This document shows, one piece after another, positions 1 to 64,000 of a stretch of DNA of 64,000 bases. The number at the start of each line of letters is the position of its first letter. Within the stretch, counting starts at the first letter, position 1. The translations under genes and the position numbers were made by a program. The stretch comes from an uncultured Flavobacteriaceae bacterium (GTDB lineage: Bacteria > Bacteroidota > Bacteroidia > Flavobacteriales > Flavobacteriaceae). Under the pieces are notes generated by a model, which was not told the origin of the DNA, ran no database searches, and saw nothing but the letters and a program-made list of their open reading frames with translations. Where the stretch lies: the NCBI GenBank assembly GCA_964463085.1, contig CAYXAZ010000001.1, forward strand, positions 21,906 to 85,905. Direction: 5' to 3'.

Positions 1-104
1 AATAGACAGATAAAGAATAGTTCCTAAGATTACCTTCAATACCTGTCTATAAACTAACTCAAATAATTTATTCTTCTTTTACACAACAACCTTCCTTTCT
101 TAAA

Positions 105-1877
105 CTAATTCAAACCTTTTATTTGAATATTGTCAATTAAAACAACTTCACTATTAAAGTTTGTATCTACTTCAATTACTAATTGTACTGATGAGTTTCC
201 TGATAAGTCTAATGTTAATGGAGTCCACATTCCTAAACCGCTATAGGTATCAAGATCATTTGGCATTCCTGCATTAGTTTCGTTTGCTTCCAAATCAACA
301 ACAGATAATACGGTACCACCATCAACAATTGCAGTAATTCTTACTCTATCCGGTGCCTGAGATGTAAATTCATAACCTGTATTTCTAATGAACATGTCCA
401 AAGATAAAGTAACTTGCGTATAACCTGTTATATCTACTGAATCAAAGGTTACTTCTATTATTCCGTCTGTATCTGCAAATCCATACCCTTGAACACCGTC
501 GGTAAATGATGTGTCTGGAGATGAGGTTAATACACCTATTGGTTCATCAGCCAATCCATTTGGAGTATTAAATACTCTGGTACTTATAAATGTCGCATCA
601 AAACCTAATTCGCCACCAGTAGAAACATAATCTACAGGAGCATCTCCGGGGTTATTGACTAAATCATGAGTTATATCTTGAGTTATTAAATCAGTATATC
701 CTGTTCCTCCAGTAGGTTCTTCAAAACTTGTATAAGCAATAGTTACTGAAGGGTCTTCACCTGTTCCTGTAACTGTGAGATTTACTGAAGGTGCTCCTGT
801 TGAGTTATGGGTAATAGCTTCTGAAATAACCCCAATTAATGTTGGAACAAATCGAACATAGATGTTGGTTGGATTTCCTTCTATTTCCGTATAATTTAGA
901 GTAGCAGATGAAGTAAATGATATCGTATCTGTTGATACCTCAAAATTGGCTGGAACAGTAATGACTACATCCTCACTCAAAGCATGACCTTCAACCGTAT
1001 AACTTTGACGTGCAGATTGTTGACCTGGTGGTACACCGCCAAAATCAGTAAGAGATTCATCGATAATAATAGCTGGAATAGGAACAATTATGATTCCTGA
1101 TACTGTTTGTGTTTTATCAGAAGCTCCTGTTGCAGAATGTACTATACTACCACTTGACACACCTAATGTAGCTGAACTAGATGGGGACATTCTCACATAA
1201 ATAGTAGTTTCACCATCTGTAAAAGCCGAAGCTGCTAATGATAGTGATGAAGAAAAAGCAGTGTTATTTGCAGATACTTCATAATTATCAGGCGCAGTAA
1301 CTACCAAGTTATCCGTTAAGGACACCACAGACACAGTATAACTTTGTGATGCAGATGGGAATCCTTGTTCTACATCTCCAAAATCTGTTAAATCATCAGT
1401 AATTAAAATAATTGGCTCATCAGTAATGTGTAGCGTGAAATCTTGTTGTGTTCCAACAAAGACGCCTCCTATTGCCGACAAAAGTCTGAATGCAATACTT
1501 TTAATATCGTCTTCTCCAACTACATTTACCGGAAAGACAGTAAAAGATAATTCGGTTGCACCAGCCGGCACATTCAATGTGAATTTTCCTGATGTAGCAT
1601 CCGGGTCTGTTGTAAAATCAGTTTCATAAACCAATCCGTTTAATGGTAATACTTCTATATCTACCGTTCCTGCTTCAACAGTTTTGGCTAAGAAAGCAAT
1701 ACTTATTTCAACTCCTTCAGAATTGTTCTCTTGTACAACTCCTTCATCAATTGCAAAGTTTAGCGCAACTCCGCGTTCTTCAAGAGTACTAAATTCATTT
1801 TTGCTATCACAAGCTAATACAAGAAGTAAAGATAGTATGCCTATGATTGAGTTGATATATTTTACTATTAATTTCAT
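105..1877 (-). CDS. Surface lipoprotein of the ECF-controlled SusC/D locus: Calx-beta-like domain, two Ig-like repeats and a conserved ~205-aa C-terminal domain
   Basis: Lipobox LLLVLA-C followed by DSKNE; internal repeat LTDFG.V....SA.QSYTV occurs twice; C-terminal domain (TSFEEP...IDNI) closely matches ORF 1902-2999. Confidence 0.8.
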   Translation of the reverse strand: MKLIVKYINSIIGILSLLLVLACDSKNEFSTLEERGVALNFAIDEGVVQENNSEGVEISIAFLAKTVEAGTVDIEVLPLNGLVYETDFTTDPDATSGKFTLNVPAGATELSFTVFPVNVVGEDDIKSIAFRLLSAIGGVFVGTQQDFTLHITDEPIILITDDLTDFGDVEQGFPSASQSYTVSVVSLTDNLVVTAPDNYEVSANNTAFSSSLSLAASAFTDGETTIYVRMSPSSSATLGVSSGSIVHSATGASDKTQTVSGIIIVPIPAIIIDESLTDFGGVPPGQQSARQSYTVEGHALSEDVVITVPANFEVSTDTISFTSSATLNYTEIEGNPTNIYVRFVPTLIGVISEAITHNSTGAPSVNLTVTGTGEDPSVTIAYTSFEEPTGGTGYTDLITQDITHDLVNNPGDAPVDYVSTGGELGFDATFISTRVFNTPNGLADEPIGVLTSSPDTSFTDGVQGYGFADTDGIIEVTFDSVDITGYTQVTLSLDMFIRNTGYEFTSQAPDRVRITAIVDGGTVLSVVDLEANETNAGMPNDLDTYSGLGMWTPLTLDLSGNSSVQLVIEVDTNFNSEVVLIDNIQIKGLN

Positions 1878-1901
1878 TGTAGTATAATTTAAATTACGTT
1901 T

Positions 1902-2999
1902 TTATAGACCTAAAAATCTAATATTATCAATAAGTATTAACTCTGAATTTACATTTACATCTACTTCAATAACTAATTGAGCTGTTGTAAAACCTGTTAA
2001 ATCCACCTTTTGTTCTGCCCAAACACCTTGAAAAGGATAATTATCCAATTCTTTATCAGGATTATCTGCTTCTAAGTCTAGTATATCTAATACTTCTCCT
2101 CCGTCTGCAATTACATAAATTTTAACTTTATCTGGTGCTTGGCTTGAAGTCTCGTAACTAGTAGCAGTTATAAACACATCTAACGAAACAAAAGATTCTG
2201 TAAAACCAGAAACATCAACAGTGTCAAATGTTACTCTTATGGTTCCATCATTATCAGCAAAACCATAGCCTTGATCTCCATCGGTAAATGGAAGGCCTGG
2301 AGACGGATTTAATACTCCTATTGGTTCATTAACTAATCCATTTGGTGTATTAAATACTCTAGTACTAATAAATATAGCATCGAAACCTATTTCACCACCA
2401 GTAGAAACATAATCTACAGGTGATTCGCCCGGGTTATTTGTTAAATCGTGATCTATATCTTGGGTAACCGCATCATTATATCCTGTTCCACCAACAGGTT
2501 CTTCAAAACTTGTGCCTTTAATTAAGGTAAAATCATCTTCTTTTATAGTAAGCGTATATGTATTACCTGAACCTGTGTTAGGAAGCCCAACATTAAAATT
2601 ACCGGCAGATTCTAAGGTGTAAACCAGTGTTTTATCACCCTCAACCAAATCGTCATTTATCAATGTGGCAAGTTCAATATCTACAAAATGCTCTCCAGCT
2701 AAAATAACTGCATTACCAAAACCAGCTGGTAAGGTGTAATCAACTCCATCTACTGCTCCGTCTGGTGATGAAACAGAATAAGTAATGGGTACATCAGTAT
2801 TTTGAGTATCTGCAGAAAGAGAAACTTTTGCAGTAATTATTCCTACAGTATTTTCGACAGCACTTATATTTACATCAGCAAAAGATACCCAATATAAAGA
2901 ACTGTCTAACTCTTTTGATTCTATATCATCATTTTCACAAGAAGTTGCAAGTATTACAAAACAAATTATTAAAAATGATATGAAGTTTATTTTTTTCAT
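1902..2999 (-). CDS. Surface lipoprotein: Calx-beta/Ig-like domain plus the same C-terminal domain as 105-1877
   Basis: Lipobox ILATS-C followed by acidic ENDDIES; INDDLVEGDKTLVYTL is Calx-beta-like; directly downstream of SusD. Confidence 0.8.
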   Translation of the reverse strand: MKKINFISFLIICFVILATSCENDDIESKELDSSLYWVSFADVNISAVENTVGIITAKVSLSADTQNTDVPITYSVSSPDGAVDGVDYTLPAGFGNAVILAGEHFVDIELATLINDDLVEGDKTLVYTLESAGNFNVGLPNTGSGNTYTLTIKEDDFTLIKGTSFEEPVGGTGYNDAVTQDIDHDLTNNPGESPVDYVSTGGEIGFDAIFISTRVFNTPNGLVNEPIGVLNPSPGLPFTDGDQGYGFADNDGTIRVTFDTVDVSGFTESFVSLDVFITATSYETSSQAPDKVKIYVIADGGEVLDILDLEADNPDKELDNYPFQGVWAEQKVDLTGFTTAQLVIEVDVNVNSELILIDNIRFLGL

Positions 3000-3102
3000 G
3001 TGTTTATATTATTTTATGAAATCGGTCATCCCGATAGCTATCGGGACTGTTCGCTATTAGTCATTCCCTTAGGTGTGAAAAATAGTAACATGCTCGTTTC
3101 AT
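3000..3102 (-). repeat. Start-codon-adjacent element, copy 1, containing an 18-bp palindrome at 3029-3046
   Basis: Matches 4583-4692, 16545-16632 and 52327-52430; 14-bp direct repeat tttcatgtgtttat at 2994-3007 and 3097-3110. Confidence 0.85.
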
Positions 3103-3130
3103 GTGTTTATGTTTATTGTTTTTTTAACTT

Positions 3131-4582
3131 TTAATATCCTGTATTTTGAATCATATTAGGGTTTACATCTATTTCCTGCTGTGGAATTGGATATGCATAT
3201 AAATTACCTCCGTAGGTAACCGTACAATTATTTAAAAGTGAACAGTCATTTCTAACGATATCTAACTGTAATCTTTTTATATCAAAAAATCGATGTCCTT
3301 CAAATGCTAATTCTCTTCTTCTCTCATCTAGAATATCATTCATTAACTGCAATCCTGATGATGTTATTTCCGGTGCATTGGCTCTTTCAGTTATCTTGTT
3401 AATTGCAACTCTTGCCTCACCAGGTTCGTTTAGACCGACATGTGACTCTGCTTTGACCAAATACATTTCAGTTAACCTAACAACAGGGAGTGTAAAGTTT
3501 AGTAATGCTCCATCATTGTCAGGGTATTTATTTACGAAATTTTGCCCTCCTATATCTATAATCCAATTCTTTCTAACATCATTTCCTGTGTACATATTTA
3601 CGATATCAAAGTTAGGGCCTCCTTCACCCCGACCACCCGGTTGAGGTTTAAACAAACCTGATAAACTTGATATTCCTGCCCACAGACCATCTAAGTTGTC
3701 AAATTCAAGCTCAAAAATAGATTCTGAACTGGGTGTTCTGCTTGACCAAGAATCTATCTGTGATAGATCCAATACACCACCATCAAAAATCTTATACGGT
3801 GCTAATGTAAATCCTCCATTATCAATTACATCATTAGCATCTATCAACGCGTTAGCGTGGTCGCCCATATATAAATATACGCGGGCTCTTAATGCTTTTG
3901 CTGCCCAAGCTGATCCAAAATTAGGGGCATCTGCTGATGCTCTACTATTTCCATTACTCATTAAGTTAATTGCATCATCTAGATCAACTAAAATAAATTG
4001 ATAATTTTCTGCAACAGTATTTCTTGGAGGCTCTAATGTAATATCGGTAATCGTTACATAAGGTATTCCTAAATGACCAGCGTCAGTAGTAAATTTATAA
4101 TCTTGCGCATACAGTTTTAAAAGATCATGATGCGCTAAAGCTCTAATAAACAAAGCTTCTCCTTTAATTCTATTCTTCTCAGCCTCAGAACCATCAACAG
4201 CATCAACATTATTAATAACATTGTTAGCACGAGCAATAACATCATATATTTGTGCCCAAGTAGAAGAAACAGCATTGTCTGTTGAAATATAAGTCATTTG
4301 ATAAAATGGTTCAAATTTTAAAAATGAACCTGCACCACCGGGAACGATAGAATTATCAGAAGTCATGTGTGCAAATCCAGGCAAGTTTCTACCATAATAG
4401 CTTCTACTTTGCATACCGGCATAAGAACCCGTTAAGGCTATATCTAAACCGGAAATACTATTTAGAGCATCTTCCACTGCAAGTTCATCGTGCGGTTTCA
4501 AATCTAACTCACCTTCACATCCCGAAATCAATAACGAAGTTATCGATATCAATACTAAAAATATTTTATTAACTTTTTTCAT
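3131..4582 (-). CDS. RagB/SusD family outer-membrane lipoprotein (start moved to ATG at 4582)
   Basis: Signal peptide II LLISG-C; motifs GEALFIRALAH, VRLTEMYL..AE and ERRRELAFEGHRFFDIKR; downstream of SusC. Confidence 0.95.
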   Translation of the reverse strand: MKKVNKIFLVLISITSLLISGCEGELDLKPHDELAVEDALNSISGLDIALTGSYAGMQSRSYYGRNLPGFAHMTSDNSIVPGGAGSFLKFEPFYQMTYISTDNAVSSTWAQIYDVIARANNVINNVDAVDGSEAEKNRIKGEALFIRALAHHDLLKLYAQDYKFTTDAGHLGIPYVTITDITLEPPRNTVAENYQFILVDLDDAINLMSNGNSRASADAPNFGSAWAAKALRARVYLYMGDHANALIDANDVIDNGGFTLAPYKIFDGGVLDLSQIDSWSSRTPSSESIFELEFDNLDGLWAGISSLSGLFKPQPGGRGEGGPNFDIVNMYTGNDVRKNWIIDIGGQNFVNKYPDNDGALLNFTLPVVRLTEMYLVKAESHVGLNEPGEARVAINKITERANAPEITSSGLQLMNDILDERRRELAFEGHRFFDIKRLQLDIVRNDCSLLNNCTVTYGGNLYAYPIPQQEIDVNPNMIQNTGY

Positions 4583-4692
4583 GTGTTTATATTTATTATT
4601 TTTCAAAGGTTCCCGAGGCTTCGGGACTGTTCGCTATTCATCATTTCTTTGGATGATATCCCGAGACTTCGGGATTAGCATGCTCGTTTCAT
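4583..4692 (-). repeat. Start-codon-adjacent element, copy 2, containing two 16-bp palindromes (4611-4626, 4659-4674)
   Basis: Shares ctgttcgctatt..tcatt and agcatgctcgtttcat with the other copies; abuts the SusD ATG. Confidence 0.85.
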
Positions 4693-4715
4693 TTTATATC
4701 GCGTTTTTAATTTCT

Positions 4716-7700
4716 TTAAAATCCTAAATTTATACCTAAAGTAAAGGTTCTGGGAATTGGATATTCGCCTCTGGCACTTGAATTAGAGCCAACTTCAGGA
4801 TCTAGTTCCTTATATCTAGACCACGTTTTAACATTTTGACCTTGCACATATATCCTAAAATTGTTAATTCCGATCTTTTCTGTAATATCATTTGGAAGAT
4901 TATAGGCCAAGGTTATATTTCTTAGCTTGATAAATGATCCATCTTCTAAAAATCTTGTTGAGGGTTCCCCTCCGGTACCATTACCTGCAATATATCTTGG
5001 AACATCTGTTATGTCTCCCGGTTGCTGCCACCTGTCTAAAGCTTCAGCGGATTGGTTTCTAGGAAATCTTGAACCATCACTAACATAAGCTCTGGCTGAG
5101 TGCCTGAATATTTCATTCCCATAATTAAAGAAGAACATGGTTGATAATGTGAAGTTTTTGTAGGTAAAATCATTGGATAAACTGCCAAAAAAGTCAGGAT
5201 TAGGATTGCCCACAATTACTCTATCGGCATCACCGAAATTAGTTACTATATTATTGTCTGCATCATACCAAAGTGGTGCACCATTAGCAGGGTCTACTCC
5301 AGCCCATCTCGGCATATACCAAGAATAAATAGCTTCTCCTTCTTTTATAATCGTATTTGCCCTAAATGCGGTACTCCCTAAAGATCCAATTATTTCTATA
5401 TCATCGGGTAAATCTGTAACAACATTTTCATTAAATGAGATATTAAAATTGGTATTCCATTTAAAATTATCGGTTTCAATATTTTTTGTGCTTAATGAAA
5501 ATTCCCAGCCTGTGTTTTCCATTGCTCCTATATTTGATGGAACAGTATTGAAACCGGAAGTTAAACTGATAGGAAGATTAAGTAACATATCTGATACTTC
5601 TCTTTTATAATATTCTGCTGTTATTTGAATTCGATTATCAAACAATGCTAGATCTAAAGCAATGTCAAACTGCTTATTTCTTTCCCATCCTAAATCAGGA
5701 TTTCCTATTTCTGAAGGAAAACTTCCTGTATATGTACCTCCATTAGTATTATAGGTAGCTCCGTTAAAACCGTATAGTCTTCTCCAGTCATATTCTCCAA
5801 ATTTTTGATTACCTGATGTACCATAACTACCTCTCAATTTAAGGTTGCTAATTAATTTACTATCACTTAACCACTTGGCATTTGAAATAATATAGCCTCC
5901 TCCAACAGACCAAAATGTTCCGAATCGGGTATCGGTTCCAAAACGAGATTCACCATCTCTTCGTATACTTCCGTCTAAGAATAATGTGCTTTTATAGCTA
6001 TAATTCAATCTCCCGAATAATCCCCAGATGGCTGATTCAACAATATCTCCAGATGCTTCTAATATTTCCGGACCTGCATTTACTGCGTTAAGGTCATCAC
6101 TTGCAAAGCCAGTAACACGAATGCCAATAAATTCTTCTTTATGCTTTTGAAACTCATTACCTGCAAGCAATGTAAAGTCATGATCTTCGCCAACAGTAAG
6201 ATCATAAGTTAGTGTATTGGTCACAACATAATCAAAATTATTGGTTGAAAAGTCTCTTAATTCTGCCGGAGTTGGTGTACCGGTAGCTATAGCATTAAAA
6301 TATAATTGTGAAAATCGTTCTCTTTCACGAATATCAATATAATCTATACCGAAGCTATTATTGAATTTTAGGTTAGGTAGTATTTTATAATTGGCATACA
6401 GATTTGTAATGACTCTATTCGTTCTAGTTTCATTAAAATTCAGGTTTGCATACGCAATTGGGTGATTTCCGCTTGAGACTCCACTTGGGATATCAAAATT
6501 ATATCCGGTACCAAAATCTTCGCCATTAGCAATTTGTTCATCAGTAGCATATATTCTCATAGTTGGAGGCATAAAAAGCCCTCCGTATAGGGGTTCAGAT
6601 GTATTTGACTGTCCAAATCTACTATGTTGTATATTTCTTGTTAAACTCATTTTAACGCCTAAATCTAATTTTTTAGTAGCAGCATAATCAACATTGAATT
6701 TTGCAGATATTCTTTCAAAATCAGTGGTAATGGCTATCCCATCTTGATTCAAATAGCCTAAAGAAGCATAAAAATTAAGTTTTTCACTACCTCCGGAAAC
6801 AGAGAAATCTATTTTATTGGTTTTTGCTGTTCTTAAAACTTCATCTAACCAATCAATATCTGTAGCTGTTGAACTTAAAGGAAAATAATCTGAAGTCCCT
6901 GGAATGTCAGGGTTGCGCCCGGCATTGATAACACCTTCTCTCATCAATTCAACATATTCGCTAGCATTTAAGACTCTAAAATCGCTAAAATTTTCCCAAT
7001 CAGAAAAACCGGTTTGAGTATTTAAAATGAATCTTGCTTTGCCGGATTTTCCTTTTTTAGTGGTTATTATAACTACCCCATTGGCTCCTCTAGAACCATA
7101 AATAGAAGCCGAAGCAGCATCTTTTAAAATAGAAATAGATTCGATATCATTAGGGTTAATTGTTGATAGCGGATTATATGTTTGGGTAGTCCTATCTAAA
7201 TTTCCGGTATTTATAGGTACACCATCAATTACATATAAAGGACTTTCACCGGCTCCTATAGAACCTGTACCTCTAATTTTAATATCCATACCAGCTCCCG
7301 GTTGTCCATTATCCGGAGAAACAGCTACACCGGCTGACACCCCTTGTAATGCTTGATCAATACTAGTAGATAGCGTTTCATTAATCTCACTTGCACTTAC
7401 TGTAGAAACTGCCCCGGTTATTTTTTTCCTACTACTTGTTCCATAGGCAATAACAATAACTTCATCTAAGGAATCCGTAGCAGGATCAAGAAGTATATTA
7501 AGCTGTGATTGGTTGTCTACCTGAACTTCTTTTGTTGTATATCCCAGATACGAGACTACTAAAATAGCATTTGGTCCTGAAACTTTAATAGAAAAAATTC
7601 CATCAAAATCAGTAGTTACCCCGTTGGTTGTTCCTTTTTCGATAATATTGACACCGGGGAGCGGATTACCAAGTTCATCTTTTATTATTCCGTTTACCTC

Positions 7701-8072
7701 TTGTTGTTGAATAGTTTTAACTTTTTTAACAGGAACAGTTTTTACCTTAGTGATCAGCACATTTTTCCCCTCAATAAGATATCTGAATTTAGCTGTTTTT
7801 GATAAGTCATCTAAAATATGACTAAGTGATTGGGCATTATATACGGCTGTATATTTATTTTTGTTGTGGAGGATATACTCTCCGTAAGAAAAATTATAAC
7901 CTGTTTCATTTTTTAATTCTGAAAAAATTTGAATAAGCTCAACATCGGTCAGATTAATGCTTACTTTTGTTTTATCTGTGGTTTTTTGACTAATAAAACC
8001 ATAACTTATGTTAGTAACCAGTAAAATAGTTAGTAACAAAAAAAGTTTTAGTAAATAGTTTTTTAAATTCAT
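4716..8072 (-). CDS. SusC/RagA TonB-dependent transporter with N-terminal STN signalling extension
   Basis: Motifs GNPLPGVNIIEKGTTNG, PLYVIDGVP and DIESISILKDAASASIYGSRGANGVVIITTK; C-terminal F; extra N-terminal domain typical of ECF/FecR loci. Confidence 0.97.
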   Translation of the reverse strand: MNLKNYLLKLFLLLTILLVTNISYGFISQKTTDKTKVSINLTDVELIQIFSELKNETGYNFSYGEYILHNKNKYTAVYNAQSLSHILDDLSKTAKFRYLIEGKNVLITKVKTVPVKKVKTIQQQEVNGIIKDELGNPLPGVNIIEKGTTNGVTTDFDGIFSIKVSGPNAILVVSYLGYTTKEVQVDNQSQLNILLDPATDSLDEVIVIAYGTSSRKKITGAVSTVSASEINETLSTSIDQALQGVSAGVAVSPDNGQPGAGMDIKIRGTGSIGAGESPLYVIDGVPINTGNLDRTTQTYNPLSTINPNDIESISILKDAASASIYGSRGANGVVIITTKKGKSGKARFILNTQTGFSDWENFSDFRVLNASEYVELMREGVINAGRNPDIPGTSDYFPLSSTATDIDWLDEVLRTAKTNKIDFSVSGGSEKLNFYASLGYLNQDGIAITTDFERISAKFNVDYAATKKLDLGVKMSLTRNIQHSRFGQSNTSEPLYGGLFMPPTMRIYATDEQIANGEDFGTGYNFDIPSGVSSGNHPIAYANLNFNETRTNRVITNLYANYKILPNLKFNNSFGIDYIDIRERERFSQLYFNAIATGTPTPAELRDFSTNNFDYVVTNTLTYDLTVGEDHDFTLLAGNEFQKHKEEFIGIRVTGFASDDLNAVNAGPEILEASGDIVESAIWGLFGRLNYSYKSTLFLDGSIRRDGESRFGTDTRFGTFWSVGGGYIISNAKWLSDSKLISNLKLRGSYGTSGNQKFGEYDWRRLYGFNGATYNTNGGTYTGSFPSEIGNPDLGWERNKQFDIALDLALFDNRIQITAEYYKREVSDMLLNLPISLTSGFNTVPSNIGAMENTGWEFSLSTKNIETDNFKWNTNFNISFNENVVTDLPDDIEIIGSLGSTAFRANTIIKEGEAIYSWYMPRWAGVDPANGAPLWYDADNNIVTNFGDADRVIVGNPNPDFFGSLSNDFTYKNFTLSTMFFFNYGNEIFRHSARAYVSDGSRFPRNQSAEALDRWQQPGDITDVPRYIAGNGTGGEPSTRFLEDGSFIKLRNITLAYNLPNDITEKIGINNFRIYVQGQNVKTWSRYKELDPEVGSNSSARGEYPIPRTFTLGINLGF

Positions 8073-8123
8073 AATTTATAGGTGTTGTTTTTTTAGTTAC
8101 GATCAGCACTTAATTTGGGGATG

Positions 8124-8143
8124 GAGTCTGTTACAGCAGACTC
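8124..8143 (-). promoter_or_regulatory. Stem-loop between fecR and susC
   Basis: gagtctg / cagactc inverted repeat just after the FecR stop; on the - strand it is preceded, not followed, by the A/T run. Confidence 0.5.
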
Positions 8144-8152
8144 TTCCTTTTT

Positions 8153-9079
8153 TTAGTTTTTTAGTTCTACTTCTATCATATTGTTTCGTTTTTGAGTTAA
8201 TTCTACTTCGCTTATAAAATTTATTCTCTTTACAATTGAGACTAAACTATCATTTTTATCAATAGTAATTGACATTCGGTGTTGTTGAGCCTGAGTACTT
8301 GAAAAGTTAAAGTTTACCTGATATATAGATGTAAGAAAATCTGCCAATTCTTTCATTGAAACATTTTCAAGCACAGCAATATCCTTGAACCAACCAGTAT
8401 ATAAATTATGGCTTATATTTTTTGTTAGTAAGGATTTCGATTTTAAATGGTATACAGCTTGCTGATTGGGTTTTATATTTACTGAACTTTCCGAGTCAAA
8501 TACTTTTACTAATCCTGAAGCTACTGTTACCTTGGTTATAGAATCTATTTCTTCAATATTAAAAGAGGTTCCTAATACTTTCGTACTTAAATTTCCTGTT
8601 TTTACTATAAACGGTTTTTCAATATTCTTAACAACTTCAAAGAAGGCTTCACCATTAAGAGCTACATATCTATCTTTTTGGTTAAAGTCTTCTTTATATT
8701 TGATTTCACTTCCTTTATTGAGTATAATAACGCTCCCATCTTTGAGTTCAATTTTTTTCGTTTCATCTGAAGTATTGGTTACTATAATAAAATCTATATT
8801 ATTATCTTGGTAGTATAAAAAAGTATATCCCATCCCCAACAAAATAATAATTGAAGCCGCAACCTTCATCCAATTTCTTCTTTCAGTACGAATCCTTCTT
8901 TTAATCTTCGTAAAGATCTCTTTTTTAATCTGTCTCTTTTTAAGATCACTTTCAAAGGCTATACCCTGATTTTTAGTTATAAAGTGTTCTTCAAACTTTT
9001 TTAAAAGTTTTTTCTCTTCAGGAGTTGCTTTCCCTGAAAGGAACTTTTCCAACAAAACATAAAATTCTTTTTCTGTCAT
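8153..9079 (-). CDS. FecR-family anti-sigma factor
   Basis: N-terminal LLEKFLSGKATPEEKKLL, one TM helix, motifs L.DGSVIILNKGS, LNGEAFFEV and VLGTSFNI. Confidence 0.95.
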   Translation of the reverse strand: MTEKEFYVLLEKFLSGKATPEEKKLLKKFEEHFITKNQGIAFESDLKKRQIKKEIFTKIKRRIRTERRNWMKVAASIIILLGMGYTFLYYQDNNIDFIIVTNTSDETKKIELKDGSVIILNKGSEIKYKEDFNQKDRYVALNGEAFFEVVKNIEKPFIVKTGNLSTKVLGTSFNIEEIDSITKVTVASGLVKVFDSESSVNIKPNQQAVYHLKSKSLLTKNISHNLYTGWFKDIAVLENVSMKELADFLTSIYQVNFNFSSTQAQQHRMSITIDKNDSLVSIVKRINFISEVELTQKRNNMIEVELKN

Positions 9080-9204
9080 TTCTCTATTATTATTATCATT
9101 ATATACCTAGAAATGATAATCACACGTAAAAAAAAATTAGAAAAACATAAATTTTAACATATTAATCTATAGATACTGTAAAAGAAGTAGCGTTAAATTC
9201 AAAG

Positions 9205-9272
9205 TAGTTTAATCTATCAAATTCCCCGATGGCTTGCCTCTGGGATAGCTTAGTTTCAAGAAATTTTTTATT
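9205..9272. repeat. Hairpin repeat (CCCCGA-GGCT-TGCCTC-GGG family), solo copy
   Basis: Left flank tagtttaatc matches 45544-45553; right flank gatag..tttcaagaaattttttatt matches 45757-45784. Confidence 0.7.
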
Positions 9273-9325
9273 TGTAGAATGAAAAGTGGTTTGTCATAAG
9301 TAGAGAACTCATCTTGAGTTCAGAG

Positions 9326-9910
9326 TTAAAACATGAAGTTCAAAAAAAATAGCCATAAAAACAATGCAACTTTACTTTTAATTTGCTTAATGGCGTTTGA
9401 GATGTGTGTTTCTACCGTACGCCTGGAAATTCCTAATTGATCGGCGATTTCTATATTTTTCAAACCTTCAAAACGACTTAACTTAAATACCTGCCCACAT
9501 CTTTTGGGTAGTGCGTCAATTGTTTTGTGAATTAAATTATTGGCATCAAAAAAGTTTAAAGCATCATCAATATTGTTGGAAGTTGGTATTTGCTCTATAT
9601 ATTTTCGGTGATAATTTTTCATCTTTGAGTCTCTCAGCTCTTTATACACTCTGAACCTTACTGCTTTAAAAAGGTATGCTTCAATTTTATCATTTTCAAT
9701 TTTCTCTCTCCTCTCCCAAAAGCTAATCCATACTTCCTGAACCATATCTTTTGCAATATTTTTATCTTCAAGAATGGAAAATGCCAAAACATACATAGAG
9801 TCCCATAATCTATCAAATAATATTTCCAAGGCGCGTTCATCAGATTGTTTAATCCGATTCATTAAATCATGGTTGGTAATATTTTTGATAAACTTATTAT
9901 TCATACTCAT
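9326..9910 (-). CDS. ECF RNA polymerase sigma-70 factor (Bacteroidetes expansion family)
   Basis: Region 2 AKDMVQEVWISFW; region 4 LPKRCGQVFKLSRFEGLKNIEIADQLGISRRTVETHI; upstream of FecR. Confidence 0.95.
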   Translation of the reverse strand: MSMNNKFIKNITNHDLMNRIKQSDERALEILFDRLWDSMYVLAFSILEDKNIAKDMVQEVWISFWERREKIENDKIEAYLFKAVRFRVYKELRDSKMKNYHRKYIEQIPTSNNIDDALNFFDANNLIHKTIDALPKRCGQVFKLSRFEGLKNIEIADQLGISRRTVETHISNAIKQIKSKVALFLWLFFLNFMF

Positions 9911-10604
9911 CGCAAAGTAAATAAAAATATTAACATTAAAATTATATAATGGTAAAATTCAGATTGGTTGATCGAGAAATCATAGATTAAATTTTAAAAG
10001 CAAGCTGATGCTATTTTCTTTCGAAATCTTCTAAGCTATAATATTCATTTTCAGTTTCTAAGTCCATAATTATTTTATAAGCTCTGCTTTTAAATATATT
10101 GAGCAATCTATTTTTTTGAATATAATTATTACTTTTTATATTGAATTCTCCTATATTTGCACCCCATTCATTTTCTAAAGCATTACATGGGGTTTTAAAA
10201 TACTTAGACCTTCTGTTTTTAGTAACACATAATGCTATAGGAAATTTTTGTAAAAAAATGCTGATATTGAGGCATATGAAATTAAATGAGACTAAAAGAA
10301 AGTAGAAGGTTAATTTCTCATAATCAGGGGTCGAAGATTCAAGCTCTTCCAGGTTCACAAATTGAAGTAAAAGGTAATAGGCAGTTATAGTATTATCTCA
10401 TTTTTTGAATAGAAATTAAGAACGTATTTTGTTAAATGAAAATCACTTAATTCAGTATAAAGGATTATTTTTTTGTAAAAAACGAATTTTTGTTAGTATT
10501 TTACTCGCCTGAGTTGTTTTATAAATGAGAATGCTTTTATTTGGTAATGATTGCCGAAGTAATATAAAATGAGCATTTAAATGTATAGTAAAGAAAAGAA
10601 TTTA

Positions 10605-10612
10605 TATATTTG
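10605..10612 (+). promoter_or_regulatory. Bacteroidota housekeeping promoter -7 box
   Basis: TATATTTG matches the TAnnTTTG consensus, 50 bp upstream of ATG 10662. Confidence 0.7.
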
Positions 10613-10661
10613 CAATTAATTGACGATTTTTTCGTTAGTTCATAGTAAAAAGGGAAAATTC

Positions 10662-10868
10662 ATGTTAAAAAAGTACGCTATAGTAATCTTATTGATTTCA
10701 TTTATTGCTTTTACAGGCGATGTTATGGCTCTAGTACCCCCAGGCCCTTGTGGAGGCTCAGGTCAACCTCCTTGCCCTCCAAGTGCTCCTATTGATGGTG
10801 GTGGTATTGGCTTATTACTAGTGCTAGGCATAGGTTATGCTGTTAATAAATTAAGAAAAAAAGAATAA
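10662..10868 (+). CDS. Small exported protein with a PID-CTERM-type C-terminal sorting signal
   Basis: Signal peptide, Pro/Gly-rich spacer with CGGSGQPPC, then PIDGG, TM helix and basic tail KLRKKE. Confidence 0.8.
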   Translation: MLKKYAIVILLISFIAFTGDVMALVPPGPCGGSGQPPCPPSAPIDGGGIGLLLVLGIGYAVNKLRKKE

Positions 10869-11462
10869 TTATTTTAGTGTTGCTATCTTGGCAACATATT
10901 TCCCAATAATATCAAATTCCAAATTTACAGTATCGTTTATTTTTAATTTACTGAAATTAGTATGGCTATATGTATAAGGTATTATGGCGACACTAAATTT
11001 ATTTTTTAATGAATTAATTACAGTTAAGCTCACTCCATTTATTGTTATTGAGCCTTTTTCAATAGTAATGTTTTGAGTTGAGCTATCATATTCAAAAGTA
11101 AAAATATAGCTTCCATTCTCATTTTTTATATCAATACACTTACCAATTTGATCAACATGGCCTTGAACTATATGTCCGTCTAGTCTATCTCCCAATTTCA
11201 TGGCACGTTCTAGATTGATGTGGTCATTTACTTTAAGTGATTTGAAATTGGTTTTTGCTAAAGTCTCATCAATTGCCGTCACAGTATATGAACTGGTTTC
11301 ATTGTTAATAGCTACAACCGTCAAACAAACACCATTATGAGCTACACTTTGGTCAACTTTTAGTTGATCTGCAATATCGCTTTTTATTGTAATATGTATA
11401 TTGCTTTTGTCTTTAACAATTGAGGTAATTTCTCCTATATTTTCTATAATTCCTGTAAACAT
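10869..11462 (-). CDS. ribE: Riboflavin synthase (alpha chain)
   Basis: N-terminal MFTGIIE; SVAHNGVCLTV; INLERAM..GDRLDGHIVQGHVD. Confidence 0.97.
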   Translation of the reverse strand: MFTGIIENIGEITSIVKDKSNIHITIKSDIADQLKVDQSVAHNGVCLTVVAINNETSSYTVTAIDETLAKTNFKSLKVNDHINLERAMKLGDRLDGHIVQGHVDQIGKCIDIKNENGSYIFTFEYDSSTQNITIEKGSITINGVSLTVINSLKNKFSVAIIPYTYSHTNFSKLKINDTVNLEFDIIGKYVAKIATLK

Positions 11463-11519
11463 ATATGTTAATATTAATGACTACTTTTGTAAGCTCAAAA
11501 ATAGCAATTATTTTGTTGT

Positions 11520-12557
11520 ATGAATAGAATTGAAAAAATAAAAGTAGGTATATCTGTTGGTGATATTAATGGTGTAGGTATAGAAATTATATTGAGAACT
11601 TTTGAAGATGCTAGAATGTTAGAGATTTGCACTCCAATTTTATTTGCTTCCAACAAAACAATTGCAATACATAAAAAAGAATTGAATATCAATACTCAAA
11701 TTCAAGGCATAGAAAATGTTACTAAAGCAATAAATAATAAAGTTAATTTGGTAAATGTTTGGAAAGAAAACATCAATATTGATTTTGGTAAAGAAACAAA
11801 AGAAGGAGGTAAATATGCCTTTTTATCATTGCAGGCTGCTGTGAAAGTATTAAAAAGTAACGAAATTGATTTATTAGTAACGGCACCTATTAATAAACAT
11901 AATATTCAATCAGATGATTTTAACTTTAAAGGACATACTGAATTTTTAGAAGCCAACCTAGAAGGTGAAAGCTTAATGATTTTAATGACAGATGAAATTA
12001 AAATCGGGCTTGTAACCGGACATATACCAGTTCAAAAGATTGCTGAAACAATTACACCAGAATTATTAATAAAGAAAGTAAATATATTATATAATTCATT
12101 AATTCAAGATTTTGGAATTGACAGACCAAAAATTGCTGTTTTAGGTTTGAATCCACATTGTGGAGATAATGGAGTAATTGGTACAGAAGATGACGAAATT
12201 GTTAAACCTACGCTAGAAAAAATACAAGCAGAAGGGAAATTAGTATATGGACCTTATTCATCTGACAGCTTTTTTGGAGCTGAATCATATAAGAACTTCG
12301 ATGGTGTTTTAGCAATGTATCACGATCAAGGTTTGGCACCATTTAAGGCATTGTCATTTGGTAATGGCGTTAATTTTACTGCAGGATTGGATAAAATAAG
12401 AACTTCACCAGATCATGGTACTGCTTATGAAATTGCTGGTAAAGGCGTTGCAAATAATAATTCATTTAAAGAAGCGCTTTATACGGCACTAGACATTTAT
12501 AAGTTTCGTAAAGAATATAATGAGTTAGCTCAAAATAAATTAGCAATTAGAAAGTAA
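11520..12557 (+). CDS. pdxA: 4-hydroxythreonine-4-phosphate dehydrogenase
   Basis: Motifs GDINGVGIE, VTAPINK, GHTEFL, LAMYHDQGL and RTSPDHGTA. Confidence 0.95.
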   Translation: MNRIEKIKVGISVGDINGVGIEIILRTFEDARMLEICTPILFASNKTIAIHKKELNINTQIQGIENVTKAINNKVNLVNVWKENINIDFGKETKEGGKYAFLSLQAAVKVLKSNEIDLLVTAPINKHNIQSDDFNFKGHTEFLEANLEGESLMILMTDEIKIGLVTGHIPVQKIAETITPELLIKKVNILYNSLIQDFGIDRPKIAVLGLNPHCGDNGVIGTEDDEIVKPTLEKIQAEGKLVYGPYSSDSFFGAESYKNFDGVLAMYHDQGLAPFKALSFGNGVNFTAGLDKIRTSPDHGTAYEIAGKGVANNNSFKEALYTALDIYKFRKEYNELAQNKLAIRK

Positions 12558-12620
12558 TTGTTTTTTACAAGAAATTTATAATAATTTTATATATTTGCGC
12601 GCTCTAATTGATATGTAGCC

Positions 12621-13154
12621 ATGGAAAAGAAAATGTATGTGATTTCTTTTAGAGGTTTAAAAGAAGGAAAGCACCAATTTGAATATAAAATAGACAATAA
12701 GTTCTTTGAAGTTTATCAATATGAAGATATTTTAGATGCTGATATACAAGTGCATTTAGAATTTATTAAAAAAAGCACATTATTAGAACTTAATTTTAAT
12801 ATTGAAGGGAAAGTTAAAGTTGCTTGCGATATTACCAATGAAATTTACAAACAACCAATTAAAGGAGATTTAGATTTAAAGGTTAAGTTTGGAGATGAGT
12901 ATGATAATGAGTATGAAAACATTCTAATTATTCCTCATGAAGTATATGAAATAGATATAGCACAATATATCTATGAAGTTATAGTACTTGCTTTACCATC
13001 AAAAAGGATACATCCAGGTGTAGAAGATGGAACTTTGAAATCTGATATATTAGATAAATTAAAAGAATTACAACCAGAAACAAAAAGTAATAATAAAGGT
13101 TCTGACCCTAGATGGGATAATTTAAAAGGGTTATTAACAGATAAAAAAATATAA
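12621..13154 (+). CDS. YceD/DUF177 family protein
   Basis: Immediately upstream of rpmF; C-terminal DPRWDNLK motif. Confidence 0.9.
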
Positions 13155-13156
13155 AG

Positions 13157-13351
13157 ATGGCACATCCAAAGAGAAAAATTTCTAAACAAAGAAGAGATAA
13201 AAGAAGAACACATTATAAGGCAACTGTTCCTCAAATTGCAGTTGACCCAACAACTAAAGAAGCGCACTTATATCACAGAGCTCATTGGCATGAAGGTAAA
13301 TTATATTACCGCGGTCAAATAGTAATTGATAGTGAAGAAAGTGCTGCTTAA
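13157..13351 (+). CDS. rpmF: 50S ribosomal protein L32
   Basis: [19 protein letters not shown]; lacks the Zn-ribbon cysteines. Confidence 0.97.
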
Positions 13352-13372
13352 GTAAACTTTCTAAAAACAGTG

Positions 13373-13400
13373 AAAAACCCTCATTTTTGAGGGTTTTTTT
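13373..13400. terminator. Intrinsic terminator after rpmF
   Basis: aaaaaccctc-atttt-tgagggtttttt. Confidence 0.8.
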
Positions 13401-13514
13401 ATGTTTTTAGACAAAAAATAGTCAAAAACAACACTTTTTTGATAAAAAACTAAAATAAATTTCATTACTTTGACCCACTTTTGTCAAGGAATTATCTCTA
13501 ATTAAGATAGAATC

Positions 13515-14513
13515 ATGAGTAAAATTACTGCTGCAATTACAGCTGTTGGAAAATATGTTCCAGAATATGTGTTAACCAACAAAATGCTAGAAACGATGGT
13601 AGATACCAATGATGAATGGATTACTACGCGTACCGGAATAAAAGAAAGAAGAATACTCAAAGAAAAAGGTAAAGGAACTTCCTTTATGGCAATCAAAGCT
13701 GCTGAAGATTTGATTTCTAAAACAAATCTAAATTCCAAAGAAATTGACTTAGTTATTGTAGCAACCGCGACACCAGATATGCAAGCTGCATCAACATCAG
13801 CTTTTGTAGCCTCAGAAATAGGAGCTACTGAAGCTTTCTCATTTGACCAAATATCGGCATGTTCAAGTTTCTTATATGGAATGTCTACTGCAGCCAGTTA
13901 TATAGAATCTGGCAGATATAAAAAAATATTATTGATTGGTGCTGATATGAATTCATCAATGATCGATTATACCGATAGAACAACGTGTATTATTTTTGGT
14001 GATGGAGCAGGAGCAGTTCTTTTTGAACCTAATCAAGAAGGGTTAGGGCTTCAAGATGAGTATTTACGCACTGATGGTAATGGACGTAATTTTTTAAAAG
14101 TTGATGCAGGAGGATCATTATTACCGGCTTCAGAAGAAACTGTAAAAAACAAACAACATTTTGTGCACCAAGATGGTAGAACTGTATTTAAGTTTGCAGT
14201 TTCAAATATGGCAGATGTAAGCGAAAAAGTATTAGAGCGTAATAAATTATCAAAAGAAGATGTTACATGGTTTGTTCCACATCAAGCCAATAAAAGAATT
14301 ATTGAGGCTACAGCAAGAAGAATGAATTTAGAGATGGATAAAGTAATGATGAATATTCATAAATACGGTAATACTACTTCTGCTACCTTACCTTTATTAT
14401 TGAATGATTACGAAACTCAACTCCGTAAAGGAGACACAATAATTTTTGCTGCATTTGGTGGTGGTTTCTCTTGGGGAGCTATTTACTTTAGATGGGCATA
14501 TAACTCAAATTAA
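13515..14513 (+). CDS. fabH: Beta-ketoacyl-ACP synthase III
   Basis: Motifs WITTRTGIKERR, AC(SS), FVPHQAN.RI and GNTTSAT. Confidence 0.97.
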   Translation: MSKITAAITAVGKYVPEYVLTNKMLETMVDTNDEWITTRTGIKERRILKEKGKGTSFMAIKAAEDLISKTNLNSKEIDLVIVATATPDMQAASTSAFVASEIGATEAFSFDQISACSSFLYGMSTAASYIESGRYKKILLIGADMNSSMIDYTDRTTCIIFGDGAGAVLFEPNQEGLGLQDEYLRTDGNGRNFLKVDAGGSLLPASEETVKNKQHFVHQDGRTVFKFAVSNMADVSEKVLERNKLSKEDVTWFVPHQANKRIIEATARRMNLEMDKVMMNIHKYGNTTSATLPLLLNDYETQLRKGDTIIFAAFGGGFSWGAIYFRWAYNSN

Positions 14514-14533
14514 AAGAACTAAACCTAAATAAA

Positions 14534-15022
14534 ATGGATTTAAAAGATATTCAAAACCTAATTAAATTCGTCTCTAAATCTGGGGCTAGCGAGGTGAAAT
14601 TAGAAATGGAAGATGTTAAAATAACAATTAAAACAGGTCCCGGAAAAACAGAAACAACTATTGTTCAAGCACCTATGGCTGCAGTTTCGCCTGTACAACA
14701 GGTTCCGGTTCAATCTATTCCTTTAGCTGAAACGCCAGCAATTAACACAACAACTGATAACTCTGTTGATGATGATTCTAAATATCTTATTGTTAAATCA
14801 CCTATTATTGGTACTTTTTATAGAAGATCATCACCAGATAAACCGTTATTTGTAGAGGTGGGAAGTTCGATAAACGAAGGAGACATTGTGTGTATTATTG
14901 AAGCGATGAAACTATTTAATGAAATTGAATCTGAAATTTCAGGTAAAATAGTAAAAATTTTAGTTGATGATGCAACTCCGGTTGAATTTGATCAACCATT
15001 ATTTTTAGTTGATCCATCTTAA
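14534..15022 (+). CDS. accB: Acetyl-CoA carboxylase biotin carboxyl carrier protein
   Basis: Biotinylation motif EAMKLFNEI. Confidence 0.97.
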   Translation: MDLKDIQNLIKFVSKSGASEVKLEMEDVKITIKTGPGKTETTIVQAPMAAVSPVQQVPVQSIPLAETPAINTTTDNSVDDDSKYLIVKSPIIGTFYRRSSPDKPLFVEVGSSINEGDIVCIIEAMKLFNEIESEISGKIVKILVDDATPVEFDQPLFLVDPS

Positions 15023-15025
15023 AGT

Positions 15026-15103
15026 TAAATCCCAATCCCGAGGCTTCGGGACAAATCACAAATAACAATTTCAAAATTATTTGGAATTTATTATTTGGAA
15101 TTT
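15026..15103. repeat. Degenerate heptamer tandem repeats with an inserted 16-bp palindrome (15036-15051)
   Basis: aaatccc/aaatcac/aaataac units followed by inverted tatttggaattt units; tcccgaggcttcggga lies within. Confidence 0.65.
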
Positions 15104-15115
15104 AAAAAAGATCTT

Positions 15116-16459
15116 ATGTTTAAAAAAATATTGATAGCCAATAGGGGAGAAATAGCATTGCGTGTTATAAGAACATGCAAAGAGATGGGCATCAAAACTG
15201 TTGCAGTTTATTCAACTGCTGATGCTGATAGTTTACATGTTAGATTTGCCGATGAAGCAGTCTGTATCGGACCGCCATTAAGTAGTGAGTCATATCTTAA
15301 AATTTCAAATATAATGGCCGCTGCAGAAATTACTAATGCTGATGCAATTCACCCGGGATATGGGTTTTTGTCTGAAAATTCTAAATTTTCTAAAATTTGT
15401 GCTGAACACGATATAAAATTTATTGGTGCTTCGCCGGAAATGATTGATAGAATGGGTGACAAAGCTTCTGCAAGAGCTACAATGAAAGAGGCAGGTATAC
15501 CAACAATACCCGGGAGTGAAGGTATACTGGAAACATTTAAAGAAGTTGAAAAATTAGCTAAAAAAATGGGCTATCCTGTAATGCTAAAAGCTACAGCTGG
15601 TGGTGGTGGTAAAGGAATGCGTGCCGTTTGGAAAGAAGAAGACCTTAAAGATGCATGGGATGGTGCTCGTCAAGAAGCCAAAGCATTTTTTGGAAATGAT
15701 ACGATGTATATGGAAAAATTGATTGAAGAACCGCGCCATATTGAAATACAAATTGTTGGTGATGCTTACGGAAAAGCGTGTCATTTATCTGAAAGGGATT
15801 GTTCTATTCAACGACGTCATCAAAAGTTAACAGAAGAAACACCATCTCCTTTTTTAACAAGCACACTTCGTAATAAAATGGGTAAAGCTGCTGTTAAAGC
15901 CGCTGAATTTATAAAATATGAAGGTGCCGGAACTATTGAATTCTTAGTTGATAAACATAAGAATTTTTATTTTATGGAAATGAATACTCGGATTCAGGTT
16001 GAGCATCCAATAACAGAACAGGTAATTGATTTTGATTTAATTCAAGAACAAATATTAGTGGCGGCTGGTGTACCTATTTCTGGTAAAAATTATACACCCA
16101 CCATGCACTCTATAGAATGTAGAATTAATGCTGAAGATCCTTATAATAATTTTAGACCTTCTCCGGGTAAGATAACGACATTACATTCACCGGGTGGTCA
16201 TGGAGTTCGTTTAGATACACATGTATATGCCGGATATACAATTCCGTCAAATTACGATTCTATGATCGCTAAATTGATAACAACAGCTCAAACCAGAGAA
16301 GAAGCAATCAATAAAATGAAAAGAGCATTAGATGAATTTGTAATTGAAGGGGTAAAAACAACCATTCCTTTTCATAGACAATTAATGGAACATCCTGATT
16401 ATTTAGCAGGAAATTATACTACTAAATTTATGGAAGATTTTGAAATGAAAGAAGAATAA
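15116..16459 (+). CDS. accC: Acetyl-CoA carboxylase biotin carboxylase subunit (start moved to 15116)
   Basis: [14 protein letters not shown]; [10 protein letters not shown]; [13 protein letters not shown]. Confidence 0.97.
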
Positions 16460-16477
16460 AATTTTATAATTAATCAC

Positions 16478-16520
16478 AAAATAAAAGGGATATGAAAAAA
16501 TCATATCCCTTTTATTTTTA
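16478..16520. terminator. Intrinsic terminator after accC
   Basis: aaaataaaagggatatga / tcatatcccttttatttt inverted repeat. Confidence 0.8.
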
Positions 16521-16544
16521 CTTTTGATTATATTTCAAAATCAA

Positions 16545-16632
16545 ATGAAACGAGCATGCTAAAAAGTTTAACACCCAAAGAAATGACTAATAGCGAACTG
16601 CATGTGACCGAATTATTAAATATTATAGACAC
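16545..16632 (+). repeat. Start-codon-adjacent element, copy 3 (no palindrome inserts)
   Basis: atgaaacgagcatgctaa...aaatgactaatagcgaactgcatgtgaccga...tatagacac followed by ATGAAA of the Lrp gene. Confidence 0.85.
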
Positions 16633-17097
16633 ATGAAACAAAAAGACTTACATATTGACGGAATAGATAAGATTATTCTAAAAAATTTAATGCGAGATGC
16701 CCGTGCACCTATCTTGAGTATAGCTAGAGAAGTTGGTGTTTCAGGTGCAGCTATTCATCAACGATTACGAAAATTAGAGAAATCTGGCTTATTGATGGGT
16801 TCTAAATTTGTTTTGAATCCAAAAATTTTAGGATATAAAACGGTAGCTTTCGTAGGCATTTTTTTAGATACTTCAAGTACATATAAAGAAGCATTAAAAC
16901 GTTTAAAAGAAATCGATGAGGTTATAGAAAGTCATTATACCACCGGTAACTATGCCGTTTTTGTCAAAATTTTATGTAAAGATAATGAGCATTTAATGCA
17001 AGTATTGAATAAACAAATTCAAGCTATTAAAGGTGTTTCAAGAACAGAAACATTTATTTCGTTAGATCAACAAATTGATAGACAAATAAAAATTTAG
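16633..17097 (+). CDS. Lrp/AsnC family transcriptional regulator
   Basis: IDGIDKIILKNL..DAR, HTH, IESHYTTGNY and GVSRTETFI. Confidence 0.95.
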   Translation: MKQKDLHIDGIDKIILKNLMRDARAPILSIAREVGVSGAAIHQRLRKLEKSGLLMGSKFVLNPKILGYKTVAFVGIFLDTSSTYKEALKRLKEIDEVIESHYTTGNYAVFVKILCKDNEHLMQVLNKQIQAIKGVSRTETFISLDQQIDRQIKI

Positions 17098-17183
17098 TAT
17101 TCTGTTTCCCATCAGCAATTGACCGTTTTGGCATTTATTAATGCAAACTGAACATTATCACTGCTGACTGAAGACTATTTTAT

Positions 17184-17882
17184 TTAGTCTCTGCCTAAAA
17201 TTCTAATTCCCCAATATAATAACATTGCAAGAGAACCCAATGCTGCAACTAAATAAGTTCTAGCTGCCCACTTTAAAGCATCTTCAGAACCTTTATATTC
17301 TTCTTGACTTACTATGTTTTTATCCTTTAACCAAGCCAATGCTCTGTTGCTAGCATCATATTCTACGGGTAGTGTAATGAAACTAAATAAAGTGCCTAAG
17401 CCCATAAAAATTAAACCACCAATTGCTATCATAAACCCTATAGAGCCTGTTGCGCTTGAAGCGGCACCTAAAATAATACCACCAATAACCATATATTGAG
17501 AAAATTTTGATGTAATACTAACCATAGGTACCAAACTTGAACGTAGTTTTAACCATTCATAGGCTTTAGCATGTTGCACGGCGTGACCTACTTCATGAGC
17601 TGCTACAGCAGCAGCAGCAGCGTTACGTTGATTGTAAACACCTTCACTTAAATTTACAGTTTTATTTTTCGGATTGTAATGATCAGTTAACATACCTGGA
17701 GTAGAAATTATTTCAACATCAGTAATACCATTGTCTGATAACATTTTTTGTGCAATTTCTGCACCGCTCATACCATTACGAAGTTGTATTTTAGAATAAT
17801 ATTTAAACTTATTTTTTAACTTGTTACTTATCAACCAACTTATAAGTGAAATTGCTCCAATAAGAATATAAAAACCTATCAT
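17184..17882 (-). CDS. Membrane neutral zinc metallopeptidase (YugP-like)
   Basis: LTDHYNP, AAHEVGHAVQH and LPVEYDASNRAL motifs. Confidence 0.9.
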   Translation of the reverse strand: MIGFYILIGAISLISWLISNKLKNKFKYYSKIQLRNGMSGAEIAQKMLSDNGITDVEIISTPGMLTDHYNPKNKTVNLSEGVYNQRNAAAAAVAAHEVGHAVQHAKAYEWLKLRSSLVPMVSITSKFSQYMVIGGIILGAASSATGSIGFMIAIGGLIFMGLGTLFSFITLPVEYDASNRALAWLKDKNIVSQEEYKGSEDALKWAARTYLVAALGSLAMLLYWGIRILGRD

Positions 17883-17974
17883 ATTTTTTTATGTTTTAAA
17901 ATTTTATTATAATAATTAATTAATCTTGGTAAATTTACAGCATAAATTATTCCAAATTCTATTTTTAAGACAAA

Positions 17975-19006
17975 ATGACAAAAAAACCTGAAATATTAAT
18001 TATTTATACCGGGGGTACTATTGGTATGATTAAAGATTATGAATCAAATGCATTAAAAGCATTTGATTTTGATCATTTGTATGAAAATATTCCTGAGTTG
18101 AATCAATTAGACTGTTATATAGAAACAATTTCATTTGAAAACCCTATCGATTCATCAAACATGAATATCAACTATTGGGTTGACATTATAGAAACTATAG
18201 AACAGAATTATGATAAAAAAGATGGTTTTGTTGTTTTAACAGGTTCAGATACCATGTCATATACATCGTCAGCCATTAGTTTTATGGTTGAGAACCTAAA
18301 TAAACCTATTATATTTACAGGCTCACAATTACCTATAGGTGATTTACGTACCGACGCTAAAGAAAATCTAATTACCGCTATTCAAATAGCCTCCGCCAGA
18401 GATAAAAAAGGATTGCCTATTGTAACCGAAGTCGGTTTATATTTTGAATACAAACTATATAGAGCCAATAGAACAACAAAAATTAACGCTGAACAGTTTG
18501 AGGCATTCTCTTCGCCTAATTATTCTGCGATTGCTGAAAGTGGTGTGCATTTAAAATTTAATAGCAACCTTTTGTTTAAACCAGCTAAAAATAAAAAATT
18601 GATTGTTAGAAAAAAACTTGAAGATAATATTGTTATTTTAAAGCTATTTCCGAGTATCACTAAACAAGTAGTGCAAAGTATATTAGAAATACCAAATATA
18701 AAAGGTGTAATTCTAGAAACCTATGGCTCAGGGAATGCGCCAACTGAAAAGTGGTTTCTGGATTTGCTAAAAAAAGCACTGCAAAAAGGAATTTATATTG
18801 TTGATGTTACGCAATGTATAGAGGGGAGTGTTATTTTAGGGCAATATGAAACGAGTATACAATTACAAAAAATAGGATTGATAAATGGTAAAGATATCAC
18901 CACAGAATCTGCTATAGCAAAATTAATGTATCTATTAGGAGAAAATATTTCCAGAAGTGAATTTAAAACTTTTTTTGAAACCTCACTAAGAGGTGAGATG
19001 TCTTAA
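17975..19006 (+). CDS. ansA: Type I L-asparaginase
   Basis: IIYTGGTIGM, GSDTM and TGSQLP motifs. Confidence 0.93.
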   Translation: MTKKPEILIIYTGGTIGMIKDYESNALKAFDFDHLYENIPELNQLDCYIETISFENPIDSSNMNINYWVDIIETIEQNYDKKDGFVVLTGSDTMSYTSSAISFMVENLNKPIIFTGSQLPIGDLRTDAKENLITAIQIASARDKKGLPIVTEVGLYFEYKLYRANRTTKINAEQFEAFSSPNYSAIAESGVHLKFNSNLLFKPAKNKKLIVRKKLEDNIVILKLFPSITKQVVQSILEIPNIKGVILETYGSGNAPTEKWFLDLLKKALQKGIYIVDVTQCIEGSVILGQYETSIQLQKIGLINGKDITTESAIAKLMYLLGENISRSEFKTFFETSLRGEMS

Positions 19007-19175
19007 AACATCTTATTATACTGATAATAAACATATTAAATATTAGTTTGTTGTAGGGTTTAAATTTGATTCTGGAATTATTATATCATGGGTTCACAAT
19101 AATTTTATGATTATAATTTTTTCAAGTTATTTTTTTTTGTTTTATTTGACATCCACTTAAAAAAATTATTTTTAA

Positions 19176-19262
19176 GGAGAGGTGGCCGAGTGGTTTAAGG
19201 CGCACGCTTGGAAAGCGTGTTTATGAGCAATTGTAACAAGGGTTCGAATCCCTTTCTCTCCG
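19176..19262 (+). tRNA. tRNA-Ser(GGA)
   Basis: Cloverleaf with anticodon arm cacgc-ttGGAaa-gcgtg, long variable arm and GGTTCGAATCC T-loop. Confidence 0.95.
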
Positions 19263-19331
19263 CAGGAATTATTTTTTTAATAAAAAATTTATATCTTTAG
19301 CCCGTTAACTAATTTAATTAATATTCAAACA

Positions 19332-20084
19332 ATGAAAAAACTACTTACTATCCTTGCAATTACAGGATTATTATTTTTAGGCTCAGTTCAAAACAGTTAT
19401 GCTGTAACAACTGCTGTACAAACTGAAGAAGCTGCTACTGAAGCAGACGATGGTAAAACCTTTCACCAAATATTAAAACAACGTTTTATTGAAGGTGGAC
19501 CTTTCTTTATGGGGATTGTATTAATAGCCTTAATATTAGGTTTAGCAGTCGCGATAGAAAGAATTATTTACTTAAACATGGCAACAACTAATACTGATAA
19601 ATTGATAACAAGTATTGAAGATGCATTATCCTCTGGTGGTGTTGAAGCTGCAAAAGAGGTTGCTAGAAATACTAAAGGCCCTGTTGCTTCTATATTTTAT
19701 CAAGGACTAGATAGGATGGATGAAGGAATTGAGCAAGCAGAAAAAGCAGTTGTGAGTTATGGCGGTGTGCAAATGGGATTGTTAGAAAAAAATATTTCAT
19801 GGTTATCATTATTTATAGCTTTGGCACCGATGCTTGGCTTTATGGGAACGGTAATTGGTATGATTGGTGCGTTTGATGCCATTGCTGCAGCAGGTGATAT
19901 ATCTCCGGCAGTAGTAGCAGTAGGTATTAAAGTAGCACTTTTAACAACTGTATTTGGTTTAGTTGTAGCTATTATTCTTCAAATATTTTATAATTACATT
20001 GTATCTAAAGTAGATAGCATTGTTAATAATATGGAAGATGCTTCTATCTCGTTAGTTGATTTACTAATCAGACATAAAAAATAG
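19332..20084 (+). CDS. exbB: MotA/TolQ/ExbB proton channel protein
   Basis: APMLGFMGTVIGMIGAF and ALLTTVFGL motifs. Confidence 0.93.
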   Translation: MKKLLTILAITGLLFLGSVQNSYAVTTAVQTEEAATEADDGKTFHQILKQRFIEGGPFFMGIVLIALILGLAVAIERIIYLNMATTNTDKLITSIEDALSSGGVEAAKEVARNTKGPVASIFYQGLDRMDEGIEQAEKAVVSYGGVQMGLLEKNISWLSLFIALAPMLGFMGTVIGMIGAFDAIAAAGDISPAVVAVGIKVALLTTVFGLVVAIILQIFYNYIVSKVDSIVNNMEDASISLVDLLIRHKK

Positions 20085-20088
20085 TATT

Positions 20089-20523
20089 ATGGATAAATCT
20101 AAAATGTTAACTATAGGTGTTGCTATAATAAGCTTTATTGGCGCTTTTCTTTTGATACGCGTTATTATGGCTGAAGGTAGTGATTCTATAGATAGTGCAG
20201 TTGGTGCTATTGTCACGTTTTCAAAAATATTATTAATAGCGGCGGCAGCAATAGCAATTATATTTTCAGTAGTAAACCTTGTAAAACATCCTCAGGCATT
20301 GAAAAAAACAATGATAGGTCTAGTTGCACTAGGCGTATTATTAGCTATAGCCTATTTTATGGCTTCAGGTGATGCCGTAACAGATGGAGTGGGTAATGTT
20401 TTAAAAGATGGTGCAGCTGGTGCCACTTCTAAATGGGTAAGTGCTTTAATTAATTTTACTGGATTCTTAGGAGTTATTGGTTTAGTTACAATTGCTCTTG
20501 GTTTTGTTAGATCATTTAAATAA
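20089..20523 (+). CDS. Conserved membrane protein of the Bacteroidota exbB-exbD operon
   Basis: Four hydrophobic segments; lies between exbB and exbD. Confidence 0.8.
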   Translation: MDKSKMLTIGVAIISFIGAFLLIRVIMAEGSDSIDSAVGAIVTFSKILLIAAAAIAIIFSVVNLVKHPQALKKTMIGLVALGVLLAIAYFMASGDAVTDGVGNVLKDGAAGATSKWVSALINFTGFLGVIGLVTIALGFVRSFK

Positions 20524-20535
20524 AATATATTAATT

Positions 20536-21141
20536 ATGTCAAGAAGAGAAACCCCTGAAATTAATGCAGGATCTATGGCGGATATTGCTTTCTTATTATT
20601 GATATTCTTTCTAGTAACAACTACAATGGATGTTGATACTGGTATTTCTCGTAAATTACCGGAAAAGCAAGATCCTAATATAAAGCCACCTATACTTAAA
20701 GAAAAAAATGTATTTGAGGTTAATGTGAATAGAAGGAATGAAATTTTAGTAGAAGGTGATACGTATATGCAAATAGCTGATTTACGTGAAGCTACTATTA
20801 AATTTATAGACAATGGAGGAGGAGTAGATGAAAACGGAGAGGAATGTACTTGGTGTGGAGGTAAAAAAGATCCCGCATCTTCAGATCATCCTAAAAAAGC
20901 AATTATTTCTTTACAGAGCGATAGAGGTACTTCGTACGGTACATATATAGCAGTACAGAATGAGTTGGTGGGTGCTTATACAGATTTGAGAAATAAATTA
21001 TCTGAAAAACTGTATGGAGTATCATATACGCAACTTTTAAAAGATGCTAAAAATTCCTCTAACCAAAGTCTAAAAGATAAGATAGCCAATATTAAAAAGA
21101 AATATCCTCAAATTATATCTGAGGCTGAACCAACAAAATAA
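20536..21141 (+). CDS. exbD: ExbD/TolR biopolymer transport protein (first copy)
   Basis: INAGSMADIAFLLLIFFLVTT. Confidence 0.93.
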   Translation: MSRRETPEINAGSMADIAFLLLIFFLVTTTMDVDTGISRKLPEKQDPNIKPPILKEKNVFEVNVNRRNEILVEGDTYMQIADLREATIKFIDNGGGVDENGEECTWCGGKKDPASSDHPKKAIISLQSDRGTSYGTYIAVQNELVGAYTDLRNKLSEKLYGVSYTQLLKDAKNSSNQSLKDKIANIKKKYPQIISEAEPTK

Positions 21142-21148
21142 ATTTAAT

Positions 21149-21616
21149 ATGTCTAAATTTAAAAAGAAAAGAAAAGGAATGCCGGCAATTAATACAGCAT
21201 CTTTACCAGATATTGTATTTATGTTGTTGTTCTTTTTTATGGTTACTACAGTAATGCGTGAAACAGATTTAAAAATTAAAAAACCGCAATTACCTAAAGC
21301 CAACCAAGTTAAAAAATTAGAAAAGAAAAGTTTGGTAAGTTATATTTATGTAGGAAAATCTAAAGATGGAACCCCTGGCGATAAACTTCAGCTGAACGAT
21401 AGAATTTCTAGTATAAAAGACATTAAGAGTTTTATTTTTTCTGAAAGAGCTAAACATTCTGAAAATGAAATACCACTTTTAACGACATCTATTAAAGCTG
21501 ATGTAGATGCAAGTGTTGGCACTATAACAGATATAAAAATAGAACTTAGAGATATCAATGCACTTAAAATTAATTATTCAACACTAAAAGGTAGTGCATT
21601 AGATAATATGAAATAG
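21149..21616 (+). CDS. exbD: ExbD/TolR biopolymer transport protein (second copy)
   Basis: INTASLPDIVFMLLFFFMVTT. Confidence 0.93.
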   Translation: MSKFKKKRKGMPAINTASLPDIVFMLLFFFMVTTVMRETDLKIKKPQLPKANQVKKLEKKSLVSYIYVGKSKDGTPGDKLQLNDRISSIKDIKSFIFSERAKHSENEIPLLTTSIKADVDASVGTITDIKIELRDINALKINYSTLKGSALDNMK

Positions 21617-21638
21617 TTTTATTTTTTCAATAATATAT

Positions 21639-21668
21639 AAAAAGGCAATCAAATTGATTGCCTTTTTT
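21639..21668. terminator. Intrinsic terminator after the exb operon
   Basis: aaaaaggcaatc-aaatt-gattgcctttttt. Confidence 0.85.
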
Positions 21669-21711
21669 AGTTTTATAAATTTTATATTTGCATTACCCAG
21701 CATTTGAGAAA

Positions 21712-22377
21712 ATGAAAATAAAAATTAATTACATATTATTAATAATTGGATTATTAATCGGAAAATCGACTTTAGCAAATAATCAATTTGAGTTTGTTAA
21801 TGATTGTATAGATGTATATGCAAAATTAGATAAAGCAACGGCTGAATTCCATTCTACTCTTGAAAACAATACAAATTCTGATATATTAAAAACTGCAATT
21901 ACCGAATACAATAATGAGTTAGTTTTATTTTCTATGAATAAATTATTAAAACATTCAAAAAGCGAAAACAAAAATATTCAAGAAGTTGTAACTGATTTAA
22001 GGAATTTAATTACTGATTTGGTAAAAATGAATTATAAATATCTGAATTTTGTGACCAATTCAAAGTACACTAAAAATGAATTAAAGAAAAAAAGTAAATC
22101 CCTAATTGAACAAAATAAATTTGCCTCTGGATTTTTTAGAGAAATATCACTTGGAATATGTATGACTTTAGTTAAAAACAAACCGAATAAAAAAAATGAT
22201 AAACAATATTCTGAATTAACTTTAAGTCAGCGGAATTTATTAAACAGCAAATTGATTAATGAATTTGGAGAGTCAATAAAAAAAGGAACTGAAGTTGAAA
22301 GCAAAACTCCTTTTGAACATTCCTCAAGACTCATTTATGAGTTTTTAAATATGGATTGGAAATTTGAAAAAGAATAA
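21712..22377 (+). CDS. Hypothetical exported protein (start moved to 21712)
   Basis: Signal-peptide-like N-terminus; TATATTTG box at 21683-21690; no family recognised. Confidence 0.7.
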   Translation: MKIKINYILLIIGLLIGKSTLANNQFEFVNDCIDVYAKLDKATAEFHSTLENNTNSDILKTAITEYNNELVLFSMNKLLKHSKSENKNIQEVVTDLRNLITDLVKMNYKYLNFVTNSKYTKNELKKKSKSLIEQNKFASGFFREISLGICMTLVKNKPNKKNDKQYSELTLSQRNLLNSKLINEFGESIKKGTEVESKTPFEHSSRLIYEFLNMDWKFEKE

Positions 22378-22380
22378 AAA

Positions 22381-22512
22381 CGTTGGATAACAACGTGCAA
22401 AATTAATAATTATGGTCTTTGCAAAACGCAAAATTTTGGTATATTTACAACGAATTTTCCTATCTAAAAATCTTCGCATACTTTACCATTACCGGAATCT
22501 TGCACAAACCGA
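22381..22512. other. Imperfect long hairpin resembling a truncated cassette-recombination (attC-like) site
   Basis: Begins just after the stop (cgttggataacaac); nested inverted pairs gtgcaa/ttgcac (22395, 22500) and atggt/accat (22412, 22485). Confidence 0.3.
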
Positions 22513-22513
22513 T

Positions 22514-23188
22514 ATGAGTAGAATACTTTTTTTTCTTCTTTTAATTTCTTCCATGCTTAGAGCCCAAAGTAATGAGACTATTAAAAATGCTAAGTATTTA
22601 GAAGACCAAATTTATATTGGATTTTCGATTGCTACTTTAATTAATACACCTAAAGGTATTGCTCAAAATGGATTGTCAAATGGTATTGAATTGGGTATTA
22701 TTAAGGATATTCCTCTAAATAATAAAGGCGACTTTGCATTTGGAATTGGACTGGGTTATGGACGTAATACCTATTTCCAGAATATAAAAATTGAAGAGAT
22801 TAATAATATTACTCAATTTCAAATTGCATCCGAAGGGTTTAAAAACAATAAATTCTCAACACATACAATTGATGTTCCCTTAGAGATACGATGGCGTACT
22901 TCTACCATTGATAAATATAAGTTTTGGAGAATTTATGCAGGAGGTAAATTAAGTTATGTATTTGCATCTAATGCGAAGTTTAAAGAACCAGGCAATACCA
23001 TCAAAATAAAAGGGATATCAGAAATTAACAAATTACAATACGGCTTGAAATTAGCTGTTGGTTATGGTACTTGGAATTTTAATTTTTATTATGGCTTGAC
23101 CGATTTGTTTTCCAACGCCTACCTTAATGAAACAACGCCAATTGAAGTTAGAGACTTCAGAATTGGATTGATTTTTTATATACTTTAG
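22514..23188 (+). CDS. Outer-membrane beta-barrel (porin/PorT-like) family protein (start moved to 22514)
   Basis: Signal peptide; KYLEDQIYIG, VPLEIRWRTS and alternating beta-strand pattern. Confidence 0.8.
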   Translation: MSRILFFLLLISSMLRAQSNETIKNAKYLEDQIYIGFSIATLINTPKGIAQNGLSNGIELGIIKDIPLNNKGDFAFGIGLGYGRNTYFQNIKIEEINNITQFQIASEGFKNNKFSTHTIDVPLEIRWRTSTIDKYKFWRIYAGGKLSYVFASNAKFKEPGNTIKIKGISEINKLQYGLKLAVGYGTWNFNFYYGLTDLFSNAYLNETTPIEVRDFRIGLIFYIL

Positions 23189-23298
23189 GGCACCTATTAA
23201 TTCATTTGCATCAAAATTTTGTACTGAAAAACACTGCCATTCCAGTCTACACAGGAATGACATTTTTGATTTAAAACATATATTTATTTTTGTTTTGA

Positions 23299-23904
23299 CT
23301 AAAACGTATAAGATATATACACAATTATCTGAGTGAAAAACCCAATAAAAAACCCAATAAATATTTCATTCATTGAATGTGCTTTCAACTTTAACCGAGA
23401 AGTGGCAATAAAACCAAAGAGTAAAAATAAAAAGATTAATAACAACAATAAATTCAATTGATATTGATAACTGATAATGCCTATAAAACCAATTAACCCG
23501 CCAATACCTAAGGTATGTAAGCTTGTTTTTATTTTACCAAAAAACAGCATGTAAACGATACCTGATGCCAGTGTAATTCCAAAAAAGGAGAGGGCTAATA
23601 GATTAATAGTATTAGCTTTTAGCAATAATTTACCCAATAAGAGCGATAATAATGCAAAAAATAGAATTGGGAATTTACGCTCATCAATACTTGATAAATG
23701 ATAGCTTTCAATTAATTTTACCTTTTTTAAAAAGTACAATAACAAAATTGGAATTATATAAGTTGTAACAAAAATAATGCTTAAAATCTGATAAGCAAAT
23801 TCTTTCGGAATATGATTTGGGATTATAATAAAATATAAGAGTGTACTAATAATTGGGATAAGCACCGGATGTAGAACGTAAGAAATAAATTTATAAAATT
23901 TCAT
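23299..23904 (-). CDS. Conserved multi-pass membrane protein (PAP2-like fold possible; start moved to 23904)
   Basis: ISYVLHP, SLH..G.G and SRLKLKAH motifs; about 6 TM segments. Confidence 0.75.
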   Translation of the reverse strand: MKFYKFISYVLHPVLIPIISTLLYFIIIPNHIPKEFAYQILSIIFVTTYIIPILLLYFLKKVKLIESYHLSSIDERKFPILFFALLSLLLGKLLLKANTINLLALSFFGITLASGIVYMLFFGKIKTSLHTLGIGGLIGFIGIISYQYQLNLLLLLIFLFLLFGFIATSRLKLKAHSMNEIFIGFFIGFFTQIIVYISYTF

Positions 23905-24011
23905 TGATAATATGGAGATCTCGACAAGCTTCACGTACTACCTTCTAACCAAAGTATATTTTAGCTCTCGGTAATGCTAAACCTGATAATTGATATTTAG
24001 GTCTAATAAAT

Positions 24012-25463
24012 TTAAATTTCCTTACGTAATCTGGCCACCGGTATGTTCAATTGCTCTCTATATTTTGCAACGGTTCTTCGTGCAATTAAATACCCTTTTT
24101 CTTTTAGTAATACGGAAAGTTTGTCGTCAGTTAATGGTTTTTTCTTATTTTCTGCTTCAATAATTGTTTGTAGAATCTTTTTAATTTCTCTTGTTGAAAT
24201 ATCTTCACCTTGATCATTTTTCATTGACTCTGAAAAGAATTCCTTAATTAGCTTTGTGCCATACGGTGTGTCAACATATTTACTATTTGCAACTCTGGAA
24301 ACAGTTGAAATATCCATATGAATTTTATCAGCAATATCTTTCAATATCATTGGTCTTAGTTTCCGCTCATCTCCTGTTAAAAAGTATTCCTCTTGACGAT
24401 GCATAATAGCATTCATGGTCAATAATAAAGTTTGCTGGCGTTGTTTTATAGCATCAATAAACCATTTAGCAGCATCTAACTTTTGCTTAATGAACATCAC
24501 AGCATCTTTTTGTGATTTTGATTTGTCTTTTGAGGCTGCATAACCCTTTAACATATTATTATATTCATGCGAAATATGTAGTTCAGGAGCGTTACGCGAA
24601 TTTAGCGTTAAGTCTAATTTACCTTCAACTATTCTGATTGAAAAATCAGGAATTATTTGCTCAACAATTTTAGTATTACTCGAATAGGAACCTCCTGGTT
24701 TTGGATTCAATTTTGCAATTTCGTTTATAGCCTCTTTTAATTCATTTTCAGTAATATCAAATTTTTGTATGAGTTTTTTGTAGTGCTTTTTAACAAAATG
24801 CTCAAAAGATTTTTCAAGAATTGAAATAGCTAATTTTCTGCTTGACGATTCTGATTTTCTTTTTAATTGAATTAACAGACAGTCTTCAAGGCTTTGTGCA
24901 CCAACACCAGCCGGGTCAAGTTGTTGTACATAGCCTAACATTTTTCTTACTTCTTTTTCTTCGGTAAAAATGTTTTCAGAAAATGCCAAATCATCAACAA
25001 TATCTTCAAGAGGCCTTCTTATATAACCACTGCCATCAATACTGCCAACTAAAAACTCGGCAATTTGCCGTTCATTTTCATCTAAACGAAAAGTATTCAG
25101 CTGACTTTTTAAATATTGATTAAAAGAGATACCGGCTGCATACGGTATATTTTTTTCATCATCATCACTGCTGTAATTATTACTTTGTAATTTATAGCTA
25201 GGTGTTTCATCATCACTTAAATACTCGTCAATATTCACTTCTGTTTCAATAGTTTCAGTACCATCATCGTCATATTCATTTTGCAAATCACTATCAGCAT
25301 CATCATTATTTTCCTTACCACTATCTAAAGCAGGATTTTCTTCAATTTCTTGTTTTACTTTTTGCTCAAAAGCCTGTGTAGGTAATTGAATTAACTTCAT
25401 CAGCTGAATTTGCTGAGGAGATAATTTTTGTAATAATTTATATTGTAAACTTTGTTTTAACAT
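24012..25463 (-). CDS. rpoN: RNA polymerase sigma-54 factor
   Basis: RpoN box ARRTVAKYREQL; Gln/Leu-rich N-terminus. Confidence 0.98.
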   Translation of the reverse strand: MLKQSLQYKLLQKLSPQQIQLMKLIQLPTQAFEQKVKQEIEENPALDSGKENNDDADSDLQNEYDDDGTETIETEVNIDEYLSDDETPSYKLQSNNYSSDDDEKNIPYAAGISFNQYLKSQLNTFRLDENERQIAEFLVGSIDGSGYIRRPLEDIVDDLAFSENIFTEEKEVRKMLGYVQQLDPAGVGAQSLEDCLLIQLKRKSESSSRKLAISILEKSFEHFVKKHYKKLIQKFDITENELKEAINEIAKLNPKPGGSYSSNTKIVEQIIPDFSIRIVEGKLDLTLNSRNAPELHISHEYNNMLKGYAASKDKSKSQKDAVMFIKQKLDAAKWFIDAIKQRQQTLLLTMNAIMHRQEEYFLTGDERKLRPMILKDIADKIHMDISTVSRVANSKYVDTPYGTKLIKEFFSESMKNDQGEDISTREIKKILQTIIEAENKKKPLTDDKLSVLLKEKGYLIARRTVAKYREQLNIPVARLRKEI

Positions 25464-25529
25464 TAACTAATTCTTGATTATTCGTGAGACTCTAAAAAAT
25501 TAATTTTAATTTTTTAATAAGTCGAACTA

Positions 25530-25564
25530 ACCCCGCTCCCGATAACTATCGGGATTAGTGGGGT
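25530..25564. repeat. Hairpin carrying an 18-bp palindrome in its loop
   Basis: accccgct / agtggggt outer stem enclosing tcccgataactatcggga (25537-25554). Confidence 0.7.
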
Positions 25565-25622
25565 CTTTAATTTAGTGCCTTTTTATTTAAAGATACAAAA
25601 AAAGAATATTATACAATAAAAA

Positions 25623-25663
25623 CCCTTCGCTTCTCGACTCCGCTTGAGATGACGCGCTCAGGG
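25623..25663. repeat. Nested REP-like palindromes
   Basis: ttctcgactccgcttgagatgac (25631-25653; resembles the reverse complement of 56426-56450) lies inside cccttcg...gcgctcaggg. Confidence 0.6.
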
Positions 25664-25679
25664 AGATATTGAGATTCAA

Positions 25680-27110
25680 TTAAAATTCTGCATTTTGCGG
25701 TGTTCTAGGAAACGGTATTACATCTCTAATATTACCCATTCCCGTTGTAAATTGTACCAAACGTTCGAAACCTAAACCGAATCCTGAATGAACTGCTGTT
25801 CCGAATTTTCGTAAATCTAAATACCACCATAGCTCTTTTTCATCAATATCTAAGGCTTTCATTTTTTCTTTCAATACATCATAACGCTCTTCACGTTGTG
25901 AGCCTCCAACAATTTCACCAATTCCCGGAAATAATACATCCATTGCCCTAACAGTTTTACCATCATCATTTAAACGCATATAAAACGCTTTTATGTTAGC
26001 AGGATAGTCAAATAATATTACAGGACATTTAAAATATTTTTCTACCAAATAACGCTCGTGCTCACTTTGCAGGTCTGTTCCCCATTCATCAATAAGATAC
26101 TGGAATTTCTTTTTCTTATTTGGTTTGCAGTTTCTTAAAATATCGATTGCTTCAGTATAAGTAACACGCTTAAAATTATTTTCTACTACAAAATTTAATT
26201 TTTCTAATAAAGACATTTCACTACGTTGTTGTGCAGGTTTGGCACTTTCTTCTTTAGTAAAACGTTCATCTAAAAACGCCAGATCGTCTTTACAGTTTTC
26301 TAATATGTATTTGATAACAGCTTTGATAAAATCTTCAGCTAAATCCATATTGTCATTTAGATCATAAAAGGCCATTTCTGGTTCAATCATCCAAAATTCA
26401 GCCAAATGACGTGTAGTATTTGAATTTTCTGCTCTAAACGTAGGTCCGAAAGTATAGACTTTGCTCAATGCCATAGCATAGGTTTCAGCTTCTAACTGAC
26501 CGGAAACAGTGAGATTGGTTTCTTTGCCAAAAAAATCTTGACTATAATCTACTTCACCATTTTCATTCCTTGGCGGATTTTTTGGATCTAATGTAGAAAC
26601 ACGAAACATCTCTCCTGCACCTTCAGCATCGGAACCGGTAATGATTGGAGCGTGAAAATTATAAAACCCGTTTTCAGTAAAGTATTTATGAACTGCAAAA
26701 GATAATGCAGAGCGTACACGCATAACAGCACTGAAAGTATTGGTTCTAATTCTTAAGTGTGCATTTTCTCGTAAAAACTCAAAACTGTGTTTTTTGGGTT
26801 GAATTGGGTACTCTTCGGCATTTGAATCACCCAAAATTTCTATTTCAGAAACTTGTATTTCAACCGACTGCCCTTTACCTTGACTTTCAACCAATGTTCC
26901 GGTAATAGCAATAGCTGCACCCGTTGTAATACGCCTTAAAAGGTTTTCATCTGTGTTTTCAAAATCAATTACACATTGTATATTATGAATTGTTGAACCA
27001 TCATTTACAGCAATAAAACGATTGGCTCTAAAGGTACGAACCCAGCCTTTTAGGTGTACTTCTTTTGAAAATTGACTAGACTGTAATAATTCAGCAATAC
27101 TTTGTGGCAT
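25680..27110 (-). CDS. asnS: Asparagine--tRNA ligase (start moved to 27110)
   Basis: Motifs [28 protein letters not shown] and GFGLGFERL. Confidence 0.98.
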
Positions 27111-27146
27111 TTCTTCAAAATTTATGAAGTGCAAAGATAGGGATAG

Positions 27147-27181
27147 AATTATGATTTACGAATTATGAATTACGAATTGTT
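27147..27181. repeat. Heptamer tandem repeat (aattatg/aattacg) upstream of the asnS -7 box
   Basis: Five consecutive 7-bp units; TATCTTTG on the - strand at 27132-27139. Confidence 0.7.
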
Positions 27182-27249
27182 TGTGAAAAATAATAACTTT
27201 TATATATTTTTAAAAATTATAATTTTCGCCATTGTTTTTGATAAGTTTA

Positions 27250-27492
27250 TTAGTCTTTAAATAATTCTTTTACATCAATATCTAAAGCTTTGGCTATTTT
27301 AAAAATTGTTTTTAATGTAGTATTTATCTGTGCTCTTTCAATTCTACCTATTTGATTAATAGGAATATTCGAGTCATTTGCCAAATCTTCTTGTGATAAA
27401 CCGCTATCAATTCTAAGTTTTCTAAGACGTTTGCCAAATTGTAATAAAAATATTTCTTCCTCTTTGTATTCCACATTCAAATGTGCTAACAT
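27250..27492 (-). CDS. XRE/Cro-family helix-turn-helix regulator
   Basis: FGKRLRKLRIDSGLSQEDLA...IGRIERAQINTTLKTIFKIAKAL. Confidence 0.93.
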   Translation of the reverse strand: MLAHLNVEYKEEEIFLLQFGKRLRKLRIDSGLSQEDLANDSNIPINQIGRIERAQINTTLKTIFKIAKALDIDVKELFKD

Positions 27493-27509
27493 TTTTAAAA
27501 AAACATAAA

Positions 27510-27545
27510 CACATATATGTGGTATAAGTATTTTTTATATATTTG
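27510..27545 (+). promoter_or_regulatory. Promoter of the lipoprotein gene with a candidate XRE operator
   Basis: Perfect 12-bp palindrome cacatatatgtg (27510-27521) just upstream of TATATTTG (27538-27545), in the divergent intergenic gap. Confidence 0.55.
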
Positions 27546-27699
27546 CCCTAATTAAATTAAACTGAGGGTTGGAGTTCAGTTTTAAACATTCATAAATGCT
27601 CTACTCCATTCTACTTTTTTTAACTACTATGGTTTTTGCTCAATTTTGAATTTGAAACCATATACAATAATTTTTTACTAACTTTAAAGACTAAACACT

Positions 27700-29268
27700 A
27701 TGAAAAATCAACTCAAAAATTATTTAAAAATCTTTGTGCTTCTTTTCGGAGTATCGATATTGCTATGGAATTGTGAAAAAGAAGAAAATATAATTGAGAC
27801 ACAAACAACTACTAGTTTTAAAGCTTATCGTTTTAACAATGATGATATTCCTCAAATTGCTTCTAAAATAGAACAACTTAGTACACAAGAAGTTTTTACT
27901 AAAAGTTCAGATAATAATTCTAAAGCTTATTGGGTTGATGATGTAAATATATTTGGAGCTATTGATTCTGTTGGCAATAAATCTTTTTCTTACAGATTGT
28001 ATTTTAATAATATGCCTAAAAATGTTTTTTATAATATTATCATTACAGAAAGGGTAAGTAATGAGATTTCACCATTTGTAATTGCTTTTGAAATTGAAAA
28101 CGATGAAAAAAAATCGATACGTTATTATGAATTGGAATACTTTTTGGATGCATTAACTGAGCGTGATGAAAAAAGTAAAAGTGGATCTTATTCTAAAAAT
28201 GATCATACTAATGATGGTATATTAGATTTTACTGACTGTGGTGAATTAACAAGTGGCAGTTCTGGTGGTAGTGAGTCTTCAAACACTAGTGGCGGTGGCG
28301 GCAATGGTAATGGAGGCTATGACCCTAACGGGTCTTCTAATTCTGGTAATAGTTATACTTCTTATGGTTCATATACCGTATATTCTTATGGCGGCGGTGG
28401 CGGTGGTGGCGGAGTAACTATAAATACAGGTAATGCTGAAATAGTGGCTGTTGATGCTAAAAGTAATGATGATAGAGTCATTTGCCCGGAAGGTGAAGTG
28501 ATTATTGTAGAGAATAGTTCTTCTGAAGAAATAATTATTACACCTGAATTAGAAGTGGACTATCCTTGTCAATCAGAAAAAATTAAAAATATTTTTGTAG
28601 AAACAGCCCCTTTATCACAATTAATATTAGATATTTTTGATAGTGATAGTAGTGGTTATAACTTGGTTTTTGATGTTGATGAGGCTCTCGAAGATACTGA
28701 TTTTCAGGGAATAACTGGAAACACCTCAGAAAATTCTGAATGGGATTTAGATAAATTAGATATAACAATAGGTTTAAATCCAGATCTTTTAAATAATGGC
28801 ACAGATTTAGCTATAGCTACAACAATAATACATGAATCTGTACATGCGGTTTTGTTATATATGCTTGAAACAGGAAAAATAACAATTGAAAATGCTAATG
28901 GTGATAGAAGTATGACTATGTTAGTAGATTCATATGTTAGGTTTAGAATTATTCAAGAAGAATTTGGTGGGGTTCAACCTACAGATGCTTCAGAAGTTGA
29001 TAACTATATGCATGAATATATGACTGGATTAGTTGAAAGTATTGGGACTTCAATATCTGAATATGGAAATAGTGAGGGATATAATATTGCATTTAGCTAT
29101 TATAAAAAGCTTGCATGGCACGGGCTTGAAGCTAATTTAGAGATGCTTATGTTCGATGATGAAGATATAGATGAAGCTGAAGAAGCTGAATTGCTAGATA
29201 TTAATAATACTTTATTTGATGAATTTGAAAACAGACCTAATGCAAAAGGCACAAAATGTAGTAACTAA
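27700..29268 (+). CDS. Lipoprotein with a Gly/Ser-rich linker and a C-terminal HExxH (zincin-like) domain; candidate polymorphic effector
   Basis: Lipobox LLWN-C followed by acidic EKEEN; poly-Gly linker; IIHESVHA motif; acidic C-terminus ending NAKGTKCSN. Confidence 0.8.
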   Translation: MKNQLKNYLKIFVLLFGVSILLWNCEKEENIIETQTTTSFKAYRFNNDDIPQIASKIEQLSTQEVFTKSSDNNSKAYWVDDVNIFGAIDSVGNKSFSYRLYFNNMPKNVFYNIIITERVSNEISPFVIAFEIENDEKKSIRYYELEYFLDALTERDEKSKSGSYSKNDHTNDGILDFTDCGELTSGSSGGSESSNTSGGGGNGNGGYDPNGSSNSGNSYTSYGSYTVYSYGGGGGGGGVTINTGNAEIVAVDAKSNDDRVICPEGEVIIVENSSSEEIIITPELEVDYPCQSEKIKNIFVETAPLSQLILDIFDSDSSGYNLVFDVDEALEDTDFQGITGNTSENSEWDLDKLDITIGLNPDLLNNGTDLAIATTIIHESVHAVLLYMLETGKITIENANGDRSMTMLVDSYVRFRIIQEEFGGVQPTDASEVDNYMHEYMTGLVESIGTSISEYGNSEGYNIAFSYYKKLAWHGLEANLEMLMFDDEDIDEAEEAELLDINNTLFDEFENRPNAKGTKCSN

Positions 29269-29962
29269 TAAAATAATAATAATTTTTTTATTACTTGGTT
29301 TTATTTCTTTTTACAGCTTTTCACAAAAAAAAGAAATAAAAGCCGAAAGAGATTATATTATTCTAAACAAATCTTTAGAACATTATTTTTATGGAAAACA
29401 TATAAGAGATTCGCTATTCTATAATTCGGAAACCACTAAAAAATATATCGAAAGTAAAGAAGTTAAACGTGCTATCATAAAAAGGGGGAAATTAGATACA
29501 ATTTATATAAAATATATAGCTGATAAAGTTTTATATAAAATGTTTTTAGAGGAAAACGCTAAATGGAAAAGAGAAAAACGTTATAAAAAATTCTCTAATG
29601 ATTTAGAAATTATATTTTCCGATGATGAAGTAAAGTATTATTTAAATCAACTAGAGAGTAATCATTATTTATGGAATGAAGATAAAATTGATTTTAAAGA
29701 TCGTGTTTTTGTTGTGAAAAAATTTAATTACACTAGGGAAGAGGCTAAATTAATGGGAATTGTAGAAAAAGATCAGCTTGGGCGTACTCTAATTCAAAGA
29801 ACAAATCGTTATTTTACATTTTCAAAACCTATCTATTCTAAAAATAATAATACTGCTTTAATTGCTTATAGTTATAATGCAAATTTTATTTTATACATTT
29901 ATGAGAAAGTTAATAAAAAATGGGTGTTTAAACTTGTGCTAAGCAAAAGTTATTTTATTTAA
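29240..29962 (+). CDS. Exported partner (candidate immunity) protein overlapping the effector 3' end (start moved to 29240)
   Basis: Hydrophobic signal segment; the ATG in aATGcaaaagg is conserved in the paralogue at 30243; basic protein. Confidence 0.75.
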   Translation: MQKAQNVVTNKIIIIFLLLGFISFYSFSQKKEIKAERDYIILNKSLEHYFYGKHIRDSLFYNSETTKKYIESKEVKRAIIKRGKLDTIYIKYIADKVLYKMFLEENAKWKREKRYKKFSNDLEIIFSDDEVKYYLNQLESNHYLWNEDKIDFKDRVFVVKKFNYTREEAKLMGIVEKDQLGRTLIQRTNRYFTFSKPIYSKNNNTALIAYSYNANFILYIYEKVNKKWVFKLVLSKSYFI

Positions 29963-29972
29963 AATTTTACAG

Positions 29973-30000
29973 AAAGGAAGCTTTAATAAAGCTTCCTTTT
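29973..30000. terminator. Intrinsic terminator after the partner gene
   Basis: aaaggaagcttt-aat-aaagcttcctttt. Confidence 0.8.
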
Positions 30001-30031
30001 AATTTGTTTTTTTATAATTCGTTCTATATTA

Positions 30032-30090
30032 TTATTCAATTAGCCTCATCAAATACTGTCCGTACCCTATTTTTATAAAGGTTGTGCAAC
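30032..30090 (-). pseudogene. Duplicated 3' tail of rfbA
   Basis: 52 of 60 positions identical to 30990-31049 by manual alignment; translates VAQPL-KIGYGQYLMRLIE* vs [19 protein letters not shown]. Confidence 0.9.
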
Positions 30091-30098
30091 TTTTTAAC

Positions 30099-30274
30099 TA
30101 TTATAAAAATTAGCTTGGTTAGGTCTTAAAGATAGTTTAGAATTGCTTCTAGTTGATGATAGTGATGGATTTACTCAAGAAGACCAAGCTGAAGTAGATG
30201 CTATTAATACGGTTATAGAAGATGAATTTTTAAATAGAAACAATGCAAAAGGTGAAAAGTGTACAAATAATTAA
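30099..30274 (+). pseudogene. Orphan C-terminal fragment homologous to the 27700-29268 lipoprotein
   Basis: YYK(fs)LAWLGLKDSLELLLVDD...DEFLNRNNAKGEKCTNN* aligns with YYKKLAWHGLEANLEMLMFDD...DEFENRPNAKGTKCSN*; no start codon or N-terminal part. Confidence 0.88.
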
Positions 30275-30984
30275 AAAAGAACTGGTTGTTCTTATATTAA
30301 TTCTATTCTCATTTTATGGGTTTACTCAAAAAAGAGAAATAAAATCAAATGATGATTACACGATTCTTAATAATGCAATAGAAAAGATATTTTATAGCAA
30401 GAAAATTTAGTGATTCACTATTTTTTAATTCAGTGCTATACAAAGAAAATCTCAATCATAAAAAAATTAAAAGGGATATAAAAAGAAAAAAAAAGAGATA
30501 CACTATATATAAAAACTATAGCTGATAAAATCATATATAAACAATTTTTAAAAGATGATGCGAGATGGAAAAAAACAAATATTATAAAAAATACTTGACA
30601 GAATTAAATAATATTTTTTCTATAGATGAAGTAGTAAATTATAATAAACAACTCGAAAGCAATTTTTATTTGTGGGATAAAAGTAAAATCAATTTTAAAG
30701 ATCGCATTTTTATAAATAATAAAATACAATTTACACGAGATGAAATTAAAAACTTATCTAAAGAAAAAAAGAAATTAGAACTTAGAAAAATATATGACTT
30801 AGGAAAGAAATTGAATTTATATATTTTTTCTAAACCAATATATTCTATTAATAATAAATACGTTTTAATAGCTTATGAAAGAGAAGGAACACGTATTTTA
30901 AATATATTTGAAAGAATTGACAATAACTGGAAGTTCAAATATTCTTTAAATAATAATATGTTTGTTGATAGAATAATACCTTAA
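30243..30984 (+). pseudogene. Frameshifted paralogue of the 29240-29962 partner protein (includes ORF 30565-30984)
   Basis: Collinear similarity across three frames; shifts near 30406-30408 (T run), 30486-30494 (A9) and 30569-30575 (A7). Confidence 0.85.
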
Positions 30985-30989
30985 CATGT

Positions 30990-31850
30990 TTATTTAATTA
31001 GCCCCATCAAATATTGTCCATAACCACTTTTTAATAAAGGTTGTGCAACCTCTTTGAGTTGTTGGGCGGAAATAAATCCTTTATGGTAGGCAACTTCTTC
31101 AATACAGCCAATTTTTAAGCCTTGGCGTTCTTCTATTACTTGTACATATTGTTGCGCTTGCATTAACGATTGAAATGTACCGGTATCTAACCAGGCTGTA
31201 CCACGACTTAATACACCAACTTTTAATTTACCTTGCTGTAAGTAGACATTATTTACATCTGTAATTTCATATTCCCCTCTTGCTGATGGTTTAAGGTTTT
31301 TGGCAATTTCAACAACGCTATTATCATAAAAATAAATACCCGGAACTGCATAATTTGATTTGGGATGTTGAGGTTTTTCTTCAATAGAAATGGCTTTATT
31401 AGTATCATCAAATTCTACAACTCCATAGCGTTCAGGATCTGTTACGTGATAGGCAAAAACGGTACCACCATTTGGTTTTGAAGCTTCAACCAATAATTTT
31501 TCAAATCCGGTTCCATAAAAAATATTATCGCCTAAAATTAAAGCCACATCATCATTACCAATAAACTCTTCGCCTATAACAAAAGCTTGTGCTAATCCGT
31601 TAGGAATTTCTTGTACAGCATATTGAAAATTGCATCCTAATCGTTTTCCATCGCCTAATAAACGTTCAAATAAAGGTAGGTCATGAGGAGTGGAAATGAT
31701 CAAAATGTCTTTGATATTCGCTAACATTAAGGCTGATAGCGGATAATAGATCATCGGTTTATCATAAATTGGCATTAATTGTTTACTTATAGCCAATGTT
31801 AATGGATGTAATCTGGTTCCGCTGCCTCCAGCTAGTATAATTCCTTTCAT
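30990..31850 (-). CDS. rfbA: Glucose-1-phosphate thymidylyltransferase
   Basis: [18 protein letters not shown]; ARGEYEITD; WLDTGT. Confidence 0.98.
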
Positions 31851-34271
31851 TTATTTGTCAATTTTAAGTTCTGTTTCATCTGCATCATTACCATCAATAT
31901 TAACATCTTCTTTAGGTAAAATTTGAATGGCAGGTTTTTTAAATGTTTTTTTGTTGGCAATACGTTGTTCTAATGAAAGTAATAATGATGGTAATAATAA
32001 TAAATTTGAAACCATTGCAAATAGTAAGGTTACTGATACCAATCCACCAAGAGCAATTGTACCACCAAAACTAGAAACAATAAATACTAAAAATCCAAAA
32101 AAGAGTACGATAGAAGTATAGAACATGCTTACACCTGTTTCGCGTAAAGCGCCATATACCGATTTTCTGACTTTCCAATTATTGGCTAGCAACTCTTGCC
32201 TGTATTTTGCTAAAAAATGTATGGTATCATCTACCGATATACCAAAAGCAATACTAAATACCAATATCGTTGAGGGTTTTATAGGTACTCCTAAAAAGCC
32301 CATCAGTCCGGCGGTAACCAATAGAGGTAAAACATTGGGGATCAATGATATGATTATCATTCGAAAAGATCTAAACATCCAAGCCATAAATAATGAAATC
32401 AATAAAATGGCGAGTGATAGTGATATTACTAGGTTTTTAATTAAATAATTGGTGCCTTTTAAGAAAACCAAGGCTTTCCCGGTCATAGTAACATTGAAAT
32501 TCTCTTTAGGAAACTCTTTCTCAATTCTGGCTTGTAAACGTTCTTCAATACGTTCCATTTTATCAGTACCAATATCTTTCATAAAGGTAGTAATACGGGC
32601 ATATTGCCCCGTAGAATCTACGAAATTATTGAGGAGATCTGAATTGACATCGGAGTTTTTTGTGTAAGATAAAATAAAACTTCTTTCTTGATTGGTTGGT
32701 AATTGATAGTATTTTGGATTGCCATTATAATACGCCTGTTTAGAATATTTGACTAAATTTAGTACAGAGACAGAAGGAGAAAGTTCAGGAATTTCATCAA
32801 TAATTTCATTCAGTTTATCCATCCGCTTCAGCGTAGAAAGTTTCATGACGCCTCTTTTACGTTTGGTATCTATTATAATTTCTAAGGGCATAATACCACC
32901 AAACTCTTTTTCAAAAAAGACAATATCTTTAAAAAAGGGTTTTCCTTTGGGCATATCTTCAATTAAACTCCCAGAAACGCGAATCATATATACACCGATA
33001 ATACTGGTAACTATGATCAAAACGGTAGAAATATATACCGCAATGCGTTTATGACGAACGGTATTTTCCATCCAATCTATGATCCGTTCTATCCATTTTC
33101 GTTCTAAATGTTGTAAATGTTTTTCTTTAGGTTTTGGAAGAAAACTATATATAATTGGAATGATCAATAATGACAATGTAAAAATTGCCATAATATTGAT
33201 AGAAGCAATGATACCAAATTCGTTTAATAATTGACTTCTGGTAAAAATAAAAGTGGCAAACCCCGAAGCCGTAGTAACGTTTGTCATTAATGTAGCATTC
33301 CCAATTTTAGAAATTACACGTTGTAATGATTTTGCTTGATTGCCATGAGTTTTAACTTCGTGCTGATATTTATTTATTAAAAAGATACAGTTTGGTACAC
33401 CAATAACAATGATCAAAGGCGGAATTAATGCCATTAAAACGGATATTTCATATCTAAACCAACCAATAAATCCGAAAGCCCATATTACACCTATGCATAC
33501 TACCAACATAGTTATAAAAGTTGCTCTGAATGAGCGGAAAAATAAAAAGAATATAAATGATGTTACTGCTAAAGCTAAACCAAGAAATATTCCAATCTCA
33601 TCAATAATATTTTGAGAATTCATGGTTCTGATATATGGCATGCCGGAAACTTTAACATCAATAGTATTTTCTTTTTCAAATCGCTCAATGGTAGGATTTA
33701 ATACATTGAAAATAAAATCTTTCCGTTTGGAAGTGTTTACAATATCTTTTTTGATATAGATTACCGTTCTGATCGTTCCGGTACTTTTATTGAATAATAG
33801 ATTATCAAAAAAGGGTAAATTATTAAAAAGCTCCTCTTTTATTTTTTGAACATCTGCATCATTTGATGGTTCATTTTCATATAAAGATTCAACGACAAAT
33901 TTCTTTTTTTTGGTGTCCTTTTTCAATTTTTTAATATCGCCAATAGAAACGGTAAAATCTACTTCAGGAAAAGTGTCTAATGTACGTGATAGCACATTCC
34001 AATTATTAAATTTTTTGGAAGTAAAAATACTTGAATCTTGAGTTGCCAGTATGATAAGATTACCTTCTTCACCAAAAATTTCTAGAAATTTATTGTATTG
34101 AATGTTTACTTCATGATTTCTTGGTAATAAATTGGCTTCACTATGCGAAAAACGCATGTATTGCATCTGCGTTGAGAGGAAATATGTGATGACGGCAAGA
34201 ATTATTAGAATAGGGATACGCCCTTTAAGGATAACTCTAGATACTACCGGCCAAAAATTCTTTAAAAACAT
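31851..34271 (-). CDS. MMPL/RND superfamily transporter
   Basis: Two TM clusters with IGVPNCIFL and GISVDDTIHFL motifs. Confidence 0.9.
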   Translation of the reverse strand: MFLKNFWPVVSRVILKGRIPILIILAVITYFLSTQMQYMRFSHSEANLLPRNHEVNIQYNKFLEIFGEEGNLIILATQDSSIFTSKKFNNWNVLSRTLDTFPEVDFTVSIGDIKKLKKDTKKKKFVVESLYENEPSNDADVQKIKEELFNNLPFFDNLLFNKSTGTIRTVIYIKKDIVNTSKRKDFIFNVLNPTIERFEKENTIDVKVSGMPYIRTMNSQNIIDEIGIFLGLALAVTSFIFFLFFRSFRATFITMLVVCIGVIWAFGFIGWFRYEISVLMALIPPLIIVIGVPNCIFLINKYQHEVKTHGNQAKSLQRVISKIGNATLMTNVTTASGFATFIFTRSQLLNEFGIIASINIMAIFTLSLLIIPIIYSFLPKPKEKHLQHLERKWIERIIDWMENTVRHKRIAVYISTVLIIVTSIIGVYMIRVSGSLIEDMPKGKPFFKDIVFFEKEFGGIMPLEIIIDTKRKRGVMKLSTLKRMDKLNEIIDEIPELSPSVSVLNLVKYSKQAYYNGNPKYYQLPTNQERSFILSYTKNSDVNSDLLNNFVDSTGQYARITTFMKDIGTDKMERIEERLQARIEKEFPKENFNVTMTGKALVFLKGTNYLIKNLVISLSLAILLISLFMAWMFRSFRMIIISLIPNVLPLLVTAGLMGFLGVPIKPSTILVFSIAFGISVDDTIHFLAKYRQELLANNWKVRKSVYGALRETGVSMFYTSIVLFFGFLVFIVSSFGGTIALGGLVSVTLLFAMVSNLLLLPSLLLSLEQRIANKKTFKKPAIQILPKEDVNIDGNDADETELKIDK

Positions 34272-34374
34272 ATAGGCTTTTATAATATTATACTAAATTG
34301 CCTTAAGAATTTAGTATAACAAAGATAATAAATTTTAATGCCAAATTATTTATATCAATTTATGATTTGTTTAT

Positions 34375-34406
34375 AAAAAAAACCTGTGAGATAATTTCAC
34401 AGGTTT
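34375..34406. terminator. Intrinsic terminator after infB
   Basis: aaacctgtga / tcacaggttt stem with an A run on the + strand (T run on -). Confidence 0.8.
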
Positions 34407-34446
34407 ATAAAAATTTTATTAGAATTAACTATCTACTTTTATAGTA

Positions 34447-37092
34447 TTATTTTAATTTCTTTTTAACAGCTACTTCTTGGTAGGCTTCAATAATATCTAA
34501 TTCTTTAATATCATTATAGTTTTTGATCTGTATACCACAATCATACCCTTTAGCTACTTCTTTAACATCATCTTTAAAGCGTTTTAAAGAAGCTAGTTCA
34601 CCAGTAAAGACAACTACATTATCTCTAAGAATTCTTATTTTAGAATTTCTAAATATTTTACCATCAGTAACCATACAACCGGCAATAGTACCAATTTTTG
34701 ATATTTTGTAGGTCTCTCTAATTTCAGCATTACCTGTAATTTCTTCTACCATATCAGGAGAAAGCATACCTTCCATGGCATCTTTAATTTCATCTATTAC
34801 CTTGTAAATAATAGAATAATTTCTAATATCTATTTCTTCTTTTTCTGCTAATAATCGAGCTGTTGCAGAAGGTCTTACATTAAATCCAATAATAATTGCA
34901 TCAGATGCAGAGGCCAATAATACATCTGATTCTGTAATGGCACCAACACCTTTATGGATAATATTTACTTGAATTTCTTCAGTTGATAATTTTTGTAACG
35001 AATCTGTCAAAGCTTCAACAGAACCATCAACATCACCTTTAAGGATAACGTTCAATTCTTTAAAATCACCTAAGGCAATTCTACGACCAATTTCATCTAA
35101 GGTAATATGGCGTTGCGTACGAACAGATTGTTCACGCCGTAATTGTTCACGTTTAGTAGCTATTTGCTTGGCTTCACGTTCATCTTCAAACACTCTAAAT
35201 TTATCTCCAGCTTGTGGAGCGCCATCTAAACCTAATATTGAAACCGGAGTTGATGGTCCAGCCTCTTTTAAACTATTACCACGTTCATTGTGCATGGCTT
35301 TTACTTTACCACTATGTTTTCCGGCGAGAATAAAATCGCCGATTTTCAGAGTACCAGCTTCTACTAAAATTGTAGAAACATATCCTTTACCTTTATCTAA
35401 TAAAGCTTCTACAACAGTACCTACCGCCTTTTTGTCTGGATTGGCTTTTAATTCTAATAATTCTGCTTCAAGCATTACTTTCTCCATCAATTCATCAACT
35501 CCTTGACCCGTTTTAGCAGAAATATCATGCGATTGTAGTTTACCTCCCCAATCTTCAACTAATAAATTCATAGCAGCTAATTCTTCCTTCACTTTATCAG
35601 GATTAGCATCAGGTTTGTCAATTTTGTTGATAGCAAAAACGATAGGAACACCTGCAGCTTGTGCATGACTTATAGCTTCTTTGGTTTGTGGCATTAAAGA
35701 ATCATCAGCAGCAATAACAATAATAACAATGTCAGTAACCTGAGCCCCACGAGCACGCATTGCAGTAAAGGCTTCGTGCCCTGGTGTATCTAAAAATGTT
35801 ATTTTTTGACCATCCGCCAACTCTACTCCATAAGCGCCAATATGCTGTGTAATACCACCGGCTTCACCAGCAATAACATTGGCTTTTCTTATATAATCAA
35901 GTAATGAGGTTTTACCATGATCAACATGTCCCATAATAGTAACTATAGGCGCTCTTGATTTTAAATCTTCTGGGTTATCTTCAACTTCTTCAACAGCATC
36001 TTCAACTTCAGCACTGACAAATTCAACACCATATCCAAACTCTTCAGCAACAATTGCTAATGTTTCAGCATCTAAACGCTGATTCATAGTTACCATCATG
36101 CCTAAAGACATACATGCTGATATAATTTCAGATACAGAAACATCCATCATAGTTGCAACTTCACTGGCAGTAACAAACTCTGTTACTTTTAAAGTTTTAC
36201 TTTCAGCATGTTGAATTTCTATATCTATTTCAGTTTGCTGACGGTGTAAATCTCTTTTCTCTCTTCTGTATTTGGCTCCTTTTCCTTTTTTAGATTTACC
36301 TTGTAGTTTTTCTAAAGTCTCTCTAACCTGTTTTTGTACTTCAGCTTCAGAAGGTTCTTCCTTAACAACATTTCTTCTACCTCTGCCTGCTCCTTTATTA
36401 TTGCCAGATTTGAAATTTGACCTTCTATTTGATCTATCACCAGTATTGCCGGTTGGCTTATTGATTCTTCTTCTTTTCTTTTTATTAGCGTTACTATCAG
36501 TCGAGCCTTTTTCTTCTGTAGGTTTCTTTTTTGGCTTTTCAAATTGTTTTAAATCAATTTTATCTCCAACTTGTTTAGGACCGGTTAATTTTTGATACTT
36601 AGTAGTAATTTTTTCTAACTCAGCAGGTTTTTCTTCTTGAACTTCTTTTTTAGATATAGGTGTAGCCTCTATTTTAACTTCTTTTTTTGAAGCTTCTTTT
36701 ATCGGGGTTTCCTCTTTAGTTTCTTTTTTAGAAGCTGTTTTAGGCGTTACATCTATTTTACCTACAGTTTTAATTCCTGCTAGTTTTGATGATTCTGTCT
36801 TGAAGATTTCTTTTTTAGCTTCATCTTGTAAGCGTTTTTTTTCTAATTCTTCTTCATGGGCTATACGAAGCGCTTCTTTTTCTTTTCGTTTTTCTTCACC
36901 AACCTCTCTAGACTCAACTTTTTTACTTTTATCAGTTTGAAATTCGTCTAAAAGCAGATTATATACTTCATCAGATATTTTTGTTGTAGGTCTAGCTTCT
37001 ATTTCATAGCCTTTTTTTGAAAGACACTCAACAGCTCTGTCTAATGAAATGTTTAATTCTCTTAAAACTTTATTAAGCCTCAATGTAGCCAT
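34447..37092 (-). CDS. infB: Translation initiation factor IF-2
   Basis: [16 protein letters not shown] and INKID GTPase motifs. Confidence 0.98.
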
Positions 37093-37172
37093 ATAATTAT
37101 TTTGTTGTTTTCTTTTATTTCTAGGCTTTTTCTTTAAAGGAAATACCTAATCAACGTATTATTAATATAAAA

Positions 37173-38420
37173 TTAATCTTCAAATTCTTCTTTTAATATG
37201 CGTTGAACATCTAATATTGTTTCTTCTTCTAGATCAGTTCTTTTTACCAGATCACTTACATCAAGATCAAGCACACTTCTAGCGGTATCTAAACCAATAT
37301 TATTAAATTCTTTTATTACCCATGCTTCTATTTCGTCTGAGAATTCTGTTAATTCTACATCTTCATCTTCCATTCCCTCACGTAACACATCTATTTCATA
37401 ACCAGTTAATTGACTTGCTAAACGAATATTAACACCGCCTTTACCAATGGCTTTAGAAACTTCTTCAGGTCTTAAAAATACTTCTACTCTTTGTTTTTCG
37501 CCTTCAACAGCTTCTTTTATATCAACTGAAACAACTTTGGCTGGGCTCAATGCTCTTGAAATAAATATTTGATCATTTTTTGTAAAGTTAATTACATCTA
37601 TATTTTCATTTCCTAATTCACGAACGATACCGTGAATACGAGATCCTTTCATCCCTACACAGGCACCAACTGGGTCAATTCTATCATCATAAGAATCAAC
37701 AGCTACCTTAGCTTTTTCACCTGGAATTCTTGCTACACGTTCAATCGTAATTAAACCATCAAATACCTCAGGAATTTCTTGTTCAAATAATTTCACTAAG
37801 AAATCAGGAGAAGTTCTTGACATTATAATTGCAGGCTTATTACCTCGTAATTCTACTAATTTAATAATACCTCTTACAGATTCACCTTTTCTAAAATAAT
37901 CAGATCTAATTTGTTCACTCTTAGGTAATACAATTTCATTACCATCATCATCTAGTAAAATGATTGCATTATGCCTGATATGATGTACTTCGGCACTATA
38001 AATTTCACCTTCTAATTCTTTAAATTGTTTAAAGATATTTGTGTTATCATGCTCATGTATTTTCGCTATTAAATTTTGACGTAATGCTAAAATAGCTCTT
38101 CTGCCTAGATCTTCTAACTTTACTTCTTCTGACACATCTTCACCTACTTCAAAATCAGGCTCAATTTTTATAGCTTCAGATAAGGCTATTTCTTCGTTAG
38201 GTTCTTCAACTTCACCATCATTGACCACTATTCTATTTCTCCATATTTCTAAATCGCCTTTATCAGGATTTATAATAATATCAAAATTCTCATCAGAACC
38301 ATATTTTCTTTTCAATGCTGCTCTAAACACGTCTTCAAGTATCGCCATAAGCGTTACTCTATCAATACTTTTATCATCTTTAAATTCAGAAAAAGAATCT
38401 ATTAATGCGATGTTTTCCAT
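37173..38420 (-). CDS. nusA: Transcription termination factor NusA
   Basis: S1 and KH domains; DPVGACVGMKGSRI. Confidence 0.98.
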   Translation of the reverse strand: MENIALIDSFSEFKDDKSIDRVTLMAILEDVFRAALKRKYGSDENFDIIINPDKGDLEIWRNRIVVNDGEVEEPNEEIALSEAIKIEPDFEVGEDVSEEVKLEDLGRRAILALRQNLIAKIHEHDNTNIFKQFKELEGEIYSAEVHHIRHNAIILLDDDGNEIVLPKSEQIRSDYFRKGESVRGIIKLVELRGNKPAIIMSRTSPDFLVKLFEQEIPEVFDGLITIERVARIPGEKAKVAVDSYDDRIDPVGACVGMKGSRIHGIVRELGNENIDVINFTKNDQIFISRALSPAKVVSVDIKEAVEGEKQRVEVFLRPEEVSKAIGKGGVNIRLASQLTGYEIDVLREGMEDEDVELTEFSDEIEAWVIKEFNNIGLDTARSVLDLDVSDLVKRTDLEEETILDVQRILKEEFED

Positions 38421-38430
38421 GCTCTCTAAA

Positions 38431-38892
38431 TTAAAATTTTATTTTCACTTTTGCTTGTTTAATATCACTATATGGTAAAATGGCTGTTTTAGTAACTGTT
38501 ACTTTTCCTTTACCTATAGGTTTTGGCTCCCTAGTTTTCCATTCAATGATGATTTCATTTTCATCTGTTTTAACTAGTTTTCCTTCAAATTTTTCTATTT
38601 CGGTTTTTATTTCTAAAGTCCTACCTAGATTTTTTTTATACTGCCTTTTATTCACTAAAGGTTCAGCTGCTCCGGGTGATGTAACTTCTAAAGAAAAATC
38701 TATTGTATCTCTATCTAAATTATGCTCAACATGCCTGCTTATCCTCATACATTCTTTTAGTGTTAGTCCGCAGTCACCATCAACAATCACTATAATTTTA
38801 TTATCTAATGAGATTTTGAAATCAATTAAAAATAACTCTTGATTTTCAAGGATGGCTTCATCAACTAACTTTTTTACAACGTCTCGCTCCAT
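38431..38892 (-). CDS. rimP: Ribosome maturation factor RimP
   Basis: FSLEVTSPG motif; upstream of nusA. Confidence 0.95.
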   Translation of the reverse strand: MERDVVKKLVDEAILENQELFLIDFKISLDNKIIVIVDGDCGLTLKECMRISRHVEHNLDRDTIDFSLEVTSPGAAEPLVNKRQYKKNLGRTLEIKTEIEKFEGKLVKTDENEIIIEWKTREPKPIGKGKVTVTKTAILPYSDIKQAKVKIKF

Positions 38893-38965
38893 TTTTTATA
38901 TAAAAAGAGGGGACTTTCCGTCCCCTCCAATTTCTTAAACACCTTTATTTAGCGGTGCAAATATA
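38893..38965 (-). promoter_or_regulatory. rimP-nusA-infB promoter and leader with a terminator-like hairpin
   Basis: TATATTTG at 38958-38965; gaggggac-ggaaa-gtcccctc followed by a T run just before the ATG. Confidence 0.7.
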
Positions 38966-39055
38966 TAAACTATATTTTACAATGACAAGAATCATAGTTT
39001 TTTATCGTTATAATAAATACCTTTAACAAGGTTAGAATTCTTAAAACCCATAATC

Positions 39056-39886
39056 ATGAAAAAAATACTAGTTCCAATCGATTTTTCTGATGAGGCTAAA
39101 TACGCTTGTAAAGTAGCTGCAACTATTGCTAAAAAAACAAACAGTGAAATTATATTACTGCATATGTTAGATATCCCTACAGAAGCAATAGACCCTATTG
39201 AGTCTAATAATCTTCGGGGTGGTGCACAAGCAATCTTTATTATGAAAGCAATTCATAAAAAATTTGAAAAAATTAAAGCTTTACCATTTTTTGATGGGAT
39301 TAAAGTTACTGAAGATGTAAAATTTCATAAAGCTTTTGAAGGTGTTATTGAAGAAAGTAAAAAACACAATGTTGACTTAGTTGTGATGGGTTCGCAAGGA
39401 GCAACAGGTTTAAAGGAAATGTTGGTAGGTTCTAATACCGAAAAAGTAGTTAGGCATTCTGATATACCGGTTTTAGTTATTAAGCAAGATGTTGATAATT
39501 TTGGTATTGATACTATAGTTTTTGCTTCTGATTTTAGCGATAAAAGTAAAAAATCATTTCAAAACGTATTGGATTTCGCAACTATATTTAATGCTAAATT
39601 ACATTTGTTATTTATCAATACTGTTCACAATTTTGAGCCAACTAAAAAATCTAAAAGTAAGCTTAAAGATTTTATTTCAGATTTTGATATTAAGGACTAT
39701 ACTCTAAATATTTATAATGATACTACTATTGAAGAAGGGATTTTAAACTTCGGAAAAGAAATTGATACTGATATTATTGCTATAAATACACACGGTAGAA
39801 GTGGTTTGTCACAACTGTTTAGCGAAAGTATTAGTAAAGAATTGGCAAACCATGCTTTAAGACCTGTCATTACTTTTAAAATTTAA
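39056..39886 (+). CDS. Universal stress protein (two USP domains), copy 1
   Basis: MKKILVPIDFS; DLVVMGSQG..G...VGSNTEKVVR. Confidence 0.95.
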   Translation: MKKILVPIDFSDEAKYACKVAATIAKKTNSEIILLHMLDIPTEAIDPIESNNLRGGAQAIFIMKAIHKKFEKIKALPFFDGIKVTEDVKFHKAFEGVIEESKKHNVDLVVMGSQGATGLKEMLVGSNTEKVVRHSDIPVLVIKQDVDNFGIDTIVFASDFSDKSKKSFQNVLDFATIFNAKLHLLFINTVHNFEPTKKSKSKLKDFISDFDIKDYTLNIYNDTTIEEGILNFGKEIDTDIIAINTHGRSGLSQLFSESISKELANHALRPVITFKI

Positions 39887-39892
39887 CTTATT

Positions 39893-39927
39893 AAAAAAGG
39901 GCTCTTAAGTTTAAGAATCCTTTTTTT
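39893..39927. terminator. Intrinsic terminator between the USP copies
   Basis: aaaaaagggctcttaa / ttaagaatcctttttt. Confidence 0.7.
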
Positions 39928-39972
39928 CAGTAGAAAAACTTATCTTTATAAAATAATTAAATTTTTATAACC

Positions 39973-40803
39973 ATGAAAAAAATATTAGTTCCTGTTGATT
40001 TTTCTAAACAAGCAGAGCATGCATGTAAAGTAGCTGCAACTATTGCTAAAAAAACAAACAGTGAAATTATATTATTGCACATGTTAGATATTCCTTCAAC
40101 GTCTATAGATCCTGCTGGCGGAGGTAACCTTCAAGGAGGTGCCCAAAGTATTTATTATTTAAAGGGAATTCATAAAGAATTTGAAAAATTTAAAGCCTTC
40201 CCGTTTTTTGAAGGACTTACTATTATTGAAACGGTACGTTTTCACAAAGCGTTTGATGGGGTTATTGAAGAGAGTAAAAAAAATGATGTTGATTTGATTG
40301 TAATGGGCTCACAAGGGGCAACAGGTTTAAAGGAAATGTTAGTAGGCTCAAATACCGAAAAAGTGGTTAGACATTCTCACATTCCGGTTTTAGTCATCAA
40401 ACAAAATATTGAAAATTTTGAATTTAATGAGATGATCTTTGCTTCAGATTTTGGTATAGAAAGTAAGGCGAACTTCCAAAAAGTATTAGATTTCACAGCT
40501 GTTTTTAATGTAAAATTACATTTATTATTTATCAATACTATGCATAATTTTGAATCGACGAAAGTGTCTAAAGACAGACTTGAAAATTATGTTTCAAGTT
40601 TTGATATTAAAGATCATACCATAAATATTTACAATGATACAACTATTGAAGAAGGCATTTTAAATTTCGGCAAACAGATCAATGCTGATGTAATTGGTAT
40701 TTACACCCACGGTAGGAGTGGTTTATCACAATTATTTAATGAAAGTATAAGTAAAGAATTAGCGAATCATGCACTAAGACCAGTGATTACTTTTAAGGTT
40801 TAA
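39973..40803 (+). CDS. Universal stress protein, copy 2 (tandem paralogue)
   Basis: Same 276-aa length and motifs as copy 1. Confidence 0.95.
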   Translation: MKKILVPVDFSKQAEHACKVAATIAKKTNSEIILLHMLDIPSTSIDPAGGGNLQGGAQSIYYLKGIHKEFEKFKAFPFFEGLTIIETVRFHKAFDGVIEESKKNDVDLIVMGSQGATGLKEMLVGSNTEKVVRHSHIPVLVIKQNIENFEFNEMIFASDFGIESKANFQKVLDFTAVFNVKLHLLFINTMHNFESTKVSKDRLENYVSSFDIKDHTINIYNDTTIEEGILNFGKQINADVIGIYTHGRSGLSQLFNESISKELANHALRPVITFKV

Positions 40804-40821
40804 ACAAAACTACTTAAAATT

Positions 40822-40858
40822 AAAAAAGCACTCTCAAATTTTGAAGAGTGCTTTTTTT
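40822..40858. terminator. Bidirectional intrinsic terminator
   Basis: aaaaaagcactct / agagtgctttttt. Confidence 0.8.
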
Positions 40859-40900
40859 GTTGTCACACGAGGACTCCTTTCGACTTAACTCAAGATAAAC
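40859..40900 (-). repeat. Degenerate copy of the tRNA-Gln 3' end fused to a REP-like palindrome
   Basis: gttgtcacacgaggactc vs gttgtcccacaaggactc (40969-40986), 16/18 identical; followed by cctttcgacttaactcaagataaac, which resembles the reverse complement of 56489-56513. Confidence 0.65.
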
Positions 40901-40925
40901 TTCTCATCTTTAATTGTTTTTACAA

Positions 40926-40960
40926 AACAAAAATGCTTCCTAAAAAAAGGAAGCATTTGT
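40926..40960 (-). terminator. Terminator downstream of tRNA-Gln
   Basis: aaatgcttcc / ggaagcattt stem. Confidence 0.75.
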
Positions 40961-40969
40961 CCAACTTCG

Positions 40970-41041
40970 TTGTCCCACAAGGACTCGAACCTTGAATGTC
41001 GGTACCAAAAACCGGTGTGTTACCAATTACACCATGGGACA
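40970..41041 (-). tRNA. tRNA-Gln(TTG)
   Basis: Reverse complement folds as a cloverleaf: acceptor TGTCCCA/TGGGACA, anticodon loop ttTTGgt, GGTTCGAGTCC; TAAATTTG promoter box at 41075-41082. Confidence 0.95.
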
Positions 41042-41443
41042 ATGATTTTCTTAAGCTATTTTGCTAAGAGGGTGCAAATTTAAAGCAAAGTTTTAATTCT
41101 ACAAGTTTTTTTGAGAAAATATTAGCAATTAACATCAGTTATTCTTTTGAGATAACATTAAATGATAAATGGTTTAAATTTAACAGATATTTAACCCAAA
41201 TTATGCATTAGAACTTTGTAATGAGAGTTGAAAATACGATAAAATATGACTTTTTAGTATAGCATTCGCTGGTTAAAATTCAAAAAGTAGTGAAACGGTA
41301 TATTTTGAAGTAGTTTCAAGCAGTAATAAATTTTCTAATGCATAATTTGGGCTTGATACTTCTAATTGAATAAACTACGTTAAAACCTGAAAATAAATCG
41401 ATATTTATTTAGTAAATTCGCCCAGATATATAAAATTTATTGC

Positions 41444-44400
41444 ATGACAAATTTTAATTATAAAAAGTGGAACGTTATTTTAGGATGGTTCGCTTTTGCA
41501 ATCGCCTTAATAACCTATGCACTTACTATAGAGCCAACAGTTAGTTATTGGGATTGTGGCGAATATATTTCTACAGCTATAAAGCTAGAAGTTGGACACC
41601 CGCCGGGAGCGCCATTATTTCAAATGTTAGGTGCTTTCTTTGCTATGTTTACTAGCGATTTAACTCAAATAGCAAAGATGGTAAACTTTATGTCTGCATT
41701 AGCAAGTGCTTTTACCATTCTATTTTTGTTTTGGACTATCACAGCTTTAGCTAAAAAAATTATTGGGAAAACAGAAGAATTAACTTCAGGAAAATCAATA
41801 GCAATTTTAGGAAGCGGTTTAGTTGGCGCATTAACCTATACATTTTCTGACAGTTTTTGGTTTAGTGCCGTTGAAGCAGAAGTATACGCTATGTCGTCTT
41901 TTTTGATGGCATTACTATTTTGGTTGGGCTTACGTTGGGAAAGTGAAATGGATTCGCCAAGAGGTCATAAATGGTTATTACTAATTTCATTAGTTGTTGG
42001 CTTGTCATTTGGTGTTCATATTCTATCATTACTGGTTATTCCTTCTTTAGTGTTTATTTACTTTTATAAAAGGTATGATAACATTACTTCTAAAAAATTC
42101 ATTGTTGCTAATATAGCAGCGGTATTTGTGTTGGCTTTTGTGTTTAAATTTTTATTCCCTTATACACTTTCGTTTTTTAGTGCTTCTGAGCTGTTTTTTG
42201 TCAATAATATTGGCATGCCTTTTAATTCAGGAAGTATTATTGCGGGACTCATTTTAATTACTGTATTTTACTTCGCCATTAAATATACACGTAAGAAAAA
42301 TTTAGTAAATGTAAACTTGATTATTTTATGTTTGCTGTTTGTAATGATTGGCTTTTCATCATGGATCATGCTTCCTATACGAGCCAATGCAAATACGACT
42401 ATCAATGAAAATAACCCGTCAAGTGCCAGAGAACTATTAGCTTATTATAATAGAGAACAATACGGTGATGCAAGTATTTTTTATGATTCTTATTATTCTG
42501 AAACCAGAGAACAAGACCGTAATGATCCTTACAGAGATGATAAACCTAAATATGAAAAAGATGAAAAATTAGGTAAATATGTCATTGTAAACCATTACAA
42601 AGATGCCTTGCCAAATTATACAGATAAACATAAAGGTTTTATACCAAGAATGGTAGACCCTTCTCCTAGTGTAGTAGCCAATTATAAAGCTATAGCTGGA
42701 ATTCCACCAAGAAGTAAACGCAGACCCACTTTTGGTGAAAACTTAAAATTCATGTTTCAATACCAGTTTGGTTATATGTATGGCAGATATTTTATGTGGA
42801 ATTTTACCGGACGACAAGATGATGTTCAAGGTAATTTAGATACACATGGTAATTGGTTAAGTGGCATCAATTTTATTGACGAATTGCACTTAGGATCACA
42901 AGATAATTTGCCTGATGAGATTAAAAATAATAAAGGTCGAAATACCTATTATTTTTTACCTCTGATTTTAGGAATTATAGGCTTACTATTTCACATAAAA
43001 TTTGACAAAAAGAATTTTTATATACTATTACTGTTTTTTGCCTTTACAGGATTGGCCATTATTTTTTATACAAATCCAAAACCATTTGAACCCAGAGAGC
43101 GTGACTATGCAGTTGTTGGTTCATTTTATGTTTTTGCTATTTGGATTGGTTTAGGTGTATTGGCATTATTTGAACAGTTTAAAGATAAAATAAATCCTAA
43201 ATCATTAGCAATAGGATTAACCACAGTTTGTTTACTTGCAGTGCCAACCTTGATGGCTTCAGAAAACTGGGATGACCATGACCGCTCAGGTAGATATACC
43301 ACGCATAATAATGCAAAAGCATATTTAGATTCTTGTCAAGAAAATGCTATTATGTTTACCATTGGCGATAATGATACTTTTACACTTTGGTATATGCAGG
43401 AAGTTGAAAATTATAGAACTGATATTAAATTGATAAACACCAGTTTATTAGCTACCGATTGGTATATAGATCAACAAAAAAGGAAGACCTATGATGCAGA
43501 ACCCATTCCTTCGCAATTAACGCATAAACAATATAGAACAGGATCTTTAGATGTTGTGTATCACATTCCAATGGAATTAAAAGGTACTCCTTTGATAGAT
43601 TCTTCTTACAGAGATACTACCAGTGTGTTTTCATCTGAAGCTGATAAAAAACAGTCTGAAAACAGAATAGATATTAAAACTTTTATGAATTGGATTGGAA
43701 GTAGTGATACACGAACACAAATTGACCTGGATGAAGACGGAATTCCTGAAAAGTTCTATCCGACCAATAAATTGAGGATTTATGTTGACAAAGAAGCGGT
43801 GCTAAAAAATAAGATAGTTTCGTTAAAAGACTCTGCTAAGATTGTTCCTTATATTGATATTACGATAGACAGATTAGGCTTGACAAAAAATAGAATCATA
43901 ATGCTTGATATACTGGCAAATAATAATTGGGAAAGACCACTGTATTTTACTGGCGGAGCTCATGCCGACGAAGAATATATCTGGTTGAAAGATTATATGC
44001 AGTTAGATGGTATAGCTTATAAGTTTGTACCTATTTACACACCAAGTAAAGACAAAGATGGCAGGTCTAAAAGTATACTTGAATTAGGTAGAATTGATAC
44101 AGAAAACATGTATAATAATGTAAAAAAATGGAATTGGAAAAATTCAAACAATGATGATATTTACTTAGATGTTGAATCTCGTAAAAATGCGATTTCATTT
44201 AGAAATTATTTAGTGCGCTTAGCAGAAGAGTTTATTAAAGAAGGGCAAAACGATAAAGCAGAAGAAATGCTTGATCTATCTCTAGAAAAAATGCCGGTAA
44301 GAAGATATGGTCATTACGGAATGGTATTAGGCTATGCAGATAATTATTATAAAATAGGTAAAAAAGAAAAAGCTAGAAATGTATCAAACATATTGGTTGA

Positions 44401-44599
44401 TATTTTTCAAGACCGTATAGATTTTTATGGTGGCTTAGACAATTATAGTGCATCTCAACATGCAGAAGATATAGAAGCTACATTTTTAATGTATAATAAT
44501 GTGGTTGCCACTGCAGAAGAACACGATAAAGAGTTTTCTGATAAATTGAAAAAAGGATTTGTCGCTGCCTTAAAAATGTTAGAAGGTATTGAGGAGTAA
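41444..44599 (+). CDS. DUF2723 family membrane glycosyltransferase-like protein
   Basis: WDCGEYI...LEVGHPPGAPLF and AVEAEVY motifs; many TM helices. Confidence 0.88.
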   Translation: MTNFNYKKWNVILGWFAFAIALITYALTIEPTVSYWDCGEYISTAIKLEVGHPPGAPLFQMLGAFFAMFTSDLTQIAKMVNFMSALASAFTILFLFWTITALAKKIIGKTEELTSGKSIAILGSGLVGALTYTFSDSFWFSAVEAEVYAMSSFLMALLFWLGLRWESEMDSPRGHKWLLLISLVVGLSFGVHILSLLVIPSLVFIYFYKRYDNITSKKFIVANIAAVFVLAFVFKFLFPYTLSFFSASELFFVNNIGMPFNSGSIIAGLILITVFYFAIKYTRKKNLVNVNLIILCLLFVMIGFSSWIMLPIRANANTTINENNPSSARELLAYYNREQYGDASIFYDSYYSETREQDRNDPYRDDKPKYEKDEKLGKYVIVNHYKDALPNYTDKHKGFIPRMVDPSPSVVANYKAIAGIPPRSKRRPTFGENLKFMFQYQFGYMYGRYFMWNFTGRQDDVQGNLDTHGNWLSGINFIDELHLGSQDNLPDEIKNNKGRNTYYFLPLILGIIGLLFHIKFDKKNFYILLLFFAFTGLAIIFYTNPKPFEPRERDYAVVGSFYVFAIWIGLGVLALFEQFKDKINPKSLAIGLTTVCLLAVPTLMASENWDDHDRSGRYTTHNNAKAYLDSCQENAIMFTIGDNDTFTLWYMQEVENYRTDIKLINTSLLATDWYIDQQKRKTYDAEPIPSQLTHKQYRTGSLDVVYHIPMELKGTPLIDSSYRDTTSVFSSEADKKQSENRIDIKTFMNWIGSSDTRTQIDLDEDGIPEKFYPTNKLRIYVDKEAVLKNKIVSLKDSAKIVPYIDITIDRLGLTKNRIIMLDILANNNWERPLYFTGGAHADEEYIWLKDYMQLDGIAYKFVPIYTPSKDKDGRSKSILELGRIDTENMYNNVKKWNWKNSNNDDIYLDVESRKNAISFRNYLVRLAEEFIKEGQNDKAEEMLDLSLEKMPVRRYGHYGMVLGYADNYYKIGKKEKARNVSNILVDIFQDRIDFYGGLDNYSASQHAEDIEATFLMYNNVVATAEEHDKEFSDKLKKGFVAALKMLEGIEE

Positions 44600-44671
44600 C
44601 AAATAACGTTCGTTGAGATAGGTTTAATCTCTTGAAGCCTCAAAAGAAAAAATGTCAATTTTGAGAATTGT

Positions 44672-44718
44672 TCCCTTGAGAGCCTGTGCTGAGCGAAGCC
44701 GAAGCAGGACTTTAGGGG
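44672..44718. repeat. Nested REP-like repeat
   Basis: gcctgtgctgagcgaagccgaagc lies within tcccttgagag...tttagggg; the core matches 56496-56510. Confidence 0.55.
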
Positions 44719-44791
44719 TGTTTATGTCGAACTCACAGCTTTTATTTATCTACGATTAGATTTTAAGTATAGAAGAAAACAAAATAGATAG

Positions 44792-45451
44792 ATGAAACCG
44801 TATTTTGTAAAAACGCCAAATTTAGTTCCAATTTTATATCAGCATCAAATTTGGAGTTTTTCATCTAAACAGAAAAACATCTATCTTACTTTTGATGATG
44901 GTCCTACTCCAAAAATTACCGATTGGGTCTTAGATACCTTACAGCATTATAATGCCAGTGCAACTTTTTTTTGTATTGGTAAAAATATTGAAGCACATCC
45001 AACTATTTTTAAGAGAATTATTGATAATGGTCACTCTATAGGTAATCATACTTATGATCATCTTAACGGATGGAAAACCTCTAATGAAGAATATCTAAGT
45101 TCTGTTTTAAAAACAGAGAGGCTCATTGAAAAAGATCAAATCACAAATCGTAAATCACAAATCGTAAATTGTAAATTATTCCGTCCTCCTTACGGAAAGA
45201 TTAAATCTTCACAAACAAAATCGTTACAAAAATTAGGCTATAAAATTATTATGTGGTCTGTTTTAAGTGCAGATTTTGACATGACCATTGATGCTGAAAA
45301 ATGTGTTGATAATGTAATTAAAAATACAAAAAACGGCAGTGTTATTGTTTTTCATGATAGTGAAAAAGCATTTGAAAAGTTGAAAGTAGTATTACCTAAA
45401 GTTTTAGCACATTTTAGTAAAAAAGGATATAGCTTTAAGAGGATAAGGTAA
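44792..45451 (+). CDS. Polysaccharide deacetylase (CE4/NodB-like)
   Basis: LTFDDGP, GNHTYDH, LFRPPYG and IVFHD motifs; heptamer-repeat insertion at 45138-45177. Confidence 0.93.
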   Translation: MKPYFVKTPNLVPILYQHQIWSFSSKQKNIYLTFDDGPTPKITDWVLDTLQHYNASATFFCIGKNIEAHPTIFKRIIDNGHSIGNHTYDHLNGWKTSNEEYLSSVLKTERLIEKDQITNRKSQIVNCKLFRPPYGKIKSSQTKSLQKLGYKIIMWSVLSADFDMTIDAEKCVDNVIKNTKNGSVIVFHDSEKAFEKLKVVLPKVLAHFSKKGYSFKRIR

Positions 45452-45459
45452 GTATAAGT

Positions 45460-45540
45460 TGTCATTCCTGCAAAAGCAGGAATCTCATGAATTAAAGCAG
45501 AATTATTATTGAGTAGATTCCTGCTTTTGCAGGAATGACA
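45460..45540. mobile_element. Inverted pair of TGTC-ended REP-like units (REPIN/MITE-like)
   Basis: Perfect 26-bp inverted repeats tgtcattcctgcaaaagcaggaatct at 45460-45485 and 45515-45540. Confidence 0.85.
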
Positions 45541-45543
45541 GAA

Positions 45544-45784
45544 TAGTTTAATCGAAAAGAATTCCCCTAGGCTCTGCCTCGGGGTTTCCGATTTACCTCT
45601 CCTTGGGAGAGGTCGGAACTGCTTTTCGCAGTTCCGGGTGAGGTAAAATACAAAATTTCGATTTTTGGTCCTAAGACCAAAGCTTGTGCTCAGCTTGACT
45701 GGATATGATCCCGATAGCTATCGGGAGGCGAAATATCCCTATGGCTCTGTCTCGGGGATAGTCGATTTCAAGAAATTTTTTATT
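45544..45784. mobile_element. Non-coding element bounded by two direct-orientation hairpins, with nested palindromes inside
   Basis: Hairpins at ~45561-45584 and ~45734-45757; internal cctctccttgggagagg..ggtgagg unit with a loop insert (45596-45643) and an 18-bp palindrome (45709-45726). Confidence 0.6.
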
Positions 45785-45785
45785 A

Positions 45786-45873
45786 GAGATTCTTCCCCGA
45801 GTACTCGGGGTTCCTCCTTCTGAATGACAGCACAATGTCATTCTGAGTGAAGTATAACGAAGCGAAGAATCTC
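45786..45873. repeat. Tail-to-tail pair of TGTC-type REP units, one carrying ccccgagtactcgggg
   Basis: gagattcttc...gaatgaca (45786-45829) is the inverted counterpart of tgtcattctgag...gaagaatctc (45836-45873). Confidence 0.75.
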
Positions 45874-46001
45874 AATACATTGAGAGAAATAGGCACTTTC
45901 AGAAGTAGTCTAGTTTTTAAAAAATTCAATTAATTAATCCTGATAATTTATAATGATTGTTAGAATTTTTTGTTTTTAGAGTTGTTTTTGTACATTAGTA
46001 A

Positions 46002-46658
46002 ATGTTTTTACACAAGCATCCATATCATCCCTTTATTCCTAAAAATGCTACCAAGTTAATTGTTGGCACCTTACCTCCTCCCCGATTTTCACAAGATAAG
46101 CTATTAGAAGGTGATGTTGATTTTTGTTATGGTAGTCGTAACGGATTATTATGGCCTGTTTTAGATAAAATTTTTGATTTAGACTTACTATTTGAAACCT
46201 CAGAAGAAACAATTACACAACGTAAAGATTTTTTAATAAATAACAATATTGGTATTTGTGATATTGTTGATAGCTGTAAACGAGAAAAAATTGATGCTTC
46301 AGATTTAGGAATGAAAGATGTTAAACTTCGTGATCTAGTCAATTATCTAAAACAATATCCTAAAATAGACACTTTACTTTTTATGGGAGGAAATTCCAAA
46401 AACGGACCAGAATATTTTTTTAGAAGACATCTAAAAGAATATAAATTAAGATTAGAACTTATCATAAATAAAGTACCTAGAATACATCAATTCAATTTAG
46501 AAGATAAAATTATAAAAACCGTTTCATTAACTGCACCATCAGGATCAGCTAATAGAGCTATAGGAAGCATGTATGTATATAAAATCTTAAAACAACAAAA
46601 CCCTAATTTCAATACTTTTAATTTTAGAGTTTTACAGTATACAGAACATTTTACCTAA
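46002..46658 (+). CDS. Uracil-DNA glycosylase superfamily protein
   Basis: LIVGTLPP, FCYGS..G and LTAPSGSAN motifs. Confidence 0.8.
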   Translation: MFLHKHPYHPFIPKNATKLIVGTLPPPRFSQDKLLEGDVDFCYGSRNGLLWPVLDKIFDLDLLFETSEETITQRKDFLINNNIGICDIVDSCKREKIDASDLGMKDVKLRDLVNYLKQYPKIDTLLFMGGNSKNGPEYFFRRHLKEYKLRLELIINKVPRIHQFNLEDKIIKTVSLTAPSGSANRAIGSMYVYKILKQQNPNFNTFNFRVLQYTEHFT

Positions 46659-46828
46659 GGCACTGTTAAGAAATAAATAGTGCAGAATTAGCGAAGTAAT
46701 TTTATTCTTTTTCAAGGCAATCCCGAAGCTTCGGGATCAAGCATAGCATCTCTATAGTTCAAAATTTTAACGCAGTAAAAGGGCAAAAGAACAAGCTAAT
46801 TCTGCACTATTTATTTCTTAACAGTGCC
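46659..46828. mobile_element. 170-bp MITE with 34-bp perfect terminal inverted repeats and a TAA target duplication
   Basis: TIR ggcactgttaagaaataaatagtgcagaattagc at 46659-46692 and 46795-46828; TAA on both sides, the left one being the stop codon; palindrome at 46721-46736. Confidence 0.9.
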
Positions 46829-46833
46829 TAAGA

Positions 46834-47589
46834 TTACAGTAATTTTATACCTTTTTCTCTATATTGATCTAGAATTTTAGAATTTGGATCAAGTTCAGTT
46901 ACTAGTGTATCTAGCGCGTTAATATCGCAAATTTTATACCTGTTAATGGTATTCAATTTTTCAGAAATTGTTAGAGAAACCAATCGTTTAGAGGCATTAA
47001 TCATTGCTTTTTTCAATTGAGCAATTTCCCAATCTATTGCCGTAACACCATCAACTAAGTCAAGATAACCTGTTCCTAAAAAACAAATATCAGCTTTAAT
47101 TTCAGATAAAATATTAATGGTACTTCCTCCTGTTGCTAATTGAGATCTTCTAGATAGTTTTCCCCCAATAAAAATTACCTTATCATTTTCTGATACATTA
47201 TTGAGTAATTCTATTGCCATAGGAAGACTTGAAGTAAAAATGGTAAGGTCTAAATTATGTGGAAGTAGTTTAGCTAATTCTAAATTAGTTGAACCTCCGC
47301 TAATAAGAACAACATCTCCTTTGTTTAACAAAGAAATTCCTTTTTGGGCAATGATAGATTTACTACCCAATTCATAAATTTCCATATTTCGGTCTGAATA
47401 GATATTAAAACCATTTGAAACGGCACCGCCATGTACCTTTTTTAATTTTTTTAAATCGTCTAACTCTTTAACATCCCGGCGTACAGTATCCATAGAAACT
47501 TTTAATATACCTGCCAAATCGGTCAGTAAAATTCTGTTATGAATGTGTACTTCATTAAGAATAACTTGATGTCGTTGTTTTTTTTCCAA
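46834..47589 (-). CDS. DeoR/GlpR family transcriptional regulator
   Basis: VSMDTVRRDVKEL...VHGGA HTH; sugar-phosphate-binding C-terminal domain. Confidence 0.95.
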   Translation of the reverse strand: MEKKQRHQVILNEVHIHNRILLTDLAGILKVSMDTVRRDVKELDDLKKLKKVHGGAVSNGFNIYSDRNMEIYELGSKSIIAQKGISLLNKGDVVLISGGSTNLELAKLLPHNLDLTIFTSSLPMAIELLNNVSENDKVIFIGGKLSRRSQLATGGSTINILSEIKADICFLGTGYLDLVDGVTAIDWEIAQLKKAMINASKRLVSLTISEKLNTINRYKICDINALDTLVTELDPNSKILDQYREKGIKLL

Positions 47590-47774
47590 TAATAAGAAAT
47601 TTTTAAACTAATTTGTAATATTATAAAAATTGATATAAAAATGCAATTTAAATATGGCTTTATTATGTTGTTTGTAATAGATAATATATATCTGTCGAAA
47701 TGACATTGTACTTTATAAATAGTAATAATATTGAATTACCCATTATATTTGACATAGAGCCTAAACACTTTTAA

Positions 47775-47889
47775 TGCAATAAATTTATGCAAATTTAATT
47801 AATTTATGCTGTATTTTCAATAAAACAAAATATTTGCAATATATTTTTGCAATAAAATACAGCAAATTGAAATGTGTTTTGTATATTCG
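47775..47889 (+). promoter_or_regulatory. susC promoter with a candidate DeoR operator array
   Basis: T(G/T)CAATA at 47775, 47816, 47835 and 47848; inverted repeat gctgtatttt/aaaatacagc (47808, 47854); TATATTCG at 47882-47889. Confidence 0.5.
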
Positions 47890-47917
47890 TTCCATACAAA
47901 TATAAATTCTAACTCAA

Positions 47918-50857
47918 ATGAAAAAAAATTATTATCTATTTTCAACGCTCCTGATGGTGTTTTTTGTTCAAAGTTTATTTGCACAATCAATAACTATTTC
48001 GGGTACAGTCACTGAAAAAGGAAGTGGAAACCCGCTGCCAGGTGTTAGCGTGGTTATTCAAGGAACTACAAGTGGAAGTGTTACCGATTTTGACGGAAAT
48101 TATTCTTTCAATGCAGACAATTTTAAAGACAAAAACCTTGTTTTTAGTTATCTCGGGTTCAAAACGACTTCTGTAAAATTAACTGACGAAAGTCAGGTTA
48201 TAGATATTGAATTACAAGAAGACTTGTTAAGTCTAGATGAAATTATCGTTACAGGAAATAGTATTGGAGTAAATAAAAGAACTCTAGGTAATGCCATTTC
48301 TACTTTAAAAGCTAGTGATTTGGTAAACAATGCTGCTATTGCAGTTGACCAAGCCATATCAGGAAAAGTTGCTGGTGCATTGGTACAACAAAATTCCGGA
48401 GACCCGGCAGGAGGAATAAGTATAAGGCTTAGAGGGGCAAGTACAGTTTTAGGGAATTCTGATCCACTATATATTGTAGATGGCATAATTATCAGTAATT
48501 CCAGTGCAAGCCCTTTAGATTTAGGTGGTAATTCTCAAAATAGATTGGCTGACCTTAATCCAAACGATGTGGAAAGAATTGAAATTCTAAAAGGAGCAGC
48601 GGCAGCAGCTATTTACGGTTCTAGAGCCAGTAATGGTGTCGTGCAGGTTTTTACAAAAAGAGGTAAAAAGGGAGCTCCAAAATTTAGTTTTTCTACAAGC
48701 GTGAGAACTAATGAACTCAGAAAGGAAATAGATTATAATACAGCACCCTTACAATGGGTAAATATTTTTGATAGGAATGACCTTGCAACCGTTCCTGTAA
48801 CACGTTATAATTTTCAAGATGAATTTTTTGCTGCCGGTTTTGGAGTAGAAAATTACCTTTCAGTAAGCGGAGCTAATGAAAAAACCTCCTACTTTATATC
48901 TGCGTCACAGTTAGACAATGAAGGAATAATAAAGAATACTGATTTCAGAAGAATTGGTTTTAAAGTAAATATTGATCAAAAAGCATTTGATTGGCTTACT
49001 GTAAGTGCAGGTTTAAACTATGTAAGGAGTCAAAGTAGTGATATGCCAAATGGAGGTATCAATGCTGCTTATGGGGCAATTACAGGATTTGTATTTAGTG
49101 ACAATTCTGTTAATCCGGCACCAAACGAATCAGGAGTATATCCGGTTACATCTTTATTAGTACCTAGAACAAACCCGGCAGAAGCTGTAAATCGTTTTGA
49201 TTTTAGGCAGAAAGTAAATCGTTTTATAACAAGTGTAAGTTTAGATGCAAAAATTACAGAACATTTATCTGCAAAATATACATTGGGCTTAGATTATTAT
49301 AATCAATCAGGTACAGCGTTTATTCCTACCAATAATACATCTCCCAACGCTGATGGATTTGCCCGTAGGTCAGATATTAATAATTTTCAATATAATAGCG
49401 ATTTGAATCTTTCTTATCAAATAGATTTGAACGAAGATATTTCATCGACTACAATATTGGGTGGTTCATGGCAATATGAAGAGTTTGATAGAATTGGTAT
49501 AAATGCCATAGGTTTACCTCCAATTGTTGGAACAGCCACAAGTGGAAGTATTGTTGAACAAGGAGAAAGTAGATCTCAAATTTCTTATTGGGGAGGTTTT
49601 TTACAACAATCGTTTAGCTACAAAGATAAATTATATCTTAATGGAGCTATAAGAATGGACGGTGCTTCAACTTTTGGTGAAAGTGAAAGAGATCAGTTGT
49701 ATGCAAAAGCAAGTCTTTCATATATACTATCTGAAGAAGATTTTTGGGAAGATACCTTTGGTGAAACGTTTAATACTTTCAAACTAAGAGCTTCCTGGGG
49801 ACAAGCAGGTAATTTAACAGCCTTATCAGCTTTTCAGAGGTTTACATTATTAAACCCTTCAGCAATTAACGGGTCAGTAAGTTTAATACCGAGTACAACG
49901 CAAGGGGATCTTAATATTGCACCTGAACGTCAAGAAGAAATAGAAATTGGTTTTGATGCCGGATTTTTTAATAATAGATTGGGTATAGAGTTTACCTATT
50001 ATAAACAAAAAGTAACAGACCTATTATTGACAAGAGAATTAGCTCCATCTACCGGTTTTGGCTCTAGACTTGAAAATGTAGGTAATCTAGAAAACAAAGG
50101 AATAGAATTATTACTACGTGCAATTCCTGTAAAAACTGAAGATTTTTCTTGGGATATTACTGTTACTTATTCTAAAAACGAAAATGTTGTAACTAAAGTT
50201 GCCGGAGGAGGTCAATTTGCATTGGCTGGTAGTTTTGCTACCAACTATGTAATTGAAGGGGAACCTTTAGGAGTCTTTTTTCGACAATTTTATGCTAGAG
50301 AAGCAGATGGAAGTATTTCATTAGACGCTGACGGCTATCCATTTAGAGGAACTACTGCAGAAGGAGCTTCATCTAAAGTGCTTGGTGACCCAAATCCGGA
50401 TTGGTTTGGTTCTTTAATCAATGAGTTTAGTTATAAAAATTTTAGCCTCAGGGTACAATTAGATGCCGTACAAGGATTTGATATTTTCAACTGGAATAGA
50501 AGGTTATTAGATAATGTTATTTTTGGCGGAGGCTCTAATGTAGGAGAAGAATTACTAGGCAATAGACCTAAAGGGTTTGGTCGTGCTCAGGCAGGAATTT
50601 TTGAAGAATTCGTTGAAGATGGATCTTTTGTAAAATTAAGAGAACTCGCTTTGAGCTATAATTTAAAATCGCCATTTAAATCAATCGATGCTATAAAATT
50701 TAGTTTTATTGGTAGAAATTTAATTTCATGGGATGATTACAGTGGTTGGGATCCTGAAATAAATACAGCAGGTCAGAGTAATGGAGTGAGAGGTTTTGAC
50801 TTTGCAGGAGTTCCAATACCAAGAACGTATCAATTAGGTATAAATGTTAGTTTCTAA
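47918..50857 (+). CDS. SusC/RagA TonB-dependent transporter
   Basis: DPLYIVDG and DVERIEILKGAAAAAIYGSRASNGVV motifs; C-terminal F. Confidence 0.97.
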   Translation: MKKNYYLFSTLLMVFFVQSLFAQSITISGTVTEKGSGNPLPGVSVVIQGTTSGSVTDFDGNYSFNADNFKDKNLVFSYLGFKTTSVKLTDESQVIDIELQEDLLSLDEIIVTGNSIGVNKRTLGNAISTLKASDLVNNAAIAVDQAISGKVAGALVQQNSGDPAGGISIRLRGASTVLGNSDPLYIVDGIIISNSSASPLDLGGNSQNRLADLNPNDVERIEILKGAAAAAIYGSRASNGVVQVFTKRGKKGAPKFSFSTSVRTNELRKEIDYNTAPLQWVNIFDRNDLATVPVTRYNFQDEFFAAGFGVENYLSVSGANEKTSYFISASQLDNEGIIKNTDFRRIGFKVNIDQKAFDWLTVSAGLNYVRSQSSDMPNGGINAAYGAITGFVFSDNSVNPAPNESGVYPVTSLLVPRTNPAEAVNRFDFRQKVNRFITSVSLDAKITEHLSAKYTLGLDYYNQSGTAFIPTNNTSPNADGFARRSDINNFQYNSDLNLSYQIDLNEDISSTTILGGSWQYEEFDRIGINAIGLPPIVGTATSGSIVEQGESRSQISYWGGFLQQSFSYKDKLYLNGAIRMDGASTFGESERDQLYAKASLSYILSEEDFWEDTFGETFNTFKLRASWGQAGNLTALSAFQRFTLLNPSAINGSVSLIPSTTQGDLNIAPERQEEIEIGFDAGFFNNRLGIEFTYYKQKVTDLLLTRELAPSTGFGSRLENVGNLENKGIELLLRAIPVKTEDFSWDITVTYSKNENVVTKVAGGGQFALAGSFATNYVIEGEPLGVFFRQFYAREADGSISLDADGYPFRGTTAEGASSKVLGDPNPDWFGSLINEFSYKNFSLRVQLDAVQGFDIFNWNRRLLDNVIFGGGSNVGEELLGNRPKGFGRAQAGIFEEFVEDGSFVKLRELALSYNLKSPFKSIDAIKFSFIGRNLISWDDYSGWDPEINTAGQSNGVRGFDFAGVPIPRTYQLGINVSF

Positions 50858-50873
50858 TCTAAAAAAAATAAAA

Positions 50874-52208
50874 ATGAAAAATATCTTTAAATATAGATTC
50901 GCATTTTTGCTTACCACAATATTGGTGTTAGCTTCGTGTGAAACAAATTTCGACAACCCCAATGCAGCTAACGACAATCAAGTATTTTCTTCTAGAGAAG
51001 GTATATTAGCTGCAACCGTAGGTATGCAACAAATATATGCTACCTCAGGAGTGAGGTGGATCATAGAAACACCCGCTATTACTACTCGAGAAGGTGGTAT
51101 TACAACTACTTTTCAGAATATGATAGAATTAGAAGATGGAGGTAGTGATCTACCCAATTTTAATTCCAATGTTCAAGGCTTGTGGGCAACCATGTTAAGA
51201 GTAATGAAAATAGCTGAAGATATTGAAAGTAGCGCCCCAGCTCTAAGCTTAGAGGCAGGTACACAAAGTGGTCTTTTAGCTTACGCTAAGCTTTTTAAAG
51301 CAATGACAATTGGTAGTCTAGCGCAAAATTATGAGCAAGTAATAGTTCAAACAAGTAACAATAATGATGCAGCTTTCATCTCTAGAATGGAAGGATTTCA
51401 AACCGCAATCGCTTTACTGAACGAAGCTAAATCGATCATTACAGCCACTGCAATATCTGATGAATTTACGAATGAAGTAACGCTGGATAATATAGATGTT
51501 ACAAACACTATAGATGCAATGTTGGCTAGATATAATCTATTCGCCGGAAACTATGATGCTGCTATTACAGCTGCCAATAGTGTAGATTTATCATCTACAT
51601 CTGTTTTTGCTTACGACTCACAAAATTTAAATCCTATTTGGGCTAGAGTATTTCAAAATGCTGCTCCAAATTTTAAACCAAGAGATAATTTCGGGTTACC
51701 TGCTGCATTTTCTTTTGATGCCTCTGATGGTAGATTATCTTTTTATTTGGTTTCTTTAGGTGATACTAATCAAAATGGATTACCCATTGAGGATTTAGCA
51801 GGCTTTTTTGATGTAGATACAGGGTCTTTACCTATTTATATACCGGATGAGATGAAATTGATTATAGCTGAAGCAAACCTTAGAAAAGGTTCACCGGATA
51901 TGGCAGCAGCAGCTACAGCAATAAATGATGTATTGACTGATACAAATGATGTTTTTGGTATAAATGCCAATGTAGCTTCTTATTCCGGAGCAAATACAGT
52001 AGATGCTTTATTAAATGAAGTTTATCGTAACCGTAGAGCTGAATTGTTTTTAACGGGAATGAGTTTGGAAGACAGCAGGCGTTTTGATCGACCACAACCA
52101 AGTGGAACCAGTATGATTTATACTGAAGAACGTAATAGAAATTTCTATCCATATCCTATTACCGAAAGAAATAGTAATCCAAACACACCATCAGATCCAT
52201 CTATATAA
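50874..52208 (+). CDS. RagB/SusD family lipoprotein (start moved to 50874)
   Basis: Lipobox VLAS-C; NRRAELFLTG...DSRRF; follows SusC. Confidence 0.9.
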   Translation: MKNIFKYRFAFLLTTILVLASCETNFDNPNAANDNQVFSSREGILAATVGMQQIYATSGVRWIIETPAITTREGGITTTFQNMIELEDGGSDLPNFNSNVQGLWATMLRVMKIAEDIESSAPALSLEAGTQSGLLAYAKLFKAMTIGSLAQNYEQVIVQTSNNNDAAFISRMEGFQTAIALLNEAKSIITATAISDEFTNEVTLDNIDVTNTIDAMLARYNLFAGNYDAAITAANSVDLSSTSVFAYDSQNLNPIWARVFQNAAPNFKPRDNFGLPAAFSFDASDGRLSFYLVSLGDTNQNGLPIEDLAGFFDVDTGSLPIYIPDEMKLIIAEANLRKGSPDMAAAATAINDVLTDTNDVFGINANVASYSGANTVDALLNEVYRNRRAELFLTGMSLEDSRRFDRPQPSGTSMIYTEERNRNFYPYPITERNSNPNTPSDPSI

Positions 52209-52251
52209 CAAACTTATTAATAGTAGCATTTAAATTAGTTTATTTTTGAGA

Positions 52252-52285
52252 GAATTTAGGGCAATAATTATATTGCTCTAAATTC
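52252..52285. terminator. Stem-loop after susD
   Basis: gaatttagggcaata-atta-tattgctctaaattc. Confidence 0.65.
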
Positions 52286-52326
52286 AATTCTCAACGCATC
52301 ACAATATAATTTCTTAATAAATTTTT

Positions 52327-52430
52327 GTGAAACACCCATAACTAAATCTTGATACACAAGGGAATGACTATATGGATGTTCCATGTGACTCCCGATAGCT
52401 ATCGGGATAAAAAACAATGAATATAGACAC
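52327..52430 (+). repeat. Start-codon-adjacent element, degenerate copy 4, with an 18-bp palindrome at 52390-52407
   Basis: gtgaaac...gaatgacta...catgtgac...tatagacac followed by ATGAAA. Confidence 0.7.
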
Positions 52431-53615
52431 ATGAAAGTAAAGACAGGTCTCGATATATTAATTCAAGATAAAGCACTTCAAAGTAAATTTAAAGGAAATG
52501 TGGCATTATTATGTCATAATGCGTCTATTGATTCAAATTTTAACCATGCAGTTTTAAAATTTAAAGAAATATTTGGTAAACGTTTTGTGAAAATATTTGG
52601 ACCTCAGCATGGTTTTTCAACTGATGTTCAAGATAATATGGTTGAAACTGATCATTATACGCATCCTTATTTTAACATTCCTGTATATTCGCTTTATTCA
52701 GAAACACGTATTCCTACTGATGAAATGTTAGAAAACATTGATCATTTTTTTGTTGATCTACAAGATGTGGGATGTAGAATATACACATACATCTATACAC
52801 TAACACTTTTATTGGAAAAATGTATTGGTAAAGACATTCAAGTTGTCATACTTGATCGTCCTAATCCAATTAACGGAATTGATATTGAAGGAAACATATT
52901 AGAGTCTGAATTCAAATCATTTGTTGGTCTCCATCCTATTCCTGTACGACATGGAATGACCATTGGAGAAGTTGCATTAATGCATCAAAATCTGTGGGCT
53001 AAAGAAAAAATAAATCTCGAAATAATAAAAATGCATCATTGGAAACGTGAAATGTTTTTTGAAGATACCAAATTACCTTGGATATTGCCTTCCCCGAATC
53101 TTGCAAGAGCAGAAAGTGCTTATACTTTTCCAGCAACAGTTTTGTTTGAAGGCACACAATTAAGTGAAGGGCGTGGTACTTCACAACCATTAGAAATTGT
53201 AGGACATCCAAAAATAAAGCCTTTTTTATTTTACGAAACTCATTTGTCTAATAGTATAAAAAAATCGAAGTTAAAAGGTTTTGTGCTTCGTCCTATAACG
53301 TTTCTTCCAACTTTTCAAAAACATACTAATACAATTTGTGGCGGTTTTCAAATTCACATTACTAATAAAAAAATCTTTAAACCCTGGCGTGTTGGTCAAT
53401 TTTTGTTACGGGAACTATATCATTATTTAGGAAATGATTTTAAATGGAAAGAACCTCCTTATGAATATAATTATACTCATAAGCCTATTGATATTATCAA
53501 TGGTACCGATAAATTAAGGCATTGGGTTGAAAATAATGAATCTATAGACAAACTTGATTCTTTTGAAAAATTAGACGATTATAAAGAACAGTTAAATGAA
53601 GTTAAAATGTATTAA
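52431..53615 (+). CDS. namZ: DUF1343 family exo-beta-N-acetylmuramidase (NamZ-like)
   Basis: Motifs IFGPQHG, DLQDVGCRIYTY, LDRPNP, HGMTIGE, PSPN and SEGRGT. Confidence 0.85.
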   Translation: MKVKTGLDILIQDKALQSKFKGNVALLCHNASIDSNFNHAVLKFKEIFGKRFVKIFGPQHGFSTDVQDNMVETDHYTHPYFNIPVYSLYSETRIPTDEMLENIDHFFVDLQDVGCRIYTYIYTLTLLLEKCIGKDIQVVILDRPNPINGIDIEGNILESEFKSFVGLHPIPVRHGMTIGEVALMHQNLWAKEKINLEIIKMHHWKREMFFEDTKLPWILPSPNLARAESAYTFPATVLFEGTQLSEGRGTSQPLEIVGHPKIKPFLFYETHLSNSIKKSKLKGFVLRPITFLPTFQKHTNTICGGFQIHITNKKIFKPWRVGQFLLRELYHYLGNDFKWKEPPYEYNYTHKPIDIINGTDKLRHWVENNESIDKLDSFEKLDDYKEQLNEVKMY

Positions 53616-53620
53616 AATAA

Positions 53621-54445
53621 ATGGATGCATCAAAACTAACCACAGAACAGTCTTCTAAATATAATGATTTAGAAAAAATGGATACATTAAAACTCCTTAC
53701 TAATATTAACAGGGAAGATAAATTTATTTCTATTGCAGTAGAAAAAGCAATTCCTAATATTCATAAACTAGTTGATGTTATCGTTTCAAAAATGAAGAAT
53801 GGAGGAAGGTTATTTTATATCGGTGCCGGTACGAGTGGCAGATTGGGAGTTTTAGACGCCTCTGAATGCCCACCTACTTTTGGGGTTTCTGATGATTGGG
53901 TTATAGGCTTGATTGCAGGTGGTGATGGCGCACTTCGAAAAGCTGTTGAAAATGCCGAAGATGATACCAATCTAGCTTGGATTGAATTACAAAAATTCGA
54001 TATTACTAAAAGGGATGTTCTTATAGGGATTGCTGCTTCCGGAACAACTCCTTATGTTATCGGAGGTATTCAAAAAGCCAAACAACAGAATATCATTACC
54101 GGATGCATTACTTGCAATAAAAATTCACCACTATCATTAGAAGTTGACTACCCTATTGAATTAATTGTAGGACCGGAATTTCTTACCGGAAGTACAAGAA
54201 TGAAAGCTGGAACTGCTCAAAAATTAGTGTTGAATATGATTTCGACTACTATCATGATAAAACTGGGCAGAGTTTTGGGTAACAAAATGGTTGACATGCA
54301 GTTATCTAATAAAAAACTGACAAATAGAGGCATCAAAATGATAATGGATGAACTTGAAATTGAAGAAGAATTAGCCAATAAATTACTATTAAAACATAAA
54401 AGTGTAAGAGAGATATTTAATAAGTATAAAAACAATGGGCAGTAA
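53621..54445 (+). CDS. murQ: N-acetylmuramic acid 6-phosphate etherase
   Basis: GAGTSGRLGVLDASECPPTF and GPE..TGSTRMKAGTAQKLVLNM motifs. Confidence 0.96.
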   Translation: MDASKLTTEQSSKYNDLEKMDTLKLLTNINREDKFISIAVEKAIPNIHKLVDVIVSKMKNGGRLFYIGAGTSGRLGVLDASECPPTFGVSDDWVIGLIAGGDGALRKAVENAEDDTNLAWIELQKFDITKRDVLIGIAASGTTPYVIGGIQKAKQQNIITGCITCNKNSPLSLEVDYPIELIVGPEFLTGSTRMKAGTAQKLVLNMISTTIMIKLGRVLGNKMVDMQLSNKKLTNRGIKMIMDELEIEEELANKLLLKHKSVREIFNKYKNNGQ

Positions 54446-56357
54446 GGTGATAGGAAAAAATATCGACTATAAAGAAGCCGGTAAATTTGAAGAGACCAGA
54501 TTTGAAAAAATTCACAATGTAATTTTTGATAATTCTAATGTAGCTTCTAGTATAGTAGCTAATGAAATTGCCGAACTTATTCGAAAAACAGCACTTGAAA
54601 ATAAAAATTGTGTGTTGGGATTAGCTACTGGTTCTTCTCCTATAAAAGTATATGAAGAATTGGTTAGAATGCATAATGAAGAAGGCTTGAGTTTTACTAA
54701 TGTAATTACTTTTAATTTGGACGAATATTATCCTATGGATAAACAAAACATCCAAAGTTATCATTATTTTATGCATGAACATCTTTTTAATCATATTGAT
54801 ATAATCCCTGAAAATATTCATATTCCTGATGGAACTATTCATAGTGATGATATACATCAATATTGTATTGATTATGAACTGAAAATTAAACAAGCCGGTG
54901 GTTTAGACCTTCAATTACTCGGTATTGGCAGAACGGGTCATGTGGGTTTTAATGAACCCGGTTCTCATTTAAATTCCGGTACGAGAAATATTACATTAGA
55001 TCATATTACAAGGGTTGATGCAGCTCCGGCCTTTTTAGGAATTGATAACGTACCTAGAAAAGCAATAACCATGGGTATTGGTACTATCAGAAAAGCCAAC
55101 AGAATTATATTATTGGCTTGGGGTATTAATAAAGCTGAGATTATTAAAGAGACCATTGAAGGTGAAATATCTTCTGATGTGCCTGCTACTTATTTACAAA
55201 ATCACAATAACACCTCTTTTATATTAGATAATGAAGCTGCTGGTGAGTTAACTAGGGTAAAAACACCTTGGCTGGTGTCTTCTTGTACTTGGTCTGAAAA
55301 CTTAAAAAGAAAAGCGGTTGTTTGGTTAAGCGAACTCCTACATAAATCTATACTAAAACTTACAGATAAAGATTATAACAATAATGGGATGTCTAGCTTA
55401 CTCATTGAAGAAAGTACAGCTTATGATCTAAATATTAAGATATTCAATAATTTGCAACATACTATTACTGGATGGCCCGGCGGTAAACCAAATGCTGATG
55501 ATACTAATAGACCTGAACGTGCAAATCCTGCAAATAAACGTGTTCTAATTTTCAGTCCTCACCCTGATGATGATGTAATATCTATGGGCAGTACCTTTGA
55601 CAGATTGATTGAACAAGGGCATGAGGTGCATGTAGCTTATCAAACCTCAGGAAATATAGCTGTTCCTGATGAAGATGCTTTAAAATTTGCTGAAGTCAGT
55701 AACAAATTAAATGAGTCAGATGAAATCAAAAATACTATCAATTATCTCAAGAAAAAGAAAGAAAACAGCATTGATACTATAGAAATAAGAAAACTCAAAG
55801 GTTTAATTAGAAGAAGTGAATCTTTAGCTGCTACACGATATTTAGGTTTGCCTGATGAAAATGTACATTTTTTAGATTTGCCATTTTATGAAACCGGAGC
55901 CATAAAAAAGAACAGATTATCTGATAATGATATAGAAATGATGTGTTCTTTAATAACAAAAATTAAACCACACCAAATATATGCTGCCGGTGATTTGGCT
56001 GACCCTCATGGAACGCATAAAGTTTGTTTAAATGCCCTTTTGGGTGCTTTAGAAAAATTAAGATCTAAACCATTTATGAACGACTGTTGGGTTTGGTTAT
56101 ATAGAGGTGCCTGGCTCGAATGGGAAACCTATGAAATTGATATGGCAGTCCCAATGAGTCCTGATCAGGTTCTGAAGAAAAGACATGCCATATTCTATCA
56201 TCAATCTCAAAAGGATGGAGTGATGTTTCAAGGGGATGACTCCAGGGAGTTCTGGGTAAGAGTTGAAGATAGAAATAGATTAACAGCTAAAAAATATCAT
56301 AATTTAGGTTTGGCTGATTATGCCGCTATTGAAGCTTTTAAACGTTATTATTTTTAG
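54435..56357 (+). CDS. nagB: Glucosamine-6-phosphate deaminase fused to a PIG-L-like deacetylase domain
   Basis: LGLATGSSP, FNLDEYY and GHVGFNEPG in the N-terminal half; HPDDDVI and DPHGTH in the C-terminal half. Confidence 0.92.
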   Translation: MGSKVIGKNIDYKEAGKFEETRFEKIHNVIFDNSNVASSIVANEIAELIRKTALENKNCVLGLATGSSPIKVYEELVRMHNEEGLSFTNVITFNLDEYYPMDKQNIQSYHYFMHEHLFNHIDIIPENIHIPDGTIHSDDIHQYCIDYELKIKQAGGLDLQLLGIGRTGHVGFNEPGSHLNSGTRNITLDHITRVDAAPAFLGIDNVPRKAITMGIGTIRKANRIILLAWGINKAEIIKETIEGEISSDVPATYLQNHNNTSFILDNEAAGELTRVKTPWLVSSCTWSENLKRKAVVWLSELLHKSILKLTDKDYNNNGMSSLLIEESTAYDLNIKIFNNLQHTITGWPGGKPNADDTNRPERANPANKRVLIFSPHPDDDVISMGSTFDRLIEQGHEVHVAYQTSGNIAVPDEDALKFAEVSNKLNESDEIKNTINYLKKKKENSIDTIEIRKLKGLIRRSESLAATRYLGLPDENVHFLDLPFYETGAIKKNRLSDNDIEMMCSLITKIKPHQIYAAGDLADPHGTHKVCLNALLGALEKLRSKPFMNDCWVWLYRGAWLEWETYEIDMAVPMSPDQVLKKRHAIFYHQSQKDGVMFQGDDSREFWVRVEDRNRLTAKKYHNLGLADYAAIEAFKRYYF

Positions 56358-56425
56358 CCTGATTGTTTATGTATATGTCAAAAAAATTATTTTGTAAATA
56401 GCTAAATGTTAATGCTTTGTAAAAA

Positions 56426-56525
56426 TGTCATTTCGAGCGCAGTCGAGAACTTATTTTACTAAAAGTGAAAAGAAAGGTCTCGCCTTTAGTTTATCTTGAG
56501 CGAAGCCGAAAGGCTCGACCCGACA
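56426..56525. repeat. Inverted pair of TGTC-type REP units with a nested second repeat
   Basis: tgtcatttcgagcgcagtcgagaac (56426-56450) and ggtctcg..ctcgacccgaca (56475-56525), the latter interrupted by gtttatcttgagcgaagccgaaagg (56489-56513). Confidence 0.7.
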
Positions 56526-56573
56526 TGTAATAAGTCTAGCTAATTCTTGTCATGTACTACTACCTAAATGTCA

Positions 56574-57806
56574 CTACATTTCCAATGCCTTCTTAGCATC
56601 GTTATTCATTAAAATTTCCACTGGGTTTTCTAAGGCTTCTTTAATCGCAACTAAGAATCCAACTGATTCTTTTCCGTCTATAATTCTATGATCATACGAC
56701 ACAGCTACGAACATAATAGGTCTGATCTCTACTTTACCATTAATTGCTACAGGTCGTTCTACAATATTATGCATTCCTAAAATAGCACTTTGCGGAGGGT
56801 TAATAATTGGTGTCGATAACATTGATCCAAACACACCGCCATTAGTAATGGTAAATGTACCTCCTGTCATTTCATCTATGGTAATTTCGCCATCTCTTGC
56901 ACGAATTGCCAACCGTTTTACTTCGCTTTCAATGCCTTTAAAAGTTAAATTTTCAGCATTTCTGATAACTGGCACCATTAATCCTTTTGGTCCGGAAACC
57001 GCTATTGAAATATCTTGAAAATCATACGACACTTTAAAATCGCCATCGATCATAGAATTTACATCAGGGAATAATTGTAAGGCTCTCACCACAGCTTTGG
57101 TAAAAAAACTCATAAAACCTAAACTTACACCATGTTTTGTTTTAAAATCTTCTTTGTATTGTTTGCGCAGATCAAATATAGGTTTCATATCAACTTCGTT
57201 AAACGTAGTTAACATTGCAGTTTCATTCTTTACAGCAACCAGGCGTTCAGCTACTTTACGACGTAACATTGATAGTTTTTTACGTTCTCCTCCCCTAGTA
57301 GTATCAACAGCCGGTGTACCCATACTCGGCACAGCTTTTATGGCATCATCTTTAGTAATTCTACCATCTTTACCTGTACCTTTTATGGTATCCGTTGAAA
57401 TATTTTTTTCAGCCAATATTTTTTTAGCTGCCGGTGAGGCTGTTCCTGTAGCATAAGTAGTTTCGGGTTTTGAGTTTGAGGTTTCGGGTTTTGACGGATT
57501 CTTAGATTCGTTAGAGCTATCAGAACCAGTACTACTGACTGCCGACTGACTACTCCCTTCTGGTTTAGCTACGCTCGTATCAATCAAACACACCACTGCA
57601 CCTACAGCTACCGCATCGCCTTCTTCTGCTTTAAGCGTAATAATTCCACTTTCTTCAGCCGGTAATTCTAAGGTTGCTTTATCAGAATCTACTTCGGCAA
57701 TTGCCTGATCTTTTTCAACATAATCACCATCTTCAACTAACCATGTTGCGATTTCTACTTCTGTAATAGATTCTCCCGGAGAGGGAACTTTCATTTCTAA
57801 AATCAT
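56574..57806 (-). CDS. sucB: 2-oxoglutarate dehydrogenase E2, dihydrolipoamide succinyltransferase (start moved to 57806)
   Basis: Lipoyl motif EVDSDKAT; catalytic DHRIIDG. Confidence 0.97.
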
Positions 57807-57822
57807 AATCTTTATTTTCTCT

Positions 57823-57854
57823 CGCAAAGGCGCAAAGGCGCTAAGTTGCAAAGG
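57823..57854. repeat. Octamer tandem repeat between sucA and sucB
   Basis: cgcaaagg-cgcaaagg-cgctaagt-tgcaaagg. Confidence 0.7.
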
Positions 57855-57899
57855 TTGTTTTATTATCTATTTTTAAATTTATACACAATAATCGTAAAT

Positions 57900-60629
57900 C
57901 TACAATTCGAATACTTTATCAATTACTCTTTGATGTCTTCTTTTAAACCTAGTACTAGAACCCGCTGCAGGAACCGAATAAAATGGTCTAGAAGCAACTT
58001 TCAATTTTACCAAATCAAAACGCAGTAATAAATAGCTCCAAGCGCCCATATTTTGGGGTTCTTCTTGTGCCCAAACATAATTTTTTACATTTTTATATCT
58101 GTCAATTACCCTTTGTAATTTTTCTTTATGTAATGGGAATAATTGTTCTATCCTAACTAATGCCACGTCTTCTCTTTCTAATTTTTCTCGTTCGGCTAAT
58201 AAATCATAATAGAATTTACCAGTACAAAATACTAATTTTTTAACCTTAGTAGGACTAATTGTATCGTCTATTACTTCTTGAAATTCTCCATTAGAAAACT
58301 CATTTAAACTTGATACTACTTTTGGATGACGTAGTAAACTTTTAGGTGTAAATACAATTAAAGGTTTTCTAAAATCACGTTTTAATTGTCGGCGTAACAA
58401 ATGAAAAAAATTAGCCGGGGTAGTACAATCGGCAACGGTCATATTATCATTTGCACATAATTGTAAATAACGTTCCATTCTAGCTGAAGAGTGCTCAGAA
58501 CCTTGACCTTCATATCCATGTGGTAACAATACAACTATTCCGTTTTGTAATTTCCATTTGTCCTCAGCAGCAGACATATATTGATCGAAAATAATTTGAG
58601 CTCCGTTACTAAAATCACCAAATTGTGCTTCCCAAATGGTCAATGTATTAGGATTCGCCATCGCATAACCATAATCAAAACCAAGTACGCCATATTCTGA
58701 CAGCAATGAATTATAAATATTCATTTGTCCCTTATTATCAGGGTTTGTATTCAGTAAATTGATACGTTCTTCAGAGATTTCATCTCGTAATATGGCATGA
58801 CGATGACTAAAGGTACCACGTTCAACATCTTGACCGGAAATTCGAATATTGTATCCTTCTTCTAATAATGAACCATAAGCTAATGTTTCCGCCAAGCCCC
58901 AATCAATAGTATCGGTTTCTATCATTTTGGCTCTACCAGACAGAATACGTTCTGCTTTTCGTAAAAATTTTACGCCTTCAGGCACAGTTGATACTACTTT
59001 TGCAATGTTTTTTAGATGCTGTTCTGCATATGTTGTATTAACGGGTAACAACATATCTTTTACATCTTTACGTGAAAACCCTTTCCATGTACTTTCCATA
59101 AAGGGCTTCAGACTTGAAGTAGTATCCCTTTTAGACATCTCATATTGATTTTCTAGCATGATCTTAAAATCAGCTATGATCTTCTTTTTATAAGCTTCAT
59201 CTATGACACCTTCATCTATTAAACGTTGTGCATAAATATCTCTGGGATTATCGTGTTTAGCTATCGCTTTATACAGGTTTGGTTGTGTAAAACGAGGTTC
59301 ATCACCTTCATTATGACCATATTTTCTATACCCTAATAAATCGATAAATACATCGCGTTTGAATTTCATTCTAAAGTCAAGCGCCATCTCTACAGCATGT
59401 ACTACTGCTTCGGCATCATCAGCATTTACATGAAGTACCGGAGATAATGTTACTTTTCCAATATCTGTACAATAGGTGCTTGACCTTGCATCTAAATAAT
59501 TGGTTGTAAATCCAATTTGATTATTAACCACAATATGAATGGTGCCTCCTGTTGAATATCCTTTAAGTTTACTCATTTGAATTACTTCATATACTACGCC
59601 TTGTCCTGCAATTGCTGCATCTCCATGAACAAGAATAGGTAGTATTTTTGAGGAATCTCCTTTGTATTTTCTATCAATTTTAGCTCGTGTGATTCCTTCT
59701 GCAACAGCATCAACTGCTTCTAAATGTGAAGGATTTGGCACTAAATTCATTTTTATATCCTTACCATTCTGATAGGTTTTATTTAAGCTCAAGCCTAAAT
59801 GATATTTTACATCACCATCTATATCATCATCATCAAAATCTTTCCCTTCAAATTCACTAAAAAGCTCTCTTACCGGTTTTCTAAATATATTTATTAAGGT
59901 ATTCAAACGCCCTCTATGCGCCATCCCGATAACACATTCTTCTAATTGATATTTATCAACAGCATTAAAAAGAGTCATACTAATTGCGGGAATCAATGTT
60001 TCTCCGCCTTCTAAAGAAAAACGCTTCTGTCCTACATATTTGGTTTGTAAGAATTGCTCAAAAGTTACAGCTTGGTTTAATTTTGAGAAAAGATGCTTTT
60101 TATCCTCAATAGAATAGTTAGGGTGATTATTATTTTTATGCAATTTTTCTTGCCACCATTTTATTTCTTCCGGCTGACGAATATACATATATTCAATACC
60201 AATAGAATCACAATACACTTCTTCTAAATGCGCTACAATTTCTTTTAATGTTGTACTACCTATTCCCAACACTTCACCTGCATCAAAAACCGTATCTAGA
60301 TCTTCTTTTGAAAGCCCAAAATTTTCTATAGCCAACGTTGGAGTGTACTTTCTACGTTCTCTTACAGGATTGGTTTTTGTAAATAGATGTCCTCTGGAAC
60401 GGTATCCATTCATTAGTTCAATAACCTGAAACTCTTTATGTACATGCCCTGGAATTTCAGATGTAGATTGTTCTTCTCCATCTAAAGAATAATCTGTATT
60501 AGCTAAATCATAACCTTGAAAAAAACTTCTCCAGCTTGGCTCTACCGCATCAGGATCTACTAAGTATTTATGATATAAATCTTCTATAAAACCAGTATGT
60601 GCTGCATTTAAAAAGGAAAATCTATCCAT
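57900..60629 (-). CDS. sucA: 2-oxoglutarate dehydrogenase E1
   Basis: GMAHRGRLN, HGDAAIAGQG and WEAQFGDF motifs. Confidence 0.98.
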   Translation of the reverse strand: MDRFSFLNAAHTGFIEDLYHKYLVDPDAVEPSWRSFFQGYDLANTDYSLDGEEQSTSEIPGHVHKEFQVIELMNGYRSRGHLFTKTNPVRERRKYTPTLAIENFGLSKEDLDTVFDAGEVLGIGSTTLKEIVAHLEEVYCDSIGIEYMYIRQPEEIKWWQEKLHKNNNHPNYSIEDKKHLFSKLNQAVTFEQFLQTKYVGQKRFSLEGGETLIPAISMTLFNAVDKYQLEECVIGMAHRGRLNTLINIFRKPVRELFSEFEGKDFDDDDIDGDVKYHLGLSLNKTYQNGKDIKMNLVPNPSHLEAVDAVAEGITRAKIDRKYKGDSSKILPILVHGDAAIAGQGVVYEVIQMSKLKGYSTGGTIHIVVNNQIGFTTNYLDARSSTYCTDIGKVTLSPVLHVNADDAEAVVHAVEMALDFRMKFKRDVFIDLLGYRKYGHNEGDEPRFTQPNLYKAIAKHDNPRDIYAQRLIDEGVIDEAYKKKIIADFKIMLENQYEMSKRDTTSSLKPFMESTWKGFSRKDVKDMLLPVNTTYAEQHLKNIAKVVSTVPEGVKFLRKAERILSGRAKMIETDTIDWGLAETLAYGSLLEEGYNIRISGQDVERGTFSHRHAILRDEISEERINLLNTNPDNKGQMNIYNSLLSEYGVLGFDYGYAMANPNTLTIWEAQFGDFSNGAQIIFDQYMSAAEDKWKLQNGIVVLLPHGYEGQGSEHSSARMERYLQLCANDNMTVADCTTPANFFHLLRRQLKRDFRKPLIVFTPKSLLRHPKVVSSLNEFSNGEFQEVIDDTISPTKVKKLVFCTGKFYYDLLAEREKLEREDVALVRIEQLFPLHKEKLQRVIDRYKNVKNYVWAQEEPQNMGAWSYLLLRFDLVKLKVASRPFYSVPAAGSSTRFKRRHQRVIDKVFEL

Positions 60630-60776
60630 TTATTTACCTATTTGTAACTTTAAAAAACATGAAAAACAAAAGTACAATTTTTATCATTATAGTATCATTA
60701 AATTTAGATTGTTATTGATAAATTTTATTTAGATAAAAAAAATTAATTTAGTACTTGTAGAGTATCAAAAAACATT

Positions 60777-60784
60777 TATATTTG
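60777..60784 (+). promoter_or_regulatory. -7 promoter box, probably the ancestral tRNA-Asn promoter
   Basis: TATATTTG with a TTG upstream; lies just before the duplicated tRNA leader. Confidence 0.75.
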
Positions 60785-60797
60785 CACTCCGAAAAGG

Positions 60798-60848
60798 AAA
60801 ATAAATTCCTCCTTAGCTCATCCCGATAGCTATCGGGAGGTTAGAGCA
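60798..60848 (+). pseudogene. Duplicated leader and 5' half of tRNA-Asn with an 18-bp palindrome replacing GTT of the D-loop
   Basis: 60798-60820 is identical to 61155-61177; then tcccgatagctatcggga in place of gtt; then ggttagagca as at 61181-61190. Confidence 0.92.
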
Positions 60849-60870
60849 AAGAAGAAAAGTTCTTTAAATT

Positions 60871-61161
60871 ATGCAATCATGTGTGTATATAATTTATTCT
60901 AAGCAATTAGATAAGTATTATATAGGAGAAACTTCAGATCTTAAGAATAGACTTGAAGAACATAGAATTAGTTTTTATGAAAATTCTTACACATCTAATG
61001 CGAATGATTGGATTGTATTTTTTAAAATAGTTTGTGAAACAAAAACTCAAGCTATTAAAATTGAAAAGCATATTAAGAGTATGAAAAGTAAAACTTACAT
61101 ACATAATCTTAAGAATTATCCAGAAATTGCAAATAAGTTAAAGGAAAAATATTTAAAATAA
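60871..61161 (+). CDS. Stand-alone GIY-YIG nuclease
   Basis: VYIIYS...YYIGET..L..RL..H and downstream A...EK.IK pattern; 96 aa. Confidence 0.9.
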   Translation: MQSCVYIIYSKQLDKYYIGETSDLKNRLEEHRISFYENSYTSNANDWIVFFKIVCETKTQAIKIEKHIKSMKSKTYIHNLKNYPEIANKLKEKYLK

Positions 61162-61163
61162 AT

Positions 61164-61237
61164 TCCTCCTTAGCTCAGTTGGTTAGAGCATCTGACTGTT
61201 AATCAGAGGGTCCTTGGTTCGAGCCCAAGAGGAGGAG
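61164..61237 (+). tRNA. tRNA-Asn(GTT)
   Basis: Acceptor TCCTCCT/AGGAGGA, anticodon arm tctga-ctGTTaa-tcaga, GGTTCGAGCCC T-arm. Confidence 0.96.
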
Positions 61238-61246
61238 CTTGAAAAC

Positions 61247-61282
61247 AAAAAACCATCCATAATTTATAGTGGATGGTTTTTT
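61247..61282. terminator. Bidirectional intrinsic terminator
   Basis: aaaaaaccatcca / tggatggtttttt. Confidence 0.85.
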
Positions 61283-61308
61283 CATTACTGATTGTTTTGT
61301 AGTTTTTG

Positions 61309-62916
61309 TTATTCTTCTTTAACTGGTTCTTCAGGTTCAGGTTGAACAACTTTAAACTGAGTTCGTCTATTTAACTGATGTTCATCATTACTACATCGTT
61401 TACCATCGGCACAATCATTTACTAATTGTGTTTCACCAAAGCCTTGACTGGTAATTCTACTGGCATCTATACCTTTAGAAATGATATAATCTACAGTAGA
61501 TTTAGCTCTTCTATCAGATAGTCCCATATTATATGAAGCCGGACCTCTAGAATCAGTATGCGATGTTCCTAAAATTTTCATCTCTGGATACGTTTTCATC
61601 ACATCTATCACTTTATCTAATTGCTGAGCTGCATCCTCTCTAATATCCCATTTATCAAAATCAAAGTATATTTTATCTATATTAACCAATACTTCATCAC
61701 CTACTGCTTTAAATTCTGTAGCTAAATCAATATTTTTCTCTAAAGCAGGAGCATCAATGTCATTTACCGTTTTTACTTCTTGTTTTTCAATTAAATATCC
61801 CGGGTTAGTACCTACTAATGTATAAACACTATTACAAGGCACATCAAAACTATAAGTTGCTTCATCTTCATGAGCAGCAGTTATTTGTAATTGATTTCCT
61901 TCACTATCTAATATTGAAACCATAGCGCCAGGTAATAATTCTTGTGTGTCTTTATCTCTAACTATACCTTTTATAGTTTGTAAACAATCAATGAATACTG
62001 CTTCATCTTGATTAAAAGAATAGATATCATCATCTCCTTTTCCTTCTTTTCTATTTGAAGAAAAATACCCTTTACGCTGAGTATCATCTAAAATATAAGC
62101 AAAGTCGTCTTTTGCAGTATTAACAGGCTGATCTAAGTTTATTGGAATAGAAACCGAATTATCAAAAACCTTACTGGCATAAACATCTAACCTACCATAA
62201 CCTTCATGTCCATTTGATGAAAAGTATAAAATATTATCATCACTAATAAACGGAAACATTTCTCTTTCTTTAGTATTAATTCTATCGCCCATATTTTTAG
62301 GCTCACCAAAGGTTCCATCTTTATGGATATCAACTACATAAATATCTGTTTTACCAATAGATTCAGGTCTGTCAGAAATAAAATACAGTTTTGTTTCATC
62401 TTTATTTAAAGTGGGTAATCCTGACTGGTATTCATCACTATTAAACGGTAATTTTTGAACATTAACCCATTCACCAATTCCATTAACAGAAGCCTTGTAT
62501 AATTGAATATTATCAAACCCTTCTTTACTTTTTATAGATTTATCTTTATTATTATAGTTATTTGCACTAAAATATACTGTTTTAAAGTCTTTAGTAAAAG
62601 TAACCATAGCCTCATGCGCTTTTCTATTAACATCACCTTCTAAATTTTTTTTGTTTATAATTTGACCCGTACTATCTATATCGCCAACAAATAAATCTAA
62701 AAAAGGTTGGTCATTTTCATTCCAAACCTGTCTAATAATTCTTATTTTCTCATTCGGTGAAGCGAAAACAATTCTATTATTATTTAAAAAGGCGACTCCA
62801 AAGTCAGCCTGTTTCGTATTAACATTGAGGTTTCTAATACTATGTTTTCCTGGTGTTGTTTGGGCACTAATTAACACTGAAATCAATAGTAAGCATACAA
62901 TAATAATCTTTTTCAT
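61309..62916 (-). CDS. OmpA-family protein with a WD40-like (PD40) beta-propeller
   Basis: LYFISDRP..G.TDIY and LYFSSNGH.G.G.LDVY repeats; IYFDFDKW...SHTDSRG...LSDRRAKS...NRRTQF OmpA domain. Confidence 0.92.
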   Translation of the reverse strand: MKKIIIVCLLLISVLISAQTTPGKHSIRNLNVNTKQADFGVAFLNNNRIVFASPNEKIRIIRQVWNENDQPFLDLFVGDIDSTGQIINKKNLEGDVNRKAHEAMVTFTKDFKTVYFSANNYNNKDKSIKSKEGFDNIQLYKASVNGIGEWVNVQKLPFNSDEYQSGLPTLNKDETKLYFISDRPESIGKTDIYVVDIHKDGTFGEPKNMGDRINTKEREMFPFISDDNILYFSSNGHEGYGRLDVYASKVFDNSVSIPINLDQPVNTAKDDFAYILDDTQRKGYFSSNRKEGKGDDDIYSFNQDEAVFIDCLQTIKGIVRDKDTQELLPGAMVSILDSEGNQLQITAAHEDEATYSFDVPCNSVYTLVGTNPGYLIEKQEVKTVNDIDAPALEKNIDLATEFKAVGDEVLVNIDKIYFDFDKWDIREDAAQQLDKVIDVMKTYPEMKILGTSHTDSRGPASYNMGLSDRRAKSTVDYIISKGIDASRITSQGFGETQLVNDCADGKRCSNDEHQLNRRTQFKVVQPEPEEPVKEE

Positions 62917-63169
62917 TTTTTTAATTTTAATTTTAATAAAAATATTTTATGACAGATATTATGTGTTAAACCACTAATATATCGGTAAAACATTTACTAT
63001 AATTATAAATTTTATATATTATAAATCTCTGATTCTTTAGAAGTTATCTTCTAAAAAGGGGGAGTGAGATTTAAGAATTGAACGCAAATTTACAAATAAA
63101 TGTTAAAAGTTAATTTATTTTAAGATTAAAACACCTTCTATTAAATATAAGTCATTGATTATAAGTAAA

Positions 63170-63673
63170 TTAAAATATTTTTTTTGTTCTTAATGCTGTA
63201 TCTAATAAAAGTAATACAGATAGACATAAAATACTTACTACTAAAATTGAAGGAATTTGAATATTCTGTGTTAAAGAATTACCTAAATCGGCAATTAGAT
63301 TGTTAGAAACCATTGAAAGTTTAGAAATATAACTGTGATTTTGGGTTGTGGTAGGTTTAGAAAGTAATATATAAACAATAAAGCTTAAGAATAAGAAGAA
63401 AATGATATTCCAATTTTTTTTGCTGATAATTGGTTTATAATCAGTAATGGGGTTAGTACTTACTTTAGCCATTATCTCAATAGAAAAATCAGGTCTAGGA
63501 ACTTCTAAACTATTCTTTTTTAACAATGATGTTAAAATTATATCTTTAAGTATTACCTCATCAGGATTGGTATTCACTTTTGCCATCACTTTATCTGTAA
63601 AATCTATTGATGGTGAATCTAAGTCAATACTTTGAAGCAATTTTTTAGTGATATGTTTTTCTTTATCTGGCAT
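63170..63673 (-). CDS. Putative anti-sigma membrane protein
   Basis: Two DFT/S..MAKV-type repeats and two TM helices; overlaps the ECF sigma stop. Confidence 0.7.
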   Translation of the reverse strand: MPDKEKHITKKLLQSIDLDSPSIDFTDKVMAKVNTNPDEVILKDIILTSLLKKNSLEVPRPDFSIEIMAKVSTNPITDYKPIISKKNWNIIFFLFLSFIVYILLSKPTTTQNHSYISKLSMVSNNLIADLGNSLTQNIQIPSILVVSILCLSVLLLLDTALRTKKIF

Positions 63674-64000
63674 TAAAGAATAGTTTTCAATTCCGTTTTT
63701 AAAATTTTTGAAAGCTCTTTATACAATTTTTTACGAGCTCTAAATAATCTGACTTTTATATTGGTTTTTGTCAATCCTGTAATTTCTATAATTTCATCAA
63801 AAGTATTTTCATTCAAATAAAAAAGCGTGATAAGCAAAGCATCTAATTCTGCCAAAGCATTTATCGCTATAGTAACATACTTTTTTTGTTCTTCAGCTTT
63901 CAATAAATTTAATTGTGGAAAAGAAAAATCTATGGAGTGATTTTCTATTACATACTCATCAATATCTGTCACTTCTAATTTCTTTTTCCTAATTTTAGAA
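63673..64000 (-). CDS. ECF sigma-70 factor, 3' part (5' end lies outside the window)
   Basis: Frame is open to the window edge; region 4 LLITLFYL.E....EI.EITGL...NIKVRLFRARKKL. Confidence 0.88.
   Translation of the reverse strand, partial: SKIRKKKLEVTDIDEYVIENHSIDFSFPQLNLLKAEEQKKYVTIAINALAELDALLITLFYLNENTFDEIIEITGLTKTNIKVRLFRARKKLYKELSKILKTELKTIL

Follow-up and report, generated by a model that had tools for sequence, protein, structure and literature searches.

The window, a 64,000-nt stretch of DNA from an uncultured Flavobacteriaceae bacterium, has a G+C content of 31.6% and the gene content of an ordinary Flavobacteriaceae-type chromosome, with two sus loci, acc/fab, lrp, exbBD, rpoN, infB-nusA and sucAB. 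Re-reading of the sequence located four related copies of a short element at the positions given in a preliminary description of this DNA, namely 3000-3102 and 4583-4692 on the reverse strand and 16545-16632 and 52327-52430 on the forward strand. As stated there, the copies open with ATGAAAC (GTGAAAC in copy 4) and close with TATA(A/G)ACAC immediately 5' of an ATGAAA. Copies are thus present on both strands within 64 kb, and their orientation matches that of the genes. The alignment of the four spans about 90-115 nt, and the differences in copy length stem from GC-rich palindromes nested at fixed positions of the element.

Copy 1 (3000-3102, reverse strand) lies in the interval between susD and a lipoprotein gene, whose ATGAAA is found at 2994-2999, and carries the nested palindrome CCCGATAGCTATCGGG at 3030-3045. 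Copy 2 (4583-4692, reverse strand) occupies the susC/susD interval, has nested palindromes at 4612-4625 and 4660-4673, and is followed by the susD ATGAAA at 4577-4582. Copy 3 (16545-16632, forward strand) has 88 nt, is without a nested palindrome, and precedes the ATGAAA of lrp/asnC at 16633-16638; its upstream context consists of a terminator-like hairpin and then a promoter-like TACTTTTG box. Copy 4 (52327-52430, forward strand) separates the second susD from namZ (ATGAAA at 52431-52436) and has a nested palindrome at 52391-52406. The first three copies belong to a subfamily termed A. Copy 4, which had been taken for a degenerate copy, instead represents a subfamily B that is seen also in loci L018, L025, L029, L034 and L051. 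The downstream genes are those named in the preliminary description: Pfam identifies SusD, AsnC/Lrp and NamZ, and the 365-aa product encoded behind copy 1, for which no Pfam match was obtained, has the lipoprotein-like N-terminus MKKINFISFLIICFVILATSC. Small GC-rich palindromes, both those nested in the element and others dispersed across the window, look REP-like.

A micro-ORF beginning MKRAC is present in copies 1-3, as had been noted. In copy 3 it reads ATG AAA CGA GCA TGC TAA (MKRAC-stop, 16545-16562, forward strand) and is headed by the former native lrp start; the MKRAC-stop mini-ORF of copy 2 is at 4675-4692 (reverse strand), and that of copy 1, starting at 3102 on the reverse strand, extends over 13 codons with the product MKRACYYFSHLRE. 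A 14-bp direct repeat had been described at copy 1. It turned out to be part of a 27-nt tail-only remnant of another copy (gttaaaaaaacaataaacataaacac, reverse strand), which has one mismatch to the tail consensus over about 3098-3124 and, assigned to 3103-3130, fills the space from the stop codon of susD to copy 1. No transposase or recombinase domain, and specifically no Y1 transposase, was found among the window's 46 ORFs of at least 150 aa.

An nhmmer profile built from the four copies recovered these four with E = 7e-32 to 5e-22 and no further full-length copy in the window. Core 17-mers occur 3-4 times in the window, compared with 0.2 expected from shuffled sequence. It could be argued that the four leaders resemble each other by chance, or through the low complexity of AT-rich initiation regions, since native initiation regions share the A-richness of the 3' tail and about 25% of genes start with ATGAAA. 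However, the nhmmer E-values, the far-above-shuffled 17-mer counts and the loci elsewhere that match a 21-nt split pattern (at least 116; see below) refute a chance resemblance, and the CAC with which the tail ends, at -3 to -1, is also untypical of native starts. We give this explanation practically no credence.

The wider distribution was obtained by scanning one genome per species with the pattern AAACGAGCATG-N(25-55)-AATAGCGAAC. This gave at least 116 loci from at least 69 assemblies, nearly all of them Flavobacteriaceae, including many marine ones, and the carriers among the matches listed included Winogradskyella, Lutibacter (with the cultured Lutibacter flavus), Kordia, Lacinutrix, Mariniflexile, Psychroserpens, Bizionia, Polaribacter, Dokdonia, Aquimarina and Formosa. 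Complete genomes with the element include those of Candidatus Marifrigoribacter sp. Uisw_064 (NZ_CP159833.1), Lacinutrix neustonica (NZ_CP113088.1), Mariniflexile sp. AS56 (NZ_CP151839.1) and a Kordia sp. (NZ_OZ245041.1). Because the scan demanded two exact boxes, 21 nt in total, the sample is biased, and the conservation of these boxes and of the AAA of the 5' hexamer is imposed. When nhmmer was run on the listed loci together with the window (919 kb), 139 copies were detected. Their 96-nt consensus is ATGAAACGAGCATGTTAAAAATTTTATCACCCAAGGGAATGATTAATAGCGAACAGCATGTGACCATTAAAAAACAATAAATATAAACAC-ATGAAA, and the element measures 88-96 nt, reaching about 130 nt where palindromes are nested in it. 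Subfamily A predominates, copy 4 of the window and five other copies make up subfamily B, and L160 has the one copy of subfamily C. All three have in common the 5' ATGAAAC, a GGRATGAYTA box, either CCATGTGAC or GCATGTGAC, and an A-rich tail ending in ACAC-ATGAAA. Three direct repeats of the form AAC(N)A(G)CATG are found per element, at about nt 4-14, 52-62 and 84-91. Terminal inverted repeats, whose absence had already been noted, could be detected neither by eye nor by alignment: the ends CGAGCATG... and ...ATAAACAC (reverse complement GTGTTTAT) are dissimilar, and the sole inverted repeat, CATGTG with CACATG, is internal.

Among the matches listed, copies that share an assembly resemble each other no more than those taken from different ones (similarity 0.76 versus 0.75), which gives no indication of recent bursts. 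IMG/VR and phage and plasmid collections contained no match that would indicate a phage or plasmid vector. No autonomous parent, in which the ends would flank an ORF, was present among the fetched loci, and neither a mobilising enzyme, nor an excision product, nor a very recent copy was found. Full-text literature searches by sequence words and by topic gave no description of the element.

The preliminary description had let its proposal stand or fall with the position of copies elsewhere, which were to abut start codons in gene orientation. Among the matches listed, the terminal ATG opens an ORF of at least 60 aa in 111 of 133 full copies; another 13 lead head-to-tail into a further copy sharing the hexamer, and the remaining 9 are without a clear ORF. 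The downstream products begin with MK in nearly all cases and are diverse, including secreted proteins, lipoproteins and housekeeping enzymes with no common function; MetF, QueD, Tgt, AccC, LeuC, L24 and L31 were read from N-terminal sequences. At susCD, RNA-guided transcription by dCas12f/sigma-E has been reported, with targets upstream of susC and up to seven loci per guide RNA (PMC13472631). A link to that system was considered and is a poor fit, as the element occupies the susC/susD interval and precedes numerous genes that have nothing in common.

The start association is not accounted for by the occurrence of the hexamer as such. In the same DNA, unoccupied ATGAAA hexamers number 181 at ORF starts, 186 at non-start intergenic positions and 1234 inside ORFs, where the intergenic census rests on crude ORF calls. 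With random insertion into the hexamer and loss of the coding hits, about half of the arrays would therefore be expected off starts, whereas 111 of 120 arrays (about 93%) are at starts (p = 2e-24 versus hexamer frequency). Crude as the ORF calls are, the gap is very large, and hexamer frequency alone cannot explain the association.

The 5' side of the element also bears the marks of a gene start. Its first codon, which was not imposed by the scan pattern, is ATG in 110 of 126 copies (87%), and the 30 nt upstream of it have the composition of a native initiation region. A at positions -11/-12 is found in 66% of cases, compared with 59-63% at native ATGAAA starts, and A at these positions promotes initiation in Flavobacterium johnsoniae (PMC6847099). 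Such a native-type 5' flank argues that the 5' ATG of the element is the old start. T is enriched at -1/-2 of this ATG (56% and 49%, versus 30% and 28% at native ATGAAA starts). Tandem arrays often combine unlike units, A with B or units with and without the palindrome, which fits repeated insertion into the hexamer of a resident copy and not local duplication.

Orthologous sites without the element were sought by comparing every gene that bears it with the whole of the fetched DNA. Empty sites with a single ATGAAA, which the preliminary description had called for, exist for lrp and metF and in the filled/empty pairs L100/L097, L057/L077, L107/L033 and L035/L049. For lrp, metagenomes were scanned with the Lrp protein of the window, giving 80 loci, none of which (0/80) had a copy detectable by nhmmer. 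The closest of these homologues (77-91% identity) have the same upstream accC and the same terminator hairpin, followed about 35 nt past the hairpin by one ATGAA(A/G), which corresponds in position to the 5' ATG of the element in the window. The N-terminus is equally long in both cases, MKEKELHIDG... at the empty sites and MKQKDLHIDG in the window. MAFFT alignment of filled and empty lrp sites misplaced the gap, and anchored pairwise alignment was used in its place; with this, the alignment of the window lrp site with L122 has a single clean 88-nt gap. In the metF pair (L106, filled, and L002, empty; 87%) the empty site has a single ATGAAA. The element thus shows insertion polymorphism.

The target may be less strict than these pairs suggest. 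At the empty site of L055/L018 the sequence is ATGAAG, and the pairs L113/L031, L108/L028 and L048/L058 have another second codon. Of about ten empty orthologous sites, three thus have a codon other than AAA in second place (MSK, MRL, MSL), and it is not proven that every event involved a strict ATGAAA target. The start of lrp is occupied by A copies in the window and in L118, the latter decayed, and by a C-type copy in L160; this site has therefore been struck more than once.

How the interrupted gene would be translated can be approached from the geometry of the two ATG codons. In 80 of 126 copies (63%) the displaced start opens MKRAC-stop, and the commonest distance separating the mini-ORF stop from the real ATG is 70-72 nt. 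The distance from ATG to ATG is mostly 87-91 nt and is spread over the three frames without preference (44/43/39), and an overlap of -4 between mini-ORF stop and real ATG was seen in 2 of 126 copies only. Since the ATG spacing is equal in the three frames, coupling through overlapping stop and start codons is not the rule, and translational coupling of the type proposed for the mycobacterial MIRU repeats is ruled out by the length and position of the mini-ORF together with the missing frame preference. The tail in front of the real ATG has A at -6, -11, -12 and -14 to -15, and C at -3. Partition-function folding gave a pairing probability of the real AUG of 0.59, versus 0.59 for native starts, at 37 C and 0.71 versus 0.70 at 15 C, while positions -6 to -4 and +4 to +6 are predicted to be more open than at native starts (0.2 versus 0.45). 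A function as RNA thermometer or start-sequestering leader was rejected, because the AUG is no more paired than native starts and its neighbours are more open. A CAUGUG:CACAUG helix hiding the start was likewise rejected as the main function; its cells are paired in 87-96% but with few compensatory changes, and AUG pairing equals that of native starts. The folding predictions and tail composition suggest that translation of the gene would begin at the 3' ATG, where the element provides open, A-rich surroundings, and that ribosomes would use this ATG independently of the mini-ORF. Translation from a start supplied by the element would make the insertion nearly harmless.

Conservation of the inserted sequence was compared across orthologous copies at metF (four Winogradskyella), queD (three Kordia), tgt and a further pair. 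Identity is 89% in core positions free of the scan pattern, 78% in the flanks, 80% in the tail and 68% in third positions of the coding sequence. Taken together with the equal similarity of copies within and between assemblies, this points to purifying selection on the core in place, and not to recent bursts or homogenisation. A core under purifying selection at orthologous sites implies that the inserted leader probably has a role in cis too, which on the basis of sequence comparison might be, for example, protein binding or the quieting of the decoy start.

This raises the question of whether the element is chiefly a functional cis-regulatory leader RNA, riboswitch-like or a site for a global RNA-binding protein, which has been recruited to many genes and whose link to the start reflects its function. 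Besides the core, which is better conserved than flanks or synonymous sites, identical boxes are kept across genera. In subfamilies B and C a stem of 5-10 bp (P1), absent from A, pairs nt 5-14 with a segment just 5' of CCATGTGAC and shows compensatory differences (AACAUCCAUA/UAUGGAUGUU versus AACGCCC/GGGCGUU). A long-range pair, 57-107, joins the Y of AAUGAYUA with the R of AUARACAC and covaries (UA 61, CG 24, UG 6, CA 6; Fisher p = 6e-12, odds ratio 41), and the rule holds in 7 of 7 B/C copies; as shared ancestry inflates such counts, the covariation is taken as suggestive only. Against a leader RNA in this sense, RNAalifold returned 0 pairs and hence no consensus structure for 105 subfamily-A copies, and the named helices, although 79-91% paired, are mostly invariant with few double changes, not covarying. 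In Rfam only tRNAs passed the gathering scores and nothing credible matched the element even at E = 10. The downstream genes (SusD, lipoproteins, Lrp, NamZ, MetF, QueD, Tgt, AccC, LeuC, L24, L31) are functionally unrelated, the start codon is no more sequestered than native ones, and presence/absence polymorphism, unlike tandem units and nested palindromes are typical of DNA that has been inserted. The portable leader RNA offered as one option in the preliminary description therefore keeps the conservation of the core between orthologous copies in its favour and loses the consensus fold, at least in the main subfamily. As a full explanation it appears unlikely to us. It covers the persistence of the element, not its arrival, and may hold alongside an interpretation as inserted DNA.

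Overall, we consider it likely that the copies represent a chromosomal family of Flavobacteriaceae, non-coding and non-autonomous, that inserts in one orientation exactly at ATG AAA starts. Of the mobile element targeting translation starts that had been proposed, the abutment on start codons and the empty sites stand, while the suggested replacement of the 5' UTR does not, as the old UTR and start are kept upstream. In the mechanism we propose, integration at an ATG AAA start would leave the hexamer ATGAAA at both ends. The upstream hexamer would keep the native promoter and initiation region and open a short dead-end ORF, and the downstream one, preceded by the A-rich, unstructured tail of the element (...AAAAAACAATAAATATAAACAC), would be the working start, leaving the protein unchanged. 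The element would in this manner repair the start codon that it interrupts, and such repair would explain why even ribosomal-protein and sus operons tolerate insertions. A site-specific recombinase or transposase, which we infer to act in trans, may have its recognition sites in the three conserved AAC(N)A(G)CATG boxes, with crossover taking place within ATGAAA.

Duplication on insertion and a single element-borne copy would leave the same ATGAAA at both ends and are indistinguishable here. The second of these possibilities corresponds to a derivative of the IS200/IS605 type (PATE), which would insert 3' of ATGAAA without duplication and use its own ATGAAA as right-end cleavage site. The absence of terminal inverted repeats, the strict orientation to a short left-flank sequence, the same hexamer at left flank and right end, and the stem that B and C copies have close to their left end are all in line with this, and the covariation of an internal position with one 7 nt from the right end recalls the base pairing between guide and cleavage site that is known from IS608 of the IS200/IS605 family. 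The commonest subfamily, A, is however without convincing subterminal hairpins, and the hexamer exceeds the 4-5 nt targets known for that family. Lagging-strand bias would also mispredict the copies on both strands in 64 kb, which follow the genes, unless an origin lay between them. With no Y1 transposase in the window, and with a short target alone leaving the avoidance of non-start ATGAAA unexplained, we regard an IS200/IS605 derivative as improbable.

It is tempting to go further than insertion at ATG AAA starts, and to speculate that the family is a previously undescribed kind of mobile element that recognises translation start sites as such and not just the hexamer, and restores the start that it interrupts, with an enzyme that is possibly guided by base pairing of the element with its target, and that it may have been domesticated as a shared 5' leader exerting one post-transcriptional control over dozens of unrelated genes. 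We put this forward as a tentative possibility, which we would at present doubt more than believe.

An insertion at a start codon should kill the gene, and an element that brings a replacement start and initiation region would allow even essential operons to be colonised. Bacteroidota as a phylum start translation without Shine-Dalgarno sequences, and the element may serve as a natural portable initiation cassette for the genetics of this phylum. It also provides many clean pairs of filled and empty sites for study and may be a lead to a recombinase or transposase highly specific for gene starts. Gene callers can go wrong by taking the element's 5' ATG for the gene start.

The element can in some respects be compared to several known families of small repeats. 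MITEs and other small repeats, such as Correia/NEMIS, ERIC, RUP and bcr1, are likewise small, non-coding and multi-copy, show presence/absence polymorphism, have a short direct repeat at their ends and are co-transcribed with their neighbours. ATGAAA at both ends, small size, the lack of an ORF, many copies and empty sites were all found here. The usual MITE model is nevertheless unfit because terminal inverted repeats are absent, and the present element differs further in its strict gene orientation and in that about 93% of arrays are on true starts, and not at a short target anywhere in intergenic DNA. REP/BIME sequences resemble it as intergenic repeats within operons, and its small nested GC-rich palindromes are REP-like, but the element itself is a non-palindromic, asymmetric sequence with about 90 conserved nt and is found at the 5' ends of genes, not after stops. 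With IS200/IS605 PATEs it shares the absence of inverted repeats, oriented insertion beside a short specific sequence and the lack of coding capacity; it departs from them in its main subfamily without convincing subterminal hairpins, its longer target, the lack of any visible strand bias in the window and the absence of a linked transposase. In integron attC sites, folding is brought about by imperfect inverted core sites (RYYYAAC ... GTTRRRY). The element was rejected as such a site, as its ends are not inverted, the consensus beginning with ATGAAACGAG and ending with ATAAACAC.

The closest known analogue, by description, is the mycobacterial MIRU. According to a recent review (PMC12548453, citing Supply et al. 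1997, Mol Microbiol 26:991), MIRUs seem to be mobile and to insert at start codons, where their internal ORF is coupled to the target gene and the latter suffers little disturbance. MIRUs too are short (40-100 bp), non-coding repeats in transcription units, oriented with the genes, sometimes in tandem, and located at start codons. The internal ORF of a MIRU is coupled to the gene by a -4 overlap, whereas the mini-ORF here stops after 5 codons, about 70 nt early. In the present element the start hexamer is repeated and the gene would be re-started differently, in a host without Shine-Dalgarno use. The two belong to different phyla of very different GC content, and their sequences are presumably unrelated, which would make the element a second, independent example of apparent MIRU behaviour. 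We conclude that it is a new variant, nearly confined to Flavobacteriaceae, of a rare and poorly understood type of repeat.

Two perfect, GC-rich palindromes recur in the window, CCCGATAGCTATCGGG at 3030-3045, 25538-25553, 45710-45725, 52391-52406 and 60822-60837, and CCCGARNNYTCGGG at 4612-4625, 4660-4673, 15037-15050, 45796-45809 and 46722-46735, each occurring five times against an expectation of 0.1-0.2. Four of these ten palindromes are nested within the start-codon elements, where their positions are fixed, and different palindromes, CTGCCTGCGGCAGGCAGG and AGCCTGCCCCGTACTTGATACGGGG, are found at different fixed element positions in other loci. The GC-rich palindromes of the window and of the element may represent REP-like mobile hairpins or optional stems. 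Separately, the 5' part of tRNA-Asn (gene at 61164-61238) is duplicated at 60808-60850, with the GTT of the D-loop replaced by CCCGATAGCTATCGGG; this partial copy was not called as a tRNA by ARAGORN.

Remnants consisting of the element tail only, 14-27 nt in length and with AAACAC at the end, were observed in the window (3103-3130, minus strand) and in two stretches from other genomes or metagenomes, L066 (about 5690-5712) and L083 (about 2400-2417). On their 5' side all three adjoin the upstream gene's stop codon, and on their 3' side a full element copy. At the lrp start the inserts differ between lineages: a decayed, 53-nt element copy in L118 (165-224), an unrelated insert of approximately 105 nt, non-repeated, in L126/L127 (about 1350-1455), and in L160 (1379-1492) a copy of subfamily C that has a stem of 7 bp.

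The MetF protein of Winogradskyella eximia (L106) has only about 62% identity to those of the other Winogradskyella compared (L036, L029 and L047), versus 87% to that of an unrelated MAG (L002), while the upstream gene and the element (approximately 95%) remain Winogradskyella-like. A gene replacement at metF, the breakpoint lying close to the element, is one possible reading.

Single element copies were also found on the minus strand within the ribosomal-protein operon, in the rplN/rplX gap (L095, about 6291-6413), and ahead of rpmE (L088, about 4375-4483). These three genes were assigned from their N-terminal sequences, without a profile search, and if the naming is correct, highly expressed essential genes tolerate the element insert.

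In the first sus locus, where an element copy lies between susC and susD, the products of three minus-strand genes (4716-8072, 8153-9079 and 9326-9910) are a SusC that carries a FecR_C-like extension at its N-terminus, an anti-sigma factor of the FecR type and an ECF sigma factor. This set is the usual trans-envelope signalling arrangement.

Follow-up and report, generated by a model that had tools for sequence, protein, structure and literature searches.

The window, a stretch of 64,000 nucleotides from a Flavobacteriaceae chromosome near Aureibaculum, contains a short palindrome that may be a micro mobile element of a new, nuclease-associated type. With moderate confidence, we regard the 18-mer TCCCGATAGCTATCGGGA, and probably its 16–18-nt relatives as well, as a non-autonomous micro-element whose partners are the ~95-aa GIY-YIG nucleases distributed across Bacteroidota. 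Ten copies had been reported in the window by the first-pass annotation; their coordinates are all correct, and all ten (10/10) lie between ORFs, as it had claimed. In shuffled sequence, the expected number of exact 18-mers is 0 and that of TCCCGA-N4-TCGGGA 16-mers is 0.03. The copies, to which no strand is assigned, and an unfilled leader module used as a reference for comparison are as follows.

3029..3046, no strand: exact solo 18-mer TCCCGATAGCTATCGGGA within a repeated leader module; the minus-strand start codon at 2999 is 30 nt downstream
4611..4626, no strand: TCCCGA-N4-TCGGGA 16-mer TCCCGAGGCTTCGGGA in a leader module, at the same insertion point (GCGAACAG|) as the 18-mer at 3029
4659..4674, no strand: 16-mer of the same pattern, TCCCGAGACTTCGGGA, the second palindrome of the module that holds the 4611 copy, just past the mini-ORF
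15036..15051, no strand: 16-mer of the same pattern, TCCCGAGGCTTCGGGA, in the accB-accC spacer
25537..25554, no strand: solo 18-mer variant TCCCGATAACTATCGGGA with one mismatch (TAACTA centre), within the asnS-rpoN spacer, where an imperfect host hairpin (ACCCCGC / GTGGGGT) holds it in its loop
45709..45726, no strand: exact solo 18-mer enclosed by the host stem GGATAT/ATATCC; the surrounding spacer of 550 nt is rich in repeats
45795..45810, no strand: CCCCGAGTACTCGGGG at the 5' base of a long inverted repeat (GAGATTCTT...AAGAATCTC)
46721..46736, no strand: 16-mer of the N4 pattern, TCCCGAAGCTTCGGGA, equivalent to the 18-mer without its central T/A pair, close to the midpoint of a hairpin of 146 nt whose arms are 22 nt long
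52390..52407, no strand: exact solo 18-mer, located 24 nt before the NamZ start codon within a partial leader module
60821..60838, no strand: exact 18-mer of the nuclease cassette, in the D loop of an orphan tRNA-Asn 5' fragment, with GTT (tRNA positions 15–17) replaced
16545..16632, plus strand: 'empty' leader module with the mini-ORF MKRAC* and ...GCGAACTGCATGTGACCGA...

That the 16-mers are the same element as the 18-mer is only suggested, by the arms common to both and by the one 16-mer located at the same insertion point in a paralogous module. An assembly artefact was ruled out because the 18-mer is present in isolate genomes, complete genomes, and MAGs from different assemblers, and the Bacteroidetes LexA operator was ruled out as a different motif (CTAA-N5-TTAG). 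Rfam gave no match at any palindrome site, the sole match nearby being a whalefall-1-like element; whalefall-1 identity was also ruled out for the phage repeats that bear the 18-mer.

Filled and empty versions of two host sites are present in the window, and both of the comparisons drawn between them in the first-pass annotation are correct. In tRNA-Asn, the empty arrangement is GCTCA-GTT-GGTTAGAGC (61164–61238), whereas the filled one is GCTCA-[18-mer]-GGTTAGAGC (60807–60848); in the leader module, GCGAAC-TGCATG-TGACCGA at 16.6 kb is the empty counterpart of GCGAACAG-[18-mer]-TGACCGA at 3.0 kb. A few bases were said to be lost without target duplication, and in both comparisons 3–6 bases are lost and a duplication is absent. 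The paralogous leader modules of the window contain zero, one, or two palindromes, and the positions of these differ. In the window, the leader module hosts four copies, hairpins host those at 25537 and 45709, long inverted repeats those at 45795 and 46721, and the tRNA fragment the one at 60821; for the copy at 15036 a structured host is weakly evident. The proposal that every copy resides in a structured element thus stands for the window, weakly so at 15036, but not for the phylum, in which there is only a 2–6-fold enrichment.

In a scan of a 596-Gb collection, the exact 18-mer was found in at least 120 loci of reference genomes, as compared with a chance expectation of ~9 matches in the whole collection, and it is also present in 46 viral stretches. 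Among the 80 record titles listed for the exact 18-mer, all classified records are Bacteroidota, and, even if interpreted cautiously, the 18-mer marks this phylum specifically. The density is specific to the lineage, with five 18-mer copies in the 64-kb window versus one exact copy per 783 kb in control Flavobacteriaceae loci, which fits insertion bursts rather than a fixed function. In a sister genome (L201), two copies of the palindrome are degenerate.

The co-occurrence with GIY-YIG or HUH/RAYT genes that the first-pass annotation had proposed to examine is strongly positive in both directions for the former, and no gene of the latter kind was detected near the copies. Six of the 120 listed 18-mer-seeded loci, and the window in addition, have a GIY-YIG homologue within 600 nt, as compared with none in 783 kb of control loci (Poisson P ~3e-9, using a conservative rate). 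In the reciprocal set of 80 nuclease loci, which were fetched by protein alone with the palindrome ignored, a CCGA-N6-TCGG palindrome is found beside the gene in ~72, positioned 45–65 nt upstream or 5–45 nt downstream of the ORF and almost always within an orphan tRNA fragment; the exact 18-mer is present in ~40 of the 80. Unbiased clustering of the ORFs that neighbour the 18-mer identified no other specific family, no HUH gene, and no transposase. The TAGCTA core accompanies every nuclease clade (47–97% identity), and co-evolution of nuclease clade with palindrome variant was not supported, as there was no clean pattern. The exactness of the sequence across nuclease clades and across the phylum suggests that it is recognized by sequence and not by shape alone.

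The cassette of the window has three parts.

60807..60848, plus strand: orphan tRNA-Asn 5' fragment, consisting of tRNA positions 1–14, the palindrome, and positions 18–26
60871..61161, plus strand: stand-alone GIY-YIG nuclease gene, 96 aa, of UPF0213/Slx1-like type (Pfam PF01541, E=7.7e-14)
61164..61238, plus strand: intact tRNA-Asn(GTT), which begins 3 nt past the nuclease stop codon

A promoter-like box of Bacteroidota type, TATATTTGCA, is located at 60777, before the orphan fragment, and the palindrome at 60821 is 33 nt upstream of the nuclease gene. ARAGORN and Rfam gave no complete cloverleaf for 60807–60848, where the fragment ends at tRNA position 26, and the only tRNAs called in the window are those at 19176, 40969, and 61164. 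The placement of the 18-mer in the orphan fragment at 60821 recurs in L121, L123, L126, L127, L129, L130, L149, L165, and L196. More generally, the cassette is ~310–400 nt in length and is lodged in a tRNA gene, with an intact tRNA on one side of the ORF and, on the other, an orphan partial tRNA duplicate that holds one or more palindromes in its would-be loops. The palindrome is located (A) in the 5' UTR or (B) just past the stop codon; in L089, L136, L140, L141, L163, L172, L181, and L190 there are palindromes on both sides of the ORF. Tandem amplification of cassettes is also seen.

The ORF at 60871–61161 has the motifs, the conserved residues and, in the model, the α/β fold of the GIY-YIG superfamily. 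Its conserved catalytic positions are Tyr, Tyr, Arg, His, Glu, and Asn; in an alignment of 30 sequences, Y6, Y17, R27, H31, and E65 are invariant, and G19 and N79 are present in at least 90%. The AlphaFold2 model of the 96-aa protein (pLDDT 92.8) is closest in fold to 1ZG2, Slx1, and HIGLE (At-HIGLE) and also matches I-TevI and UvrC; the closest folds are those of structure-specific nucleases. The matches to the UPF0213/Slx1/HIGLE folds are weak (TM ~0.5–0.6, 18–24% identity), and the best sequence match to a known structure is to 1ZG2, with E=0.008. The only name given to the nuclease by the sources is 'GIY-YIG nuclease family protein'.

Across the sampled loci, ~95% of the genomic copies are solo and ~5% have tRNA-like flanks, indicating that the solo copies are not cassette debris. 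Copies are mostly intergenic, 78% being outside long open frames though such frames make up 84% of the bases. As settings of the solo copies, hairpin loops and short tandem repeats are over-represented, but most solo sites do not have flanks that pair strongly: 6.8% have a perfect closing stem of ≥6 bp (versus 1.0% of controls) and 19% a flank folding energy of −10 kcal/mol or lower (versus 8%). A direct 6-mer common to both flanks is found at 30% of sites versus 18% of controls. In orphan tRNA fragments, the bases replaced are GTT (D loop), ATAAT (anticodon loop), GGTCC (variable loop), GTT, AAT, GTC, and the like (T loop), and AGAG (unpaired 3' acceptor strand); some of these fragments contain two palindromes. 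As a separate observation, ARAGORN calls palindrome-bearing pseudo-tRNAs as genes. Copies are also nested within one another, and the outer copy is then without 3 nt, these being CTA in L131 and L317 and, as read from the flanks, ATC in L029 and, for the outermost of the three nested copies in L131, TAG. On phage contigs that have no nuclease gene, copies occupy the loops of terminator-like hairpins. The behaviour of the palindrome as an inserted unit is thus borne out: ~3–5 loop bases are replaced with no target duplication, leader modules vary, copies self-nest, and density is lineage-specific. The absence of a duplication and the replacement of 3–5 nt do not correspond to a DDE/IS-type MITE, which has terminal inverted repeats and a target-site duplication.

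The following mechanism may be envisaged. The nuclease would be structure-directed, as suggested by the nearest folds of the model (UPF0213, Slx1, and HIGLE), and would cut at or near the apex of a stem-loop when the DNA is single-stranded or extruded, preferring sites close to the gene that encodes it. The gap would then be filled by the 18-nt self-complementary unit, either pasted with the aid of host ligation or copied during repair. Such a scheme would amount to a REP/RAYT-like partnership based on a hydrolytic GIY-YIG enzyme and not on a HUH transposase. GIY-YIG enzymes are hydrolytic, and we know of no strand transfer by any of them. Also counting against the partnership are the composite indels of the sister-genome comparisons and the scans of phage sites that yielded no empty alleles (both below), the minority share of solo sites with strongly pairing flanks, the absence of clean co-variation between nuclease clade and palindrome variant, and the tRNA-distal position of the palindrome, which a hairpin at an mRNA end would equally show. 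In its most specific form, in which a Slx1-like GIY-YIG nuclease mobilizes the 18-nt unit into a stem-loop apex with replacement of ~3 nt, by a mode that belongs to none of the DDE, HUH, serine, tyrosine, and target-primed classes, and in which the gene spreads through the phylum via near-universal tRNA landing sites while palindromes break up the tRNA repeat, the proposal is tentative, and we would not expect all of it to hold.

A somewhat unlikely explanation is that the palindrome is functional in the cassette only, either as a binding site for the nuclease (operator or immunity) or as a hairpin that guards the tRNA-distal end of the mRNA after processing by RNase P/Z, and that solo copies hitchhike, recombine, or gene-convert without involvement of the nuclease. 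Relative to the ORF, the palindrome invariably occupies the tRNA-distal side, which is equally expected of an mRNA-end hairpin, and a break in the orphan tRNA repeat would also stabilize the cassette against deletion. Orthologous gains and losses include 57–105 nt of other sequence as well: in three sister-genome comparisons, the rpoN and SusC loci among them, the palindrome arrived or left together with this additional sequence, and a clean palindrome-only polymorphism (+15 nt) was not found. At the 25537 site, the palindrome is decayed in the sister MAG (L201), and the whole ~105-nt segment is missing from L202; no such palindrome was found in the 230 nt upstream of rpoN in 78 further Flavobacteriaceae. 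At the 52390 site, the sister MAG (L336) is without the module and the palindrome together (indel ~83–99 nt). For two phage terminator sites, flank-plus-gap scans aimed at empty alleles returned filled alleles only, an exact-protein look-up found no strain-level relatives on record, and a metagenome scan for empty alleles with the SusD-like protein gave only relatives at ≤44% identity. However, an end-protecting hairpin needs no fixed sequence, yet this sequence is exact across the phylum and the nuclease clades. Variants of the palindrome keep its symmetry, and single mismatches are without a sense-strand G-U bias (12 versus 15), which argues for a constraint at the level of DNA and not RNA, and a sense-strand constraint on RNA is unsupported. 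Self-nesting, fragments with multiple palindromes, and the varied positions in modules require repeated independent insertion of the 18-mer, and the hosts of solo copies are mutually unrelated.

It is less probable still that the palindrome is a host-beneficial motif under selection, for instance the binding site of a conserved Bacteroidota protein that recognizes DNA or RNA, a hairpin for termination or attenuation, or a signal of the DNA-uptake type, with an incidental link to GIY-YIG genes. Exact conservation of the sequence across the phylum, the intergenic location of the copies, and the copies that extend terminator-like stems (L055, L300, and L305), those in L055 and L300 being within a host terminator, agree with this view. 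It accounts poorly for a density that ranges from ~1 per 783 kb to 5 per 64 kb, for copies in the loops of pseudo-tRNAs and within one another, and for a link to the nuclease that is far beyond chance. None of the five 18-mers in the window adjoins, on either strand, the T run that would be expected of an intrinsic terminator, and the two degenerate copies in the sister genome are unlike the outcome of purifying selection at a given site. A very improbable model, in which solo copies are footprints of former GIY-YIG cassettes, like solo LTRs left after deletion of the ORF, would draw on the cassettes with palindromes on both sides and on their tandem amplification but was rejected: each flanking palindrome has tRNA sequence on both sides and therefore reflects insertion into a fragment rather than a cassette end, tRNA-like flanks are found at only ~5% of solo sites, sampled solo sites are generally without a tRNA or ORF remnant, and cassettes, unlike solo copies, almost always adjoin a tRNA gene.

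No description was found, in the literature searched, of the tRNA-lodged nuclease cassette, a compact selfish element. The same search found no published account of the 18-mer, or of REPs in Flavobacteria that match it, and no published GIY-YIG/tRNA link in Bacteroidetes or UPF0213/YhbQ/COG2827 counterpart. If the link between palindrome and nuclease is causal, as in a micro-element mobilized by its partner, GIY-YIG would be the third enzyme superfamily that maintains short interspersed palindromes in bacteria, and a role would be provided for the widespread UPF0213-like 'GIY-YIG nuclease family proteins' of Bacteroidota. The same model would account for a class of hairpins between genes and of tRNA pseudogene fragments that are now ignored or miscalled by annotation pipelines. 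A 96-aa protein and an 18-nt site together constitute a very small, sequence-defined system for the direct study of loop-targeted DNA insertion.

Several known systems share parts of this organization. We know of no dedicated GIY-YIG partner for the GC clusters of yeast mitochondria or the Rickettsia palindromic elements (RPEs); these are longer and more heterogeneous, some make target duplications, and RPEs insert in frame into protein genes. They resemble the present palindromes in being short, rich in G+C, and invasive in an A+T-rich genome, structured RNA genes included. Free-standing GIY-YIG homing endonucleases include the T4 Seg proteins, of which SegB is in the T4 tRNA gene cluster. 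In anatomy, the likeness is that of a small selfish GIY-YIG cassette beside or within tRNA genes, adjoined by duplicated or diverged target sequence. Seg proteins and I-TevI are ~200–250 aa with a separate DNA-binding domain, whereas the protein described here is the catalytic domain alone, and to our knowledge no dispersed palindrome family is tied to Seg genes. The UPF0213/Slx1/HIGLE branch provides the best, albeit weak, sequence and fold matches to the nuclease; solved members cut branched or stem-loop substrates, and we are aware of no function or repeat partner described for the bacterial UPF0213 proteins.

The analogues that come closest are REP/RAYT and the cyanobacterial small dispersed repeats (SDR). 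The latter were reportedly described by Elhai et al. in 2008 (Genome Res 18:1484), with families SDR1-8 in Nostocaceae. SDRs are portrayed as ~20-nt hairpin-forming repeats that occur within other repeats and seem to take the place of sequence (PMC5861425, PMC3116915). The likeness is of a very small hairpin-forming repeat, located in other repeats, short tandem repeats, and structured RNA genes, that replaces rather than adds sequence. The resemblance is behavioural only, since the phylum is different (all classified records among the listed matches are Bacteroidota) and the sequence is not that of SDR1-8. A specific nuclease gene is linked to the palindrome here, whereas we know of no enzyme partner for SDRs. 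REP/REPIN sequences with RAYT are short, dispersed, extragenic palindromes in which the repeat is beside the partner gene and the substrate is presumed to be a single-stranded DNA hairpin (PMC3116915). The present system is similar in having a short, repetitive, extragenic palindrome in many copies, a partner gene flanked directly by the repeat (~72 of 80 nuclease loci), a majority of solo copies, which would act or be acted on in trans, and, as the presumed substrate, a single-stranded DNA hairpin. A GTAG or CGTC tag, conserved at one palindrome end, is part of the REP definition (PMC3733652) but is missing from TCCCGATAGCTATCGGGA. In contrast to the HUH Y1 (IS200-like) transposase of RAYT systems, the partner is a ~95-aa hydrolytic GIY-YIG protein (PF01541), whose gene is in a tRNA-gene cassette that can be amplified in tandem, and the repeat is a single perfect 18-nt palindrome rather than a REP doublet, replaces the loop bases of other hairpins, and has one sequence common to the whole phylum.

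The palindrome and one small family of nucleases, whose genes are lodged in tRNA genes, are reciprocally and physically linked. As described in the first-pass annotation, the window contains ten copies of the palindrome, all of which lie between open reading frames. The exact 18-mer, TCCCGATAGCTATCGGGA, is present at 3029, 45709, 52390 and 60821, with a one-mismatch copy at 25537; the TCCCGA-N4-TCGGGA 16-mers, for which 0.03 occurrences are expected, are at 4611, 4659, 15036 and 46721, and CCCCGAGTACTCGGGG is at 45795. No 18-mer match was obtained in 100 dinucleotide-preserving shuffles of the window, which has a G+C content of ~31%. The window is Flavobacteriaceae chromosome as judged from rpoN and other genes, and its closest relative is the MAG D96SM.bin.25 (JAKISU01; 97% amino acid identity in RpoN), followed by Aureibaculum (84–86%). 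One window ORF encodes a 96-residue stand-alone GIY-YIG domain, designated the nuclease, and is flanked by two tRNA-Asn sequences; the ORF, the intact tRNA and the orphan tRNA fragment constitute the cassette.

Components of the cassette in the window
60807–60848: tRNA-Asn 5′ fragment upstream of the nuclease ORF, with the D-loop GTT swapped for the 18-mer
60871–61161 (+): nuclease ORF
61164–61238: intact tRNA-Asn downstream of the nuclease ORF

Of 120 loci seeded by the 18-mer alone, 6 have a nuclease homologue no more than 600 nt from the palindrome, and 783 kb of control Flavobacteriaceae loci contain no member of the family; on the assumption of one gene per 783 kb, this proximity still has a P value of ~3e-9. 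Stronger evidence comes from the reciprocal test: among 80 loci retrieved on protein similarity only, out of more than 347 relatives (those listed all being Bacteroidota), a CCGA-N6-TCGG palindrome adjoins the ORF in ~72 and the exact 18-mer is present in ~40. The first-pass annotation had named GIY-YIG and HUH/RAYT genes as possible partners, and only the former co-occurs with the palindrome; when every ORF within 1.5 kb of a palindrome was clustered without bias, no further family recurred specifically, and neither HUH/RAYT genes nor transposases emerged.

Cassettes have two arrangements that are mirror images. In configuration A, the window type, a promoter-like box is followed by a tRNA 5′ fragment (leader and positions 1–26, its D loop holding the palindrome), a 5′ UTR of ~22–40 nt and the ORF; the intact tRNA comes last, its leader overlapped by the ORF stop codon. 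Configuration B starts with the intact tRNA, which a short spacer separates from the ORF; the ORF is followed by a tRNA 3′ fragment with one or two palindromes and then by the native terminator. The tRNA is most often Asn, and Met, Thr, Leu, Phe, Val and Pro are also found; the palindrome invariably occupies the orphan fragment, across the ORF from the intact tRNA. The replaced bases were read by comparing each fragment with its intact neighbor.

Bases replaced by the palindrome in tRNA fragments
D loop: GTT
Anticodon loop: ATAAT
Variable loop: GGTCC
T loop: GTT, AAT, GTC, GAGCC and similar
3′ acceptor strand, unpaired in a 3′ fragment: AGAG

Insertions of the palindrome thus replace 3–5 nt without duplication; a target duplication was never seen in the fragments relative to their intact neighbors, where the earlier description of a few bases lost and no duplication holds, and both of its comparisons of filled and empty sites (tRNA-Asn and a leader module) were right. 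Cassettes can be amplified in tandem: in one locus of Amniculibacterium aquaticum (L125, 1391–2720), tRNA-Met is followed by three 407-nt units, each with a GIY-YIG ORF, a tRNA-Met 3′ pseudo-half containing two palindromes, and a terminator. Pseudo-tRNAs that are almost complete and have a palindrome in the variable loop are in some cases mistaken for tRNA genes. ARAGORN called such pseudo-tRNA-Asn copies in two fetched loci (L170, 1347–1434; L185, 1092–1177 and 1232–1317), in which the palindrome mimics a long variable arm and the T arm is degenerate. A further locus (L109, ~4360–4840) contains an array of tRNA-Leu pseudo-copies whose loops have different palindromes: TCCCGATAGCTATCGGGA, TCCCGATAATTATCGGGA, TCCCGACTGTAAACGTCGGGA and TGCTGATAGTATCGTCAGCA.

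The 18-mer is a phylum-wide exact palindrome. An exact-match scan with one genome per species found it in at least 120 loci, as compared with ~9 chance matches expected in the whole 596-Gb collection; among 80 matches listed, the record titles are Bacteroidota for 79 (Flavobacteriales, Chitinophagales, Saprospiraceae, Cytophagales, Sphingobacteriales and Bacteroidales) and an unclassified bacterium for one. In IMG/VR, 46 stretches of viral contigs likewise contain it, often in terminator-like hairpin loops and with no nuclease gene nearby; in two of these contigs (L284 at 4837 and L304 at 3392) it lies in the D-arm region of a phage-borne tRNA-like sequence. The flanks are unrelated between sites, yet four contexts recur.

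Recurrent contexts of the 18-mer
1: complementary flanks, with the palindrome capping a host hairpin
2: short tandem repeats of ~7 nt
3: tRNA fragments
4: common Bacteroidota intergenic repeats

Approximately 95% of sampled genomic copies are solo, with no nuclease gene within 600 nt, and only ~5% of these have tRNA-like flanks; solo copies are therefore not cassette debris. Although long stop-free frames make up 84% of bases, 78% of copies lie outside them. The location in host hairpins proposed earlier is overrepresented without being a general rule: 6.8% of sites versus 1.0% of controls have a perfect closing stem of ≥6 bp, and 19% versus 8% have a flank folding energy of −10 kcal/mol or below (Mann-Whitney P = 0.001). 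Tandem repeats surround 30% of sites versus 18% of controls, an enrichment of about two-fold (P = 8e-4). T is rare (5%) directly 5′ of the palindrome, and position −3 is a pyrimidine in 72% of sites. On perfect host stems (L004, L055, L071 and L300), the 18-mer directly abuts the stem and substitutes for the entire small loop, giving a long coaxial hairpin. Self-nested copies obey the same rule, in which ~3 nt close to the apex are replaced: CTA is missing from the outer copy, both in L317 and at the middle layer of the triple nest in L131, and, as read from the flanks, ATC is missing in L029 and TAG in the outermost L131 copy. The palindrome has thus inserted repeatedly and independently into tRNA-fragment loops, hairpin tips, tandem repeats, phage DNA and itself.

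Palindrome abundance is lineage-specific. The 783 kb of control loci, chosen via rpoN and a SusC-like gene, contain one exact copy and two degenerate copies, both degenerate ones in the sister genome of the window; the five copies in 64 kb of the window represent a density ~50-fold higher, as a lineage-specific burst would produce. Another fetched contig (L337, JAADHG010000219.1), titled as a “Chlorobiota bacterium” MAG, encodes a SusC-like protein 86% identical to that of the window in the same gene order and is probably a mis-binned Flavobacteriaceae contig. A leader module of ~90 nt, found directly 5′ of four start codons in the window, contains 0, 1 or 2 palindromes at differing positions; it starts with a conserved mini-ORF, ATGAAACGAGCATG(C/T)TA.. 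(MKRAC-stop), and ends with ...ATATA(A/G)ACACATG.

Copies of the leader module in the window
16545–16632 (+)
3000–3102 (−)
4607–4692 (−)
~52350–52430 (+)

Between orthologous loci of the window and sister genome, at 90–95% nucleotide identity, no site differed cleanly by the palindrome alone. Both genomes have the asnS-rpoN copy, which has decayed in the sister, and its host segment of ~105 nt is absent from the next relative; the 52390 copy is absent from the sister along with ~83–99 nt of leader module; and a degenerate copy 3′ of rpoN, found only in the sister, sits in a 57-nt insertion. The window genome has many other small intergenic insertions relative to the sister, so that two-step histories are plausible, but the palindromes may instead have been gained by hitchhiking with larger insertions. 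The module copy at 52.3–52.4 kb is wholly absent from the sister MAG, so the leader module itself seems to be gained and lost. Two window-specific insertions relative to the sister locus (L336) are at 47656–47761 and 56364–56565, the latter with a GTCATTTCGAGCGCAGTCGAGAAC-type repeat common in Bacteroidota spacers. Other features of the window include a whalefall-1-like RNA at 45593–45645 (+) in a 550-nt spacer crowded with hairpins (36.2 bits, the gathering threshold being 37, with a window-wide E value of 8.6e-6), two long inverted repeats with perfect arms at 45457–45544 and 46671–46816 that are either MITE-like or large hairpins (the second with 22-nt arms and the 16-mer at 46721 near its center), and tandem paralogous 276-residue genes at 39056–39886 and 39973–40803 (78–83% nucleotide identity).

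The nuclease is named in databases only as “GIY-YIG nuclease family protein” or “putative endonuclease” and has no NCBIfam match above cutoffs. Tyr6, Tyr17, Arg27, His31 and Glu65 are fully conserved and Gly19 and Asn79 almost so, and a conserved C-terminal helical segment, MKSKxYIxNLKxYPE, extends past the nuclease core. The AlphaFold2 model is confident (pLDDT 92.8). By sequence and fold, the nearest solved relatives are UPF0213 protein BH0048 (1ZG2), Slx1, which cuts branched and stem-loop DNA, and the plant HIGLE nuclease, the matches being weak but consistent; I-TevI and UvrC rank lower. Palindrome variants, for example TCCGATAGCTATCGGA, GCCGATAGCTATCGGC and CCCGAAAGCTTTCGGG, retain two-fold symmetry, and a symmetric A..T to G..C change separates the orthologous cassettes L157 and L192; such changes could also be a mechanical product of intrastrand template switching within a palindrome. 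Single mismatches concentrate at the two central pairs and have no sense-strand G-U bias (12 versus 15), so the constraint looks to act on DNA rather than mRNA. Nuclease clades spanning 47% to 97% identity all have the TAGCTA core beside them, and clade and variant do not map cleanly onto each other; this fits sequence recognition by a conserved protein surface.

We infer that the nuclease would be the agent of insertion, preferring to act near its own gene, and that its action would be structure-directed, the palindrome unit being pasted or copied into the cut loop. The minimal mobile unit with cut-and-replace insertion at hairpins or single-stranded DNA suggested by the first-pass annotation is partly supported by these results, its mechanism being unproven. 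One rival reading is that the palindrome is intrinsic to the cassette, as a binding site, mRNA-end protector or anti-deletion spacer, and that solo copies spread passively. Two others, a host-selected motif and cassette footprints as the source of solo copies, are made less likely by the nested copies, the pseudo-tRNA hosts, the uneven density and a lack of tRNA-like flanks.

No description of the palindrome or the tRNA-lodged cassette was found in the searchable literature, and the phylum-wide partnership appears to be undescribed. The insertion behavior resembles that reportedly noted by Elhai and colleagues in 2008 for cyanobacterial small dispersed repeats, membership of which was rejected on grounds of sequence and taxon. 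The cassette is similar to free-standing GIY-YIG homing endonuclease genes, except that it has no DNA-binding domain. The most similar system in its working is REP/RAYT, in which a palindromic repeat flanks a partner nuclease gene and occurs elsewhere mostly as solo copies (PMC3116915). The present system was not assigned to REP/RAYT, since it has a GIY-YIG enzyme in place of HUH, lacks a GTAG or CGTC tag, and differs in sequence and taxon.

Follow-up and report, generated by a model that had tools for sequence, protein, structure and literature searches.

A candidate polymorphic toxin/immunity module on a surface-lipoprotein scaffold at a variable chromosomal site of a marine Flavobacteriaceae bacterium

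The SitA/SitI pairs of Myxococcus, which depend on TraAB outer-membrane exchange, are built around a lipobox-anchored protein in which a conserved N-domain defines the family, a disordered stretch follows and the C-terminal toxin is modular and polymorphic; the immunity gene lies directly downstream and a classical secretion-system tag is missing (PMC5562445, PMC8546572). Signal peptides, lineage-specific N-domains and polymorphic C-termini also characterize MafB-N of Neisseria, the Microscilla N-terminal domain and APD1/APD2 of Amoebophilus, with a lipobox in APD1/2, and such architectures have been read as surface anchoring of toxins (Zhang et al., 2012; PMC3482391). The locus presented here, from a marine member of the Flavobacteriaceae, has the same overall organization (Table 1). 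Probably, a Bacteroidota surface lipoprotein serves here as the scaffold of a polymorphic toxin/immunity module, a combination that we found undescribed. All coordinates refer to the window, that is, the whole stretch of 64,000 nucleotides that was analysed. A preliminary description had listed six elements (a divergent XRE regulator, an HExxH lipoprotein, an overlapping exported partner, a terminator, a headless tip homologue and a frameshifted partner paralogue); all are present at or near the positions it gave, each far beyond chance.

Table 1. Features of the locus and its flanks, in window coordinates.
Feature	Position	Strand	Basis or remark
asnS-type class II aminoacyl-tRNA synthetase	25680-27134	-	ORF list; conserved left flank of the variable site
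Divergent XRE/HTH_3 regulator, 80 aa	27250-27492	-	Pfam HTH_3, E=2.8e-13
Promoter-like TAnnTTTG box and ~150-nt conserved leader	27538-27699	+	Conserved across loci
Effector, 522 aa	27700-29268	+	ORF; lipoprotein with HExxH tip
Lipoprotein signal peptide, lipobox LLWN-C25 and putative surface-export signal C-E-K-E-E-N	27700-27789	+	Alignment A1
Conserved N-terminal 'constant' domain, aa 31-185	27790-28254	+	13-homologue alignment
Gly/Ser/Asn-rich low-complexity linker, aa 186-245	28255-28434	+	Composition
Junction motif RVICPEGEVIIVEN, aa 259-272	28474-28515	+	Recombination breakpoint between constant part and tip
C-terminal tip, zincin-like HExxH domain, aa 276-522	28525-29268	+	Motif and conservation
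Cognate partner, presumed immunity protein, 240 aa	29240-29962	+	ATG 29240; ORF open from 29216
Intrinsic terminator hairpin and T-run	29972-30000	+	13-bp stem, 3-nt loop, then AATTTGTTTT
Decayed rfbA 3' end fragment, 64 nt, last ~21 codons	30032-30095	-	Repeat search; between terminator and orphan
Orphan (displaced) effector tip, last ~58 codons	30093-30274	+	tblastn; without start codon or N-terminal part
Orphan partner paralogue, frameshifted	30243-30984	+	Frame segments align with intact partners
rfbA (glucose-1-phosphate thymidylyltransferase)	30990-31850	-	ORF list; conserved right flank of the variable site

The effector begins with the lipobox LLWNC (Cys25 at 27772-27774), and LLLWNCEKE is near-invariant among its relatives. 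This context matches the optimal lipoprotein export signal (LES), C-X-K-(D/E)2-X (Lauber et al., 2016; PMC5080379). Among 81 lipoprotein relatives, position +3 is K in 37 and position +4 is D or E in 65, and surface exposure of the effector is predicted from this motif. The N-domain, which aligns over 13 homologues at 20-89% identity and falls into several subfamilies, had no match in Pfam and NCBIfam searches. In the linker, G, S, N and T account for 80% of 60 residues, including the GGGGGGGG run of 8 Gly; nearly all homologues have an equivalent. As the preliminary description had noted, no T6SS, CDI or T9SS-CTD signature is visible on the effector, and the same holds for Rhs.

This architecture bears on how the protein might reach other cells. 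Delivery could be independent of contact: the lipoprotein might leave on outer-membrane vesicles, or the tip might be clipped off at the Gly-rich linker and diffuse like a bacteriocin. Entry would then be via an outer-membrane receptor recognized by the N-domain or the tip. The LES motif fits this route, given that vesicles of Bacteroides preferentially take up LES-type surface lipoproteins; cleavage could occur in the long flexible linker, and no dedicated secretion or transfer genes adjoin the module in any locus examined. A freely diffusing bacteriocin, however, needs neither a lipid anchor nor a conserved N-domain. We regard this alternative as possible. Nothing in the sequence separates it from contact-dependent transfer, and delivery by vesicles or released protein is as plausible as delivery by contact.

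The tip of the presumed toxin contains HESVH (28831-28845) and a third histidine, His438 (29011-29013), and its H, E, H and H are invariant in 143 representatives. Cysteines at its start (Cys290, 28567-28569) and end (Cys520, 29257-29259) are conserved in at least 90% of sequences, with a Cys among the last five residues in 141 of the 143. An AlphaFold model of the tip (pLDDT 90.2, pTM 0.90) gave no Foldseek match to a PDB fold at E<=0.001, and no Pfam family exceeded its threshold: the only similarity, to SprT-like/Spartan proteins, is confined to the surroundings of the HExxH helix and stays below the cut-off (SprT-like, 17.5 bits vs 25.6 bits). The tip, for which no characterized toxin or peptidase was matched, is an unannotated domain, and its family, collected at E<=1e-3, numbers ~3,130 cluster representatives, nearly all of which form the C-terminal part of a lipoprotein. 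The locus belongs to a large unannotated family of candidate competition weapons lacking a known secretion-system tag.

All homologues of the partner start at MQK, corresponding to the ATG in Table 1, although the reading frame opens further upstream; from this ATG the gene overlaps the effector's last codons and stop by 29 nt. Its N-terminus, a hydrophobic segment leading to ...FYSFS|QK, looks like a cleavable signal peptide, and the partner is predicted to be Sec-exported. The homologues (n=11) are 43-80% identical with 36 invariant residues, and directly follow an HExxH-A tip in L002, L003 and the KDC47 contig. Searches with the partner returned no Pfam family, no PDB fold match and no known immunity family.

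The idea of exchangeable modules, put forward in the preliminary description, gained support from a comparison with 13 sequence homologues and 15 genome loci of Tenacibaculum, Polaribacter and other Flavobacteriaceae. Homologues of the N-terminal region end in variable C-termini: two HExxH subtypes (HExxH-A and HExxH-B), the peptidoglycan amidase Tae4, DUF6973, an 'NCSDFG' type and others. The Tae4 tips (Pfam E=6e-25 and 4e-21) align to the Tae4 structure 4HFK with catalytic Cys and His conserved. Two loci of one genome, L015 and L016, have their first ~330 aa in common and end in DUF6973 and Tae4, respectively. At the DNA level, homology of the window to L001 (~82%) stops at nt 28515 and homology to L003 (~70%) starts at nt 28505; by this comparison, the effector gene is a recombinant mosaic with its breakpoint exactly at the "IIVEN" junction (nt 28505-28515). 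The junction motif recurs in P0002, P0003, P0006 and P0007, with unrelated tips beyond it. The comparison shows a constant part, consisting of signal peptide, lipobox, surface-export motif, N-domain and Gly-rich tether, that is joined at IIVEN to an exchangeable tip.

Partner families track the tip type. HExxH-A tips pair with a family of 240-254 aa, the L013 type with partners of 231/220 aa, L023/L024 with 183/178 aa and DUF6973 with 130/110 aa, while the P0002 tip is followed by an unrelated 158-aa lipoprotein. By these comparisons, each tip type travels with its own downstream exported partner gene; within HExxH-A, co-divergence of tip and partner is a trend only (r=0.74, n=6 pairs, p=0.09). 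Relatives, too, contain orphan tip/partner cassettes (L021, L006 and L025). In L021, a full Tae4 effector and its partner precede two orphan cassettes. In both cassettes, a stretch of 50-70 aa resembling the pre-toxin region of this effector (60-64% identity) leads into an HExxH tip, and each has its own partner. L006 has an orphan tip and partner; the partner gene is present as three tandem copies in L008, and two full effectors follow one another in L020. IS insertions are present in relatives as well. Some of the carriers are fish pathogens, e.g. Tenacibaculum finnmarkense.

Upstream of the effector, the XRE regulator is 85% identical (amino acids) to the one preceding a related effector in L001, and DNA homology between the two loci begins exactly at the XRE stop codon (~27247-27254). 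XRE genes also lie upstream in L002, L006 and L010, and none is found at the syntenic locus L025; the regulator is part of the transferable module in some relatives. A TAnnTTTG sequence (27538-27545), which we take to be the Bacteroidota -7 box, accompanies the leader, which contains AAACTGAGGGTTGGAGTTCAG (27559-27579) and TATGGTTTTTGCTC (27628-27641). Both are kept in the window, L001, L025 and L006 despite their differing effectors. RNAalifold suggested two stems with almost no covariation, and an Rfam search gave no match.

The module sits between conserved neighbours. L025 has syntenic copies of the asnS-type gene (PF01336 and PF00152; DNA identity 85.6%) and of rfbA (PF00483, NTP_transferase), with flanks that are 85% identical. 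Between them it holds another effector/partner pair and, adjoining rfbA, an orphan partner that is intact and of the window type. By comparison of related genomes, the asnS–rfbA site is hypervariable. In the window, a tandem repeat of ~1,001 nt, now diverged, takes up the entire stretch 29092-31054; the preliminary description did not contain it. The rfbA fragment, likewise new, ends repeat unit A: it shares 84.6% identity with the corresponding end of the true rfbA at 30990-31054, and its reverse complement reads ..VAQPL../..GYGQYLMRLIE*, in alignment with the real rfbA end. Judged from its sequence, the fragment is the probable scar at the right end of an incoming cassette.

The headless tip described earlier at 30099-30274 does exist as an orphan, with refined limits: DNA homology extends from 30093, and the in-frame part covers 30107-30271 (55 codons) with in-frame stop codons just upstream. 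It matches aa 470-522 of the window effector at 52% identity (tblastn E=2e-12) and the P0014 C-terminus at 67% (E=1e-22), with P0005 also matched (E=2e-18); it is a displaced allele of the same tip family and not a different toxin. The orphan partner comprises segments in three frames (30243-30407, ~30382-30490, 30491-30574 and 30565-30984), which requires at least three frameshifts, located near 30385-30410, 30485-30495 and 30565-30580. Identity to intact partners ranges from 38 to 56% (E down to 6e-77); P0162 (56%, E=6e-77) and P0168 (48%, E=1e-61) match the segments end to end. Both orphans are closest to the L002 pair (75% for the tip, 54% for the partner), and by comparison they are together the previous resident pair.

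Since all three shifts lie in A/T runs, they could partly be assembly errors. Were they all homopolymer errors, the strain would keep a working second immunity gene rather than a pseudogene. The frame segments are free of stops, the family-invariant motifs ADK..Y, FSKPIYS and W are intact, and in the syntenic genome this place is occupied by an orphan partner that is intact. Nevertheless, three independent shifts within 200 nt are many for assembly error and the stretch 30410-30490 is also poorly conserved. With no ribosome-binding context or start codon lost, the sequence by itself is compatible with both readings; we consider a working orphan partner unlikely.

Could the locus have no role in competition at all? 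In Bacteroidota, surface lipoproteins with an HExxH motif often serve as degradative enzymes. The effector might be an ordinary surface-anchored metalloprotease for nutrition, adhesion or host tissue damage, the partner its dedicated periplasmic chaperone or inhibitor, and the remnant a decayed local tandem duplication; the repeat is indeed laid out as one, and the carriers include fish pathogens. We consider this improbable. Among the unrelated tips on the same scaffold is Tae4, a peptidoglycan amidase with no known role other than that of an antibacterial effector; partners follow the tip and not the scaffold; and orphan arrays, together with the intact stand-alone partner at the syntenic site, fit immunity and not chaperoning. 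Moreover, the rfbA fragment is far less diverged than the duplicated coding parts (84.6% vs 67% identity for the neighbouring tip/partner duplicate; binomial p ~0.001), which speaks for an imported foreign allele and against duplication in place. Very improbable is a function against algal, protist or animal hosts, with the partner as export chaperone: lipobox proteins of Bacteroidetes with constant N-termini and polymorphic C-termini, such as Amoebophilus APD1/APD2, have been proposed to be aimed at eukaryotes (Zhang et al., 2012; PMC3482391) and the carriers are marine and often host-associated, but Tae4 tips act on bacterial peptidoglycan, and tightly linked, tip-specific exported partners, like orphan partners, typify systems in which a cell protects itself from its own antibacterial toxin.

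For the toxin/immunity module that we favour, the following scenario can be envisaged. After Sec export and lipidation, the effector would be flipped to the cell surface by means of its CEKEE signal. Still associated with the outer membrane, it would pass to neighbours, either through contact or on outer-membrane vesicles. Its tip, presumably a disulfide-closed, zinc metallopeptidase-like enzyme, would act in the periplasm or envelope of the target cell, whereas the co-translated periplasmic partner would bind and block it in the producer and its kin; toxicity and partner binding are both inferred from sequence. As to the orphan, a related strain may have donated a block that began upstream of the effector and took in the first ~64 nt of the donor's own rfbA at its 3' end. 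Illegitimate joining within the resident tip, where the sequence corresponds to nt 29092, would have beheaded the old toxin and kept its immunity gene, which has since decayed.

Set against known systems, the window family resembles SitA/SitI in architecture, although Myxococcus belongs to another phylum and sequence similarity is not detectable. SitA resides in the inner leaflet of the outer membrane and delivers cytoplasm-acting nucleases countered by non-exported immunity proteins, whereas the window family combines a surface-export signal with tips of envelope-acting type (Tae4, zincin-like) and with Sec-exported or lipoprotein partners. The window N-domain has no Pfam match to the N-domains of Zhang et al. 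(2012); MafB, in contrast to the window effector, is not itself a lipoprotein, and APD effectors are thought to target the eukaryotic host without classical immunity pairs, while the window family has cognate partners and orphan arrays. Effector/immunity logic of the T6SS is shared in part, as window family members carry a genuine Tae4 domain and an HExxH tip with a periplasmic partner follows the scheme of periplasm-acting T6SS pairs such as the amidase pair Tae4/Tai4; the metallopeptidase domain of VgrG2b from Pseudomonas aeruginosa is a T6SS effector with a periplasmic immunity protein. However, the family's partners are unrelated to Tai4, a Sec signal peptide with lipobox is incompatible with cytoplasmic loading into a T6SS, and no T6SS genes are adjacent at the loci examined. 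Compared with CDI (CdiA-CT/CdiI) and Rhs proteins, the effector has only ~500 aa, is lipid-anchored and shows no TPS domain, FHA repeats, CdiB, YD/RHS repeats or PT-VENN Pfam match. What it has in common with them is tip exchange at a short conserved junction (...IIVEN or GEVDFxxxII here, VENN or PxxxxDPxGL in CDI/Rhs), and displaced orphan tips that keep upstream homology, with immunity genes behind them.

We regard this as a putative polymorphic toxin/immunity locus with a displaced cassette, a reading that is well supported by sequence comparison. The preliminary description had proposed a polymorphic-toxin-like lipoprotein/partner locus with an orphan C-terminal cassette, and this proposal is supported by the variable tips, the tracking partners, and the orphan arrays detailed below. 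All elements it named are present, among them the divergent XRE regulator with its HTH_3 match and the terminator, which consists of a hairpin and a T-run. The effector begins with MKNQLKNYLKIFVLLFGVSILLWN-C25-EKEEN and continues through a linker of 60 residues (G/S/N/T = 80%, with eight Gly in a row) to HESVH at aa 378-382; C25, linker, and HESVH are the parts expected of the surface lipoprotein with poly-Gly linker and C-terminal HExxH domain that had been described. For the partner, the presumed immunity protein, we place the start at ATG 29240 because all partner homologues begin at MQK. This ATG sits within the last effector codons, those for the conserved ...NAKGTKCSN, and opens a Sec-like N-terminus, in agreement with an overlapping, exported partner gene. 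Throughout the HExxH-A group, the tip subtype of the window effector, the partner gene starts within the effector's conserved NAKGxKC codons. Searches of the window effector, partner, and orphan pieces against Pfam and NCBIfam returned nothing besides HTH families for the XRE gene and a sub-threshold SprT-like match. Elsewhere in the window, two adjacent 276-aa ORFs (39056-39886 and 39973-40803) have near-identical N-termini (MKKILVP[IV]DFS..A.[YH]ACKVAATIAKKTNSEIILLHMLDIP); they appear to be a tandem gene duplicate and by eye look like universal-stress-protein genes.

Features of the window locus and positions of the conserved leader in related loci
Feature	Coordinates	Strand	Basis
XRE gene, divergent, 80 aa	27250-27492	-	HTH_3, E=2.8e-13 (Pfam)
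Conserved leader, window	27538-27699
Conserved leader, related locus L001	5846-6003
Conserved leader, related locus L025	2528-2675
Conserved leader, related locus L006	4845-5003
Effector ORF, 522 aa	27700-29268	+
Partner ORF, 248 aa, overlaps effector	29216-29962		ORF map
Terminator	29972-30000		13-bp hairpin, then T-run
Orphan region, three short ORF pieces	30143-30984		ORF map
rfbA, convergent	30990-31850		ORF map

An indexed protein search with the whole effector retrieved only 12 homologues, many of them covering just about half of the query. These proteins have in common the lipobox LLLWNCEKE, which is near-invariant in the effector alignment (A1), an N-domain of ~150 aa, and a Gly-rich linker, and they begin to diverge past the motif RVICPEGE(V/I)IIVEN. 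Their tips are of the HExxH-A type, the HExxH-B type (AHEVIHAE), the DUF6973 type (Pfam E ~1e-16), the 'NCSDFG' type, and others. With the Tae4 tips given below, the search for variable C-termini suggested by the preliminary description yields at least six tip types on the LLLWNCEKE scaffold. By pattern scan of species-representative genomes, 15 loci were found in Tenacibaculum, Polaribacter, and other Flavobacteriaceae, three of them in one Tenacibaculum genome. Pfam searches of the translated loci revealed Tae4 tips in two of the family, L016 and L021 (E=6e-25 and 4e-21), and no Tae4 domain in the window effector; in an alignment of the L021 tip to 4HFK, a solved structure of Tae4, the catalytic Cys and His are both preserved. 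L015 and L016 have effectors with the first ~330 aa in common, after which L015 carries a DUF6973 tip and L016 a Tae4 tip. The family thus combines a constant anchoring region with unrelated alternative C-terminal domains, as polymorphic toxins do (sensu Zhang et al. 2012). Two full-length effectors that are 70% identical and differ in their tips stand in tandem in L020 (5980-10568). P0095 (705 aa), a cluster representative from the tip search, carries the HExxH-B tip and its pre-toxin junction behind a long N-terminus that is not a lipoprotein's and bears an ordinary signal peptide; this tip is therefore shuffled onto at least one other scaffold.

Nearly every locus has a small gene after, or overlapping, the effector stop. 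All-against-all BLAST shows that each partner family follows a tip family, as is typical of the immunity genes of polymorphic toxins, and this answers in the affirmative whether the variable tips have cognate partners. Partners of HExxH-A tips (window, L002, and L003) form a family of 240-254 aa with 38-54% identity; L023 and L024 share a 183/178-aa family (47% identity), and DUF6973 tips are followed by partners of 130/110 aa. The L013-type tip has a 231-aa lipoprotein partner, of which a 220-aa relative stands in L006 behind an orphan 58-aa tip, and the partner of the P0002 tip is an unrelated 158-aa lipoprotein. For a correlation of tip and partner divergence, the pairs are too few to reach significance. 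The window-type partner has 36 invariant residues across eleven homologues, and its model (pLDDT 79.5) is helical in the N-half and forms a β-sheet in the C-half; a Foldseek search of this model against the PDB gave no match at E<=0.001. Among ten partners of relatives, Pfam detected no known immunity family and only DUF6705 at threshold (the L008 partner), and the Tae4-associated partner showed no Tai4 similarity when compared to the PDB.

Orphan tip/immunity cassettes, a further mark of polymorphic toxin loci, are found in the window (30093-30984), twice in L021, and once in L006, and L025 holds an intact orphan partner. The cleanest array is that of L021 (3292-8310), where a Tae4 effector and its lipoprotein partner are followed by two cassettes (310 and 300 aa). 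In each of these, the initial 50-70 residues match the pre-toxin region of the effector at 60-64% identity and lead into an HExxH tip, which has its own exported partner. Two further arrangements were observed: L008 (6514-8580) contains the DUF6705-like partner three times in tandem, one copy spanning an assembly gap, and in L011 (4305-11520) the effector is broken by transposase-like ORFs and followed by an orphan cassette.

Exchange of modules, which the preliminary description had suspected, can be read from the window gene, which is a DNA mosaic. XRE gene, leader, and constant effector part (27254-28515) are ~82% identical to L001 at the DNA level, and tip plus partner (28505-29962) are ~70% identical to L003, a locus with an N-domain of a different subfamily. 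The two stretches meet at the codons for ...IIVEN (aa 269-272), the junction between scaffold and tip. The stretch homologous to L001 starts precisely at the stop codon of the XRE gene, and the two loci have different flanking genes; the module thus moves between genomic sites. A related locus found via the partner homologue P0162 (L025) is syntenic with the window in the order rpoN-asnS-[variable]-rfbA-MMPL-infB, with flanks that are 85-87% identical. At this same asnS–rfbA site (2673-5753 of L025; GCA_054000455.1, JBMXTP010000189.1) there is another effector/partner pair, composed of a 543-aa effector with an HExxH-B tip and a 154-aa partner. XRE is absent from L025, and immediately beside rfbA there is a window-type partner gene that is intact and stands alone. 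Going by sequence, an intact partner lacking its toxin has the appearance that would be expected of an immunity gene.

The orphan of the window retains both parts that had been described. Using tblastn over 29963-31060, the headless tip homologue is recovered in frame at 30107-30271; the final 53 residues of the effector itself share 52% identity with it (E=2e-12), and the C-terminus of the homologous protein P0014 shares 67% (E=1e-22). The frameshifted partner paralogue is recovered over three reading frames at 30243-30984, with up to 56% identity to intact partners (E=6e-77). Local alignment places both in a diverged tandem repeat of ~1,001 nt (29092-30095 and 30093-31054). The first repeat unit ends in a feature that had escaped the preliminary description, namely 64 nt that duplicate the 3' end of rfbA. 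This fragment (30032-30095) is non-functional and 84.6% identical to the real gene end (30990-31054), and its reverse complement is still readable (..VAQPL.. / ..GYGQYLMRLIE*). Identity is lower in the duplicated tip (70%) and partner (67%), so that the rfbA fragment is much less diverged (binomial p ~0.001). This difference (84.6% for the rfbA fragment versus 67% for the coding duplicate) speaks against the orphan having arisen by local tandem duplication alone, given that a recent in-place duplication should leave all parts equally diverged. The unequal pattern fits the import of a foreign allele instead. Such an allele would have arrived together with its own rfbA end and joined illegitimately inside the resident tip at a TTT microhomology, an event that might have beheaded the resident toxin and retained the old partner gene. 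The orphan (30093-30984) is closest to the pair of L002 (DNA 69%, tip end 75%, and partner 54% identity).

Zincins are recognized by an HExxH motif on a helix that follows a β-sheet and by a third metal ligand downstream. In the tip alignment (A2, 11 tips), H-E-x-x-H, a His and a Met 56-59 residues downstream, and a C-terminal Cys are invariant, and a Cys at the tip start is nearly so (>=90%). The AlphaFold model of the tip, computed with A2 as alignment (pLDDT 90.2, pTM 0.90), has three strands, the HExxH helix, and a helical bundle. When compared to the PDB, this model gave no Foldseek match at E<=0.001 (the top zincin match was 3e11, probability 0.25), and the tip profile gave only matches at E>=0.17 to PDB sequences, including one to Spartan (E=0.45) in the region of the HExxH helix. 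An HMM search of 1.84 billion cluster representatives retrieved 3,130 proteins at E<=1e-3, of which 1,399 reach E<=1e-10; a word-indexed search had missed nearly all of the family, with 3 matches versus 3,130 for exhaustive HMMER. In almost all cases the domain forms the very C-terminal end of a protein of 450-650 aa. Across the top 143 representatives, H-E-H-H is invariant, which includes HExxH and the His 56 residues on; the Pfam SprT-like match is below cut-off. A Cys is found within the last five residues in 141/143 and a complete lipoprotein signal in 81/143, and many of the remaining representatives are 5'-truncated or start at the pre-toxin junction and so look like orphan cassettes. 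Two of ten checked representatives carry a source name, and both are 'hypothetical protein' (Winogradskyella and Tenacibaculum finnmarkense). The HExxH tip is a putative toxic zinc peptidase. A Cys-x-(N/Q/P) ending, within the last 1-4 residues, is seen in most HExxH and 'NCSDFG' tips; the terminal Cys is paired with the Cys at the tip start, and Tae4 and DUF6973 tips have no terminal Cys.

The effector sequence C-E-K-E-E-N fits the signal for surface export of Bacteroidota lipoproteins (LES), C-X-K-(D/E)2-X (Lauber et al. 2016, PMC5080379), and predicts surface exposure. Following the anchor Cys of the 81 lipoprotein representatives, position +3 is K in 37 and position +4 is D/E in 65. The N-terminus of the partner resembles a Sec signal (n-region, a 16-residue hydrophobic core, and SFS|QK), and partners of other tips are lipoproteins that lack the export motif. 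Tae4 acts on peptidoglycan. Taken together, the exported partner, the lipoprotein partners, the Cys-closed tip, and the Tae4 target point to the envelope, and the toxin is likely to act in the target cell's periplasm or envelope, where the partner would presumably neutralise the tip. As to how the toxin reaches other cells, marine Flavobacteriaceae, and probably the wider Bacteroidota, may use a delivery route that has gone unrecognised. LES-exported surface-lipoprotein toxins might reach neighbours together with outer membrane, either by a transfer of lipoproteins that depends on contact or by the fusion of vesicles, and independently of T6SS, T5SS, and T9SS; the N-domain subfamilies might serve as receptor/entry modules, and an unannotated zincin-like superfamily (~3,000 cluster representatives) might be the dominant periplasm-acting warhead. 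We put this forward as a serious possibility that still falls somewhat short of probable.

Effectors that differ in N-domain and tip are preceded by a conserved leader of ~150 nt after a TAnnTTTG box. The leader contains AAACTGAGGGT[TA]GGAGTTCAG and TATGGTTTTTGCTC...GAAACCAT, and may be either a regulatory leader common to these loci or the region that holds the XRE operator. RNAalifold predicts two stems, for which covariation is almost absent, and a search of 27000-31100, leader included, gave no credible Rfam match.

Marine Flavobacteriaceae play a major part in the degradation of algal polymers, and some are fish pathogens. The locus suggests that this group has a large family of toxins carried on lipoproteins, of which N-domain, main warhead, and partners are all without annotation. 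New is also the HExxH warhead itself, with its invariant H-E-H-H and ~3,130 representatives, which matches no Pfam family above threshold and has no relative of solved structure. If confirmed, these toxins would add a delivery class to interbacterial antagonism in Bacteroidota, as well as a new enzyme family with an envelope target. Hypervariable sites such as asnS–rfbA could also provide strain-level markers of competition and kin discrimination in marine particle and biofilm communities.

Polymorphic toxins are classed by their exit route, i.e. T5SS, T6SS, T7SS, Rhs, and others. As had been noted, the effector bears no CDI or T9SS CTD signature. Pfam and NCBIfam found no CDI features (TPS domain, filamentous haemagglutinin repeats, or PT-VENN) in the effector or its relatives, no CdiB-like neighbour is present at the window or the relative loci examined, and likeness to CDI is limited to a short 'VEN' resemblance at the junction. 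The effector likewise matches no T9SS CTD of type A or B in these databases and differs from T9SS cargo in that its C-terminus is the toxin domain, ending ...KCSN. Rhs proteins are marked by a shell of RHS/YD repeats and a PxxxxDPxGL junction; Pfam found no RHS match in the effector or relatives, the former being only 522 aa long. Literature searches for the present family, Bacteroidota lipoprotein toxins, DUF6973, and Tenacibaculum polymorphic toxins gave no description of it. Lipid-anchored polymorphic toxins have, to our knowledge, been studied experimentally only in myxobacteria (SitA). Lineage-specific constant N-domains are represented by MafB-N, the Microscilla domain, and the lipobox-anchored APD1/APD2 of Amoebophilus (Zhang et al. 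2012, PMC3482391), and SitA proteins are lipoprotein toxins with family-defining escort domains and modular C-terminal nucleases (PMC5562445, PMC8546572). The architecture of the present family resembles that of SitA in its lipobox, conserved N-terminal domain, polymorphic C-terminal toxin, and downstream immunity gene, a likeness of architecture only; the two occur in different phyla, all domains differ, and the Pfam, NCBIfam, and indexed protein searches brought up no similarity to SitA. In contrast to SitA, the present family combines predicted surface exposure with envelope-acting tips and exported partners.

Follow-up and report, generated by a model that had tools for sequence, protein, structure and literature searches.

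The window analysed here, the whole stretch of 64,000 nucleotides from an uncultured Flavobacteriaceae bacterium, contains a tRNA-Asn transcription unit that is interrupted by a small open reading frame (ORF) for a GIY-YIG nuclease, with sucA/sucB on one side and a gene for an OmpA/PD40 protein on the other (Table 1). Between the ORF and the promoter lies a truncated, dead copy of the tRNA 5' half that is split by a perfect palindrome (PAL). A sequence-only reading had listed promoter, leader, dead copy, palindrome, 10-nt repeat, ORF and tRNA in this order, and every element was found where it had been placed. It had also stated that the locus lacks an integrase and terminal inverted repeats; in agreement, no integrase or recombinase was found among the neighbouring ORFs, and the repeat search of the locus detected no terminal inverted repeats around the ORF. 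Terminal inverted repeats were likewise absent around PAL, and target-site duplications both at PAL and at the ORF; PAL substitutes for 3-5 nt instead of duplicating target bases.

Table 1. Features of the tRNA-Asn locus and solo PAL copies, in window coordinates
Feature	Position	Strand	Remarks
Putative tRNA-Asn promoter	60755..60784	+	-7 box TATATTTG (60777-60784); TTG (60755-60757) 19 nt further upstream; Bacteroidetes -33/-7 type
Dead copy, left arm	60798..60820	+	9 nt of leader and tRNA-Asn positions 1-14; direct repeat of 61155-61177 (23 nt, 100% identity)
PAL, perfect 18-bp palindrome TCCCGATAGCTATCGGGA	60821..60838	.	In place of D-loop GTT (tRNA positions 15-17)
Dead copy, right arm	60839..60848	+	GGTTAGAGCA, tRNA-Asn positions 18-27; identical to 61181-61190
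Cassette 5' leader AAGAAGAAAAGTTCTTTAAATT	60849..60870	+	Abuts the start codon
96-aa single-domain GIY-YIG nuclease ORF	60871..61161	+	Pfam PF01541, E = 7.7e-14; stop TAA (61159-61161) within the second leader copy
Second 9-nt leader copy	61155..61163	+	Immediately 5' of the intact tRNA; repeat comparison
Intact tRNA-Asn (GTT)	61164..61238	+	ARAGORN; Rfam RF00005, 69 bits
Terminator-like hairpin	61247..61282	+	13-bp stem, 10-nt loop, run of T; closes the unit
Solo PAL	3029..3046	.	Intergenic
Solo PAL, one mismatch	25537..25554	.	Intergenic, in the loop of another hairpin (ACCCCGC...GTGGGGT)
Solo PAL	45709..45726	.	Within a hairpin-repeat cluster; flanks GGATAT/ATATCC
Solo PAL	52390..52407	.	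Intergenic; spacer of the closest relative lacks PAL but is otherwise divergent too

Promoters were searched by the TAnnTTTG motif, as sigma-70 promoter and simple terminator scans are uninformative for Bacteroidetes. The motif occurs once on the + strand within 60600-61240, with dead copy, ORF and tRNA all downstream of it, and from the Bacteroidetes promoter consensus we take this site to be the tRNA promoter. The simple terminator scan, which covers loops of up to 8 nt, missed the terminator-like hairpin. The dead copy stops at tRNA position 27, beyond which the sequence is no longer tRNA-like. The proposal that the arrangement arose by insertion and is not ancestral was borne out by relatives (SucA 80-87% identical) in which tRNA-Asn directly follows promoter and leader. 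The search for empty sites that had been suggested yielded ten at the sucA-linked tRNA-Asn locus (L194, L196, L198, L199, L201, L202, L212, L213, L216 and L226), and the same locus was filled, patchily, in the window, L192, L195 and the distant L217. Five of the empty-site relatives (L194, L196, L198, L201 and L216) carry the box TATATTTGCA 21-27 nt upstream of tRNA-Asn, and the empty-site leader ending in AAAAGGAAAATAAAT is present in L194.

The encoded protein scored 52 bits against Pfam PF01541 (cut-off 22.6), with the GIY-YIG domain at residues 3-74 followed by a short helical tail. Among 30 homologues, Y6, Y17, R27, H31 and E65 were invariant and N79 nearly so; judged by these residues, the catalytic core is intact. 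The AlphaFold model (pLDDT 92.8) matched the GIY-YIG domains of BH0048, Slx1, I-TevI and UvrC, and neither Pfam nor the model revealed a dedicated DNA-binding module beyond the catalytic core. By profile, which was required since a single-sequence PDB search returned only noise, the nearest solved relatives were the UPF0213 proteins BH0048 and EF2693 (UPF0213, cd10456-type, E about 1e-4), followed by Slx1. In addition, hhalign gave 98.6% probability for a set of four small GIY-YIG sequences, three from CPR bacteria and one from the Bacteroidota MAG L176. UPF0213 (YazA/YhbQ; PDB 1ZG2, 1YWL) and Slx1, which acts on branched and hairpin DNA, are thus the best profile and fold matches and share the small GIY-YIG core, but their identity to the window nuclease is just 18-24% and they lack its subfamily motif IEKHIKSMKS..YI.NL..YPE. 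To our knowledge, YazA/YhbQ has no tRNA or palindrome context. No relatives of the family were detected in 50,697 phage records, and an Ssn-like query of plasmid records returned YazA-like genes only; the phage and plasmid searches were therefore no help in placing the family.

The likeness to homing endonucleases drawn by the sequence-only reading has to be qualified: the protein has no DNA-binding domain and is closer to structure-directed nucleases of the UPF0213/Slx1 type than to classical homing endonucleases. A free-standing homing endonuclease would cut the duplex tRNA gene in cassette-free genomes, repair would copy the cassette, and PAL would be an immunity scar. Weak profile matches to homing endonuclease families point in this direction, such as that to the group I intron endonuclease TIGR01453 (17.9 bits, cut-off 56), but all such matches (NCBIfam, PADLOC, PHROGs) were sub-threshold and were not used to classify the protein. 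A 96-aa protein whose nearest relatives are UPF0213/Slx1 and not I-TevI argues against it, and with the further evidence given below we regard homing of this kind as unlikely.

The 18-mer occurs five times in the 64-kb window (four exact copies and one with one mismatch), compared with 0.00 expected from 100 shuffles, which excludes chance occurrence. At the tRNA-Asn locus, PAL lies upstream of the ORF at 32 nt from the start codon, and its hairpin is predicted to nest in the D-stem of the dead copy (DNA fold -10.5 kcal/mol, z = -2.7). The other four copies are solo (Table 1). We considered the copy at 52390 and the closest relative, L228, as a clean filled/empty pair and rejected it, as the insertion boundaries are unreadable because the whole L228 spacer is divergent. 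Apparent 3-5 nt duplications at solo copies inside heptamer repeats were also set aside, since a 3-nt replacement explains them equally. SRM-like repeats (GTCATTCCTGCAAAAGCAGGAATC) are present in the window as well.

Homologues form a large family (1,177 clusters at 50% identity, E ≤ 1e-10), mostly of 92-103 aa. When they were tabulated, as the sequence-only reading had suggested, 51 of 68 Bacteroidota loci with a homologous gene had a tRNA on the same strand within 400 nt (Asn 30, Met 12, Leu 4, Val 3, Thr 1, Arg 1). The PAL core CCGATAGCTATCGG, scored with at most 2 mismatches in the 130 nt that follow the ORF or the 60 nt that precede it, was present at 57 of the 68 loci (84%). The background in the rest of the same loci was 0.016 per kb (3 copies in 190.6 kb), an enrichment of about 280-fold that supports the suspected tie between palindrome and nuclease. 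Two loci, L001 and L002, whose ORFs are 97% and 83% identical to that of the window at the amino-acid level, show the layout found here, so the cassette layout is inherited or shared; in L002 the dead copy and the palindrome both carry point mutations. The cassette leader is conserved in L002 and L217. Furthermore, two CPR loci (L069 and L070) have the same layout of dead copy, hairpin, ORF and tRNA. The locus is part of a phylum-wide Bacteroidota family, and the same logic is found in two CPR bacteria. Because the three-part design recurs at Bacteroidota tRNA genes, it appears to be an undescribed branch, resident in tRNA genes, of the hairpin-associated small GIY-YIG nucleases; in the full-text literature searched, tRNA embedding, loop-replacing palindromes and arrays were not described for small GIY-YIG genes.

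The family also qualified two further claims of the sequence-only reading. The 5'-half duplication is real here but represents the minority form (4 loci), compared with 53 loci in which the ORF lies downstream of the tRNA and the tRNA 3' part is duplicated. Hijacking of the tRNA promoter agrees with the window, where the ORF stands between the sole recognisable tRNA promoter and the tRNA, but does not extend to the downstream-type copies, which stand behind the tRNA terminator. Nuclease clades tracked tRNA type across orders, as a homing enzyme would, and paralogues at different tRNAs occurred within one genome (L028/L030 and L055/L067).

At the mapped family loci, PAL always lay within the truncated tRNA copy, 7-25 nt from the ORF-side junction, where it swaps out 3-5 nt in the D, anticodon, variable or T loop. 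Its confinement to the dead copy is what an immunity scar would predict. However, for tRNA-Asn alone the loop that PAL occupies (D, variable or T) differs among loci, the intact tRNA next to the ORF would stay cleavable by a duplex-cutting enzyme, and a scar need be neither a 14-bp palindromic core conserved phylum-wide nor dispersed at hundreds of non-tRNA sites. The outer base pairs of PAL vary between loci yet remain complementary, and one variant, AAAGCTTT, belongs with a single protein clade at Met as well as Asn genes. Strict specificity of protein for PAL variant through the outer pairs was nevertheless rejected because one dead copy may hold two outer-pair variants (L016, L036). At three loci (L193, L197 and L200), a dead tRNA-Asn 5' copy carries a different palindrome, CCTGCCTGCCGGCAGGCAGG, and no ORF.

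Outside the family loci, exact copies of the PAL 18-mer were found in at least 120 stretches in Bacteroidota genomes, and all 80 titled stretches among the matches listed were from Bacteroidota. PAL is depleted from coding DNA (22% of copies in long open frames, compared with 82% for random positions). Among 130 sampled copies, only 6 lay within 150 nt of a family GIY-YIG ORF, and 124 (about 95%) had no family gene in the fetched stretch (up to 8 kb); the reverse association, from PAL to gene, is weak for this reason. Only 7 of the 130 were within 300 nt of a tRNA, indicating that PAL is not generally drawn to tRNA genes. Solo PALs were nested in other hairpins in modest excess (5.6%, compared with 1.0%). 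This weak excess led us to drop the idea that PAL enters the loops of any hairpin, which we retain for tRNA copies only. In the full-text literature searched, the PAL sequence was absent from relevant papers, and the sole text match (12-nt core) was in an unrelated glioma paper.

The prevalence of solo copies raises the question of whether PAL is simply a REP-like repeat of an unrelated enzyme that accumulates in hairpin-rich dead tRNA copies beside nuclease genes. The ORF-less dead copies with another palindrome and the two PAL variants that may share one dead copy would fit such a coincidence. The 84% occupancy within 130 nt would not, set against the background density, and neither would the fixed distance between PAL and the ORF junction nor the rarity of PAL at tRNA genes in general. 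In addition, nuclease/hairpin pairs have experimental precedent in the same protein class (PMC11893778). We therefore consider coincidence improbable.

Gain and loss of the cassette can be followed at several loci. ORF-deleted relics that retain the cassette leader were found upstream of the tRNA in L008 and L020 and in dead copies 2 and 3 of L217. At L005, L009, L013, L029 and L033, tandem arrays contain ORFs that are 100% identical, and in arrays PAL lies on both sides of the ORF. The dS of the ORF was 0.11 to L001 and 0.41 to L002 (the gene is AT-rich, and the synonymous differences number only 5 and 16), compared with 0.55 and 1.11 for the adjacent sucA. The lower dS of the ORF than of its flanking gene, together with the patchy alternation of empty and filled alleles at one locus and the intact empty target in relatives, is consistent with homing. 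The ORF dN/dS of 0.12-0.25 indicates purifying selection.

Purifying selection and an insertion common to species with 85% identical SucA would also fit a domesticated host function. In that case, a single-strand DNase would restrict PAL-bearing incoming ssDNA or process hairpins or R-loops of tRNA genes, and the dead copy with PAL would serve as a regulatory or processing element. The avoidance of coding DNA by PAL, as by other REP-type repeats, suits this idea, as does the finding that SsnA of Neisseria modulates natural transformation, and the SsnA authors discuss domestication (PMC11893778). Against it stand the close relatives without the cassette at the sucA-linked locus, the ORF-deleted relics and decayed palindromes, the tandem arrays of identical units and the presence of several paralogues per genome at different tRNAs. 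We hold domestication to be rather improbable, though less so than coincidence.

The closest published system is Ssn/NTS, a family of site-specific single-strand DNases (CDD cd10448) with NTS/SRM hairpin repeats, in which small single-domain GIY-YIG nucleases were shown experimentally to bind their own dispersed hairpin repeats (PMC11893778), and by this analogy the small GIY-YIG cassette may be called Ssn-like. SsnA of Neisseria meningitidis is a 94-aa single-domain GIY-YIG single-strand DNase whose gene is flanked by its own hairpin repeat (NTS), present in hundreds of genomic copies; it binds the NTS hairpin as ssDNA only and cuts just upstream (Chenal et al., Nat Commun 2025, PMC11893778). 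Both systems have a single domain of about 94-96 aa without a DNA-binding domain, a hairpin-forming repeat that flanks the gene and is also scattered through the genome, chiefly between genes, and an association of gene and repeat conserved across large phylogenetic distances. In contrast, the Ssn repeat is an oriented semi-palindrome with a conserved 5' flank, whereas PAL is a perfect, unoriented 18-bp palindrome that lies inside a partial tRNA duplicate and takes the place of loop nucleotides. Unlike ssn, the genes here are multi-copy and specialised by tRNA species, with tandem arrays and both empty and relic sites. The Ssn paper (PMC11893778) contains no occurrence of tRNA or Bacteroidota.

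The Ssn authors also raised a RAYT/REP-like reading, 'mobile or domesticated', for their system (PMC11893778). As cited there, RAYTs are Y1 HUH transposase relatives associated with extragenic palindromes (Nunvar 2010; Ton-Hoang 2012). REP/RAYT resembles the present family in having a nuclease gene flanked by its own short palindrome, hundreds of solo intergenic copies and ssDNA hairpin recognition as the proposed mechanism. However, the HUH/Y1 fold is unrelated to GIY-YIG, and RAYTs are usually single-copy, are not tied to tRNAs and do not duplicate a host-gene target.

For the homing explanation, the nearest precedent is SegB of phage T4, a GIY-YIG homing enzyme in a tRNA cluster that drives segmental amplification (PMC13096335). 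The free-standing Seg proteins of T4-like phages share with the present family the GIY-YIG core, a site among tRNA genes, break-induced recombination as the means of spread or amplification, and a patchy distribution among close relatives. They differ in exceeding 200 aa with DNA-binding modules for duplex DNA, and they are not known to come with a palindrome or with partial tRNA duplicates. Their genes are phage-borne, whereas the family here had no match in the phage records. Tyrosine-integrase islands and prophages that target tRNAs likewise insert at a tRNA, restore the disrupted part by a duplicate and leave a direct repeat. In contrast, the present element has no integrase, measures about 0.36 kb, duplicates the 5' or the 3' part within the family (here the 5' part, not the att-type tRNA 3' end), and its leftover copy is further broken by a palindrome. 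DNA transposons and MITEs have terminal inverted repeats and a short target-site duplication, neither of which is found at the cassette.

Taken together, on balance we favour the view that this is a minimal selfish cassette of about 360 bp, an Ssn-like nuclease with its PAL, that resides in the tRNA-Asn unit and in tRNA-gene duplications. Its parts are the 96-aa Ssn-like/UPF0213-like GIY-YIG gene, the putative cognate PAL and a 36-bp direct duplication bracketing the ORF (9 nt of leader and tRNA positions 1-27), of which the promoter-proximal copy is dead and the distal copy belongs to the working tRNA. Transcripts that start at the sole tRNA promoter would run across dead copy, ORF and tRNA alike, and for this reason the nuclease would be expressed with the tRNA, whose processing would free the nuclease mRNA. 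In the family as a whole, each nuclease clade would be tied to one tRNA species, and every ORF would stand between an intact tRNA and a partial copy with PAL in a loop.

That the hairpin is presumably co-transcribed with the ORF in every case, and that hairpin-bearing repeats alternate with ORFs in arrays, would also be expected if a toxic nuclease were paired with a transcribed dead-tRNA/PAL hairpin that acts as RNA decoy or antitoxin. SsnA does not bind RNA (PMC11893778), however, solo PALs distant from ORFs would be left unexplained, and known toxin-antitoxin and defence families gave weak matches only, so that we give this explanation very little credence.

By analogy with SsnA/NTS we infer, for the selfish cassette, which substrate is used and cut, what caused the duplication and how PAL spreads. 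The protein would bind the PAL hairpin on single-stranded DNA and cut nearby; since tRNA genes are heavily transcribed and form hairpins as single strands, we propose that they are preferred substrates. Breaks would then be repaired by recombination between tRNA repeats, which may yield a partial duplication, tandem amplification of the unit of dead copy and ORF and, through homologous recombination, a transfer of the cassette to empty alleles. Finally, PAL copies would be seeded at other intergenic sites, although PAL could be spread by something other than the nuclease. The intact tRNA beside the ORF has the same loops and no visible protection. Circle/Campbell, ends-in and SDSA models (circular or chromosomal donor) were considered and rejected, as none gives an intact tRNA and, beside the ORF, a PAL-bearing short arm in one step, and none of the models tried explains in one step a fixed palindrome that replaces 3-5 nt near the ORF junction.

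A bolder and more doubtful proposal is that these loci represent a new mobile system, in which an ssDNA GIY-YIG nuclease would insert an 18-nt hairpin into hairpin loops (3-5 nt replaced, with no transposase, terminal inverted repeats or target duplication) and carry its own gene into tRNA genes by partial target duplication. There are thousands of small single-domain GIY-YIG proteins, which were uncharacterised before the Ssn work of 2025. The present family offers a natural record of enzyme action on DNA, in dozens of independent events that leave an intact tRNA beside a truncated copy in which the hairpin has taken the place of loop nucleotides, and gain and loss can be read from its empty sites, its relics and its recent tandem arrays. 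Both the choice of target (loops of hairpin-forming single strands) and the outcome of repair (replacement of 3-5 nt, and a duplication that may reach about 90 bp) are directly testable, and the family provides a route to the question of selfish or domesticated function. Integrase-free parasitism of tRNA genes would be a new mode, and the 18-nt perfect palindrome and its nuclease may add a new nuclease/hairpin pair to the ssDNA tools that have been proposed on the basis of Ssn enzymes. If the proposal is true, Ssn-type nucleases of Bacteroidota and CPR bacteria would have their natural habitat in tRNA genes, and Ssn-type enzymes would be the long-sought spreaders of one class of REP-like palindromes.

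In the low-GC (31.6%) Flavobacteriaceae DNA of the window, whose nearest public relative is MAG D96SM.bin.25, every element of the layout that the sequence-only reading had described at tRNA-Asn (promoter, half-copy, palindrome, ORF and tRNA) was present between sucA and the OmpA/PD40 gene. The nuclease gene was inserted with a 36-bp direct duplication of the target that brackets it, and its stop codon falls within the second leader copy. A conserved hairpin, the 18-bp palindrome PAL, sits at a loop position of a non-functional duplicate (the dead copy), and the whole unit lies behind one promoter; the TAnnTTTG motif occurs only once upstream of the tRNA on the plus strand. In addition, PAL was observed five times in the window against 0 expected, and the four copies outside the cassette are all intergenic.

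Coordinates of features in the window and in loci fetched from other genomes (window positions unless a locus is named)
Feature	Position	Strand	Remarks
Second micro-palindrome family, ATCCCGA(nnnn)TCGGGAT	4658-4675, 46720-46737		both intergenic
Hairpin-repeat cluster	45451-46002		intergenic; six or more hairpin repeats, GC-rich against a genome of 31.6% GC
SRM-like repeat GTCATTCCTGCAAAAGCAGGAATC in cluster, two inverted copies	45461-45484, 45516-45539	+, -	resembles NTS/SRM motif of the Ssn paper
Solo PAL in cluster	45709		
CCCCGAGTACTCGGGG in cluster	45795		
GTCATTCTGAG...GAAGAATC in cluster	45837		
sucA	57900-60629	-	one flank of cassette locus, divergently oriented
Bacteroidetes-type promoter	TTG 60755-60757, TATATTTG 60777-60784	+	motif match; 19-nt spacer
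Dead copy, left arm	60798-60820		23 nt identical to 61155-61177: 9-nt leader and tRNA-Asn positions 1-14
PAL TCCCGATAGCTATCGGGA	60821-60838		perfect 18-bp palindrome; GTT at corresponding place in intact gene
Dead copy, right arm	60839-60848		10 further tRNA bases, matching 61181-61190
A-rich leader			22 nt, between dead copy and ORF
GIY-YIG ORF	60871-61161		96 aa; Pfam GIY-YIG E = 7.7e-14
Intact tRNA-Asn	61164-61238		
Terminator hairpin	61247-61282		
OmpA/PD40 gene	61309-62916	-	other flank of cassette locus
CCTGCCTGCCGGCAGGCAGG dead 5' copy (L193, L197, L200)	about 190-320, reverse-complemented		upstream of sucA
L069, Magasanikbacteria	2400-2830		leader and tRNA-Lys positions 1-21, 48-nt imperfect hairpin, GAGCAG, small GIY-YIG ORF, intact tRNA-Lys
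L070, Daviesbacteria	2330-2830		tRNA-Arg, small GIY-YIG ORF, hairpin-bearing 3' fragment

The sucA-linked locus was fetched from 36 relatives, among which the cassette is an insertion that has been gained, lost, amplified and has decayed. The site is empty in 10 genomes, including L194, L196 and L198 (SucA 87%, 82% and 80% identical), where the same promoter and leader run directly into tRNA-Asn. It is filled in four: the window, L192 (SucA 96%; same contig as homologue locus L001), L195 (85%; same contig as L002) and the distant L217 (68%), in which the order is dead copy, ORF, dead copy, dead copy, tRNA, with PAL at the same D-loop position in each dead copy. Substitutions have accumulated in the dead copy and in PAL of L002, and loci L008 and L020 have lost the ORF while retaining the dead copy, PAL and cassette 5' leader. 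The ORF is under purifying selection (dN/dS = 0.12-0.25). Its dS relative to L001 and L002 (0.11 and 0.41) is low compared to that of the adjacent sucA (0.55 and 1.11), which, on small counts, hints at transfer by recombination. Furthermore, the spacer, cassette and tRNA (60630-61238) differ by ~3% from L001 and the first 750 nt of sucA (59880-60629) by ~10% from L192, which could reflect a recombination tract that arrived together with the cassette.

In L193, L197 and L200 the dead 5' copy at the same tRNA-Asn locus is interrupted by another palindrome, CCTGCCTGCCGGCAGGCAGG (20 bp), which lies between tRNA positions 9 and 10 with no bases lost; these loci have no ORF. CCTGCCTGCCGGCAGGCAGG is also dispersed (7 copies among the fetched loci) and may point to a second family of nuclease and hairpin, or to a relic without an ORF. 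On the 3' side of tRNA-Asn (61239-61300), where the window has the terminator and OmpA/PD40 gene, the closest relatives (compared: L001 2868-4314, L002 and L194) instead continue with TTAGTAATGGCAAGCC..., and an excisionase-like helix-turn-helix ORF is found at L001 4006-4314. In these relatives an element has probably integrated at the 3' end of this tRNA-Asn, so that the gene would be exploited from both sides.

A homologue scan with one genome per species yielded 71 loci, 68 of them in Bacteroidota (Flavobacteriales, Cytophagales, Chitinophagales, Sphingobacteriales, Bacteroidales and Saprospiraceae). A same-strand tRNA lies at most 400 nt away in 51/68 loci (Asn 30, Met 12, Leu 4, Val 3, Thr 1, Arg 1), several of the other 17 ending at contig edges, and protein clades track the tRNA species across orders. 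The PAL core CCGATAGCTATCGG (at most 2 mismatches) was found within 130 nt downstream or 60 nt upstream of the ORF in 57/68 loci, and elsewhere in the same loci only 3 copies were found in 190.6 kb. The core idea of the sequence-only reading holds: a palindrome-linked selfish nuclease cassette of minimal size that resides at a tRNA gene. The tRNA 5'-half duplication it reported is true of the window, but of two mirror-image arrangements it is the less frequent: the common form, in 53 loci, consists of intact tRNA, terminator, ORF, PAL-bearing partial 3' tRNA copy and second terminator copy, while the window form (partial 5' copy with PAL, ORF, intact tRNA) arises again, independently, at tRNA-Met (L026) and tRNA-Leu (L066). 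In every mappable case PAL swaps out 3-5 nt at a loop position (GTT or AGT in the D-loop; ATAAT in the anticodon loop; GGTCC in the variable loop; GAGCC, AAGTC, AGT or GCC in the T-loop), with no target duplication around it in any of these cases, and its distance to the end of the partial copy that faces the ORF is 7-25 nt. Across loci the 14-bp core hardly varies; the two outer pairs are variable yet complementary (TC/GA, CC/GG, TG/CA, TT/AA, CT/AG), and the variation at the centre, from ATAGCTAT to AAAGCTTT, is symmetric. More than one family ORF is present in 15 loci, and in at least five of these adjacent units are 100% identical, so the arrays are fresh tandem amplifications. In the downstream-type loci L003, L033, L047, L053 and L055, the ORF runs into the partial tRNA copy and stops at the TAG within PAL (TCC CGA TAG); since the stop lies in PAL there and in the duplicated leader in the window, the cassette itself apparently lacks a stop codon. 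Two CPR bacteria have the family's layout of tRNA copy, hairpin and ORF at tRNA-Lys (L069) and tRNA-Arg (L070), with hairpins that are unrelated.

The catalytic core of the nuclease is intact: among 30 homologues, Y6, Y17, R27, H31 and E65 are invariant and N79 nearly so, as the GIY-YIG catalytic set, in a numbering that we take to be the same as in I-TevI, and the subfamily motif IEKHIKSMKS..YI.NL..YPE is common to them. The AlphaFold model of the window protein is confident (pLDDT 92.8). UPF0213 proteins BH0048 and EF2693 are its best solved relatives by profile, followed, by fold, by nuclease domains of Slx1-type structure-specific endonucleases; the catalytic domains of I-TevI and UvrC were weaker matches. 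The sequence-only reading had pointed to the use of GIY-YIG domains in homing endonucleases, and a classical, duplex-specific homing endonuclease with PAL as a scar is one rival explanation. With UPF0213/Slx1 nearest and no second domain in the window protein, the comparisons instead indicate a hairpin-associated single-domain GIY-YIG type. An exhaustive profile search returned 1,177 clusters at 50% identity (E <= 1e-10), which public records label no more precisely than 'GIY-YIG nuclease family protein' or 'putative endonuclease'; no relatives were found among 50,697 phage records.

The closest known system is the Ssn family of single-strand DNases. The N. meningitidis protein SsnA has 94 aa and a single GIY-YIG domain. 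Copies of the NTS hairpin repeat, which number in the hundreds across the genome, flank its gene, and SsnA binds NTS exclusively in single-stranded DNA, cleaving a few nt upstream (PMC11893778). Thousands of homologues (CDD cd10448) have their own flanking hairpin motifs, and the authors remarked on the REP/RAYT-like, IS-like look of NTS-ssnA-NTS, with no mention of tRNA or Bacteroidota (PMC11893778). The likeness to our family lies in size, single domain and flanking hairpin, homology having been measured against generic small GIY-YIG proteins (full length, hhalign 98.6%). A precedent for the nuclease-palindrome link proposed earlier had already been published with Ssn (PMC11893778). In full-text literature, we found no description of the GIY-YIG/tRNA-fragment/palindrome architecture and no relevant paper with the PAL sequence, whose 12-nt core matches one unrelated glioma paper only. 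As far as the searched literature goes, the tRNA-gene habitat, loop-replacing perfect palindrome, tRNA-species specialisation, tandem arrays and the extension to Bacteroidota and CPR are new.

An exact 18-mer scan identified PAL in at least 120 stretches (up to 8 kb fetched per locus; 130 copies). Among the matches listed, 80/80 titled records were Bacteroidota, only 6/120 loci contained the nuclease family within the fetched sequence and only 7/130 copies had a tRNA within 300 nt, so most copies are solo. Among these listed matches, 22% of copies lay in long open frames compared to 82% of random positions, and nesting in other hairpins (stems of at least 6 bp) showed a modest excess (5.6% vs 1.0%, p = 2e-4); short tandem repeats or terminator loops house many solo PALs. 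A coincidental REP-like repeat would agree with the solo copies; nearly every nuclease gene, however, has a PAL while few PALs have a nuclease gene, and the association is thus strongly one-way. The cluster at 45451-46002 resembles a BIME-like nest of repeats and points to a second nuclease, of the canonical Ssn type, elsewhere in this genome. The second micro-palindrome family has CCCGA/TCGGG arms as in PAL and a different centre. In a Bacteroidota MAG (L176 6472-6978), an exact PAL occurs 97 nt from a generic Ssn/UPF0213-like GIY-YIG ORF that belongs to another subfamily; the subfamilies may have PAL in common, or its presence there may be due to chance.

Mainly on the SsnA precedent and the Slx1-like fold, we propose that the protein would recognise the PAL hairpin in single-stranded DNA and nick close by; the 7-25 nt between PAL and the ORF junction fits an enzyme that binds the hairpin and cuts beside it. 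The nuclease may in addition be the source of the solo PALs. A domesticated ssDNA nuclease is a rival reading that has to be weighed against the gain and loss of the cassette among relatives, and an RNA antidote, which the single promoter would suit, against the solo PALs. No one-step pathway giving an intact tRNA and a PAL-bearing short arm could be derived. With a hairpin-nicking enzyme, tRNA genes would be preferred substrates because of their strong transcription and the cloverleaf arms that their single strands form, and breaks would be mended by recombination between tRNA repeats, which would account for duplications, for identical units in arrays and for the transfer of copies to empty alleles.
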